From Harriotta raleighana (Eukaryota), in contig JBNZDD010013730.1 in NCBI GenBank assembly GCA_050575255.1, positions 8,214,012 through 8,278,011 of the forward strand: 64,000 nt of DNA, written 5' to 3'. Each line of letters begins with the position of its first letter. The stretch's first letter is position 1. Of the stretch, positions 1 through 64,000 are shown one piece after another. The translations under genes and the position numbers were made by a program. The notes below the pieces were generated by a model, which made no database searches, was not told the DNA's origin, and saw only the letters and a program-made list of their open reading frames with translations.

Positions 1-1009
1 GAATCAGATTCAGGAGTGTGGTTCCATCCAATATATAGTAGAAAGACAAATGCGATGAGGGTGCAACTACTCACTATGTTAAAATTCTCCGTTGCTTAGA
101 AACATAGGATGTGTTTTGAAGTGAAATGGTGGGCAAACACAATTAAGGCTGGAGGCAAGCAAGCATATATTCTGGCTCCAGAATTAACTATTGAAATAAA
201 TCCTATTTACTGCTTTGTTTCAAATTATTCTCTTATGAGTGATTTTGACCCATCATCTTTCGCGCTGAGCAGGGGCTAACATTTGATCTCTCAACATTGC
301 ACACGATTGATTACTCATAGTTATTCTATTTATCACAGTGTGTCGCAAAGCCTTTCTTTCATTGTTTCACTCTGGATACTGTGACTGATTTCAGCTTGAT
401 CTTGTAAGAAGTTGGAGTGTGTATTCTGGAATGATGAGATCAAATGAGCCGGGGTTATTTTGGGATCCCCGTCTCTCTTCTTTTTGGAGAGTTTAGGAGT
501 TTGGGTTTTCCTGACTTTTACTGGTGGTTTAGTTGCTGGTGGCAGAAGATAAATTTTTAGCCAGCTTTGGTTTTGCTTGCCCCATTAATGACAGTGAAGA
601 ACAAGAAAATCAGTGTCTGCCACTATTTGTATTTGTCTTTTTACTGCAAAGTAAATCCATTCTTCCGGCTTTTCTTAAGTGAGTACTTAGCTAATGGAGA
701 CCCAAGACAATTAGCGCACATGCCCAATCTGTTTATTGATTTTTGCGATGCCTAATACGGAGTACATTTGTGATTCACTGACTTCTGGTCGCTTTCCAAG
801 GACAGTGACTCTGTGAAGCCCTTTGAGATGTCTTTCTGGCCCTACATCAAATGTAGGGATTTTCGTTTATTCGAATGTCACGAATAAATGCACAGCACCA
901 AACTTGATCCATGCATCTTATTGTGTCAACAAGGTAAAGAAGCTTAGCAGATGTTTTAAGTAGCCTCAATGTATCTTTTAAAGATTACGGAAGACATTGG
1001 TGTCAACTT

Positions 1010-1135
1010 AGCTAAGCTTGTGGCACTCTCTCGTTTCAGTCAGAAGGTTTGTAGGTTCAAGATGCTTGTCAGTACTTCTAGATTTGCACTCCGGTACAGT
1101 GCTGGGAGAATTGCTGCAATGTTGGAGGTGGTTAA
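1010..1135 (+). mobile_element. Degenerate 5' part of a Deu-domain (SacSINE1-like) SINE
   Basis: ggcactctc...agtcagaaggtttgtaggttcaag head followed by cactccggtacagtgctgggag...tgctgcaatgttggaggtg, resembling the recalled SacSINE1 consensus. Confidence 0.55.
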
Positions 1136-1520
1136 ATAGTGAAGCAATTAATATTTTCCATTCTTACTGAAAATCCTAAAGATGAATATTATAATGGAAA
1201 CGAATACTGTGCAGGATGAAGAGCATTTATAAATCAATCATTTTCCTGGACTGGACTAAAACATTGTTCTCTGGTTACATATTTTTACAGTTTAGTTGAA
1301 TTTCCTGGTAGTTTTGCTTGATTGCCTTCTTGTGCTGCAAAGTAATCGTTACAGAATGTTTCCTAAATTGGTCTCAGTGGGATTTTATCTGTGTTTTTGA
1401 GCTGCTCCCTAAGGAGATTATTATATAATAAAAGCTCTTCTGTTGTTGTCTTCTCCCGCATTGTATCTACTCACATTGCTAGAGAGATTGTTACTGTAAA
1501 TGTAGCCTTACTCTACAGTG

Positions 1521-2035
1521 AAACAAAATTACATTTGTATTGTGCCTTTCACATCGAGAGGATGTCGCAAAGCACTGGAGAGATCGTGTCTCTCACTGTG
1601 CTTGGGATCGGGATTGGGGAGGGGGGAAGGGAGAAAGGAGGATATCGAAGGCACCATTGAAGAGGAGGGTTTTAAGATGGGTGTTGAAGGACGCAAGGGA
1701 GGAGGCGAGGGGTGGGATAGAGTTCCAGATGATAGGCCAGAATGGCAGAAAGCCCACCTGCAAATGGTGAAGCAGGAGACGTGAAGCAGGCCAGAGCCCA
1801 CTGAGCAGGCAGGTTTGTTGGGGGTTAGGAGGTCACAAAGGTAGGAGAGAGCAAGGTCATGGAGGGCTTTTGACAGTGAGGATCAGGATCTTGAACTGTA
1901 TTCTCTGTGTAATGGGAAGGTAGTGGAGTCGAACAAGGATGGGTCTGCTAGGGTCGCGGAGCCTTGTGCGGGAGAGGACATGGGCTGCAGAGTTCTGCAT
2001 GATCTGCAGCCAATGGAGGGAGGAGTTCGTGGAGG
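1521..2035 (-). mobile_element. L2-clade LINE 3' fragment
   Basis: Minus-strand peptide LQIMQNSAAHVLSRTR...PILVRLHYLPITQRIQFKILIL is a typical L2 ORF2 C-terminus; 3' end gtgaaaggcacaatacaaatgtaattttgtt. Confidence 0.88.
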
Positions 2036-2837
2036 TGGGGGGTGGGGAGTGGGGGGTTGTTAGCAAGTTTGGATGTTATGAATGCAAGCCCTGCATTGCT
2101 TACATGCACCACTGTGTTGCATTCCGGGGGAAGGGGTAATTTGCAGGGCATGTTATGCTAATTATTGTGGTGATAAATATCACAGCTCATGCCAAAAAGT
2201 TCCTTGTATTGATGGAGTCTCTTACAGAAAACTCAGTATTTCTTTTGTACAATGACATTGATGAGCACAGCATTAGAGTTGTGATTCCCTAACTACACAG
2301 TGAACTGCCACTGTTTCTCTCGGGTAAAACATTTCTATTCCGACAAGGTCAGCGAGACAGAAAAGTGCATATTCCAAAGATCACATTAGGAGAACCGCTA
2401 TTTTTCCCCCCATTTAAGAAATCCTATGTTATTTTAAACAATAATTGTTAATTTGGTAATGCATTATAAAGTTTCTATATTGGTCGTACATTTGTTTTAT
2501 TTTTGCCAGAAACTCATTTTGTCAGAATCATATGAAAATGTGCACGTTTGTTTGGATTCTTTATTAGATTTATATAATAGCTCAGGCAATGTCCTTTCTC
2601 TCCAGGGATCTCATTAGACCTGAACCATGACTTTTTACAGTTGGGACCAATAAAATCTTTTACAAAATGGTTTGTTCGAATCACGTTATTTCGAATGATG
2701 CAAGGGGTTCCAGCATTCTGTAGCTGAATGCTATCCCTGTAACATTGACATGAAAAGTACACAGGGAGAGTGCTCCTGTCTGCTCATATTGATTCGATAG
2801 ACCAGAAGCAATGGTCTGACAAGTGCTCTGTTTAATA

Positions 2838-2935
2838 ATAACTACAATAATAATAATCCTTGCATTTGATATAGCATCTTCTCAAACAATTCACAGAATA
2901 TACTGTATAATAAATTGACTGCATATTGTGAGGGC
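2838..2935 (-). mobile_element. 3' fragment of tRNA-derived SINE with (ATT)n tail
   Basis: aataataatccttgcatttgatatagc motif, shared with many other copies in the window. Confidence 0.7.
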
Positions 2936-4484
2936 AACACGTGAGTTTTTCTCTTAACATGAGGTGAATGAAGCCTCAAAGAAGAATTTTTTTGTTTCAT
3001 CATTTTGGAGGGTTTCAGAAAGTTTACTTTTTTTTTCAGAGATAGAGAAACATTTTTATAGTGTAAACCTGCATCAAGTTATCCAATAATCACCCCCTTC
3101 CAACAATTGTGGTGATATCACACTTCAGTCCATAGATGATCATTTGAAAGAAGCCATAATGTATGAACAGCCTGAATGTCTGCTTAAATGTCACAGTAAA
3201 ATAAAACATGCTAACAGGAAGGAGGAGGTAGATGGAGCAGCAGCTATGGAGTACAGCCAGCAAATCGCAAATCTTAGGTCAATTCATGCAGAAAAATGCC
3301 CTTCGTCTTAATCACGTTTTATTAATGGCTCAATTTATAGACTGTTCAGCTCAAGTAGGGTAAACAGTTAATTTCAATTGATTAGTGTTCACGACATCAT
3401 TACAATTACATTATTTTAATAGCACATGAGGTCTGCAGTTGGCCTGCATGCATTTCAGACCACATAGAGCATTGGAGCTGCAATAAGTACTTGGATGATT
3501 TAACAGGAGTCATAACTGGTCATCTGTAACACCATCAGCACTATAAAGCATGTTGAGATGAAGGTTTTTTTTTACTGCCACTTTATAATATAGATTTGAG
3601 CATTTGTTCAAATTTTACATCTTCATATCTCTAACACTCCTCAAATCAATATGTCATGATGGAAACCTCTTCGCTGGGGTCAATTCCGTCACATTCCGTC
3701 ATATTTTGACTTGTATAAAGAGATCCAGATAAACACCAACTGTCTTTCTAAGAGGTGGTTTAGAAACCTGTGTTGATCCTTTTCTTGTCTCTAATTTACC
3801 TTCGCAATGTTTATTTGCATCCGTCTTATCAGTTTTTTGATTTCATTATTGTAGTACAGTATCTTTGTTAGGAATGCCAATATGGTTTCTGAAGGTTATT
3901 CTGAGGCATCACTCCTAAATTGATTCCTCTCACATTGGAATGTGTTTATTAAAATAAATATATATATTTACTGTTCCTAAAGTTAATAAAACAAATCTTT
4001 TTAACCAAACATTATGCAACAGAATTACCCTTTTCATCCTTCTCAATGGATTTACATAATAATATCTGCTCCTGTTCTTCATTCATTAAAAAATGTTGCA
4101 CGACTGTAGAAAAACAAGTTGGTTGAGACGTGTGGAAATCCAATTAAATCAAACAGAAGGGGTTGTAAGCTTTATTTCCTCTGTGATGAAAATGGGAAGC
4201 TGTCACCTTTAGAGACTGGGATTCTGAGGGTACACAACATGTTCCAAAGATGTCTGTTATTAACTCGATCACTGCTGAATGTCATTGTTCACACTGCAGT
4301 TCCAGGTCCCAAGAAGAAGCCAACTGATGCAATCTTGTATCCTTGCAAAGTTTGTAGGGTTCTATATGCAACTTTCTAATGGGATTCCTTAATAAGGGTA
4401 ACAGGTTTGAGCTCTCTCTGGTACACGTAACGCATACTATGTCCAAGCTAAGTTATCCTGAGAAGTGTTGTGTACTGAATACTG

Positions 4485-4590
4485 TAATAATAATAATCCT
4501 TGCATTTGATATGGTGCCATATCACAGCTTCAAGACATTTCAAAACTTCAGATTATACTGGAAAGTGAATTGACTGTATATTTGTGGGCA
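4485..4590 (-). mobile_element. 3' fragment of tRNA-derived SINE
   Basis: aataataataatccttgcatttgatatggtgcc...aaagtgaattgactgtata. Confidence 0.75.
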
Positions 4591-5286
4591 TAACTCCCAC
4601 TTTTCTTATTAAAAATTCTACAATCAACCCTTATTACGTATATAATAATACAATGGGTCAAAATTACCTCCTACTGTGTTTCACAGTGACCTCAGAATGG
4701 CAGGAAGGGAGGGAAATTTCAGTGAGGATTGCCCGCCATTTTTGGTAGAAGGTTCATCATTCTGATTTAGCTGAGAAACACTGATCGCTGTCTAGTTTGT
4801 TATAACATATCTCCTAGTGAAAAGTGAACTCTTTTGTTGACACCAGGTAGCAGTTTTTGCCTTAAAAGCAATAATATTTTGTCCTGTCTATAATAAGAAA
4901 GAAGACCTGGTCAGATATGTGTTGCGTGGCGAAGTTTGGATAAGGGTCAAATGTTATTGCCAATAATTTAGCCAATACCAAAAGTGGCTGCTTCACATTT
5001 TCTCTTGTGTATCTAATGATGTGTGTTGGGTCTGCTGCAGTTTTTGCCATTCATACATTTAAAAGATGTTTAAAATCTGTAACTAATATAAATTCTTGTG
5101 GATCAGTAGAATAATTCTTCTCAAGGGTTTGTTTAACTGACGTTTTAATTCCATTTTTGATTACACTGGAACTCTGCCAGAACTAAAAACCAGTCTGTCA
5201 GTGGGCTTTCATAACAAAGTTAAAATAACTGTAAATCAGATATGATGTAACGCAAGGGCAACTATTGGGATATCTTTAGCTTAGTG

Positions 5287-5533
5287 GAGTTCTATAGCTC
5301 AGTGGTTAGAGCCTCGCCTTACAAGCATGAGACCTGTGTTCGAATCCAGGCAGGTCAGGGTAAATTTGGGCACGTTTCCTTACTCCACACGACTAATAAT
5401 AATCTCTCAAAACATTTTTTTTAAATTGGTCATTTCAATCCACAACTATTTGTGGGATACTGCTCTGCGCAATTGGCGTCCAGAAGACATGAAAAAGCAT
5501 AATATCAATGCAAGGACTATTATCTATTATTAT
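5287..5533 (+). mobile_element. tRNA-derived SINE with intact Pol III boxes (internally deleted)
   Basis: A box TAGCTCAGTGG (5295-5305), B box GTTCGAATCC (5338-5347), Val(TAC)-like loop cctTACaa, body ggtcatttcaatccacaactatttgtggg and tail aatgcaaggactattat. Confidence 0.85.
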
Positions 5534-5791
5534 CTTTAAAAACTTTAAAATATCCCATAAGTGATGCATGTTATAGAGTACTTTTTGTTTAAACTGAGTT
5601 TGTGTATTATACCATACTGTATATTTACCTGTGTTGCACATATTGCATACAGCTGACCAGTTGCTACCTTCTTCTTCATTCCCTTCTTAATGGACTACAA
5701 TTTCTGACATGTTTTGCAACACAACAGTACTTACTAATTTGTTTTACTGGGGATTGATATTGGTTTGGAACTAATAATTGTTTCTGTGTAG

Positions 5792-6348
5792 GGGTGCCCC
5801 AGAAGGAAGATAAGTGTCTCGAGATGCAGGTCGTAGGTCATGAAAAACAACAATGTTCCATACTACATTGATTTTATTTTCTCATAACAGGGAGTTGATA
5901 CCAGAAGAAAGAAATGATTGATGGGAGACAGATTCTTGCCAGGAGACAGTCATCACATTGCTTCAAATACTGATTTATCAGCACACAAGAGCAACCGCCG
6001 AAAGCAGTGAACAAAGCACAGTGATCCAGCTTATAGGTAAAATAGCTGACGTCCCAACACCTTGGCAGACTGTCACATTCTCTTGGTGAATTACATACAA
6101 CTTCCAAATAGACAAACTATTTCTGTGCCTGAGTTAACAGCTTAAGGCCTTTTTCAGCAGCAGTTTTGTTTGAGCATGTTGGGCCACACCCCATCCAACC
6201 AAATCCCACTATTCAGTAGAATTTGGAATACTCTCTAAAACTACTCGACTTTGGAGCAAACACAAACCCTTGGAAAGATCTGGCATTTGGGATTCATCGC
6301 TGCAAACCATTATTTACTGCCTCTTCAAGACAAATTGATAATACAACC
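5792..6348 (+). other. Putative 5'UTR portion of the first coding exon
   Basis: Branch-point-like CTAAT (5771) and ttgtttctgtgtag| acceptor ending at 5791; a second good acceptor (ttttattttctcataacag|) ends at 5890. The 5' boundary is inferred. Confidence 0.5.
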
Positions 6349-6591
6349 ATGCATCCGTCAAGCTTCTTGCCGTTTCAGGCCCTTTGGCTGGCTGTAAGCT
6401 CAGCAATACAGCATTTCCCTTCATGGGGGCACTATGATATATGCAAAACTCAGATTCACTCTGATGAAGGGATGAGTTGGGATTACATGGCCTGCCAGCC
6501 AGAGGCCGCAATTGTGACGAAGTTCCTTAACGTGACCCTGGATCCCCCTAGCATTACTTGTGGAACTCCAGCTGAAACGTACTGCAGTTTG
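6349..6591 (+). CDS. NTNG1: Netrin-G1-like, first coding exon (81 codons: signal peptide + start of laminin N-terminal domain)
   Basis: ATG at 6349 in ACAACCATG context with an in-frame upstream TAG at 6217. Translation MHPSSFLPFQALWLAVSSAIQHFPSWGHYDICKTQIHSDEGMSWDYMACQPE...LDPPSITCGTPAETYCSL matches the netrin-G1 N-terminus (GHYDLCKTQI...WDYMACQPE...LDPPDITCG). It ends at the canonical donor TTG|GTAAGT, phase 0. Family is secure; strict NTNG1 orthology is not. Confidence 0.93.
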
Positions 6592-6826
6592 GTAAGTAAC
6601 ATCAGTTTTCTTGAATGTAATGTTCTGATTCACAGTTTATGAATGATGATGTGAAAGACCTTTACAAAATGTCTTCATTCTGAATTTCTACACATTCAGG
6701 GTCTGTGAACAAAATTGTATTTTAAATTTTTTTTAGCTGAAATATTAGCGCATGTAAACACATTTTGGGGGTAAATTATATGAGGCCCTGTAAAAAAATT
6801 TTTTGATAATATTTTATTTATAAGTA

Positions 6827-8272
6827 CAGTTAACCCTCATTGAACACGACTTTATCGATTGCAAATTTGAGGATACGCAACTAAACAAAAGCATAATTTT
6901 TTTGCGCAGCGCTCGTAAAACTTGTGTACAGTTAATCCTCGACGATCACAGGGTTACTTTCCTGGAATACTGCCCACTCAACGAAATTGCATTGGAGAAG
7001 CTTAAGAAGTAATGGGAAAAGGGGGTTTCGGGGTATCCAGTCGCAGGCTACCCATCTCAAACCTCCAAGCACAAATCGGGGAGAGCGGCAGGTGGGCAGG
7101 GGGGAGGGAACAGAAAGCTGCTCGGAGGCGGGGGGGACTCGGGGAGGTGGGGGCAGAAAACCGCTCAGGGGAGTGCTTGGGCAGAGTGCTGCAGGTGGTC
7201 GGGACGGGAGACGCAGAAAAGTTTCAGCGGCTTTGTTATCGCTTTATTGCTATAATAAAGTGATAACAAAGCAGTAAAGCAATAAAAAAAAGCAATATAA
7301 CAACAGGGTAGATTAGGCTATTTTACGTGCAATCTTGTCTCTCTCTCTTGACACTTCTGTTTACCATGCAATGCAATAGGAAAGCGTTATTGTATTTACC
7401 CAAGAATGCATTGCGAGCGGGGCCAGCCAGCCGAGGAATCGTGCGGGGGCCAGCCAGCATGTATACATAAGTTTTATGCGCGCTGTACAAAAAAGTGATG
7501 CTTTCGTTTCGAGTATACTTGAATTCGCAATCGACAAAGTTGCCTTCGACGAGGGCTAATTGTGTACACGCTGGCTGGCCCCCGCGCATGCGCACGAGTA
7601 AGAACGCCAATAGCTCCCGACTAAATCTGATGATTTCTCGGCTGGCTGGCCCTGCGCGCATGCATTCTTGGGTAAATAAAATAACTCTTTGGTTTCGGAG
7701 CATCTCATGCCATTGCATTGTAAACAGAAGAGAGAGAGAGAGACAGTCTCCTACAGTAAGTTAGCTTAGCTGTTAGTTTAATGCTTTATTGCTTTTTTTT
7801 ATTGCTTTATTGCTTTGTTAGCACTTTATAGCAATAAAGCGATAACATAGCTGGTTGTAACCTTTTTGCATCTCCCGTCCCAGCCGCCTGCAGCTCTCTG
7901 CTCCCCCCTGCCCCCGAGCGACTCTCTGCTCCCCCCCCCTCTGCTCGCTGCTCTCCCCGATTTCTCTCTGCCTCCCTCCCGGGCTCCCCCTGATTTACCC
8001 ACTTCCTGGGTGGTAGGAGAGACGAGAGCAGGAAGAGTGGGGGGAGGGAGAGCAACAAGAGCGCGGAGAGGCGGGCGGAGTAACCAACCAGCTGTAGCCC
8101 GCCTCAGTACGTACCTTGCATTCAGATGTCCCTGGAGGCTTGAGGTAGGTAGCCTGTGAATGGATTCCCCTAACCTCCCTTTTCCCATTGCTTCTTAAAT
8201 TTCTCCAACGCGATTTCGTTGAGTGCGCCGTTTTCCAGGAACGTAACCCCCGCGATCGACGAGGGTTAACTG
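6827..8272 (+). mobile_element. Non-autonomous Tc1/mariner (Tigger/pogo-like) element, outer copy interrupted by a nested copy
   Basis: TA|CAGTTAACCCTC ... GAGGGTTAACTG|TA terminal inverted repeats with TA target duplication; no transposase ORF. Confidence 0.85.
6929..7562 (-). mobile_element. Nested, inverted copy of the same Tigger-like MITE
   Basis: TA|CAGTTAATCCTCG ... CGAGGGCTAATTG|TG ends; 6929-7460 is the reverse complement of about 7566-8272, and about 7463-7562 is the reverse complement of 6827-6928. Confidence 0.82.
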
Positions 8273-9814
8273 TATTTAGAAATGGTGGTGGCATAATGTT
8301 TTGGCGCTTCTGTATGTGGTGCCATGACAGAGTGCAGTATAGGTTGAACTCCAATGCTGAGCTCCTGACAAGGTGCTGCTGTGGGAAAAGCACTGAACAG
8401 ATTATTCACAATCAATCAATGTTAGAACATTGGACTCCCGAGTCCACCCAGAGACGCAGATTCAATCTCCAGTTTCATATACCCACTGACATTAACCTGC
8501 TGCAAGCATGTGAAATCCAGGCATAATTTAATTTAGACATCCAAGTAGACAGCCTGAAAGAAAATATCTACTGCACTAATGCTTATACTTGAACACCTGA
8601 TTTAAGCAATAAAAACAAACAAACAAAAAGGGTTAATTTAACCAGTACGTTGGAACAACAGAAATCTACAGCACAGTGGGAGATGGTTCGTCACATTGAA
8701 GTGAAGGATGACTGCTTTAATAATAACCATTCCGATGTTTACATTTAATAGCTAGGCAGGAAATAAAATCCTAAAAAGGGCAAAAAATATTCTTTCCAGT
8801 CCTCAATAGAGAGAACCAAAGTTCAAATGCTAGTGCATGAATACAGAGATGGGATTCCTTGCACTGTTAGGGATTATGATAACCATTTTTGATAACTCTT
8901 GCTGGAATACAAAGGATAGGATCCAAGGCCTGTACAGGGCATCAGAGATTAGACAGATCAGCCCTCTCAAGTAGTCTGTGCTTGTCACTTTCTGCACAAG
9001 TCCAATTCCACAACTTCTGAGGATTCAGAAAACTTAATTCATTCCCACTCCATATACGTAGCCGCAGTGCTTAACAAATGGTGTAGATAAGGTACAAAAA
9101 CACCAGAATCTGCCAGGTGAATGTCCAGAGGTCTTTTGTCCCACTATATTTGCACAACGCCAACTTCTGAGTTTTTTTTAAAAAAAAGAAACGAATAAAA
9201 AGACTATCATTTGCCTCCAGCTCATTTTGCAAATTGCTTAAATAGACTGGTGGCTTTCAGATGGAAGAAGTCCCAAGTATTAGTAACATTTATGGCATGG
9301 AAGTGCTGATGATGACGGTGGAAATATGACCTTTTGAGTGCTATTATGGATTTTGTAGCCAATCAAAACTGAATTAAGAAACAAAGAGGCTATTAAACCT
9401 CAACTGTGCATGCAGTTCAGGCACAATATTTTGAGATGGACATGTATCTATTCCATTGAGAATTCAAGTATCATTTGGGCTCAGTGGTCTTAATTATGAT
9501 AAGATTAGTGTTGCAACCTTCTGGATGAATACTATTAATAAAGATGTGTTTTTAAACTATGATCATGGGCAATGTGATAAGTTACGTTCAGTGAAACAAT
9601 GAAGCTAATGCATAGATGAAATGCAGCAATACTGAAAGAATAGGTCAACCTAAATAGGAAGGGTTAAGACAATTAAATGCGTTATGTGATGCTCCATTAT
9701 TTTACTGTGAGTGGAGCCAGAATTTGTAAAAGTATGCCTACAATAATACTGTAGATGGTTACAGAAGATTATACAAATTGCAACTCTTTGAAAATCGAAT
9801 GGTTTACAAATCTA

Positions 9815-10050
9815 ATAACAACAACAGGAAAATTACATTTTTATAGCGCTTTCTAGTCGGGAGGATGTCCCAAGGTGCTGGACAAGCAGTGTTTCAGACA
9901 CAAGCTGGAATCGGGTGTGGTGGAGAGTAAGGAGGGAGGAGGAGTGACTGATGGGACTGTCAAAGTGGGGTGTCTTGAGATGGGACTTGAAGAAGGATAG
10001 GGAAGGGGCAAGGCGGAGGGATTGCGGATTGGATTCCAGAGGTTAGAAGA
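9815..10050 (-). mobile_element. L2 LINE 3' fragment
   Basis: aacaacaacaggaaaattacatttttatagcgcttt...gggaggatgtccc tail plus purine-rich antisense body. Confidence 0.8.
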
Positions 10051-10107
10051 GAAGTCTTGGAAAATGCTACTAATTTTTTACATAAATAAGAATTAAATAA
10101 CAATCAT

Positions 10108-10320
10108 CTTGACTCAATTGGCTGAGTGGCTCAATATTCTCATTCCTGGTTGAGGTTCTGCATTGGGACTATAAGGTCACATTCTAGGCTGACACCCAGG
10201 GCAATGCTGAAGGAGTACTACTCTGTCTCAAGTATCATCTTTTTAATAAGATATTAACGCAAGGTCCTGTTCAGATAGAGATTAAAATTCCTGTTCTTTC
10301 GGATGTCTTGGCCAACAAGC
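10108..10320 (+). mobile_element. Deu-domain (SacSINE1-like) SINE remnant
   Basis: ctaggctgacacccagggcaatgctgaaggagtact...aagatattaacgcaaggtcctgttcagatag...gtcttggccaac. Confidence 0.6.
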
Positions 10321-13300
10321 CTTGTATTATAGATGAGTAATGAGAGCCTCTCATTGTTTTTGAATTTGGATATATTACTTCCTCCAGCATCACCTGCATA
10401 CATATTGCTCAAAAAAGGACCGAGAAACAACACATCTGTAATTCATGGGACATGGGACAGCAGCCACTATAAACTGTGTTTTCACTTGGATTTCTATCCA
10501 GCAATTAAATTGCTGTGTCTGTATTTTTCGTTTCAATTCAACATTTTCATAGTCACCATATAGCTGCGATCCCAATCCCCAGTAAATTATGAAATTGCTA
10601 AACGGATTTGCACCAATTGTTTAAGATGCTGCAGAAACACTTAATTGATTAAAAGATTTTGTGCACCATTTGGTTGAAGTGGACAGGATGTGGGTGAGTC
10701 TCTTTCAAGATAGGTTGATTTTCTGCTGGGCTGTTTTGTAAGAGAATGTACATTAGGTATTATTTGTTTTGTAGCCTTCAATATCTGAATAGACTCAAAA
10801 TCCACGGTGTTGACTGTCGGTGCTCATTGTTCTATTGTCTCACTGACCTTGGCATAGACAGTGGTGCGGAACGCTCTTGGCAAAGCGACACGAGACAGCA
10901 GTGTCTGAGAGCTTAAATCCCAATAGGGGTTTTAGGATTGAATAGATGTGATCTATTTGTCACGGTCTCTTTGAGACCCTTAAACATGGTACTGTACAAC
11001 GATATTGTATTAGTTGTCTAACTCATCCAGTTTATTTCGTGTCAGAGAGTTTTGCCCTGATCTCTGTTGCTGTCATGGTTTTCCTCTCCTGAATCATTCA
11101 TTCACCTTGAAATATGGGTGTATCTGCCTGGACAATGAGTACCAGCAACCTGTTTGACCATGGTCAGAGGAGGGGAGAATGTCCAATTCTGCCCTCACTT
11201 TGATGTTCACAGATATGAATTTTCCAGCATTGCCGACAGGATAACAATCTGAAGGAGGAGATCTGATATTTCCTCTCTCTGGTGCAGGGACACACTGGCA
11301 CCACAGATAAAATAGACAATGGATCAAATCTGGGACCCCACAAATCTTCATGGCTGAGTATCACAATTAATTTACCAACTGATATGGCTTGGGTCACATA
11401 GGTTAATATAATCGATGTCTCTCATGACAAGGACCAATTTGCCTTGCTAAAAGCATGTGCTGGGTGACCAACAAATGGGCATTTTGTTTAAAGATTGCAA
11501 AATAGCCAAACATAGCAGAATTGCTGCGTACAATTTGAAGATATATTTATTGTACGGCAATTTTATAAAAGGTTATTGGAGAACCACTAAAAATATCTCA
11601 GACAGCACAAGCTGGAGAGCTCCATTGATTGATTGATAACATTGACCTAGAAGCAGAAGCTACCACAGAGAAACCCTTTGCAATAAGCATTTTTTAAAAA
11701 TCTTGTGTTGAATTGATGCCCTAAAATCAAGTGTGAAATGAAAGGATTCACAAGCCCAATTTATCACATATATGCATATAACAAAGCCCACAAAGAGTTT
11801 TACTTTAACCACTTTGCAACAACAGCAACAAATTACATTGGTACAGCTCATTTCACATCAGGAGGACACACCAAGGAACTGAGTTTAGTGCAAAAGATCA
11901 CTAAACTGATGCTTTTTTGATCATAATTTTATTCTCCCTGACAGTGTGATTTCATCAGAACTTAATTATGATATATAATCCAATGAGGTAATTCATATGT
12001 AAATTCTGAAATATTTCTACACATTAATTATCCTGTAGTGCACTTAATGACTTCCTCAGGAAAGCTGATAGTCTACGTACCTACGAGAGAAATGGCTCTT
12101 GAATTAATAATGATCCATATGTTGCATCACATATAAATTAAAATAGAATTTCATACAGATACATAAACAATTCCCAGCGTTATTAATTGCAGATGTAGCA
12201 TTGCTTTTCTTCCAAAAATAAATCATATATGATTATAACCTGTTACGATTATAACAATTCTGTGCAATTTAGAGGCCAATTCTGGCCTCTAAAGCTGATT
12301 GAATAAAGGTGAGATTACTGCATAGTTTCATAGCATAGTTAGATATGTGACCAAGAAAATGAACAAAATTATACAATATTGTAATAGTGTTGAAACTAGA
12401 TTAAAAATTCCAGTGCTTGCTAATTGTATTACTAATTTTATGTGTGTGAGAATGAGAACATTGTGTTTATGAGAAAGCAGATTTAACTCTTTGCAAGATC
12501 AGTGCAACTGTTTTGAGATGGATTGCACAGTATTGCTCAGCTCCATTGTTAGTGCTGCTTGTGTCTATTTAAGATGTCCTTCAGCAGTTTGTATGCCACA
12601 AAAAAGGATGTTCATCCTCACTGTTACACAATGCTCAGTGTAGTATACCCTTCCCCTCACACATACACAGAAATCTGTGAATACATTTTTGTATAAAATA
12701 ATTGCTTTATTTTTATTGTGCAAGCACATCACGCAATCACATGGAATACAGTGCATTTGTAATATGTGTATTGATTCTAAATACAAAAGAGCAAGGAAAA
12801 ATCTAAAAATTATTGTTTTGCCTGATTTTTAATACAACAAGCTGTGAATTTGAAATGCAGGATATTTGTTTAATTATTAAAATGAAGTACTATAGGGAGG
12901 TTGAACACTCCTTCTAGCTTTTTTCCTATGAGAGCAAAAACATTATTTTAGTGTATCTTCCACAATCATTGCCTACCCATTTACCTTGACGTGGTCTGCT
13001 AGGTTTCACCTTCAGGTAATCCTTGATACAGTATTATTGTTTAAGTAGAAGATTGACATTTTTATATTGCCCACCTACATATTTTTGTCCACAATCATTT
13101 TTATTGCTTTACATTACAAACCATTTATATTTCCAGGAAATGAATAACTCCCAAGAGTGATGTATTTTGGTGGAGATAATATCAATATCCTGCGGATGGA
13201 AAGTGCATCTTAATTTATCTAATGGTGGATTTTAATTAAATTACTGTGCTGACCTCCAAGCATGCACGTTTATTATATTATTTGACCTCTTGGCAGCTAT

Positions 13301-15484
13301 GAGGTTGGGATTGCTCAGAATGTTAGTAAAAGCTATATGTATTGTGGTGTCCAAATTGCTAGAGTTATATAAAGAAAGCCTAGAGAAACTGTGGCAATCA
13401 GGTTGTAATCGCAACGCACCCAAGTGCGTGCAATACAATGCGTCTTACTGTGGTGAGCTGTCTACAGCGAGTTGGTTCTCTAATGCATTCATCTGCATGC
13501 TGTGGGATTTTATTGTAATGCTAGGTGACACCACGGTATTTTAAAATGTAAGGCGAATCCTAGCCAGGATTGTTGCTGACTGATCCATTCTAATAAGAAT
13601 ACCAATTTGCATTATTCATTCGATAAGGGCACTAATTCAAATTCTTGTTCAGGCTGTCTCTGCCTATTATTGCTAAAAATCCTTGTGTTTGGGTGGAGGG
13701 TCATTTTGGTATCAATTACTTGGAGACAGATTAGACGTATTCATATTTTGCAGATTTTTATCATTTAAATGTCCTTTGTTTTTTTCATTTTTATTCTCTA
13801 TATTCCTTTTTGTTGTGCTCTTCGGTGGTTTTATTATGCTTTCTGAATGTTGCCATCTAATTGTGTGTAACGTGTTACATATTGCATGTGTTTGGGGGAT
13901 AGAGAGTCTGGTGGATTTTCTAAATGGTGAATAGATCAATGTATTACTATACTCCACATGATGGGCAGAGCTAGCAGACCTCCCAGCTGTGCAAATGTCA
14001 GTGAATTATTCCACACAATGGTGGGCATCCCAAATAGTGCAAAGATCAATGAACAGCTCGGGAAGCCCTTGTTCAAATCAATATATCATATACATTCTGT
14101 TTGGAGCAGATATCTCCTTTGTAGCTGAGATTCAGGAAGACTATTAGGAGCCATACCCTGCCAGGGTCGATGATTGGGTTAGAGCTTCTGGGATGCTCCA
14201 GATATAAAGAGTAGAAAACATTCACCTCTGACACGAGAAAAAAGTATGGAATACAGTGCTATTGGCAATCGCAGAATAGGTGTTTGTGTTTGCTGTTGTA
14301 CTCAATGATGAGAGAAACTGTTATCATTAGGGAAGTTTTTTTAGATTGCAATAGTACGAATAAAGTACATGATCTAACAGTAGCGGAATAATACAAAATA
14401 ATTAGATACAGTGCTTTCAATATGGATCATTACTAAAAGCTTTAGGCAAGCTACTTAGCTTTAGAATTGCCATAGTTCAGTAGAAATGACTTGTTAAACA
14501 TCCATTACATCTGGCTAACATCAACACATTATGATAAAAAGCTGATAGTTGTTGTTCTTTTTATTTGCTTGTCCCGGTATAAATTGCGTATGTTAGGTCA
14601 GTTCATGAATCCACTAGGATTCAGGCCAGCCAAATTCAATTTACTTAGAGGCTCTCTTTAGGGACCATACTGTTAAACTGTGCCCATTTAATCCAAGTTT
14701 CCACAATGGGATAAGCAATGAACTGAATCGGAAAACACAAATTGTTGGAATTTGCCCAATTCTGAACAATGAAATGTGTTATGTCTATGTCTGGAAAATA
14801 TTTTCATAAAATTTAGGATTGTGCATTAATTGTAGAATATATTTGGAAGTAGTTTTTTTATAGTTCGCTGATCTTCTTGTGGTAAAATGGAATATGGAGC
14901 GTTTAAAAGTGTGGAATATAGCAGTTTAAAAGTACTGTATTTGGCTGTGGGTGTGTGACTTTCAAATTTTAATTTCCATGCTTTGAGCAAAGGGATTATT
15001 TTGAATTAGTCAGTAAAATTACAAGTGACAAGAAACTCAGGAGGTCCTAGAATGCAGATCAATACTTGGAGAAAGAACATCTTCTTTGAAATGTGTATGA
15101 AAGAGAGAAGGAACTACGCAACAGCTGGGTCAGGAAAGAGTGAAAATCACACCCTTTGCAAATTATTAAAAAGGACTTAAATAAGGACTTTTGACTTCCT
15201 CCACTAATGTTTGAACCATCTATTCATTTTGAAGAATAGTATTTGGAAAGAAACTTAAAAGGGTTTGTTTCAATTTCATTATCCTTGTCATTGCATTTTG
15301 TTGAAGCCTGAAGGAACTTGGGCGTTGGACCAATTGTGCATGATTTTGCCTTTGAATTTGAATTTGAAATCGTTTGAATTTGCCTTGTTTTATTTTAAAG
15401 AAAATTCCCTAAAACACCAAACATCAAATTCAAAGTGTTAAAAAAAAATGTTTTAGTATAAATTTCCCTTCCAATTTTTTCCCC

Positions 15485-15725
15485 TTCATTCCTAGGTGCA
15501 GATTCATGCTAATAATCAGTTCCATGGCTATCTGGTTTCACATGGAAGTGGCCATTTTCATGCACGAGGCTAAAAAGAGAATGTTGACAGGCATCGTGAG
15601 GTAGCAGCACTGAGTGTGATTCTGTCCTCGGCCAGGAACCCTGCATACATCTTTATCAGGGCTCACTGTTTGGTGATCAGGAATGGGAATGTGGCTAATT
15701 TTCCCTTCCTAAATCCAGGGGAGCC
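15485..15725 (-). mobile_element. Old SINE-like repeat fragment (related to 26950-27100)
   Basis: Shares a gatcag...ggga...gg...attt..c..cct..cc/ctagggg segment with the 26950-27100 element, which has a B-box-like head. Confidence 0.35.
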
Positions 15726-15729
15726 AAGG

Positions 15730-16557
15730 ATTATAATAATAATCCATGCATTTGATCTTCTAGATGCCTCAAAGCTCTTCACAGAATATACTGTAAAGTG
15801 AATAGACTATATACAGTAAAAGCCTGTTTATCCGGCACTCTCGGGATCTGGCCAGTGCCAGTTAAACAGCTTGCCAGTTAAACGTTTTTTTAAAAAAATT
15901 AAAATGAAAAATTATTTAACACATACCATATTAATAATAGACTAAATAATAACATAATAATAATATTGTATGGGTACTTTATTGTAAATGTTGTACACTG
16001 TACCACATAAATAAGACTAAATATTGTAATAACAGATTCTGTAAAAGAATATTGCATTGGTACTTTATTGTAAATATTGTACACTGTACCATATAAATAA
16101 TAGACTAAATTACAGTAATAACAGATACTATAATAACAGAATATTGTATTAGTACTTTATAATTTATACTTAACTTCTGCAATGAGGGCCGCCATGGTAG
16201 GAAAAAAAACGACAGCGCGACTTTTAGGCTGTCTTCGCGGCAAGCTGATATACCTGCACAGTATTCGCATGCAACAATCGATTCATTAAATGCACCACCG
16301 CTATTCTGCCAGATAACTTCCAGTTAATCGGATGGGGACTTTTTTTCAACATGCCAGGTTATACGGATGTTCTGGTTCATCGAGTCATGGATAAACAGGC
16401 TTTTATGGACGAAATGTGGCAGCTAATTGCACACAGCAGTGTCCCACAAACAGTCGTGGATTGAAATGACCAATTTTTGTTTTTATTGTTAGGCATGTAG
16501 AGTAAAGAAACTTGCCCAAGGTTTCACCCTGCCGAGAATTGAACCCAGGTCTCTCAC
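15730..16557 (-). mobile_element. tRNA-derived SINE split by a MITE insertion
   Basis: Tail ataataataatccatgcatttgat at about 15733; body resumes after 16407 (gtcccacaaacagtcgtggattgaaatgacc); antisense B box gaattgaacccagg near 16540. Confidence 0.82.
15814..16407. mobile_element. Tigger-like MITE (family 2)
   Basis: TA|CAGTAAAAGCCTGTTTATCC ... GGATAAACAGGCTTTTATG terminal inverted repeats; internal ~80-nt tandem units. Confidence 0.82.
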
Positions 16558-17654
16558 AATCTTGGTTTAAAAAAATGTTTTAAATACCTAAGATATTGAA
16601 TGCCGATTGTGAATTTGGGTACTGAATGGAGCAGAATTTTAAATTTGTGTTACAAGATCAATGACATAAAATTATTTTGAAGGTGTTTCTTTTGTCTCGC
16701 TAGGGCTGTCTGACTTGACAGCTCCCTTTGTATTGTGACTTTAATTAATACAGTTCCACTTTAAATATCGACTTGAGTTATCATCAGACTACCTGCAAGA
16801 GCAGAATTTTTATATATGCTGTATATAGTATATATTAGATTTTGCCAAAGCTGACTAAGAAGTGCCTATTATTTTTAAACATACTCCACTGTCTCAGAAT
16901 GCTTGCATGTAATACCAATTAATCTTTTAAGTTGTTCACTAGGGTGCTGTAATTGTCAATTTACTGATACATATCTACCTGCATTAGCAGCTAGAGAGGT
17001 ACTTGTTCCACACCCAAGTCTTATGTCCCTTGACATTGCGATTCCTTGGAGTATGATCTATCCATACTTAATCTCTGTTGTAGTGAATCATCACTCTTAT
17101 TATACAATATCCTGGAAGAGCAGAATACATATGTGTCATTGTTGATCCAAGTGACCAAGAAGTATCTCATTTACTATTATTACATGTATTCACTGTGTCT
17201 GTCATTAGTTGGTACTATTTAAAAATTTTCCCGAGGGTGCTATGACATTGAAGTAACTGCCTCCGATTTGTACCAACATTACAGTCTCATGCTCTTCTTG
17301 GCTGCCTGTTTGTTTGTTGCCTTGTGCCAGTGGCTTACTCTTAATTGCTTCATGCAAGAATGAACACAAAGTGGGAGTATGGGCCATTTTCCCATTCCTA
17401 TCTAAAGAAGGAGGAAATAATGATGAGATCAGGCCGACTTGCAGTAAATATAAAATGTTGGAGCCCATTGTAGAAAAAATACTGAACATCATTGCCATGA
17501 AGAATTGCTGTGTTGGCAAATCGCTGTTCTACTTCAGTGAACCGTTTCCCACAAAATGGTATGTGTCAACTTTGACTTTGTTCATATCCGACTCAACACT
17601 GCGTTTAAGCCCCATGTCGTTCCTTAATCTCATAGTCTCAGCTAACACTCCAGA

Positions 17655-17730
17655 GCAACAACAACAAAATTACCTTTGTATAGCACCTTTCATGTCTGGA
17701 AGATGTCCCAAGGTACTGGAAGCAGGGCAG
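17655..17730 (-). mobile_element. Short L2 3' end
   Basis: caacaacaacaaaattacctttgtatagcacctttcatgtctggaagatgtccc. Confidence 0.72.
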
Positions 17731-17744
17731 TATTAAGAAGTGAA

Positions 17745-17878
17745 GTCTCCTTGAGAAGAGATTTTAAGCCAAGGGCACAGTTGCCTGTGTGGGGGGTGCT
17801 AAAGAGCCTATAAGACTATTTGAAAAGAAAAGGGAGTTTCTCCAGATAACCTGCTACAAATTTTCCACATTGATCAAC
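17745..17878 (+). mobile_element. Deu-domain SINE fragment
   Basis: gagattttaagccaagggcacagttgcctg...ctatttgaaaagaaaagggagtttctcc. Confidence 0.55.
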
Positions 17879-17883
17879 CATTN

Positions 17884-18212
17884 TGCCGGATAAACGGGGG
17901 ACAAATTGCCGAAAACTCAACATAAAAAATTAACTTATTTTAAAACATACCATGTTAATAATACACTAAATAGTAACAGAATATTGTATGGATACTTACC
18001 AATAAAGCATTCCAGCACACTCGGTAAAAAGATCGGTAAAACAGCATTTTTTACAGAGCGGTAAAAAACCCAAGTTTGTAAATTTAATAAGTGTGCCTGC
18101 GCACCATTGCACGCATGCACAAAGTGAGCAAACTCGCGATTGCTGGAATGGGGAATTGCCCCGGGAGGGGGTCGAGCAATCCGATTGATCGGCTCGCGGA
18201 TAAACTGGATAT
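17884..18212. mobile_element. Partial Tigger-like MITE (family 2), truncated at contig join
   Basis: Shares gccggataaac and cataccatgttaataatacactaaatagtaacagaatattgtatgg with the 15814 and 25429 copies; begins immediately after N at 17883. Confidence 0.65.
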
Positions 18213-18829
18213 AGGACCTTGTTGGCTGTTGTGTTTGCCTGCAAATACAGTCACCATTGTTAACGCTAATTGTTTGGGAAGCACTCTCAGATATTTTGAT
18301 AAAGTGCTATAAAAGTGGAAATTCTCTGAACAACAGGGAATGTGTGCTTCTTGTTAATGAGATTAATAAGATAACATTTAACTAGAGTCTAACAAAAGAG
18401 CCAATTACCAGCAAAGAATAGGCTATAACTGCCAAAAGCTTGACTCCATACACAATTACTGTTATATGTCTTATTGTTCAAAATAGTACAAATGTACTAT
18501 TTTTAACACATAACTGCTATGACCTTGTTAATACTGGGAATGGTGCTCATTTGCTGTCCTCAATGGTAATATCTGTGTCTGACAAGAACTATGCTGCTGC
18601 TTTCAGTCAAAGCCTTTGCTGTCCATATCACTGATAGTATCAGTATTGCTATTGTGAACGCAATTCACACGTCATAATTATTTTCAGCTAATTTCTCTAT
18701 AAATTTCTGAAGATCACAAGGGAGGATTTAGCTGAGAATGTCTCTTCAACCTATTGATCTTAATCTTCCACAATTGCATTATTGTATGTCAGTAATAATA
18801 ATTAAACTATGACATTGTTTCTTAAATTA

Positions 18830-19130
18830 ATCCGGTGTCCTGGCCTCAGCCATGCATCCTGGTAATCTTGCCTACCATTGATTGCCTCCTGTGTAATTCA
18901 ATATTTCCTGTTGTCTGTTCTACTCCTGCCTTTCATTAACCTGTTCACAGTACTAAAGATGATTGGCCAATACCTTGGCATCACCTGAAACCATGTTCTG
19001 AGTTTACTTTGTTTGGACAGTATCACAAACATCTTGTACACTTCCATAAGGTTCTGTTTGAAGCATCTCTTTCCAAAGCTTCTCTTAATCACACCTCAAT
19101 ACTCATGTCTCCAACATCATCTGCACTGCC
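18830..19130 (-). mobile_element. Degenerate CR1 LINE 3' fragment
   Basis: Minus-strand peptide SFGKRCFKQNLMEVYKM resembles the CR1 ORF2 motif LEKRRLRGDLIEVYK. Confidence 0.55.
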
Positions 19131-19189
19131 TCTTGGCTCTTAACAGCAATCTTTTGGCACAGCTGCCCAATCATCATTGGATGATTAGT

Positions 19190-19300
19190 TATAAAAATAA
19201 TTATCCTTGCATTTGATGTAGTACCATATGAGATCTTCACGATGTCTCAAAGCACTTCACAGATTATATTGTAAAGTGAATTGACTGTATATTGTGTGGG
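19190..19300 (-). mobile_element. 3' fragment of tRNA-derived SINE
   Basis: aataattatccttgcatttgatgtag...gatgtctcaaagcacttcacag...aagtgaattgactgtata. Confidence 0.78.
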
Positions 19301-20257
19301 CAAAATACATTATGAACAATGTCTGAATCAGAGGAAAAGTGGGAATCAGTAAAGACTGTCCAGTTGAGACCCTCCCCTGCACGGAGGGAGCTATATAGGT
19401 GTAAATTATTGTTGTAGCATCCCAGAGCTTTTATGAAACTGCAACATCTTAGCTGTGCACTCCAGCTTCAGGAGGAACTAGGATAGATCAATGCTTCCAA
19501 GGAGCGAGAACTACTCATGTGCATGTTATTTTACAAGAGATTTATTAAACAAAAAATTCACAAAATGAGATTTAGGAGATCTAGAAATTGATCACTGAAC
19601 ATTGTTAACACTGAGAGCCAGAAAATCAAAGCTCGATAATAATAATGATTGCTTTCAAGGCTAAAGATGGACAATCATACAATGTAAATGCCTGGGTGCT
19701 TGAATTTGTTTATAGTGTAGAAACTGCTGCCCACACAGTAACCACATACCATACTTTGCTTAGCTTTCTCAGGTAGCAAGCAGTGTGATCTGGTGTCAAG
19801 GAATATTTGAGAAAACCAGATCATTTGCTAATCTGTACTGGCAGAAACCATTCCCTCCGGCAAGCGCATGCCAATCGGCTAACAACCACGTTCCTACTAC
19901 TGCTAAATAAACAGAGCAAGGACCTGAAAACACAGAGAAAGAACTAAGCAAAGTATGGTACTGTATATGGTGCTGTGGTTTAAGATGACAACTGGAACAA
20001 ATTGTTAACAGTTGTCCCACGCTTGCATAGAGATCAAATTTAGCTGAACCTGTGATTTCTCCTGTTCTGCCGAAGAGTCCTTGGCAGAAGGTCAGACCTG
20101 ATCTGGTCAAAGTGAAAAGAGATATATACCTTCTGATTGTGAACTATAACTTGAGATCTATAGAAATTGCTCCAGTAACTAATTTAACATCTCCAGTGGC
20201 AGTTACATTTGCCTGCCATGGGGCAACTGAAGGAATGATATGGAGAAATGAAAGAAT

Positions 20258-20321
20258 GAAGCGCTCTGAGACTTCGTCCAGGGTGGAGGGCGCTGTATAA
20301 ATTGAAGTTGTTGTTGTTGTT
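20258..20321 (+). mobile_element. L2-type 3' end
   Basis: aagcgctctgagac...gagggcgctgtataaattgaagttgttgttgttgtt. Confidence 0.65.
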
Positions 20322-23300
20322 CATATCAGATGATGGACCACAATTCTGCATCTGTGAAATTCATTTGAGAATAAAAATAGGATTTTAAATACCTGTAGCC
20401 TTAAGCATCTGCAGAGTCAGTGGAAGCAGGGGTTGTGGTGAAAACTGTAAGATATTTATTGAAGAAATTAAAGGATCCATTGTAATATTTATTAACATGA
20501 ATAGCCAGAAAATCATAGCTGAATGATAGTAAATTGATACCATTCCAGTATCTTTCAGCCTGATTCCCAAGTTTGTGAATTCAAGCTCCACGAGGAGAAT
20601 TTGAACAAGAGGTCAAGTCTAAGTATATCTATTCTCTTCTCTTTACTGACCTCCCAGTGTTTTGTTGCCAGACCAGACAATGCAAGAATACATGGCATCA
20701 TTTCACAAGTTATTCTACAGATGAATGCAAGGATATTTGTGTCTATTTAGTGAGAAGTGCTTGGCAACAGCAATTTTAATGGCTCTTGTAGAGAAAATAC
20801 ATCAAAACAAACTGCCCCAGTAACAGGTAGAAGAGAATATGGTGGTCCTGATACCTGTGCAGACGTTTTATGAAGTAATTTTAATTATTGCATCGTTCTT
20901 TAGAGAAAAGGGAGTGGATGGATGCAGACAATCGACAGGGTCATCAATTAAGAGTCCCAGATTACTTGGACGCAAGCCTTGAGGAATAAATGAGCCTTCA
21001 TTTGAAACAGGTGCTGAATCATTCTCTCAACAAACATAATGTGTTTGATAACATTATTTCCTTTTCTGAAAACATTTTGTGGAAACATTAGAATAACAAG
21101 AACATTAAAATAATAAGAGCAGATTCCTTCTTGTTATGAAAATCCACGTGATAAGCAGGTATCACTCAACCTAGGACTCTTAACATTCCCTCAGAATACC
21201 TTGTTAGTGCTACAGGTGATATTCTCTCACCACAAATATTTGTCTAACAACAAGATTTGCCCAGGAATTGGTCTCTGTACAGAATGAAAATACTTTCCTC
21301 CACTGCAGCATTTATAAATCTGAGAGGGATCCATTCATTACGTTTTCCTCACCGGAAAAAAAATGAGATACGACAAGGTACAGATTTTCCAACGCTGAGA
21401 AGCATAGATGATCTGGGCATAAGCAGGTTACATGACAGCCTGTGAGCACAGTACAGAACCAGGGGACATCGATGGGTGTTGTGAGCTTTAAGAAGGTAAC
21501 TCAGGCAGCTGTCATACTCCACTCCAATGGTTTAAGCACCTTTATCCACATCTGACAGCACACCAGTGACAGTCCAGATTGCTCACATTTTTCACAAATA
21601 ACACCCTGGGCTCTGACAGGGGAATACAGTGGTTCATGGCTTATTGTGTACATACACAACACAAACTCAATTTTCAATTCTTCAGCAGTTAAAACAGAGC
21701 GGTTTGCGAGAATGTTTTGGGTAAATCCAGGAGCTTCCTTCTGTTATTAAGCAGACAATCCAACAATTGCACAGCAGAATATGTTTCTTTTTAAATGTTT
21801 CCTAACTTGCGGAAATCATAAAGTTATGTTGGGAGGAGAGATTTGGGTTTTATTTTTTTAAAAAGAAGAGAATGTAAGCATCCAGCTTACATTCCAGCTG
21901 GTACTTAGTTGTAGTGCCTATTTCAAACTGTCCTGCTCATACGTTGCTCACAATGGCAACCCAAAATGGCATTGTGCTCAATCAGAACTGCATCCAAATA
22001 GCCAATCCCAGACCAATAATTTTATTTGCTGCTCAGATAAAAAGTGATTTAAAATATAAAATCAGGTTGAAAATGCGACATCAAGAAGTTATTGCGCCGA
22101 TCGGAACTCGGAGTTTGCAAATAAAACTGTTTTAAATTTGCTTTTAGGAAAAAAAAACAATGCTTTCCTGACTTTGTCTGACTTTTCCTAACTTTTTCTC
22201 AACTGCGAAACAGCCAGAAGGCAAACAAAGAGGGGGTTTATATAGTCTGGAAGATGATATTCAGTTGCAGGCACAACAAAACATACAGGGATCTCAGGTA
22301 GATGCAACAACACCAACAAAATGACATTTATAGAGCGGCTTTCACTTCGGGAGGTTGTCCTGGTCAGTCTCAAAGTTACATTTGTATTAATCATCAATAA
22401 CCTCTGAAGTATGATACCATCTGTGAGGATTACATTATCCCAGATGAAGTTATAAATTTCAAATCCGCATTCAGAGCTGCTGCTGCCAGCTCTTGACATC
22501 TTGAACTAATGGGAATCATGCCACAGAGTGAATTTTGGCACAAAATCTGCATGAACTCAAGGATCCCAGTATTGTCAAGAAAAATGTTTTCCATTGTTTT
22601 GTTTTACCATATACTGTATTTTAAACTGTCAAATTGTATGACATGGCCACTTTGGGTGTGCTATTTTTGAAAATACTACTTTCATGATCTTGTTTTACTG
22701 ACATTTTAATATACAAGACTACAGTATTTAGTTCATGAACTTTTAAGGCCTATGATGACTGCTTTAAAACGGAAAAACTATAAGCTTTGGGCTTTTTTTA
22801 AAGAGGAGTTCAGTGTTTGTCAAATCAGAAGCCTCTCCTTGGAGAGCAAAGTCTAAGAACAACCTGTCAACATACAAGCTGCTTGGATTACAGTGACTGG
22901 CAGTTCAAAAATGTAGTGATCTGTTGTGTTTGATCGGTGCAATACTACGCAGATCAAACACAGCATATCAAATGCTAGGATTATTATAATACTGGGTAAA
23001 ATTCAAATCGATAGGAATGCTATCCAGAATTGGAAATCAAATGCAAAATAATTCCCATGACTTTTCCTGTATTGTGACATTTTTCTTCTGATCAATTGCA
23101 AATGTGTTCCCTCAAATAAGAGCTTTGACGGAATGACCAAACCTAGGTTCAGATGTTAAATGGCAGCTTTGCTTTGCTTAGAATTTCTCCACTGAAGAAA
23201 TATTTTTCTTTTTGTGTCTGCTGACAGATGAAGTGGGAAAAAATAGTAATTTCTCGTTGGTTTCCATTGAAATTTAGCTATAGTGTCCCTTTGATATGCC

Positions 23301-25428
23301 CAAGTAATCATGAGAACAAATTTTGGATTGACTTGCTACTTTTAACAACAATGTTGAGGTGTGTAAACATGAGTGAGACTCATATGAGAGGACATAGTCA
23401 TATGTTTTATCCAAGTTATCACACCACTGTCCACCTTTCTACCTCTCAGAAACATGAGTTAGAACCTTAGCATTTTAGGTCTTTCATAATAGTTATCCTA
23501 GTGAGGCTACATTGGTGGCTGTGCGAGATGTTAAATACTCACATTTAAGAGGGGAGATTCCACCTAAAGATAGATTTACTCAATTTGCATAGTGCTGTAT
23601 TTTAGAGAGTCTGAAATTTTTAAAATACAACCTTAGTTTTGATATTGTTTTTCTGCAAGTTCTTTTGAGAACTGAGAAGATTCTGGCGTCAATGTTAAGA
23701 CTGAATTCAACACGTCATCAAATTCTGGAGCTTCTAAAATGCGACTTAAATAAAATAAGTCGAGTCCTAGCTGGAATTTCTCTCTAATAATACTTGATGT
23801 ATAGTGCCAACTGGTTAGCCATTACTTGAATTAGAAATGATGTGGCACCACTTTTCACTTGACTTGGAAAACCACATTGATTTTTAAGAGTACCCTAATG
23901 GTCTTGCCACTAGCTTCCTATAAAACATTCATTCATTTGTTAAAAGTGCTCTTGAATTTTTTATGCTAAAGTGAGAACAATTGGAAAGAAAACCTGTGTG
24001 TAATAAGGAGGTGATTGTGTCATAGCTTCCTGACAGCTATGTTCTTTTATAGTCAATGCTAACTCGGGATTGAATGAAGCGCAATATCGTGTCTGACAGG
24101 AAATGATATTCTCAATGACTACAGTACTCGTTTATTTTGTAATGAGAGGACTAATGGGAATTTAAGTCTCATGGGAATGAAAATTTCTCCCTCCACTCCC
24201 CTCACCCCATCCAATATTGTGTTAATGAAACTGAGAATAATTTAGAGGGCGGTGTAGTGGGTTCTGGAACATTACTTTGCAGCTGGTACCGTGTAGGTTT
24301 GCATTGGCAGTTCCTGATGTTCTGAGTTATTAATAACAGTTGATCTCTCTATCATCATGGGGAGACAGATAATTGCACTCTGTTCACCAGCTATAAAGTG
24401 GCTAACTTGACAATGACATTCCTTGCCACTTGTCCTCCTGGACAGTAATACTTTCCCAAATTACAAAATTGTTATAATTCTCCACAGTTTATAACATATA
24501 GAAACAGAGACCCAATGGCCTTGTTGCGTTGCCTACAACATCTGGCACAACAGCTGTTTCATTTCATCCAATTTTGAAGGTAACTAAAAGAATATTCATA
24601 TGGGAAAGACATGCATTTGCTGCAGTGCGAACACTGCACAGTGTCCAGGTTAACGTGAGATTTCAGAGCAGCCTCTTCCAGGATTCAAGCCGCTTTGAAA
24701 ATGATTTCACAATGTGACAACTCCCCACTGTTTTGAAAGGAGTGAGGGGCTTTTGTCTGCGGTCTCTGTTCTTATATTGTGAGCTGTCGAGGAATCTTCG
24801 ACAGAAAGGTGCAATGTTGCGGCAAAGGGTAGAGGTTGGAATAATTTGACATATATTTTTGAAGACTCTGTGAGTTTGCCTCACATTCTAATGTCAGCTT
24901 TATGTTGCACTGCCTCCTTCCTGCTTCACTAGTTTTACCAAAGTCTCTTATTGGGTAAATAAAGATGAATGATCCTCATGCAGTTACATTGATGAATCAA
25001 TGCTCAGGTGTATCTAGGGCTGAGGTATAGCTTGATGCTCAATGATAAGTGATGTGCCTCAGATATCGTCTGGATTAAAAATGATCTGCACCTTTTTATA
25101 ACCTATACAATCATTTCACTTGTATAGTATTTTTATTCCAGGTTGACAAAAAACAATGGAGGTTGATCATTCCACTGATGAGGCTGTTTATAATTTGTTG
25201 GGTTGCGGGTTCAAAGAGATATTTCATGTTTAGTACTTCTAAAATAATATCCTTTGGGGGAACAAAATTGTCCAGACAGATGGCTGACGGCTTAATTAGT
25301 GACATGCAATGATAGCCCTAGCTCAATTTCCTCTTAGTTATTCTTAGTTATGTCACTAATTTAGCTCTAATTTAGCACTAAACTAACTGTGTTTCACTAT
25401 GGGAGATTTGAAGAGAATAATAATAATA

Positions 25429-26270
25429 CAGTAAAACCTTATTTATCCGGCACCCATGGGACCTGGCCAGTGCCGGTTAAATGTTTTTTCCGGTTGAACT
25501 GATTTATTTTTAAAAATGTTTTATTGAATATAATTTTGTCCCCCAAAAAATATTTTAATACATACCATATTAATAATGGATTAAATAATAACAGAATATT
25601 CCATTAGTACATTATTTATACTTAACTTCGCAATTACAGTACTGATTCGACAGGAGGTAAAAAAACGCGACTTCTAAAAGCAACGAGTTTAGACCTAATG
25701 GCCAGCACATGCACATGCACAGACACACACACACACACACACACACATAAGACAGACAGACACAGACAGACACAGACCCTCAAAAATATTCAGTCTGAAT
25801 CCATCATATAAATTCTGTCGTCTCCCCCATCACCCGTCCCTTTCCTCTCTCTCCCTCCCTCTCTCTCTGCAGCAACCTGTCTGCCATTTCTCTCTCTCTC
25901 ACTCCATTATGCTTTCCCCATCTCTCTCTCTCTTACTCCATTATGCTTTCCCCTATCTCTCTTTCTCCCTTTCCCCATATCTCATTCCCCCACTCTCTCT
26001 TTCTCTCCATTCCTCCAACTCTCTCTCTCTCCGTTTCCTCCCCTCCCTCCCTCCCTCTCTCTCTGGCCACTACCTGCAGCAGTATTTATTATGTACACAT
26101 TACTTACCTTCCCAACTTCAGGCACTCATCCATCCGAACAAAGTAAAATAAAAACCGTGACTTTTAAAAGGACCCGGAACGAGTTTAGACCCGTCACCGG
26201 ATAACTTCCAGTTAGTCGGATCGGGACTTTTTTTGAGATGGTGGTTGAATGGATAAACAAGGTTTTACTG
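25429..26270. mobile_element. Tigger-like MITE (family 2) containing (CA)n and CT-rich tracts
   Basis: TA|CAGTAAAACCTTATTTATCC ... GGATAAACAAGGTTTTACTG|TA; sits within the (AAT)n tail of a SINE. Confidence 0.88.
25710..26065. repeat. (CA)n/(CAGA)n microsatellite followed by polypyrimidine low-complexity tract
   Basis: acacacac run at about 25723-25747 and ctctctct/ccctccct runs from about 25820 to 26065. Confidence 0.9.
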
Positions 26271-26372
26271 TATAATAATCCTTGCATTTGACAAAGCGCC
26301 TTATCGCGCTTTCAAGATGTCTCAAAGCACTTCAAGGAATATAATGTAACACGTAGTGACTGTGTATTTTGC
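26271..26372 (-). mobile_element. 3' fragment of tRNA-derived SINE (tail split by the MITE)
   Basis: taataatccttgcatttgacaaagcgcc...gatgtctcaaagcacttca; the rest of the (AAT)n tail is at 25416-25428. Confidence 0.8.
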
Positions 26373-26437
26373 ATTACAGGAAGGATGTTTATTACCCTCT
26401 CTACCCCCTCCCCCCACCAAATGGTCCATTATTGTGT

Positions 26438-26840
26438 GAACAACAAACAACAACAAAATAATTATGCTTGTATAGTGCCTTTCACGTCGGGAGGACGTCC
26501 CAATCAGGTTGGGACCCGAGCAATGGGGAGGGTCGGTGGTAGTGGGAGGGGGAAGGAGAGTGGGAGAGGGATAAGAGGGGGGGAGCCGGTCGAAGAGGAA
26601 AGTCTTGAGACCGGCCTTGAAGGAGGAAAGGGAGGAAGCAAGGCGGAGGGACTGCGGGATGGAGTTCCATAGTGTGGGGGCAGAAAGGCTGAAAGCCCGG
26701 CCACCGATGGTTGGGCAGTTGGGGCAATGGATGCAGAGCAGGCCTGAATCTGCTGAACAGAGTCGGTGGGCAGGCTGATAGGCAGACAGCAGGTCAGAGA
26801 GATAGGCGGGGGCAAGGCCGTGAATGGCCTTGATCCTCGT
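26438..26840 (-). mobile_element. L2 LINE 3' fragment
   Basis: Peptide KAIHGLAPAYLSDLLSAYQPAHRLCSADSGLL...GGRAFSLSAPTLWNSIPQSLRLASSLSSFKAGLKTFLF and tail cgtgaaaggcactatacaagc...ttgttgtt. Confidence 0.93.
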
Positions 26841-26949
26841 CCTCATGAAGGCTGCAACTCTTATTCAAGCCTGAAGATTTGAATAGCAGCAGGTTACTTG
26901 ACTGTGGTCAATATTGTACTTATGCCCCATGTTTTACTAAGTTCCACAT

Positions 26950-27105
26950 TCCAGAAAGGGATGCTGGATAGGGATCAGTACAGGGATGCTGGCGGTGATT
27001 TCTCTTCTGTAGCCTAGGGGCATTGAGACTATTTTGTGTTTCTCCTGGATTTATCCCAGTTAAAATTAACTAATGCAGCAGAGACTGGAGATCGAACCTC
27101 ATAGG
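26950..27105 (-). mobile_element. Old tRNA-headed SINE-like fragment
   Basis: Antisense B-box-like GGTTCGATCTCC at about 27087-27098, with body related to 15485-15725. Confidence 0.4.
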
Positions 27106-29332
27106 GCTGCAGGCTCACTTTCATAATAAGATGGTGGTGAAGGAGAAGCCGTTATAAGCCAACACAGACAAAGTCACAAGTACAACAATGAAGATCATCA
27201 TTGGATTATTTGAGCATGATTTCATGAAATAAATAGGCACATTGTCACCCTGTCTCCGCAGAGAGCAACAGATTTTTTTTAAGTTTTAATGAAGTCAGCA
27301 CATCTTTCAAATAAAGAATTATGAATTTGATATATGCTTTTGCTCCTTACCATATAATTCTGTATTTGCCTACACTAGCATCGGAGAGGGGGGGTGGAAC
27401 ATTGACAAAAATCTTTGACATTAGGCAGATTGTTAAGGATTGCTATGCAGCAGCAATGACAGCTAGTTTAGAACGTACAATCCACAAAAAGCAGAGATGT
27501 TTTCAGAGCAGGTTATTCACGGATACTCCTGGAAATAAGCTTGTCTAAAAACTCCCCTATATAATGGTTTAATTGTAGTATTCCTTTAATAAGCACCCAC
27601 ACTGCCTGCAGTTCAGTGTTAATCATTGGTGTGGTTGTGACACCACCCACTCAATCACATAATTATGTTTGGTGCACTAGAAAGAAAAATGTGTGTTTTG
27701 AACATTGTAGAAATTGCAGTCCCCTAAAGGCTTTAATCTGTGAGTGATTTTACTTTGCTGTGTAACTTCATAGTCTTTTTTTCAATTGTACATAATATTC
27801 TTCCAATTTCCCTGTGTGTCTTTTTGTGTTGTCATGCACCATCCCATCAGATCTGCTTACACACCACGATCAGTGCTGCAGTGAAGATTCACTGGTTCCT
27901 GTTGCAATGGTCCTGGGTCACTGACCTTCCTTCCCTGTAGGGAAACGTTTGCTCATTATCACTCGTCACCTCCTCACTGAAGCAGGGTTGAGTTTGTGAG
28001 TGGTCCTGTGGGGAGTTGTGCCTACAAACCCTATTGTATTCCTGCTTTGTAGCATTGATGCTATAAACAATACTGCCTAATTGCTCTTTTATTGTTATTA
28101 CTATTTCAAACCTATGCTGTTTTATTGCACCTTTCAAAAGTATTAAAAATAATGATTACAACATATTCTATCTTAACACACACTGATATAGATAAAATGT
28201 CTATTTGATTCAGGGCATGCATGCTGTATACAGCCTCTTCCAAAGATGAGCTACCGTAAATAATGAACATTGCATCATGGTTTAATCAGGAGACCTGGTT
28301 AAAGCACTGATCTGTGGCTGATGGTTTAATCTGTATTCAGCCCCTATTGTTCCTCAAGTCTACATTAGAATCTTAACTGAATACACAGTGATTCCCCCAT
28401 TTCACTATGAACTATAGCCGATCTGCGACATAGCAACGATACAGTGGTTCGAAAAGTCTCTGGTACGTTCATAAAAATCACAAGATTAGTTCAGATGAAG
28501 AAAGCTATCTAGTCCATTCCCACAATACCCACCCCACTGCCCTCCCAACACAGCATGAAGCTGTTTTTGTTTTTAAATATGTCCAATGTCCTGATCTCAA
28601 CCATCCTTTTTGGCAACCTGATTTAGCTGTATATCTATCACCTAGCAGCAGTTCTCCCCTTCAGTAAACATATGAGAAATCAGATGAGCAGATGCCGTCA
28701 CTGTTTTATAGGGAAGATCAAAGATGGAAAATAACCAGTTACGCAGAATAAAAGATGTTTCAGAACTGGCACCACATAGAGCAATCAGTGTTAATTCATA
28801 ATTTGAATGTTTTAGGCTGGATGAATTTAATGCATTAAATCTATTTTACATTTCAATGGTGAAGAGAATTTCCTATGAAATGTAAACAGATGTTTTGTTT
28901 AAACTATGCCAGGTTTCCATAATAAAAGAAAAATAATCTTTTGTTGAGTGGATTAATTACCCCTTGGATCAGGATTCAGTGTAATTTCTGTGTTTACAGA
29001 ACATGGTTGGTTGGATGGTGCCAACTTGTTAGGTAGGAAAGTTAATCCACATTTCCATTGCATTGTGGTTTCTGTGGTATTTCACAGTTCTACTACCCTA
29101 TGTGGCCCGAAGGCCAGTTCCTGACATCATTGGAAGTTATTCCACCCTCACGTTCACTTTGAAGCCCAAACAAGTACAGTACATTGTTTCTCATTGATTT
29201 CTGGCATTGACAGCAGGACATTTGGCCTGGCACTGTAACCTCTTAATCCCTGGCTGTCATTCAAAGCATTTGTGCCTGATTTTTGCCATTGTGCCCATTT
29301 ATTAATTTATTTGTATATTCGACAAGACTCCT

Positions 29333-29730
29333 CAACATCAAAATTACATTTGTATAGCACTTTCATGTCTGGAGGACGGCCAAGGCGCTGGACAGTCAGT
29401 GGTTCAGATCTGAGCTGGGTCCAGGATCAGGGAGTGTGGAGGGAAGTGTTGGGAAAGGGGGTGACCGATGGCAAAGATGAAGAGGAGGGACTTGAAGCAG
29501 GATTTGAAGGTGGCTGGCTTGGGAGGAGGTGAGGCAGAGTGCCCTTACGGAATTCCAGAGGTAGGGTGTAGAGTGGCTGAATTTATCCCGCATCCCCCCC
29601 GATGTTGGGGCGGGGCACGTGGAGCTGGCTTCAATCCGCCGAGCGGAGGAAACAGACAGGTTGTTAGGGGATTAGGAGGTTTCAGAGATGGAGGGGTGGG
29701 GGTGGGGTCATGAAGTTGAGGACCTTAACA
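29333..29730 (-). mobile_element. L2 LINE 3' fragment
   Basis: aaattacatttgtatagcactttcatgtctggaggacg tail; peptide FSHSTPYLWNS. Confidence 0.85.
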
Positions 29731-30762
29731 AGGTAAAATAAAAACTCCACAAATAAAATGTGAATACAGCTTATTTTGCTTTGTATTACGCAAGCTAGGG
29801 AGGAATGGTACAAAGATAAAGACTCTGGTGATTTTAGAGTTCAGAGACAACTTGAGGAGTCCTTGTAAAGAATCAGTTTCTCTTCTATTTTTGTTTTAAT
29901 GTACAGTACCCCAGGTGCATTGCAAGCCAGGTAACTGTCCATGCAGTTCTTCGTTAAACTTCTAGGGAGCATNTTTCTCTTCTATTTTTGTTTTAATGTA
30001 CAGTACCCCAGGTGCATTGCAAGACAGGTAACTGTCCATGCAGTGCTACCTGGATGATTGTCCATCCATTTTCCTTCACCATTGGCAATCCCCGAATCAG
30101 AGAGTGTTGTGACGCAAAAATAAACTGTAGCCTCACATTACCTGGATTTCTTTAAAAAATAAATCTGTGCTCAGGAAATATAATTTAAAACGGATTATCA
30201 CTGTAACATTATATAAAGTACTTTAATGGGATATTTAGTGCCAGGCTTATTTTACATTCGCACACAAAAATTGGCAGTTGGAAGACAAGCTCTCATCACA
30301 AATGGAATAACAAATCTCAAGTACTGTAGGCTTTGCATCTTTACGTTTGTACTTAAAATATTAGTACCAACCTGTGGGATGGGCAGGCCTGTATTTAAAC
30401 AATTTTCAACTTTTAGGTTTTGTTGTTGTAGGAGACATGTTGAGTATGAATACAACTAAAAACTGCCAATATATCACGCTACACTGCTTCAGTGGACTTC
30501 AGGGTTTCCATCCCTTTTGTGCCCACTCCAATAGCGACCGAATGCCTATTCTCACCCCATTGCTATTAGTCACCTTGAGAGCAAAAGACATTTCTAACAT
30601 TGACGTATCATTAAAGGTCAGTATATCCAAACACTGAAATGATGAAAATTAATTGTCAACCAGGATTCATAAGGATTAGAACATGATTGTTAGACACTAC
30701 AAAGTTGTGACCAGTATATTGATTATGTAACCTAACATTGTACTGAACATTTTACTGTACTT

Positions 30763-31848
30763 CAAAACATATTTGTTTATTTTATAAATAATTTAAATTA
30801 GGAATTGTTATAATCCCATTATATTCAGATTCTATATAAATCCAAAAGGAATAACAACATTTTTAACACAGAGTGTTGAAGGAAAATGTAGTGCCTGCCA
30901 GAGTCTGCAGTAAATGGGTTCAAAATAGAGGTGATGTGATAGATCCTCATAAATCCTAAAATATTACCCTCACATCTCACTTAAATACAATATATGTTCC
31001 CCGCAGTATGGTGCTGTATCTTTATTCCAAAGATAAAAATACTTGACTATGTTTCACTCTTGACAGAAATTGCCAGTTATTTCTTGTGGTGCCCAGTAAA
31101 CTCTGTTGCACTTTTTTTTTAACAAATTGCTTTCTTCCTGGGTCATAGCTCCTATCCCACATTATTACTCTTTTCTGGATTGCTTCTTTTAAAAAGTAGG
31201 TTTTGTTGACGTTAGCAGTGTCGGAGAATGTTAGGCTTTAAGAACGAAGCATGCCTCTCCAAATAAAAAAAAATAGGATTGTGTAATCCACTGTTCTTTT
31301 TAAATACCGAGTAACTGCAGTTTTAGAGCTTTGAAACTTGGAGATCCAATTCTTAATTAAAAATAGTGCTGGGAAGCCCCTCATAGTGCTCAATCATATA
31401 TCTTAGTCGATTGACTAGGAGCATCTTGATGTCTAGGAACGTCTTCATAGCTGAAATTGCCTGATTTCTGATCGGAAACTATTGTCTTGTTATAGAGTAT
31501 TTATTTGAGAAAATATAATTTGGAACACAAATGAATGTATTTTACTCCAAAACATATTTGTTTATTTTACAAATAATTTAAATTAGGAATTGTTATAATC
31601 CCATTATATTCAGATTCTATATAAATCCAAAAGGAATAACAACATTTTTAACACAGAGTGTTGAAGGAAAATGTAGTGCCTGCCAGAGTCTGCAGTAAAT
31701 TAGTTCAAAATAGAGGTGACGTGATAGATCCTCATAAATCCTAAAATATTACCCTCACATCTCACTTAAATACAATATATGTTCCCCACAGTATGTTGCT
31801 ATATGTTTATTCCAAGGATAAAAATACTTTATTTGACAGAAATTGCCA
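30763..31848 (+). repeat. Direct duplication of ~300 nt (30763-31075 and 31548-31848)
   Basis: Both copies read caaaacatatttgtttatttt...ggaattgttataatccc...gacagaaattgcca, with scattered substitutions and one indel. Confidence 0.92.
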
Positions 31849-31871
31849 TATCCCCTAATCCCTCTAAAAAA

Positions 31872-32010
31872 TAGAGGGATTAAGGGATATGGGGATAGGG
31901 CAGGTAATTAGAGTTAGGTCAGAAGATCAGACATGATCTTATTGAATGGTGGGCAAGGCTCAAAGGGCCGAATGGCCTACTCCTGCTCCTAATTCTTATG
32001 TTCTTATGTA
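31872..32010 (+). mobile_element. CR1 (HER1-like) LINE 3' end
   Basis: aagggatatgggg...gatcagacatgatcttattgaatggtg...ggctcaaagggccgaatggcctactcctgctcctaattcttatgttcttatg, the recalled chondrichthyan CR1 tail. Confidence 0.85.
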
Positions 32011-32980
32011 TTTTAATCACATACAGCAAAATAACTTGTTCTTTACTTTTTGGAAATTTTGGACTCAGTTTCATTAACCTGTGGCATTGCACAATATTGG
32101 GTTCAATTCCATTATACTTGCAACATGAGAACAATACCATGTTTATAAGGGCGATGATGCTAGAGCGGGGGAATAGGATTAGCGTAGATAGCTTCAGAGG
32201 AGGAATGAGGATTAGCAGAGGCTTATGGGCCAAATGGTCTCGTTCTGTCCTATGATTTCTGTGACTTTATATTTCATTGTAGAATGTATCTGGGCACAAA
32301 TTACACATGTCAATTAAATATTAATGTGCTGCGTATCACATTTTGATGTACCTAGAAATGACCTGTTCTTGATTTTAGATTTTTGTGTTGTTTTGGAGAA
32401 AGAATTTAAGGTTGTGTTCAGATTCTGGTTCAATTGAAGACCGATTCTACATTGCCACCCTATTGTTCTTAACTTGTGCATTGCCAAATAAATGTTGTAA
32501 CAGCACTTTGAACATTGCCCCGATCCATGTCTCACAGGCATGGATGTGCCACTATTAAAAAAAAGTCTCAGGTGGATGGGAAATNAACAGCACTTTGAAC
32601 ATTGCCCCGATCCATGTCTCACAGGCATGGATGTGCCACTATTAGCACAGGCATGGATGTGATCAGGTGGATGGGAAAGATTTTTTCTTTGTGAGCTCTT
32701 GTTGTCAAGATTTTTCTAATCATAGTTTCTCTTCCATTGTGCTTCATACCTGCATTTATGTTGACATTGTTGACCCTTAATCTGCTGAAAATGGTGAATA
32801 TTTGGAAATTAATCAAAAGGCATCTATTAAAGAGATGTACTGTATTTGAACTTTTTAATGTTTGGCTCAAAGAGAGAGAGAAAGATCCTCATTATTGGAG
32901 ATCCCTCTCCCCTCTAAGGCAAACACTAAAGAGTTCAGTTGCCTTATAGATACCTTCCAAAAAAAGATTGTGAATGTCTA

Positions 32981-33095
32981 CAGGCAATCCTCTAGTTACG
33001 ACGTTTCGAGGTACGACAATTCGAAGTTACGACACTTAATATCAGTAAAATTACGTCCGAGTTACATCCAAAGTCTCGAAGTTACGACACTACTA
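32981..33095. mobile_element. Left end of a third Tigger-like DNA element, running into the gap
   Basis: TA|CAGGCAATCCTCTAGTTACGAC start with repeated gttacgac subterminal motifs. Confidence 0.65.
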
Positions 33096-33851
33096 NNNNN
33101 NNNNNNNNNNNNNNNNNNNNNNNNNNNNNNNNNNNNNNNNNNNNNNNNNNNNNNNNNNNNNNNNNNNNNNNNNNNNNNNNNNNNNNNNNNNNNNNNNNNN
33201 NNNNNNNNNNNNNNNNNNNNNNNNNNNNNNNNNNNNNNNNNNNNNNNNNNNNNNNNNNNNNNNNNNNNNNNNNNNNNNNNNNNNNNNNNNNNNNNNNNNN
33301 NNNNNNNNNNNNNNNNNNNNNNNNNNNNNNNNNNNNNNNNNNNNNNNNNNNNNNNNNNNNNNNNNNNNNNNNNNNNNNNNNNNNNNNNNNNNNNNNNNNN
33401 NNNNNNNNNNNNNNNNNNNNNNNNNNNNNNNNNNNNNNNNNNNNNNNNNNNNNNNNNNNNNNNNNNNNNNNNNNNNNNNNNNNNNNNNNNNNNNNNNNNN
33501 NNNNNNNNNNNNNNNNNNNNNNNNNNNNNNNNNNNNNNNNNNNNNNNNNNNNNNNNNNNNNNNNNNNNNNNNNNNNNNNNNNNNNNNNNNNNNNNNNNNN
33601 NNNNNNNNNNNNNNNNNNNNNNNNNNNNNNNNNNNNNNNNNNNNNNNNNNNNNNNNNNNNNNNNNNNNNNNNNNNNNNNNNNNNNNNNNNNNNNNNNNNN
33701 NNNNNNNNNNNNNNNNNNNNNNNNNNNNNNNNNNNNNNNNNNNNNNNNNNNNNNNNNNNNNNNNNNNNNNNNNNNNNNNNNNNNNNNNNNNNNNNNNNNN
33801 NNNNNNNNNNNNNNNNNNNNNNNNNNNNNNNNNNNNNNNNNNNNNNNNNNN
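33096..33851. other. Assembly gap (756 N)
   Basis: Run of N. Confidence 1.
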
Positions 33852-34625
33852 CGCACCCAATATGATTGCACCAATGTTAAAAACGCTTCTGGGCCAGTGT
33901 AGCCGGGTGCGGGTGGAGCTGATGGGGTCATGGAGGCTGATGTGGTTACGGAGCCTGGTACATTAGAGGACACGAGCTAGAGTTTTGGAATATCTGCAGC
34001 TTCTGGAGGGAAGATTTAGGGAGGCCAAAAAGAAGGGAGTTTCCGTAGTCGAGCCCCGAGGTGACAAAAGCATGTGCAAGGATTTTGGCAGCGTGAGGAG
34101 TGAGGCAATGGGGGAGTCGGACAATGTTGTGGAGGTGATGGCAGGCAATGCTGGTCATGGCATGGATATGGGAGAGGCAAGCAGCTGAGGGTCGAACAAG
34201 ATGTCCAGGTTCCTGACGGGCTTGGTGAGATGGAGTGTGCATTCGTGGATGTTGATGCTGCCAATGCCTGAGGTGCAGTGGCTCTAGCACGAGCCAACCA
34301 GGAGGGCCTCGGCCTTGCTGACGTTCAGCTGAAGAAAGTTGTCCCTCATCTAGGACTTGCTATCTGACAGGTAGTTTGTCAGCACGCCAGTTGTCCTAGA
34401 ATCGAGGGTTAAGGCAAAAAGATAGAGTTGCGTGTCATCCGCATACATGCGGAAATTTACCCCATGTCTACAGATGATGTCGCCAATGTAGAGATTGAAG
34501 AGGAGGGGACGGAAGACAAAGCCCTGAGGAACATTGCACGTGACTGTGTGGGGCTGGGAGAGAAACCATTAGCGGAGACAAATTGTGAGAGATCAGAACC
34601 AGTGAAGGACAGAACCTTGAAAGCA
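33852..34625 (-). mobile_element. L2 LINE reverse-transcriptase fragment (frameshifted)
   Basis: Minus strand encodes [10 protein letters not shown] (YADD at about 34435-34446) and AAKILAHAFVTSGLDYGNSLLFGLPKSSLQKLQIFQNS. Confidence 0.92.
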
Positions 34626-35434
34626 GCTCAGCCCACTGCTTTGGAAGGTGGTCCCTTGATTGTCAGTAAATTTATGAGTTTAAAATTTGCTCTCCATTGA
34701 GAAGAAAATTGAGGCCAATATGACAGAACACAAATTGAAGCTGGAGTGTTTCCTGGCCTGCATGGATTTGCATGGTGGATTTTACCCACTGAGTCATTTA
34801 CGATAATAAAGGCACACTGGCTATGGACAGGACTGCCGCCAATATGAACAAATGCACTAAATGGGTTCCGAAATCAATAGTTGTCTAACTCAAGTAGGTA
34901 TCTAATTAAGATTTGACGGGAAGTGCTTGGGATCCATGAGTCTCGTAAAGTACAGAAAGTAAATCAAACGGTCAGCCTGCAGAATTTCTAAGCTGATGAT
35001 GTTGCTAAGGTGATGAGGGTGCAAATGATCCCTTTGAATCTGCCAGTCGTGACACCTATAGCGTAAGGAACCAGCAGAACTCAGTGATGAAATGTAAGCT
35101 TTATATTGACGGCTACTAGAGGGAATGCTATGAAATTTAAACACCACCTTCTGTTTGTTCTGCTCTTGTTCTTCTTATGTCCTTGTATCTATCGGTGTCA
35201 ATTACGGGTAAACATTTCATGAGGGGCACTGAGTTGTGAGTCCTTTTGGGAACCTGATAAAAAGAACACATCCTGTAATAGGGGCAGATACCGTTAAGTT
35301 ATCCTTTGGTCATAGTATTTTTAGAGCAGCCATATCACTGGGGCATCAACTTGAAGGCACAAATACCAAATGTCACATACTGTATTATGAAACCAAAAAT
35401 ATCATATGATAAATAATAATAATCCTTGAATTTG

Positions 35435-35770
35435 AGAACATAGGTACAGGAATAGACCACTCAGTCAATCAAGCCTGTTCAACCATTCTATTAAATCATA
35501 GCTGATCGGTACCTCAGCTCCATTAATGAGAGAATATCAGATTTCCACAATCCTTTGTGTGAAAAAATGCTTCCAGGTTTCACTCCAAATTGGCCTAGCT
35601 CTAATTTTACTATTAAGCCCCTTCGTTCTTGGATATCCTATCAAGTCCCTTTACCACTTATCTCAATTTGATCGCCCCTCAACCTTTGAACTCCAGGGAA
35701 TGCAAACCAAGTTTATGCAATCTATCTTCGTAATTTAACCATTTCAGCCCTGAATCATTCTGGTGATACA
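35435..35770 (-). mobile_element. CR1 LINE 3' fragment
   Basis: gaacataggtacaggaatagaccactcagtcaatcaagcctgttcaaccattc...atcatagctgatc, the antisense CR1 tail. Confidence 0.7.
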
Positions 35771-35774
35771 AGGG

Positions 35775-35885
35775 ATAAATAATAACAATCCTTGCATTTG
35801 ATATATTCCCTTCAAAATCAGGTGGATGTCTCAACGTACATCACAGGATTTATGGTAAAGTGTAGTGACTGTGAATGTTGTAGGC
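35775..35885 (-). mobile_element. 3' fragment of tRNA-derived SINE
   Basis: aataataacaatccttgcatttgatata...ggatgtctcaa...aagtgtagtgactgt. Confidence 0.7.
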
Positions 35886-37214
35886 GCCTGCCAACAATGA
35901 TTTGAATGTGAAAATGTCAGTCATACGGTAAATTGGTTGAGATAACTGATTCGTTTTGCGTCGCTTAGCTGAGTCTCTGAGACAAAGTACTGTGAAGGAG
36001 CAAGACTTTTTTTTTAAATAGGCGAAACCAGCGAACTTGTGCATAAATTACTGTCCCATTGGTAGAGATCCAATATAAGCCGACTGAAGTACCAGGCATT
36101 TATTTGAAATGTCATTGCTTCCACTAGTTTCCACAATCTTGTCTGCTGCTGTTAAAATGATAGCAGCTTCATCTCCCCTATGTAATAGCCATGTGATTCA
36201 CTGGGAACATTATTTAGGTTTATTGATGTTGAATATTTTGCTGTCCAGTCTGATGAAATATATAAGCCCCTATTTTATTATGTTCATTGCACTAGCGTAA
36301 TCCTCACACTGTTAGAGCAGAGATTACACTTGCACTAAAAATAGTTATTCGAACCCATTTTCTGAAAACCACATATAAATGGTTTCAGAATGTGCCCCAT
36401 AATTTTCAGTGTCAATGAAACCACCATTTTAACACAATTTGTTTGAAGAAGGGCTTCTTTACTGAATATCTTTATTAGAAAGAAATAATTGATGGTTTAC
36501 TGGTTTTAAAATTGAAAATTTAATGTATTTAATAAAAACATGATTGCACTATAGCTTGATCTCTTTGCACATACACCTGTCAATCATTCCATGTTAGTGG
36601 AATTAAAGCATCAGCCTGCATCTCAGTCAGATGCACGTCCGTGCTTCTTAAGGTAGAGCTATATAATCCAAGTGAAAACTCAAACTCATGTAAAACATCA
36701 ACGATAAAATAAATTGCTTCCAACTTGCTGGAAACACTCAGGGTTTTGTCAACCAGATTCCCTTCCAGTGAAAACAGCTGTGTGATATGCTCATTACCAA
36801 AATGTTTAGACAACACAAAGTACCGTGTTCAGAGTTTGAATTTTATTAACTTGTATAAACATTGCTTTCTGCTGGCTCAGATCAATTAAAGATTCATAGC
36901 TTTGAGCTTTGTGGAACAGTTTACTGATAAGTTGCCTGGTTAAAACGCCATTCTGCCGTGCCTGATAGGTTTACATCAAGACAAACACAGCACAAAGGCG
37001 TTTTATGAACATGAGGGTATCTTACTATTAAGCCACTCCACGGTATTTTAAGAAATACAACTTTACTACAAGGGATAAGACCTGATAGAAACGTGTTTAA
37101 GCTGCTGTGCAGGGTTTTAAGCAGTAAAACATTTTCTGGAGGGGCTCAGAGTTAACAGAAAACATTAAGACAGCTTCATTTTAGCTACTGCTATTGGATC
37201 TAAACTTTTAGAAG

Positions 37215-37590
37215 CTTTTTCTGGAAAGTGATTTCCGCTGGCCTAGAGGCAGTACAGAGGAGAGCAATGAGAATGATCCCCTGTGTTAAAGCTATGAGCG
37301 GAGATTAGACAAGCTAGAGCTCTTCAGGCTTGAAAAGGGATGTCTCAGAGGGAGCCTATTCGATGTATATATGATTTTAAATGAAATTGAGAAAGTAAAC
37401 CCAGAAGAATATCTTTCGGATGCACTGAGAGAGCAGAACACGAAACCAGATTTTGAGTTTCATGGAGTAACTTCAGTGCAGTCACCAAAATATATTTCTT
37501 TGCTCAGGGGGTAATTAACACCTAAAATGGGTTACCAGTATAGATGGTCGAGACCAAGTTGCTGAAGTCATTTTTTTTAAAAAGTTTGTG
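37215..37590 (+). mobile_element. CR1 LINE ORF2 C-terminal remnant
   Basis: Reads LEAVQRRAMRMIP and RLDKLELFRLEKGCLRGSLFDVYMILNEIEKV across frameshifts. Confidence 0.8.
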
Positions 37591-38350
37591 CAGTCAAGAA
37601 CTGAAGATAGGATTAATAAAACGGCCATTTTGCTGGTTGAGATTTAATTCTTTCAGGCCTAGAGTAGAATCCAGTTAGGTTTATACATGATACTGCATCT
37701 ATTCAGGTAATGCACCAGGGAGCTTGCTTCTTTGTCTGATGCATGTTATGACTGTTAAGTTTCAATTTTAAGGAAAGTTCGACCTTCTATTTATTGTATT
37801 AATTTACTGAATGCCATACTTGCCTTCTTGTGAAGAATCCATCCTGAAATATTGAGACATCATTGCTTTTCCTTCAGCATTTGCTCCATGACTTAATACA
37901 GTACCTCACAGTTGCATCAGTTCTGCTTACACTTGTTACTGCCTTGTAACTTCCAACAAAATAGTGGTTCATAACTGTAATAAAGAAAATATTCCTTTTT
38001 TATTAAAAGCTCACATGAATACTGAAGATGTAATTATCAGGAATGAAACATGATCTTTCCATCAGAGTATGTCATTTGCTCCATTCGTTTTTCCACTTCC
38101 AAGATCATTTGAGTCCTTTTCAATGCATTTTTCTTTCTGGGTTAAAATTGAAGCAGTAGCTTTTCTATTGGATTGCTGGACATTTCTACCAAATCAAGAC
38201 ACTACTTGCATGAAGGCCACTATGTAAATGCAACCGGGTGTTATTATTGAAGGTTGCAGGTGAAAATTTTTATTTCTTGAAATAATTTGCTAGAGTGGAA
38301 GGATTTCACTAGGACTCCAGTATGCAGATTTAGACAAAACAACAACAACA

Positions 38351-38429
38351 ACAAAATTACACTTGTATAGCGCCTTTCATGTCAGGGGTATGTCATGACA
38401 TGAAAGGCGCTATACAAGTTTAATTTTGT
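38351..38429. repeat. 34-bp inverted repeat made of two L2 3' ends
   Basis: acaaaattacacttgtatagcgcctttcatgtca / tgacatgaaaggcgctatacaagtttaattttgt, 33 of 34 paired, 11-nt spacer. Confidence 0.95.
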
Positions 38430-38918
38430 AATTGAATCAATCACAAGGATGGCAAGCATTCAAAAAGTGTTATACATACTGTATATCAGACAATACACAG
38501 AAAAAGAGACCATACTTCTGAACAGCAATGGCATTAACGCTGCTCAACATACTCTGACTCCTCCATCACTGTCAGACCAGTTAGTTTGACTTCTTATAGC
38601 CCGAAAAGCATCATGTGACCCACTATACAGATTGTATAGTGTATCATGGATTTTTCGTATGACACATAGCAGTTACTCATAGGTCTAACATAAGATGCTT
38701 TACAGACATTACTTTTTTGTCTACCACCTTCTTCCACAATCTGTACTGTAATGTTAGGTAGCCGGGTTGGTTGGACCCTGTTGTTCTCTTCTATCTATGA
38801 CTCGTTGTAGATGTTTCTCTATCTTGGTGAGGATCCAAGTCTCAGGGTCGTTCTGTTTCACAGGTTTACTTCCCATTCATACATTCTATATTTGTCTTTT
38901 CGTTGTCTCATTCTAACC

Positions 38919-38971
38919 TATATGTAGTATATATATATATATAGATATATATATGTATATATAGATATATG
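38919..38971. repeat. (TA)n microsatellite
   Basis: Interrupted tatatata run. Confidence 0.9.
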
Positions 38972-40439
38972 TTATGTGTTTTTTATGCAATCATTCTTAT
39001 CTTGCAATGCAGATATCCTGTGCCTATTGTTCAGAGTTTCAACCTTTAGACATTTCATTTATCATTCTGTCAGTTAGCAGTTTTCGCGGGATCACATGGT
39101 TCACCCTACGTGTTTCATTTTGTTAGCCTAACAATTATTGTCTTTAAGTCATTATTCTTAACAGCATCAGCCATTAATTTCCTTATTGTATACCTTTTTA
39201 TGCCGCATGATCAACATTGATTCTGTACAGATGGGTACATCTTGTTTCAATGCAAAGTGTTATTTAGTGGTCCATTGGATGACATCAGACATTTTAATGT
39301 TATTGGAGAGAAGCCACATTTCATATTTCCAATTAATATTTTTTTAAAAAGGCTTTTGCCATTCATGAGCAGAAATGAGTATGTGCTTAATAGCTTATGT
39401 GCAGAGGAGCTTTCATCAGTACCTGACGAGAACGATTGAGAGAAAGAAATACAATTTTTTCTTGTGCCTCAAGGACTTTTTGGGTTTGATAATTGAACTT
39501 CATCAGTAATATTTTGTGCCAGGAGGATACTTGAGCCAGAACACTGAGACTCATTTTAAGAAGCAGCTTGATGCTATAATGGAGGTGAGTGGTAGGATGC
39601 ATGTTCCATAAGGATAGGATCGGATGGGCCAAAGGGCTATCGTTTTTCAAATTAATCTTGTGAATGTACATCAGCTTGGGATCACTGTGTGACCTGTAAC
39701 TGTTTTGTTGTTGCTGGTAAATTGTTACTCAAAGCATCAAACTACAATTGGAGATGGGTCTTGCTCAAAGTGTTTTAGATGCTCTGATTTTGCATCTGGT
39801 GGTCTCACACTATGATTCTGACAGTGAATTACGCTAACATTAGTGTACAGTTAATGCCAAATTTACAGTATAACAACAACTTATCTGTCAGTGAAAATAG
39901 GATTATAGCTGTTCATATGGCCTGACGCTCACTAACATTCAGCATGCTTCTCATTCAAAAGTGCATAAAACTTTGCAGTGTTACTTGTTGCAATACTGCA
40001 TCAGTAAAGCAATTCCTTTACAGTCATTCTACCCCAATATCAAAACGAGTTAGTCAGAAAAGGGCAAAGCATTTTGGGGCTCTTGATCTTCATGTTCAAA
40101 GAATAGGTTTGCATTTTCTGGATATGGAAGAGGTAATGAGATATGAAACTTGGCTAGTCTGTCTCCAGTTCCAAACTGGTTTCCAATTTATTGGGCTACA
40201 TGTTTCTTGATTAAGTTGCAAACTAATCTTGTAGCCAAGTGCCATGACCTTGACATTATGTTGACTCTATTTACACTCGACCCAGGCAATGGCATCGTTG
40301 GTTGCCTTCTCTTTAAACTGCATGTGTTGCTGCTGCTATCACAATGGCGTTGGGTAGGGTCTTCCAGGATTTTAAGCGAGCAAAAGTGAAGAAATGGAGA
40401 TATATGTCAGGTAGTGGTGGTGGTGGTGGTCAATGGGCT

Positions 40440-40738
40440 CCAGCCTGCTTCATGTCCCCTCACTCACCAGCCCCACCATTGGCAGGCAAGCCTTCAGCCT
40501 CTCTGCCCCCACCCTCTGGAACCCCATCCCACCTTACCGACTCCCTTGCCACCTTCAAGACCCATCGCCAAGACCCTCCGCTTTGAACATGCCTTCGGTC
40601 ACCCTTCTATTCCTACCCTAACTGCCCTCCATCCTTCTCCTGATTCCAAACACTAGCTCGGGTACGTATCCCTTGGGACGTCCTCCTGAAGTGAAAGGGG
40701 CTATACAAATGTAAATGTAACTTGTGTTTGTGGTGGTG
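40440..40738 (+). mobile_element. L2 LINE 3' fragment
   Basis: Peptide PTIGRQAFSLSAPTLWN and tail gggacgtcctcctgaagtgaaaggggctatacaaatgtaa. Confidence 0.88.
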
Positions 40739-42599
40739 GAAATCGTCCTATGTTTTCCTGAATGATGGAGGTCACGAGACTGGGAGGTTCTTTCAGAGAA
40801 TGCCACTAAACTGAAATGTCACTAAATACAGTAAATTGCTCACTACCTGAGTAATGCCACCTAGTCCTCCTCCTGTGTCGGAGTGCCTTAATTTGTTGTT
40901 TGGAGCAGTGTTTTAGAATTATGCCCCTGTGAGATGAACAATTGTTAAATCGATTTCAAAGCACTCATTAATTTTCATCACCTATTCACATCCACTCATG
41001 GATTATGCTGCTGAGTCTGTGCTCTATTCCCTGTCATTGCTTGGTAATGAAGTTATAAAGGCTATTAAAATGGCAGCGGAAATGGAACCTTCCTTTCTGT
41101 AATTTTCTTTTAATGTTAACCTCTTACAGCTGTTAAAAAGAGGGGAAAAAAGCAAATTTCTGTACCGACAATGTCAGTTCAATTGCATCGCATAGCACAC
41201 AAGTGCAAAGATATCCCGAAGCCACACTTCCAGAGACTGGCTTAGAAGAGTCATACATTATTTATCTTACAATCTTCTGATATATATGATCCACATAATA
41301 ATTTTGATCTCGCAAGCTGGGAGTCTGAGGCAGGGCAATCAGTTCTGAAATAGGTACTTGGCAGCATATGGTGCTTATTCCAGCAATTGCATGAACAAGA
41401 TCTGAGAATCATTTTGACTTTTTATTGGTAGAAAAATCCACGGTTTGTGAAGTAGTTGTCAAATATAATGCCTCACCATGGTCTCCACTCTTGATGCCTT
41501 CCCAGCAGCCTAACCTCTCCCACTGTGCTTCCAGAAACATTACCAAATTAAGGCTGACACTATTCTGTCGTAAGTATCCATTAATGAACACCTAGGAGAA
41601 TTGGGAGGTATTTTGTTCATTGTTTTTTTTCCCCCAGAAATATGTCTAATGTCCTTTGGATTATGCTGAGTAGCTGTGCAGATTTGTTTGGGGAGTATAT
41701 TCAAGATAGACAGATATGTCTTGGTTCACTGTGCAAAATATTTTAATCCTATAATTTTAAGAGAAATAAACACACTTGGGAAATAAATGGCAAGATTGCC
41801 TTCCCAAGTGTAAACTGTTGAATACCATGTGGTTCATTTATGCTCTTTTTATTACTTTTGGTGTTTCATCTCTGTCAGTCATTAACGCTTTCTGCTTCAT
41901 TGTTTTAGGTTTCAAATCTTTCAAACGAGGTAAAGAAATACCAGCAACATCTGGCACTTGTCAACTTATCCTCATTTGAAATTGCAGCTAAAGAATATAA
42001 TTGAACAAAATAGATGGTGCAAAATATAGCTGTGATAATTTTCAGTGGGTTCAGCTATAGAATACAAGCCTGAAAATTGATATTTGTTGGGAATAATTAC
42101 AGAGGACAAGTGCCAAACTGAATTCTGCTCCATTTCCCTTTTGGCGAGTGTTGGTGGGTTTCCGCTGCTAGCACTAGACAATTCCCCTCTCATACACTAT
42201 TACTTTGACTCATTTCATGTTTAAATGGTGCCCGACTGTTTGAGATGTTCTCCGTCGTGAAAGGCCCTTTATAAGGGCAAATTATTACTGTTTCTCGGCG
42301 GTTCCGAGAGTAAAGCCAGTGGTTTAGAGCTAGGTTTAAAGGAGGAACACATACATTGAATGACTTCACAGACTGCATCGGAATGTACAGCAGTGAACGA
42401 GAGCTCAGCAGGATCCTCGGGAAATGTACGCTGTGAAGAAATACCACAGTCGGTATTGTATAAGGCAAGTGTTTAGCCTGTGATTCCTTTGCTGAGCTGC
42501 AATAGATGGAAAATTCATAGCGTATTATGTAATGTCATTGTCACTACTGTTGGACGAGGGAACAGGACAGTAGAACAAGGGAACACAGATTCAGAGTTG

Positions 42600-42805
42600 C
42601 AAAAGGCAATTTCAGGGCAGATGCTCAAAATTAGTGCTGTACCCAAAGGGCAAAATAATAACTGGAACAGGTTGCTTGAGGCCAGGACACTGGATGGATT
42701 AAAAAACAGTTGATTCTGTGATGGGAAGATGGTAGATATGGGTGTTCTGAAAGGATTGAGATCAGATGAGGCAAAAGGCCTTCTTCATCCAAACTGATCT
42801 TGTGA
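42600..42805 (+). mobile_element. Degenerate CR1 3' end
   Basis: tggaacaggttgcttgaggccaggacactggatggattaaaaaacagttg...gatcagatgaggcaaaaggccttcttcatcc. Confidence 0.5.
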
Positions 42806-45171
42806 AGTGAATGTTGGCTCTTGTTATTCTCAGCAAGTTAAAGTAATAAACTCATGATCATCACTCCTGCTACAGTTTACTGCAAATAGAATGTAAATAT
42901 ATTATAAAGCAGTTTACTGGAAACCTTATGTTTTCTACACTGAGTGATATGCCTATTCTTTGCTTTCTCCTCATGGTTATATTTTAGGAATTAATTTCTG
43001 GAATCCCTGCTCATGTGTGTTTGCTCAGTTCATTCAAATAATTTTTCTAATCAGAAAATGTTAATAAATGCCATATAGAACTCCGATTACATGGTTTCTT
43101 GTGTACCTTCCTATGGCCCCGAGCTGACTAATTCATAGCGTATTATGTAATGCCATGAATAGCTCACTGTCATTTCAGAGCCTGAAGGTCAAAAACATCC
43201 ACCTTGCTAATGGGCTGAATAGCATTCCCAAACTGAATGCAACTAGCAATTCCTCTTGAAGGTTTTTATGCAGCTAAGCAAACACTGAAAATCAGAGGGA
43301 TGAAAAGAACACGAGAGGACTTTAAAATGTGTGTTGCATATTGCTGGAATGTCAATAATTTGTCTTTTCAGTTAATGTGTCATTCTATGTTCAGAGTCTT
43401 AGCTTTTTTTAACTTCAACTTTGCTCGATGCTGTGTTGGAAAATGGTAGGATAGATATTCTGGAAGGATGAGATCAAATAGAGCTCAAATAGAGTCGTAG
43501 AGCTTTCTTCAGCAAAACTAAACTTATGACCTTGTGTAAAATGAATGAGAAAACTTTGGGTAAAAGAAAACAGGCACTAAATCCAATGGATTTTGATGTC
43601 TTATTGCAATAATTCTTCCTATGTCAGGGGAATTTTTTTTAAATCAAATTAGGCTCACAGAATAGGGTACATCCTGTTAAGACTTGTTCAATTATTAATA
43701 AACCTTTTGATTAACAGATTCTGGTTTCATTATATCTTAGCCATTGGCCTTTCCAATTATAATTTTCCCCCAAGATGAACATTTTTTCAGCCACTCCATT
43801 CTGTTTAGCAATCTACCATTAACTATTTTATCACGTTTCTAGCATTGTGACCCAGATATCAAGAGAACAACCATCTATCTCTTCCTATCTGAGACATGTA
43901 AACTGGCCAGACTTCTCAAAATATAGTACTCCAATAACTCTTGAAAGCTTCGTAGAGTGCAATGATTGTGTATCAGTAGGTAAATAAGGCAGTCAATTTG
44001 TGCATAACAATGTTCCACCAACGAACATGATAAGCTAAATGTTTTAAGGAGGACAAAAGGAACTCAGTCTGGTGGGCAGAAGTATAATGGGTGATGAAGG
44101 GGAAAATCTTTAGCCAAATCACCTGAGTTGGCAACTTGGGAGAAAGCACTCCACCCTAAAAGGAAGGTCCAAGGGCCTTTTCCCAGTGCAGCACTGACAG
44201 TCAGTTAGTGGGAACAGATTTCCCGTCTGGTCTTTCATCTTAGGGAATGGTACATTGCACGGTGAGAGGATTGAAGAAAATACAATGATGTCTGATATTG
44301 TAATGAGGTGTCCCACAGTGTCACAGCTGAACTCTCTCAAGACACAGTTACCAAGTTGAATGATGTACTCACACAGCTGGATAAAGCAATAGCCATTTAG
44401 TGAGAGATTGAAAAGCAAACTATCAATCTTCACAGCCAAGCCCCATGTTATGCTGCAATAAAATGTGACAATACACATGATTGGGTCTGTTTCAGTAGCC
44501 TCCACTGCATACACAGTACAATCTGATTCAATACTTCTAGCATGTACAGGTTTATGTTTTGTTTAGCTTCCTGGTGTTACACTTTGACAGTGAAGGTGAG
44601 CAACATTGTCAATATACATTTGTTTATAACAAATAACAACTGGAGAGAGAGCAAACATGAGTGTGGGGATAGTGAGAGAAAGTATGGGTAACCAGGGTTT
44701 ATGGGATGGCGATGAAGTGTGTGAGATTAATTTGGGGATAGTGAGAGTGCATGTGCTGACAGCTCGTGAGGTATAGAGGATCTTCAAACAATTTATTGAC
44801 ATTTATCCGGACATTTTAGTAAAATGAGATGGAAAAGGTCAGAAGAGTCTAATTCATTTATACCACTCTTGTGACCATGTGATAGTCCTTTCTCTGAAAG
44901 TCCCTTCTCTGCACGATCATAGAGAGAGGAGAGCAATCCACAGGTCCAACACACCATAGTGCCATCAACAGAAAGTGGGCAAGTGAACTTGTTATGCTCA
45001 AAATCTTTCCGTTTCCAAAACAAAACAGCTGAATAAATCAATCGCACTTTGTGATTCAATTAACCACGAACATGCATATGCTTTTTACACATTGATTGTG
45101 GTTGATGAGCTTCTTTTAAAAAAAACGATGAAGGCAAGTGGGGAACAGGAGCATGCGTCTGTCTGCAAATA

Positions 45172-45240
45172 AGACAACGATAATAACAGCTTGTATTTGT
45201 ACGGCACCCTTCATGTGAGGTAGCGGCTCAAAGCGCTTAG
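45172..45240 (-). mobile_element. Short L2-type 3' end
   Basis: aataacagcttgtatttgtacggcacccttcatgtgagg...tcaaagcgctt. Confidence 0.6.
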
Positions 45241-46454
45241 CTTTTGTTGCCTTCATTTTAGGGCCACAGGAAATCACCTGCCGATTTGGCAGCATGTTAT
45301 GAATATAAAACACAATTGAATGTTCAATTTCAGAACTAGGAAAATACTAGGCTTTGGAGGAAATCCAAACTTTTTTAACCTTTCCATCAACATTCATGGA
45401 GGAAATTTTACTTCACAGCAAAGCTGCTGGAAAAACCTCCTGTGACTTTGCTTTTCAGCAAACATTTAGATTGCATTGTTGGATTGATTTGATAATATAT
45501 ACTAAATTTTTCTTGTGATTATATCACGCTTTAAGAAACCAAAGCATTTAATGTATATGAAATCCATTTAAAAAAGATAGGCAGACTTGAATGTCATTGG
45601 AAATGTAGCTTTATACAGTGAAATTTGAAATATCTAGGGACTTTTTCAAAGAAAAAGAGAATAAATTACAATTTGATTCATAGCGTTTGTACTTGTAGTT
45701 TCAAACTACTTTGGGAGTCCTAGCACTGGAGATTAAAGAATGGTTCAAGAATTAATCCTGTTCAAATCACTATCTGTGCCAATTATTGTTTAAATTGAAG
45801 TTTTCTAAGTGGTTGACATAAATTGGAATTAATTCCGTTTGGAATAAAAACTACCTTTTGAGTATAAATGTTTTGTGCAATTGTACCGTCGCGTTCATTA
45901 CCATATTAAGCAGCGTTCTGCGCAGCAAATATGCATGTGTGTGTGTAATATACTCTAAGCATTTATACTCTGAATTTATACTGTTCATTTAAAAACACAA
46001 TTATTCCAAGCATTCCAAAAGTAGCTCATTCCAGACTTGAGAGCCAGAAGATCAAAGATAAACTAAATTCCTTTAGTACATGCCCACCTTTCATCTGTAA
46101 CAGATTGGCTGTCAGAGATTCAATTGCAGATTACCTACAGCTTTATGAACCTTTAATATCTGTTAAAATATAATTTCTATTCCTTTGTTAACTTTCATTC
46201 CTATTATTTTCTTACACTCAAAGATTCTGTATTTTATCTCATTTTGAATTTGACGTTAGGTGATCCTATTTTGTTTCCTGAATGAGAGAGTAGGCGCTCA
46301 GGTATCAGAACTGTTCTACACTAGGCCATTTGGAGGTCTGTAAGGATGGAGTGAAGAGACTTGTTCTTCTGCTTTTCACTTCTGGCCATTAAGGAAGTGT
46401 TGGCTTCCATTCCACAATCCCCTACCAGCTGAAGCTGAACGAGATGAAGGAATT

Positions 46455-46770
46455 AAGTGGCACAGTGGGTTAGACACTGGCCTTTCACCTGTAGATATGG
46501 GTTAAATCCAGATCAGACTGATGGGATGAAAGCCACCTCTCTTTGTTAGCTGTCAGAGCCCTTTATGAAATGAATGTAGACAATCTCAACCCAGTGGGTA
46601 TAGACCCACAGCACAAAACAAGCATTAAATTGGCAATCTCACCCAGACTGCTTGCAGGACAGCTGATGCAGCAAATGGAATATGTCACTGTCGTGCAATA
46701 GAGAGTTCGTTTGGGAGGCTGAGGCTAGTCCCATAACAGAGGGGTATTGTCAAATCTATGACCCACTGAT
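46455..46770 (+). mobile_element. LF-SINE-like element
   Basis: Colinear motifs gcctttcacctgtag, gggttaaatccag, tatgaaatga, tctcaacccagt, ccacagcacaaaac and ttggcaatctca match the recalled LF-SINE consensus order; tRNA-like head tggcacagtggg. Confidence 0.65.
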
Positions 46771-48024
46771 CTAAGTGTTTTACTTGGGAAAATGGTACAT
46801 TTCCCACAGCTACCGTCCTGCAGTGTGACTATAAAACACCAGATTTTCAACAACAGTGTTGCATAGAATTTTGCAAGCATAATCCTTCACTGTATAATTT
46901 CACGTGATTGATAGACTGTGCCCCCCGTCTACTAGTTCAACACATGCCCTATCATTTCATGACATTAATACACTGTGTCCCTCATCTGATGATTCACCAT
47001 TGATTTCAGTTTTTCTAAAATGAGCTTGCTGATATTCCCCTCCAGTCTTGTTGCAAAAACGAGTTGTCTAATTTTGATAAAGTTACGATGACTTGAAAAT
47101 ATTTAAAACTAATAACTGAATCAGACATTTGGGATGTATTCTAAGTTTGCCTTTGGTACTCAGAAAGTCCATGATTCTGTCACAAGCAATTCTCATGCAG
47201 ATGTGCACATTTTTATTCAATAACCTCTGAAGTTCATTGGTTCACCAGGTGTAGAATTCCATGAGTTTCAATATCAAGAGAAATGAAAGCAGCTGATAGA
47301 AACCAGGCAAGGTATGTGTAAGGCCGACCAGCTATAGGAATGTGTTTGTAACATCCTCAGTGTCTGCACCCGGGTGACCCCAAGCTGCCTAAAACAATTT
47401 GAAATCCTGACCATAATTCTCTGTGGGAAATTACCTGTGTGTCTATTACAGCCAGTAATCTAGGCTACAGATTCCAATATTCAACCAGCGGTAAGGTTAA
47501 GCTCCTTTATCTTTGTTGCTGTGTAAAAAGTCCACAAGGTGTTAGTGTGTTCAGAAAGAAGATTGAAAAGAGCAAGAACATTAGCCTGGTGCTGAACCTC
47601 CACATTTTGTGTCTCAGGAGGATTATATGGTGTGATATTACTAAGGAAAGAGTGTAAAGATATCAGCTGAGAAGCGGTAGAAGGCTTTAACAGTGAATGT
47701 GAAACTGGTGAATATTCTCAGTTGCCAAATTAAGATAATTATCTGGTCATTCTTTTAAATTGTGCAAACATCCTAAAACTTATGGGAGTAAATCTGAGGT
47801 TAGCAATTTTAGCGAAGGTTATCAAATATTTATTTGGCTTGACTTAAATTTTGGAAATGATTTTTTTCTGCCATGAGTAAGAATTGGAGGATGTTCTATC
47901 AGAAGTAAATATATATTTTAAAAGAGAAAGCCTCTTATTAGAAATATGTTCAACTGGTTAAAGTTGATGGGTTCTACATTTCACACAACTTGATGACTGT
48001 GATTTTAGGTTACTGTATTATTAT

Positions 48025-48130
48025 ACATAATAATCTTTGTATTTGATATAGCACGTTATGTCTTTGAGACATCTTAAAATGCTTTACAATATACCTGAAT
48101 ATGATAAGGTTCAATTGACTGTATATTTTG
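48025..48130 (-). mobile_element. 3' fragment of tRNA-derived SINE
   Basis: ataataatctttgtatttgatatagcac...caattgactgtata. Confidence 0.65.
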
Positions 48131-49224
48131 TAGTTGTGTAATTTGATTATGTTAAACTATAGAATAAGTAACTGCAGAAGTCTATCCATGTGTTATTATC
48201 TAATATCTTTATCATCACTGTGATCAAGGTACCCATGCCTCAGGTACCCATTCATTCCATTGTATATGGAGATGAATAAAGCAAGCTCAAATCATTCAAA
48301 GTCTTAGCTGTTGCCACGCAGGCTGGTAACTGGTACAATGGGATGGTGCACAGCTGCAATAGTGTTAATGAAAATAGCCCGACTTGCAATATCAAACAAA
48401 AAAGTCAAAATGATCAAAGGATACTTTAAAGCAGCTGCCTTCCAAAGTGGAAAAGCAGATTTGATGGTTGACTCAAATTCAAAGGCTGACACCTGAATCC
48501 GCACATCCTAAGAAAAAATCTAATCTGCAACCGCTTTTCCTTCGATAGGTTAGAGAGCAGCGGATACAATGAGGTTCAAATATCAATGGAAATTTCTTGC
48601 TTACTAGCAATAGGCCTTTGCCAGGTATAAATTATGTTTTTTTTTCTTTGCTTATTAGACTACGGGCACAATTTAGTAAACACCATGGTTTTCAAAGTAC
48701 AGATCCCCTGCAAAATTCTCTCACTTGTGACCTGATTGTATAAGTGAACCCTCTTGTAACTCCAGTGTAGATCATTCGGTGTCTTCAATTTCACTGCATT
48801 CCAGACATTCCTACAAATGAACCTTTTGGCTATTTTTTTTCCATGCTTCCAACACTCTCAGATGGAAGATATTGGGTTTAATATGCAAATTGCGTAGATC
48901 ATGAGCCAGCAGATTATAGATTAAAATAAATATTTATATTTGCGGCCAATTATAAAAATGTCACCACCTACTAAGTGTTCAATACAGAATGCAATTAAAC
49001 AGAAAATGAGAACTATCACAACAATTCCTTAAAGATTTCAGAGACTTGTTGGTACATTTTCCTCCAAGTCCTTATAATCAGCAATCAGTGATTTTTTCCA
49101 TAAATATAAATATATTTTCTGCAAAATATTCCTCCCAGACAATAATAATCTGTGCATTCAAACAGATGCTTAGAAGAAAAAAAAATTGGAAGACCTTCAG
49201 GGTTAATTTCTGACAAATGTAACT

Positions 49225-49375
49225 ACAGTACCAAATTGTCTACAATAATGTCCCACAAATAACCATAAAGAGAATGACCAGTTTATGTGGAGGATTGTTG
49301 GCCAGGACATTTGGACAAACGTCCTTCCCTTTTCAACCAGTATAAGGAGTCTTTAGCGTATATCTAATCTAGCCA
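49225..49375 (-). mobile_element. Deu-domain SINE remnant
   Basis: tcccacaaataacc...gaatgaccag...ttggccaggaca...gtccttcccttttcaa, antisense Deu domain. Confidence 0.5.
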
Positions 49376-52300
49376 TCCTTCAGATTTATTTGTCTGAATG
49401 GACCTTTTGTGGAGCAAAAACTAATTTCTCTGTTATGAACCTAGCAATCTCCAACCAGGGTTGAAATCTGCTTTAGTGTTTTTTTATTTGATCCCCTAAA
49501 AAAGTTAATTGTGAAAAAAACTGTATTGTCCTAATGTAACAACACTTCATTATCTGAGAAATGTTGAATTGTAAAATCCACCATTTTGATGGTGTCGGTA
49601 ATAAAAGTAGGCAAAAGGTGGGGGAGGTGAAACATACTTTTTACATTATTTTCAAAGTGTCCTTTTTATTCATTTTCCAAGTTGCGATTTTATTTTACAT
49701 AATTTTTTACATAAAATTGCAACCCCAAAAAGATATGCTTATGAAAAATAGTATACATCTATTATAATTAATACCAGAATTTTTCATTTTCATTTTCAGT
49801 TTAGGATTTCATAAATTAGACATTCTAAAAATGTCCAGATTTAAATTATGATTTATTGTTTCTTCAACCCTTAAACAGTATCCAAGTAAATGCTTTTATT
49901 TTCGTACCAATTGTATCCTGTCTCTGCATCTGTTATCCTGGGTTGAATGTTTCAGCCAGTTACTGGCCCAATAATGCTGATTATTTTGCACTTGCCAAAT
50001 CATTAACCTCCTAATGGAGCACTCGATGCTGTAAAAATTAACTATAACAAAGCAATTGATTGAATTGCAATGTGATTTGACAGCAATTTACAGGATTGTT
50101 CTTTATTAGGCAACTAACTTCTTTACTTAATAATGTCCAAATTAACCAAGGGATTTTAGCTTGCAAATTGTAGGTAGTTTAGCTGGGGATAATGATTTGC
50201 TGTTTAGTCACATAAAAGCCACACAAAACAATATAAATCCAAGACAGCAACACTTATAACGTTGAAAATGAAATAAATGTCAAGTGTTTGGTGGATTTGC
50301 TGAAATAACAAGGATTAATAAGTTGTACAGCTTACCCTCCAGGATTGCATGAACGGCTTCCATAATATATGATGCTTATATTAAAACACCCTCCCTCCCT
50401 GGGCATTAGTATAGACCAAATGACCTAAAGCAGCAAACATATTGCTTCTCAATCCTTGGACTATGGGGTAAGGTTTAATTTATGTTTCTTAGTGTGGTGG
50501 AATTGTTAACAATAAATCCTATGTATGAACACATCACAGTCAGGAGTTCACAATAAAAGACAGCTGTAAGAAGGGATTCAGTGATAGAGCTGGCAAGTTG
50601 CATGCTTCAAACCACAATGCTTTTAGATTGAACTCCTTCTACTGGTTGGCTCTCATATTTCCCAACCGTCAGCGTGATATATTTTGCCAGATTTCATCTG
50701 GGTTATTAAATGTAGTATCCTGCCTCAGGGAAAACTTGCCTTTCCATTTGTCTTGCTTCACGACAAATATACCTTCTGTCAACTAAACCATGAAGTAGTG
50801 TTGGGTCAGAAGCCGTGCAATTGTCTGTCTATGTCCTGCTTGTTTGTCATCCCCAACTGGTATCAATGATTCAAAGAGGGGTGTGCATTGGTGAAGGGGA
50901 ACAAAACGTGGATCTATTCAGGAGCATTATAGAAAAGTCCATTCAAATACAGTGTGCTGTTACCTACCAACATTCCAATTTTTTGTTAGGAAAACCTTGA
51001 GATTGATGAGAAGTATATGGTCCAAATATTCTACAAACATCCATTCTATCTGAAGAAAAGACAAATGATGTATTTCAATCAGTCTATGTATCCCTATACT
51101 CTAGCGTCTGGATGTCATAATTGTAGGTCCATCTGGCTCAGATTCTTTATTGAAAAGCTGATTGATGGCTGGTGGGTTCCTTCAGTATAATATTAACAAG
51201 AAATATATTCAGGGCATTACTCAGCAGAGCAAACACCTTATCAGAATTACTTTGGTGCTTCATTGCAGATATGCTGAAAATGGCCCTTCCATTCATGTAT
51301 TAATTACAAGGTTACTCGTCAGACAAATTGTTCAATGCCCCCATGCAATCCAACACCTTTTCTTAAACATACCAATGTATGTAAAGTCGTATTGTCATAT
51401 CTCAAAAGTGGACCTTATTGAGGTCTTTGTATTTCTTCTCAAACAGACAAACAGAGTAATTCATGGCTTGCTGAGGGGTAGGTTGCTGGATTAATTTTAA
51501 GATGTGAACATTAAGAGTTGAGTAAGCAGGAATGTAATAAGCTCCAAATGACAATGGATACTGACAATCAATCACTGTCATAAAAATCTCACCAGACTAT
51601 TTTGTTGCTGTGCAAATGGTATAGGTTTTTAATACACAGACACACACAGGAAAGTCTTAGGAGTCATTCTTGCGAATAGTATTAAAACATTCCGGTTAAT
51701 CAGCCTCTGTCCAGTCAAACAATAGCTGAGACAAGATAATAGTAATAGGCGTGGGAGTTGATGAGAGAAATCAACAAACTTACTAAAAAAAAAGCAGGCA
51801 CATGGTAAATTGTGATGCGATGTAATAACAGCACAAACTGATATTTCACTTCACAGAACACAAACAACAGACAACACAATTTATGGAGGGCTGTATTTGT
51901 GCAATGTGATTCATTTGTATCTGACAAAGATTAGGAGACTTACAAAACTGTATCCTTCAATTTATGTACAATGTGAATTCCACCAGATTAACATTTAAAT
52001 GACTGAGCTCTAGAAGGTGTAAAATATTGTCTGCTGCACTGTAAATTTAGCTTCAAAATTGTGTTTTTACTGCATGGAAAGTTCTAAACCCATGAACCAC
52101 AATGGCTTGAAAATCTGATTCAAAGTAAATGAGTAGAAACATAATATCATGTCTTGAACAAACATCTGATATTAAAATATGTGTTCTACCTGATTAAAAA
52201 TATACATTTTCAAAACTGAAAAATGTCATTATTTCATAATTCAATTTACGTTTTAAAAATTCACTCTTTTCAGTAGATTCAAGTTAATTGAAGTTCTTAT

Positions 52301-52439
52301 AAATTTTATCTAAAATTAAACATTCCTGATAATTGTTAGATTGTAGACCAAATTTATGCACATATAATCTACCTTCATTATGAGATGGTTGACATTACAG
52401 TACAGTAATTATACAAGAGAATATAGGACCTTGGTCATA

Positions 52440-52805
52440 AGCCTTGATTTGATATTGTGCTTATAATATGAAAAAAAAACTCAAAGTGATTCATAAGAAT
52501 TAGCTGTAAAGTGTTTTTGGAGACTTACACAACAGAATTTGCATTCAGCAGTGTAACACAAACAACCATGAAATCAACAACCAATTTATCTGGAGAATTG
52601 CTGGCTAGGACACTGAGTGACATGGGATCTTTAATACCCACCTGAATAGGAGATGGAACCTTGGTTTTTAACCTCTCATGACAATGCAGTACTGAATCTG
52701 CACTTGTTGTGTCAGCCCACACTGTGAGCTCAAAGTCCCAATGTGGTTTGAACCCGCAAGTTTCTAACCTAGCAGCAAGAATGTACCAACTGAACCAAGC
52801 GGACA
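52440..52805 (-). mobile_element. Near full-length Deu-domain (SacSINE1-like) SINE
   Basis: Minus strand: ggttcagttggtac (A box), gggttcaaacc (B box), ggctgacac, ttcaggtgggtattaaagatcccatgtcact, tail atatcaaatcaagg. Confidence 0.75.
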
Positions 52806-53569
52806 CTTGTTCTGCACGTTAAGAAGTTCGTATTATTTATTGTTTGTGTTCGAAAGCTTTCACAATAACCCACGTCTTGTTATAAGATGAAAAATGCTTG
52901 GATCACAAAGGGCAAGGTTATGAGAGTGGAGTTTACTTGTTGACATCATTTTGCCACTTCACGTTAACAAAACATTAAGGGACTTCAAAAGGCACTTGAA
53001 TGAGAATTTTTAAAATTAGTTGTGGTTATGGATTATTGATTGCTTTGGAAGCTGTGAAACTTGAGAGGAAATCTCACTCACAGATGAAAACACTGCAGCA
53101 GACAAATCATCCACTTCAGAGAAAATCAAATTGATCTTGGTGTATGTATTTTTTGTCTTTTTCTCTTGCCAGATCAATATTATGTGATGCATCCATAGAA
53201 AAGACTGGATGTCAATTGACAGAAGTGGCAAAGGAACCAGTCTGACATGGGGCTACATTCTGTTGTCAGTCAGACTTGAGACATTTTTTGCAGTGTTCCA
53301 TAATTCAAGACATTATGCGCTGCAATTGGTTCACTGTCACGAAGCTTATTTTATCATTTTATTTTGTCTTTCTCTGAGCATTTTTAGTTCAACTCAAAGG
53401 GGGCACTTTGGTACAGAATGTAAGGAATTTGTAAAGGGACAATGGTGTCCCAAGTTTTGTGGCAAACATTTTTTATTCTTTAACATGTGACAAATGCTTC
53501 AGTGACAAGTCATTTTAACATGTGATGGAGGGGAAGCAACATTTCCCCTTCCAGCACAACACCAACATG

Positions 53570-53700
53570 TCGTCTGTTGTTCTGCTGCCCGGTACTGGGG
53601 AAGATTCTCTGTTAGTATCCACCTGAACAGGCAGACTGGAGCACAATTTAACATCTCAATCAAAGTACGGACTGTATTTGGTACCAACATAGAATTTCTA
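53570..53700 (-). mobile_element. Deu-domain SINE fragment
   Basis: Minus strand gagatgttaaattgtgctccagtctgcctgttcaggtggatac. Confidence 0.55.
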
Positions 53701-54781
53701 GAGCAGGGATTCCCTCAAGGACTATAAGATTGTGCCAAAAGCACAAATTTCCCCAGTAGGATCCAAGGTTATATGGGTATATTTAAGGACATGCTGCTTT
53801 TGCAGGTGGTGTGTTGCTCAGTTATGCTGCACTGTCTCAGCCATCTCCACATTCACTGCTCGCTTACTTTCTTTGTATTCTGTAGAAAATCAACTTGGTG
53901 CTAATTTGGAAACATTTTACAGTGAAAAATCAAATCTTATACAATATCTCGGAACTAAAGAATTATCTCAAGGCAAAGTGGATGGAGCCAATGGAATAGC
54001 ACATCAGAAATGAATCCTAAGTTATAAAACTTGTACCTCAAGCACAAATATATGTTCAGCTATCATATACCTCAAAGTATATCAGCCTTTAAATCTTTAC
54101 AATTTCCTTTAAATGGGCATCATAGCACAGTTGTAATCTATTTAAAGCTAAATAAACAGCCACAGCAAAAATGGCCTATATAGTTTGTGTATATTCATGT
54201 ATTTTCTCCCAAAGAAAACCAAACATGTTTTTGCAAGTTATTTTCATTTTGTTTATACTGTCACTTGCCAATTGAAAATGCAGAAGTAATGATACGTAGC
54301 GACTCAATTATGATATAAAGTGTACAAAAAGTTTATAACTTCGGAGTTCCTCAGGCTTTTTACAAATGCACACACAAACAAAAGGATTGGTTGATATAGA
54401 ATGCAACAGGCAAATATGCACAGAGAATTATGAGATGGAGGACAGTGTAAGAAGCTACAGTATCTTTCTGTAAGACAAGAAGCTGAATATGGGAGTTCCA
54501 ATGTGAGAGGGGTCTCATAAGTGTGTTCATAGCTGGCCACCAATATCAGATAATTCACTGATGCTTCATAACACATTCAATGTGATAATTATCACATGAT
54601 AACATATTTTAGAATGCTGCTAATGCTACCTCCTATGGGAACTCGCATAATCTGTTAGTATATAAAACATGTTAGGTGAGAAAATTTGTACAAACTTTAG
54701 TGGAAATGTCTGCAGTCAAATAAGAAGCTGAATGAACGGGTCCAAGGTCATAAAGGGATTTCAGATGAGGTACTGTCTAAG

Positions 54782-55020
54782 AATAATCCCTGCATTTAAT
54801 ATAGTGTATTTCACATCTTCTTGACGTATCAAAGCACTTCACAAAATATACTGCAAAGTGAATTGACTATACATTTGTGCATGAAATGTAGCAGCCACAA
54901 ACAGTCGTGGACTGAAGTGATCAATTTTTATTATCCTTTATTCTTTAGGGATTATTATCAGGCATGTAGCATAAGAAAATCTGCCCAAGGTTTCACCCTG
55001 TTGGGAATCAAACCCAGTTC
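54782..55020 (-). mobile_element. tRNA-derived SINE, nearly complete
   Basis: Tail aataatccctgcatttaatatag, body ccacaaacagtcgtggactgaagtgatc, head tgcccaaggtttcaccctg...gaatcaaacccag. Confidence 0.82.
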
Positions 55021-55639
55021 TTTTGTTTACTAGAGACCAATTTTAAGTCAAGAAAAGTCAAATGCAATAATTCAGCTTGCTGTGAGAAAATTATCAGTAG
55101 AGCAGGCTTATACTCGACCCAAGGAACATCAGATGTGCAATTCAAATGGTGTTAAGTATTAATGTCTGTTGGTGGGTCTTAATGTTGCATTCTATGCGAG
55201 TTCATGGAACATTTTTAGAAAATTAAAAATAGAATTTAGCTTTTTTTGTGGTTAAAGTTTTATCATTTGAATTGAAACAAAGCCCCTAACCTAAGGCAGG
55301 TCATCAGAGTCTCATTTCTACCTAGATGAATCGCAATTATGTTTTTGAGAAATTGACTCATGTAATTGCTGAATGAAAATAGAGCAAAGAATCTCTGCTT
55401 TCATCCAAGCCTCATTTGCATACCACATGATCTTTGGTTATCCCCTAACAAGGGTCCAGTAAATTAATGAATCTCCTCAAAGTCATGACTCCCGCTTTAA
55501 ACCTTGCATAGATATTTGAATCATTCTAAAACCTAAGAATAAAGTAATGAGAAAGTATGACCCAGATAGATGATGCCTGATGTGTGATATCTGAATGTTA
55601 CCATTTTCTCAAAATCTCCGTGTCTGAATTTTTTTTTCA

Positions 55640-55722
55640 AAGTTTAAGATCCTTGTCCTCACTCTTTAAAACCCTTCACAGTCTGGCTCCTCCCTACCTT
55701 TGTGACCTACTGAACCTTCACA
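55640..55722 (+). mobile_element. L2 fragment
   Basis: Encodes FKILVLTL-KTLHSLAPPYLCDLL. Confidence 0.7.
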
Positions 55723-56229
55723 ATCTTAACAACTTATACCTTTGATACACAGATGGTTTAACTCTGGTAGCTTTTAAAATGTATCTTCACAAATCATAAA
55801 CTTTCCAGAAAAGTTGTAGTCTTCATGATTTAATTGGACAGGATTGCTCTTGTTCCATTTTGCAGATTAGAATAGCTTTTGTCTGTTAATGTCATCTTCC
55901 CCCTTTTAATTTGGTTTAATTTAAATTGACTCTAACTATCCTAATAATGATTTGCACTGCTAATTAGCAAGACCACATCCCTAAGTGTACTGAGTATGAT
56001 AAGGGGAGATTAGCCTTTCAAAGGAAATAGATATAGCTTTTTAGTAAACAGATAATAATATTGCTATTTTATGCTTTTCCAGTGAGTGGGAACAGGTTGA
56101 TGTATTGAGATAGAGATTGTGCTATCACGAATTGTACTTCGATTGTACTTCCCACTCTAATCTTCCCAATAATGGGAAGATTAGAGTGGGAAGTAAGGTA
56201 TACAATTATCTTAAGTAAGGTATACAATT

Positions 56230-56623
56230 ACCCCAAAAGCTGCCGAAACCCTGGTCCATGCCTTTGTCACCTCTCAACTGGACTACTCCAATGCCCACCT
56301 TGCCTGTCTGCCCTCCGCCACCATTCGTAAAATCCATCTTATACAGAACGTCCACATTCTACTGGGTCTGGACTCCTCCTTGTCTCCCTAATCTCCTCTC
56401 GGTGGCCACTCTTTCTACCACTAAACCCGGAAATTATGGAACTCCCTCCCTCAATTCCTTCACTACACCTCCTTTTCCATCTTCAGGTCACGCCTGAAGA
56501 ACTTTCTGTTCGACTGTGCTTACTTCCCTGTCCTCCTTGCTCGGCCCCGGGCTCCGCTATTGTGAAGTGCTCTAAGATGGCGACTGGCATGGAGGGCGCT
56601 ATATAAATGCACGTTGTTGTTGT
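56230..56623 (+). mobile_element. L2 LINE 3' fragment, internally deleted
   Basis: Encodes AAETLVHAFVTSQLDYSNAHLACLP; tail gagggcgctatataaatgcacgttgttgttg. Confidence 0.88.
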
Positions 56624-59479
56624 GCAGCACAGGGGGACTGGAAAGTTTAACAGAATGAGGAAGCTGACTGGATCAGTACCTGTTTTGTGCCGCTCTGGTT
56701 CTGTTGAGCAGACTTTTATGAGAGGTTAAGATACCATTTGGGGTAAAAGAGGGAAGGTTGCCTGGTATATCCACAGTTCTAGACAGATGTTGTACCTATG
56801 CATCATTCTATTCAGGGCCTTGCAATGTCCTCCCAACCTGAAAGGCATTATAGAAGTGTAATATTGTTGTTATGATTGTTGTTATCATATTGCTTTACCC
56901 ATGACTGTAGGAATATCCACACATCTGTTTTCCAATTAATTCAAAATGCTGTGCATTTTAAGATTTAATTTTTAAAAAAATATTACTTGCTCTTAACCTT
57001 TCTATCAGGTTGCAACTGAGAAATCCAAAGATCAAATATACTGCTCTACTTTACATTCCAAACATATTTTTAAAATAATATTTTATCATGAACTAAACTA
57101 AGCAAATTATAAAGCTATAACATGATCTAACTATGCATATCAAATAAATTCTAATATGACAAAATATGAAAATGAATTATTCCAACCAAATAAGATTGCA
57201 TTTGCAGCTAATGCCGATATTGAGCAAAATACTAATGAACTTCTCCTGACCGAATTTCTCGTAATACCCTTTTTCATTCTAATTACATTTTTTTCCGCTC
57301 ACTTCACTCTAGTTAGTGAACCAGTGGATTTCAGTAACTGGCGAGCAGGCTCATTCATGAACGGAAACAAATTAGTTCCCGTTGTGATCTTATTCCACCG
57401 AGGCTCAAAAACATTTGTCAAACTGGCCAGCCAATTTTTGTCAAGAAGTGCAGTTGAGCTTGTTAGATCATTGTTAAAGCTTCTCAGGATGAAGACCAAC
57501 AAGTCTGCACAGATAGGAAGAGAATAACTTTGGGTTATTTACTCCAGCTCTGACCTTGTGTTAAAGCCTTCAGTGAATGAGAACATATGGGAAAAACAGA
57601 AGTTGTCAAATATAAGTAATTATTATTGTGGAGTATCTACCTATTCCCCTTGGGTCACCTTTGGATTTTGGTGCAGAAAGGCATAGCTATGTCATTATTT
57701 GCTTCCTGCACATTTTCAGAGATAGCAGTCTGCCTGGATGCACCTCAGGAAATGTGCATTTTAAAAAAGCTCATACAGTCCTAAAAATAAAACCAAAATT
57801 ATGTACCAACATCCTTGGCTGTTTGGTTGTGAGGCGGGATAGTAAAGCATGAAAAAAAAGTCTTGAGTCCCCATATTCACCTGGTTCATTGCAAGATGGC
57901 AATGTCAATATTTATTGCCTTGAGGATATTTAATCTCCAAGTGTCCATTTATACCAATGAATTGAATGCTCTACCAGTAAGCTCTACCACCCATTTGTTT
58001 ACCATTCACGTTTATTACTGTTACTGTAGAATAGATTGTAAGTGATTTCAATATGATTGCTTCTCTAGCAGATCTCTTCAAGGGAACAGGGTTTATCTGA
58101 TGGCAAGAATATAATACTAATGTACTTTGTTGTAGGGAGCATCTCAGCTGCAAAATGCTTTAATATACTATGCTTTAATTTTCTGTCACTTTTTCTATCA
58201 AATGAAGTGACTATTAATTATCCAAAGGCTTTTTTGCTTTTCTAGAAGGTTCTGAATTCCAGGCATGTAGGCAAAGACATTCCTAGCTTCTCTCAACTAA
58301 CCAGATGATTAAATCCTGTTAATTTTGACTCCGTCTCCAATGCAATGGGGGCAGCAGATGCCTAGATTATGCTCCTGAGCTTGTCTGACATTGTGCTGCT
58401 AATGATTTTTGCTGAACAGCACAAATGTGTAGAGTGGGCATTTTATGCATGAACACAGATTTGCTCAATGTATTTGTGGACAGATAGAAGCCTGGGAGTC
58501 CTATCAATCTGTGGAATTTGTCCCTCCAATCGCCCCTCCCTGCCCTGCTTTCAAAGATAAAACAAAAGTCATTTTGCGCTGCAATTGACTTTCCCAACAG
58601 CACTCCTGAGAAATATTTTCTACTGATAATCTCAGTGCAAGAGATGAGACCTCAGTAAATGCTCTGAATTACATAAAACAAAAATGCTGCAAAGTGACAA
58701 TGGAATATTTCCTAGCAAGTAGGGGTTATTCTTCCCATTTTGATTTTTCAAATCATATGCTGTGTGGTAATTAATATATTTGAAATGTTTTCATGATGTA
58801 AACCTATTTTTCAGTTTACACAGTTATCCTTCTCTTGGGCACTATGGAGGTATAATTAAGCAGATGTCTCGCCATCCAAGACTGGCTAATATATGATGGA
58901 ACACATATGGTTTCGTTATTAAGTGTCCCCGAGTAATGTACATTGGGTCCACATTATTCCACATATAATCCCACAACAAAGAACCTAATCAAAACCATAA
59001 AATTGGTTTGATAGGGAATTAAAAAAGAAACAAATCGAGCTGTTGTGGAATTGTTCAGTGTCCCCAATTTGGCATTGTTTCAGTGGCTTCAGGGATGGAT
59101 AGAATTTAACTGAAACAAGGGACTACTGTTACAGCATCTGTCCCAGGGATTGGTGTACTATTCTGAGTTTTAACCTCAGTGTTAATATTTTACTTTTGTA
59201 TCACATTGTGAGAATATAGCAGAACAAACATGGTGCAATTCAATAATTTTTTTTAAAAGTTTCTGCTTTAAAGCTTCTTTGTAAAGTCACCCTATTTTAA
59301 AGGGACACCATCCACATAAAAAAGTGGACTGCAAATCTTATTTGCATTTGATTTCAAATGTATAAAATACATTGAGATCCAACATTGCATCATTTGCTTG
59401 ATATGTAAAACTGTAAACGTGTAACCTAATGTTTCCTGGAATTTGTGAACAGTGGCTAGTGATTCGCTCTCATCATGTT

Positions 59480-60330
59480 CAAAATGACAGTTCTATTTGA
59501 CAAGAAGCACTGTGACAAATTGGTGCACTTGAAAATGCTTTGGCAATTGCGCCATTGAAGATACTGCAGTGAATTAAAAGAAAACACTGTCTTAGTTGCT
59601 GGTTTGGTTGCTGATAGTAACAGCTTCTTAACTGATGTACAATTACTTCCTCAATATCTTGCAAAATATTGCCAATTTGAACAAATATTTTAATTTCTTG
59701 AACCATTAAAAACTTCACTTGGCTCAATGTTGGAGACTTCGAGCTCATACTCTAAACTTTTTGATCGGCCAACCAAATATTGTGAATGTTTATGTATTGA
59801 ATGTTTCTTTATTCTTTTTATCCCCATTATGGGTGTGATACCAAATTCAAGGATTACTATTTGTTTTGAGTTAATAATAATTAATAATAATAATACATTT
59901 GATATAAGAGCCTTATCGGTGCAAGTTGTAGGAGTTGTATTGCTTGAGTCAGACACTAGAGGATAGCTATCAACCACAGAACAGTACCCAAGAATGGGTC
60001 AGAACCATCAGCAGAAAAGGAGAGAAAATTTGACACCAAAACAATGCGGCATTTCTCAACCCAATGTGAGAGACCATGTGACTTTCCCAATTCCAATTCA
60101 ATGACAGATCCCATGCTGTCTGTAAGAACACCGAGTCGTAAGAGTTCTTCAGTCTCAACAGCTTTTCTCTTTCACCTCTATTACATCTCCAGACCTCAAC
60201 CAATAGATTTTGTAATTTAATCACATGATGATTTATAGGGCAACCATGTGTGATTATTCGCATCTGTTGCTGATGGACCTGTGGGAGTAATAATGGCAGG
60301 TCAGGAAAAAAGCTGCAACTTTGGTGGTGC
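59480..60330 (-). mobile_element. Possible decayed Penelope-like element (GIY-YIG region)
   Basis: Minus-strand fragments RGEREKLLRLK...LQT...LN, SQYLVGRS and GAIAKA resemble GIY-YIG endonuclease motifs; weak, by eye only. Confidence 0.25.
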
Positions 60331-61299
60331 ATAGCATATGTCAGGGAAAGTTCTTTATTCTGGTTAAGGAACCTTGGAAGATTTTATGAAGATTTACTGA
60401 CAGTTGATTCCAGTTCTGTCTTTAAATACTTCCATTTTCATACATGTGTCTTTTGAAAACAAGAATGCAAGGGCCAAACTAAGTGTTGGAGGAATAGCTT
60501 TAACATCATTTGTTAACTAATATAAATTTGTGTTTATCCTTTCCCTCTAAGCACGTCTAATATATGACAGTTCCAGCAAGCTTTAATTTGCATTGAACCT
60601 ATTGCATGTTTTGAATAAGTGGTTAGTAGTTGTCATCAGGTAAATGTATAAGTTTGTGAGGTACAACTATATAAGTATTCCTATTGATGGTTTGAAATAA
60701 TTTTCTTTACTTTGCATTTTTGTGCTCATTGTTGCTTGTTTTCTGGTCCTTCAACCCAGACTGATTATTCATGTCACCAGAATTTGTATTCAGCTAATGT
60801 ACAACAACAATAACAACAACTTGTGGGTATATTGCACCCTTTACACCGGACAGTGCTTTGGAATGCTTCAGTGTAGAATTGAATGTCTCAATCCATTAAT
60901 ATACAATTTGACAATCCTCTGTGAAGATAATATATCTTTCAGTTAGCATTGTAGGATAAGGTTATGCAGCATATAATTATAAGTACCCTGCTCCAAATAC
61001 TGTTCTAGGGTCTATTGAAATGCAGTGTAATGTGTTTAAGTACATTGAATAAAAATGCCAAAGTGCTAACTCTTACACACTGTAGTCTGTGGATTAGCTA
61101 TAAACTAAAAGGAATTCTGGTAACAGAAACTCCTTGAAGAATAATGATCTTTTTGCCTGTGAGTTATTGAGCAATATCTTTTGTAGTGCCAAATGACATA
61201 TTACAGAAAAACTCCATCTCCTTCACAATTTGAGGGCTCCACATGATTAATATCATTTTATAAATACTGAGTTTCCCAAGCTGGTTTCACATTGTTGTC

Positions 61300-61490
61300 C
61301 TATGTCAGCCAGGGGATAGGCTTGTGAAAGCAGCATGACATAAGAGCCCAAGGTCAGAATTGTGAAGGACTGGGGCAGACACCAGGAGGTATTTCTTTGC
61401 ACAAAATGGAATGCATAGGTGGAACTTGTTGCTAGGAAGAGCAGTTGAGGCTAGGACATTGAACTCATTAAGAAACAGTTTGGATATCAG
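61300..61490 (+). mobile_element. CR1 LINE 3' remnant
   Basis: caggaggtatttctttgcacaa...tggaacttgttgctaggaagagcagttgaggctaggacattgaactcattaagaaacagtttggata. Confidence 0.65.
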
Positions 61491-61632
61491 GCAGTAAGAT
61501 AACTATTCTTGAACAATGAACTCCATATTACAGGATTTGTTTGTATTGCCTGAATTTCACCCTTTGGTTGAAATGAATTTTGTGGACCGAAATAAATTGG
61601 TTCCTAATTTGCTTCTCTACATCCAATTTCAG

Positions 61633-62276
61633 GAAAACCCATACATGTGCAACAACGAATGTGATGCAAGCACACCTGAGCTTGCACATCCTCCAGAGTT
61701 GATGCTTGATCATGAAGGACGAATTCCAAATACGTTTTGGCAAAGTGTTTCCTGGAAGAACTACCCAAGGCCTCTGTTGGTCAACATCACGTTATCCTGG
61801 AACAAAACCATCGAGCTGACTCAAGACATCGTCATCACTTTCGAATCTGAACGTCCAGAGCAAATGATCCTTGAAAAATCCCTGGATTACGGTCGAACAT
61901 GGCAGCCATACCAGTTCTACGCGGCCGACTGTTTAAACGCTTTCCGAATGGAGCCCAAAACAGTGCACGATTTGTCTCAGAAGTCAGTCCTAGACATAAT
62001 TTGCACAGAGGAGTACTCTAGAGGCTACGTGTGGAAAATGGACAAAACGGTCCACTTTGAAATCAAAGACAGATTTGCACTTTTCGGGGGACCCTATCTC
62101 CATAACATGGCTTCACTTTACGGACAGTTAGACACGACCAAAAATCTAAGGGACTTTTTCACTGTCACAGACCTGAAGATCAGACTGCTTCGGCCTGCAA
62201 CTGGTGCAACAATTATGGATGAACATAATCTGTCAAAGTACTTCTATGCTATATCCAACATCGAAATACAAGGAAG
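61633..62276 (+). CDS. NTNG1: Netrin-G1-like, second coding exon (644 nt, laminin N-terminal domain)
   Basis: Acceptor ...ctctacatccaatttcag|GAA, phase 0, compatible with the upstream exon. Translation [24 protein letters not shown]...[17 protein letters not shown]...[13 protein letters not shown]...[12 protein letters not shown] is netrin-G1-like. Donor AG|GTAAGA at 62277 (phase 2) lies at the conserved G-R boundary before the LE domains. Confidence 0.96.
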
Positions 62277-63219
62277 GTAAGATCTTTTCATTATTTCAGT
62301 CGATCCCATGTATTAGGTTAGAAGTCAAACATGTCATGATTCACTAACAACACACAGTGTGTGTAAAATGCAACACCTGTTATTATCACCGGTAATATCA
62401 TGTGCTACATGTTTTCCCATAATTATTCAGTACATTAATTTGCAAACAAGTGTTTAAAATCATTTTTTAAAAAGCTTAATCAAGGGGAGATTTTTCGATG
62501 TATTTTCTGAACAATGAATATCTCAAATAAAACAAAAATCTTTTTGTTTTCTTTCTCACCTGATCAACTTCCAATAAACAACAAAGGCAGCAGACTGAAA
62601 AGATAGGAAACAGATCTGGTCGATGAGGCAGTTGCTCTATGCGAAATAAACACATGGGATAGAGTAAAAATCAGGAATTGCACAGCAATAGGATGCTGTG
62701 TAAAAATGAATTGCACTAAAATCAAGATGACTCACTCACTGACACTTCTTGACACTGAATTAGGAAGTGCTGTGCTCATATTCAATGTGAACTGTTTGCA
62801 GAATAACAACCTGCTATCATTGGCTCAGTGTTTCTCTTGTTGATATTGCAAGTCCTTCAGCAATTACTGTATTTGTAAGGTTTCATTTGAAGATTGTATC
62901 TAACAGCAAATTAGTAAACATTTCCTCTCCATCAGTCAGGCCCCATGCAGCACCAGGTAGATGAAGACTTGCTCTTCAATCTGAATGTTGCTTGATTTGT
63001 TTTCATTTGTTCCACAGAAAAAATAAAGCCGCCTTATTCTGCTACACTGAGATTTTGAAATGTGTGAATGTACAGTCCCCATACATCTTCAGTCTTATCA
63101 AGTCCTGTCTTTATCAGAGTCCTGTAGTCTATTGGTTAGAGCATTCGAGAGAGCAGAACCCTACTCCACATGCCTCTGCTTACCTATCAGTAAGAAGGAA
63201 CCCAGTTGTTAATTAATTG

Positions 63220-63420
63220 GCAGATGTTTTTCCTGAGGTCTGCTGCTTGCCTCACCCTCCCAGCTCCACCATTGGTGGTCAAACCATCAGATCTTCAGTC
63301 ACTAACCTCTGAAATTCCTTCCATTCTCGACCACCTCTCTACTTATCTTTACATCTCGCCTGTAAGGCTTCTCAAAATGCTCCTATGCCACCTGTCCTTC
63401 TCTCTTTCCGCCTTTCCCCC
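63220..63420 (+). mobile_element. Degenerate L2 3' fragment
   Basis: cctgaggtctgct...ccaccattggtggtc...ctctgaaattccttcc, resembling LRS...TIGG...LWNSLP. Confidence 0.5.
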
Positions 63421-64000
63421 ACTTCACGCTCCATTTCTTGGTTATAGCTGGTTAAACTCAATGCAAACTCCAAGTTATCCCAAGCCTTAGCTCTTATAAA
63501 CTTTGATCTGACTCTCTGGGATGAGGTAAGCAGGGTGCAACCCCAAGGTGAGAGAGTGCATGATCCAGATCAAACAAATAGAATCCAAACACATGTGGAA
63601 CGCTGAACAGTTTGGTTTGAAGAATTTCTTGTGTGTCAGATAGCTCACTTACCAAACCACTAATATGGTGTAAATTCATTATTTAACAACCATAATTTCT
63701 TTATGGAGGAATTCTCATTTATAGATGTGCTACATGTCTAATTCGGGGAGATTTTCTCGCCTGATTTATCGTACACTGCATTGTGCCAACTCCTTAATTA
63801 AAGTGAGCCCCTGTTAGTCTTTATCTCATGTTAATTTACAGTCACACTAATGCAAGAATAATATCTGTAATGGAAGGTGCATTAAAGAGTTATCACGTAG
63901 CATTAGCTGTATTGCATTATGCTATTCATGTTAATTAACAATTGAAGGGAAATATTCCTAATGGTTTAGATAGGACATTAATATACTGTATAGAGAATTG

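Follow-up and report, generated by a model that had tools for sequence, protein, structure and literature searches.

A netrin-G gene of the chimaera Harriotta raleighana is very probably an NTNG1 orthologue with retained netrin-G2-like residues

A 64,000-nucleotide stretch of the Harriotta raleighana genome (hereafter the window; assembly GCA_050575255.1, contig JBNZDD010013730.1, or C13730, positions 8,214,012 to 8,278,011, forward strand) carries the beginning of a netrin-G gene whose product combines a netrin-G1 backbone with residues typical of netrin-G2, raising the question of whether it is a third member of the family. A preliminary description offered two readings, a paralogue from whole-genome duplication ('netrin-G3', sister to G1) or a G1 that kept ancestral states, and the stepwise distribution of these states among vertebrates favors the second over the first. 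We conclude, with a probability of about 0.96, that the gene is simply the orthologue of NTNG1 in a cartilaginous fish and that its G2-like residues are retained ancestral states; an orthologue of this kind is already known. A literature search for NTNG3 found no paper, and the name 'netrin-G3', where it occurs in the literature, presumably refers to the ligand NGL-3.

Two coding exons of NTNG1 lie in the window, both on the + strand. Exon A (6349..6591) runs from the ATG at 6349 through 81 codons to a phase-0 GT donor directly after 6591; it covers a signal peptide, predicted from the hydrophobic N-terminus, and the start of the laminin N-terminal domain, and is 90% identical to residues 1-81 of netrin-G1 from the elephant shark, Callorhinchus milii. 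A GT-AG intron of 55 kb follows (6592..61632, + strand); it contains repeats and is interrupted once by an assembly gap (N, 33096-33851). The large laminin N-terminal exon B (61633..62276; 214 codons plus 2 nt) is preceded by AG, followed by GT and matched by PF00055 (E = 1.5e-47). Spliced together, exons A and B encode 81 + 214 codons, or 295 aa, and the junction peptide YCTLENPY agrees with elephant-shark G1 proteins. All of the G1 and G2 motifs listed for this protein in the preliminary description are present where it placed them. Following the loop definition in an excerpt of PMC3230378, exon B also encodes NGL-binding loop II (62020..62049, + strand; 10 residues) and loop III (62200..62226, + strand), whose sequence TGATIMDEH is of the fish-G1 type. 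Among sequencing runs containing NTNG1 sequence, none is on record as RNA; in one that we guess to be RNA, a contig from a related organism fits exon B with 28 differences over 647 bases and joins exon-A sequence to exon B and then to the next exon, with loose ends at 61632 and 62278.

The gene extends past the window, with later exons on C13730 at about 8,287,670, 8,311,450, 8,322,600, 8,331,350 and 8,345,350, the one near 8,311,450 being short and alternative. A Pfam search of six NTNG1 exons returned Laminin_N, three EGF_laminin and one final EGF, with no domain match for exon A. This order, in which a laminin N-terminal domain precedes laminin-type EGF repeats and then an EGF-like module, defines the netrin-G family and equals the layout given for netrin-G in an excerpt of PMC10084454. 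The last exon encodes a hydrophobic stretch and then a stop, which leaves no room for an NTR domain. By homology with other netrin-G1 proteins, the product is predicted to be a GPI-anchored protein of the axon surface.

Among named proteins, the gene is closest to netrin-G1 of another holocephalan. C. milii netrin-G1 (XP_007885484-6) is 94% identical over 354 aa and 95% over exon B, with the same loops, including the 12-residue loop II, and the same exon set, including the short alternative exon; the two differ by about 6% substitutions. The best solved match of exon B is netrin-G1 (3zyj; 374 bits, versus 297 bits for netrin-G2). Mammalian netrin-G1 shares the domain order and the PRMT6 and VAV3 neighbors but is only 70-72% identical, has other sequences in loops II and III, and has a loop II one residue shorter than that of the window protein. 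Netrin-G2 (PDB 3tbd, 3zyg) resembles the window protein in the length of loop II and in 19 scattered residues, yet is 56% identical and forms a separate clade.

We searched the genome (1.1 Gb) with exon A, exon B and the full-length C. milii protein, and each query found the window locus and one other strong match, on C13702 (3,518,448-3,556,608). Over its large exon, this second locus shares 70% identity with mammalian G2 and 59% with C. milii G1. No third netrin-G locus was found by the three protein searches, although one could be missing from an assembly as fragmented as this (13,732 contigs); the next matches (L003-L006) reach at most 38% identity and are, as named by resemblance, netrin-1-like and other laminin-domain proteins. 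A 'netrin-G3' would be expected to coexist with separate NTNG1 and NTNG2 loci; the searches found a single other locus, and it is G2.

The neighborhood of the window gene is that of NTNG1. Upstream on the same strand, an intronless PRMT6 gene terminates 29.5 kb before the NTNG1 ATG; it was identified by 450 bits against 222 for the next PRMT and as the sole intronless gene among 12 PRMT matches. Downstream, about 30 kb beyond the last NTNG1 exon, a VAV gene lies tail-to-tail with NTNG1 on the opposite strand (8,463,538 down to about 8,376,100). The VAV SH3 exon does not separate VAV2 from VAV3, the 7 solved matches including no VAV3 SH3; the first (CH) exon of the gene settled it as VAV3, with 61 of 67 residues identical to solved VAV3 (135 bits, against 107 for VAV1). 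The window gene thus occupies the position between PRMT6 and VAV3 by which NTNG1 is recognized, which disagrees with the proposal of a different paralogon, for example beside VAV1. Excerpts of published work give the pig gene order as VAV3-NTNG1-PRMT6 (PMC7118202) and, for mouse, Prmt6 adjoining Ntng1 with Med27 and Setx flanking Ntng2 (PMC4000137). At the second locus, MED27 lies about 95 kb upstream, and a helicase with PF13087 exons lies about 9 kb downstream; its best match is Sen1, a weak one (E = 7e-4), and it may tentatively be senataxin (SETX)-like. Membership in the G2 clade combined with MED27/SETX flanks is accordingly seen at the C13702 locus and not at the window gene. The other two VAV genes comprise a VAV2-like gene on C13702, 2.5 Mb from the second netrin-G locus, and a gene on C13517 that is weakly assigned as VAV1-like (117 bits to VAV3, 112 to VAV1).

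Our main tree comprised 56 proteins and 354 columns and used 54 of about 600 fetched proteins, leaving out most near-identical isoforms and P0240, a frameshifted, teleost-like sequence labelled Lampetra. Four rows carry labels of our own: two that we call mammal-type G2 from the match of their loop to that of solved G2, and two unnamed ones that we call teleost-type G2. Coelacanths, squamates and monotremes had no sequence among the matches listed. The window gene grouped with C. milii G1 (99/96), within chondrichthyan G1 (100/98) and within a clade of all G1 (100/98), and the second locus was sister to the other G2 rows (95/98). Lungfish G1 fell outside actinopterygians plus tetrapods with weak support (91/79). 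A smaller tree of 24 rows also recovered the all-G1 clade (91/96); on this tree, constraining the chimaera genes with G2 was rejected (AU P = 0.012). The separate clade that the preliminary description had named as support for its proposal does not appear in the best trees, which nest the window gene in G1. Only two netrin-G loci found, a place in the G1 clade and PRMT6/VAV3 flanks are the very combination that the preliminary description had named as speaking against a 'netrin-G3' sister to G1.

Where, then, do the G2-like residues come from? Mouse and orangutan G1 differ from mammalian G2 in 139 columns. In these, the window protein has the G1 state 70 times, the G2 state 19 times and neither state 50 times; the corresponding G1-like/G2-like scores are 85/18 in reedfish, 77/17 in lungfish, 90/10 in a caecilian and 117/4 in a turtle. 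At 12 of the 19 G2-like sites the state recurs in G1 of bichir, gar or lungfish, and at 12 of 19 in hagfish; overall, G2-like states also occur in G1 of sharks, rays, bichir, gar, teleosts and lungfish. The individual sites differ in reach: among the G1 proteins compared, K283, N290 and E292 are restricted to chondrichthyans; E82, R211 and the 12-residue loop extend to bony fish and lungfish; F176 also occurs in amphibian G1; and N138 also in reptiles and birds. From this pattern, the G2-like residues are likely to be old states that were replaced step by step in bony-vertebrate and tetrapod G1, in the order of the species tree: K283, N290 and E292 along the stem of bony vertebrates, E82, R211 and one loop residue along that of tetrapods, F176 along that of amniotes and N138 along that of mammals. 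Residue 290 is D in hagfish and amphioxus, so that N290 is without outgroup support as ancestral. All residues that had been listed as G2-like are present, but I31 (in YDICK) is an uninformative site that varies among G1 proteins (I/M/L/V).

The length of loop II follows the same pattern. The segment between EEYS and FEIKDRF has 12 residues both here and in solved netrin-G2 (3tbd), against 11 in solved netrin-G1 (3zyj), as the preliminary description had correctly recognized, and the extra residue falls in the NGL-specificity loop II. The loop is thus one residue longer than in tetrapod G1 and equal in length to that of G2, fish G1 and lungfish G1. In homologue searches (the best 120 of 869, the best 120 of 750 and the best 120 of 888), the 12-residue loop was present in 120 of 120 matches listed in the first, in 47 of 47 new matches listed in the second (one of them a G2) and in 64 of 69 members of a further set, the other 5 being unread. 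The 11-residue loop was present in 112 of the 113 new tetrapod matches listed, the exception being a frog with a one-residue insertion of its own.

This division, 12 residues in all listed fish G1 versus 11 in nearly all listed tetrapod G1, would also be expected if the fish-type 'G1' were the whole-genome-duplication sister (G3) of tetrapod NTNG1, the two having been lost reciprocally. Setting fish-type G1 apart from tetrapod G1 was not rejected on the 24-row tree (AU P = 0.108), and excluding this form of hidden paralogy therefore depends on synteny, which argues strongly against it: the flanks are PRMT6 and VAV3, like those in pig and mouse. The VAV1-like gene on C13517 runs into an assembly gap and its 3' flank is unreadable, a point in favor of a lost or hidden copy; tblastn with four netrin-G proteins found no netrin-G remnant beside it in C13517:1-60000, an interval whose first 10,000 bases include 8,300 N. 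Moreover, vav3b is the name under which such fish gene models are annotated, amphibian G1 is intermediate in its residue states, no species among the matches listed has both loop types, and the genome has three NGL genes, the same number as mammals. We regard such reciprocal loss as highly improbable.

A G1/G2 mosaic could instead have arisen in the lineage of cartilaginous fishes, through gene conversion with NTNG2 as the donor. Six sites (199, 283, 290, 292, 333 and 339) are G2-like in chondrichthyan G1 only, and three of them sit within ten residues; hagfish, however, has three of the six. The window protein is 55.6% identical to its own genome's G2, which is no excess over other G1 proteins (55-60%), the two genes are on different contigs, and grouping with G2 was rejected in the constrained tree above. 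A conversion origin thus has very little chance of being correct, and the ancestral-state NTNG1 orthologue remains the preferred reading.

Duplicated G1-like genes do occur in cartilaginous fishes. In six galeomorph sharks, RefSeq assigns them to two separate chromosomes, and the copies form two clades (99/88 and 97/92) that join (99/94) and nest among elasmobranch G1; each of four rays sampled has a single G1 cluster. As judged from these sequences, the shark copies are a younger, shark-lineage duplication and not a whole-genome ohnologue. A catshark transcriptome table, in an excerpt of PMC11589584, contains Ntng1 and Ntng1l, whose left-right signs in the habenula are opposite. By title, a literature search found no paper on shark netrin-G1 expansion, and Supplementary Fig. 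18 of PMC11589584 may show the duplicates.

Finally, we considered the partners of the window protein. A degenerate pattern search identified three NGL genes in the genome; among solved proteins they match LRRC4C, LRRC4 and LRRC4B best, the mammalian set; the gene for NGL-1 (LRRC4C) is thus present. According to an excerpt of PMC3230378, netrin-G loops I-III bind the LRR face of NGL, loops II and III set specificity, and swapping the human NGL1 patch to NGL2 residues reverses netrin-G preference. By homology, netrin-G1 would be presynaptic and, through loops I-III, bind NGL-1 across the synapse at its concave LRR face. The patch of this genome's NGL1 that faces loop II (G205, E225, M251 and H252) has none of the four human-NGL1 residues, is NGL2-like at three and is identical to the genome's own NGL3 at all four; human-NGL1 residues are kept at 5 of 9 positions opposite loop I and at 5 of 7 opposite loop III. 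These sequence comparisons suggest a joint change of ligand and receptor, and the fish pair may use an older interface. A more tentative and rather doubtful idea is that recognition between netrin-G1 and NGL-1 in fish still follows an older, less exclusive code, and that mammal-type selectivity (G1-NGL1 versus G2-NGL2) was rebuilt around the origin of tetrapods. Such rebuilding would have involved a one-residue deletion in, and rewriting of, loop II, plus changes in the facing NGL-1 patch.

A third netrin-G, if true, would have brought to light a lost wiring gene of vertebrates. The present case instead illustrates that, when a fish protein is compared with human paralogues alone, retained states can mimic a new paralogue. 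As a slowly evolving G1, the chimaera gene identifies the old residues in the NGL-binding loops, and the origin of G1/NGL1 versus G2/NGL2 selectivity thereby becomes testable with fish proteins.

The intron separating the first two coding exons of NTNG1 carries repeats of two kinds. Just inside it lies an inverted repeat pair of 123 nt (window 6951-7073 and 8127-8249; 84% complementary), which is part of a longer repeated element, and further in there is a direct duplication of 292 nt (30753-31044 and 31538-31829; 96%).

NTNG2 of the Harriotta raleighana genome was located at G000:C13702:3530552-3531187 (L002). It is rather diverged, with an end branch of 0.32 in the tree, has a G at the start of the large LamNT exon (exon B), like tetrapod G1, and is missing one residue after FALFAG. 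On the same contig, one MED27 exon is present twice, at 3423953 and 3428390, with identical scores and 4.4 kb between the copies, and a VAV2-like SH2 exon is likewise present in two copies in locus L052; both are likely assembly duplications. The receptor gene NGL1 (LRRC4C; L072 on C13683) has the human NGL1 residue at none of the four positions (205, 225, 251 and 252) in the patch facing netrin-G loop II. All four residues are the same as in NGL3 of its own genome, and three match NGL2.

Two homologues had unusual features. P0240 (CAM9139032.1) is labeled Lampetra planeri, yet parts of this frameshifted sequence are nearly identical to teleost G1, and it is probably a contaminant. P0510, the G1 of the frog Discoglossus pictus, has an independently lengthened loop II of 12 residues and a D at position 82.

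Netrin-G1-like genes have apparently been amplified recently in Heptranchias and Pristiophorus. The Heptranchias models (clusters of P0033 and P0048) are spread over 11 different small scaffolds and, among those listed, comprise 8 distinct LamNT-exon peptides in 29 proteins, while the Pristiophorus cluster (P0378) comprises 11 in 18 proteins. This multiplicity could be a genuine array or could represent haplotypes left uncollapsed.

The tree and homologue listings revealed two netrin-G1 clades, on two chromosomes, in galeomorph sharks (Heterodontus, Cetorhinus, Carcharodon, two Scyliorhinus and Stegostoma; protein pairs P0380/P0449, P0384/P0443, P0481/P0482, P0438/P0483, P0387/P0437 and P0474/P0461), often with several gene models on each chromosome. 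Each of the four rays sampled yielded one netrin-G1 cluster, and the duplication appears restricted to sharks. In a supplement table of PMC11589584, catshark Ntng1 and Ntng1l show left-right bias in opposite directions; from their accession numbers, we infer that these transcripts are members of the two galeomorph clades.
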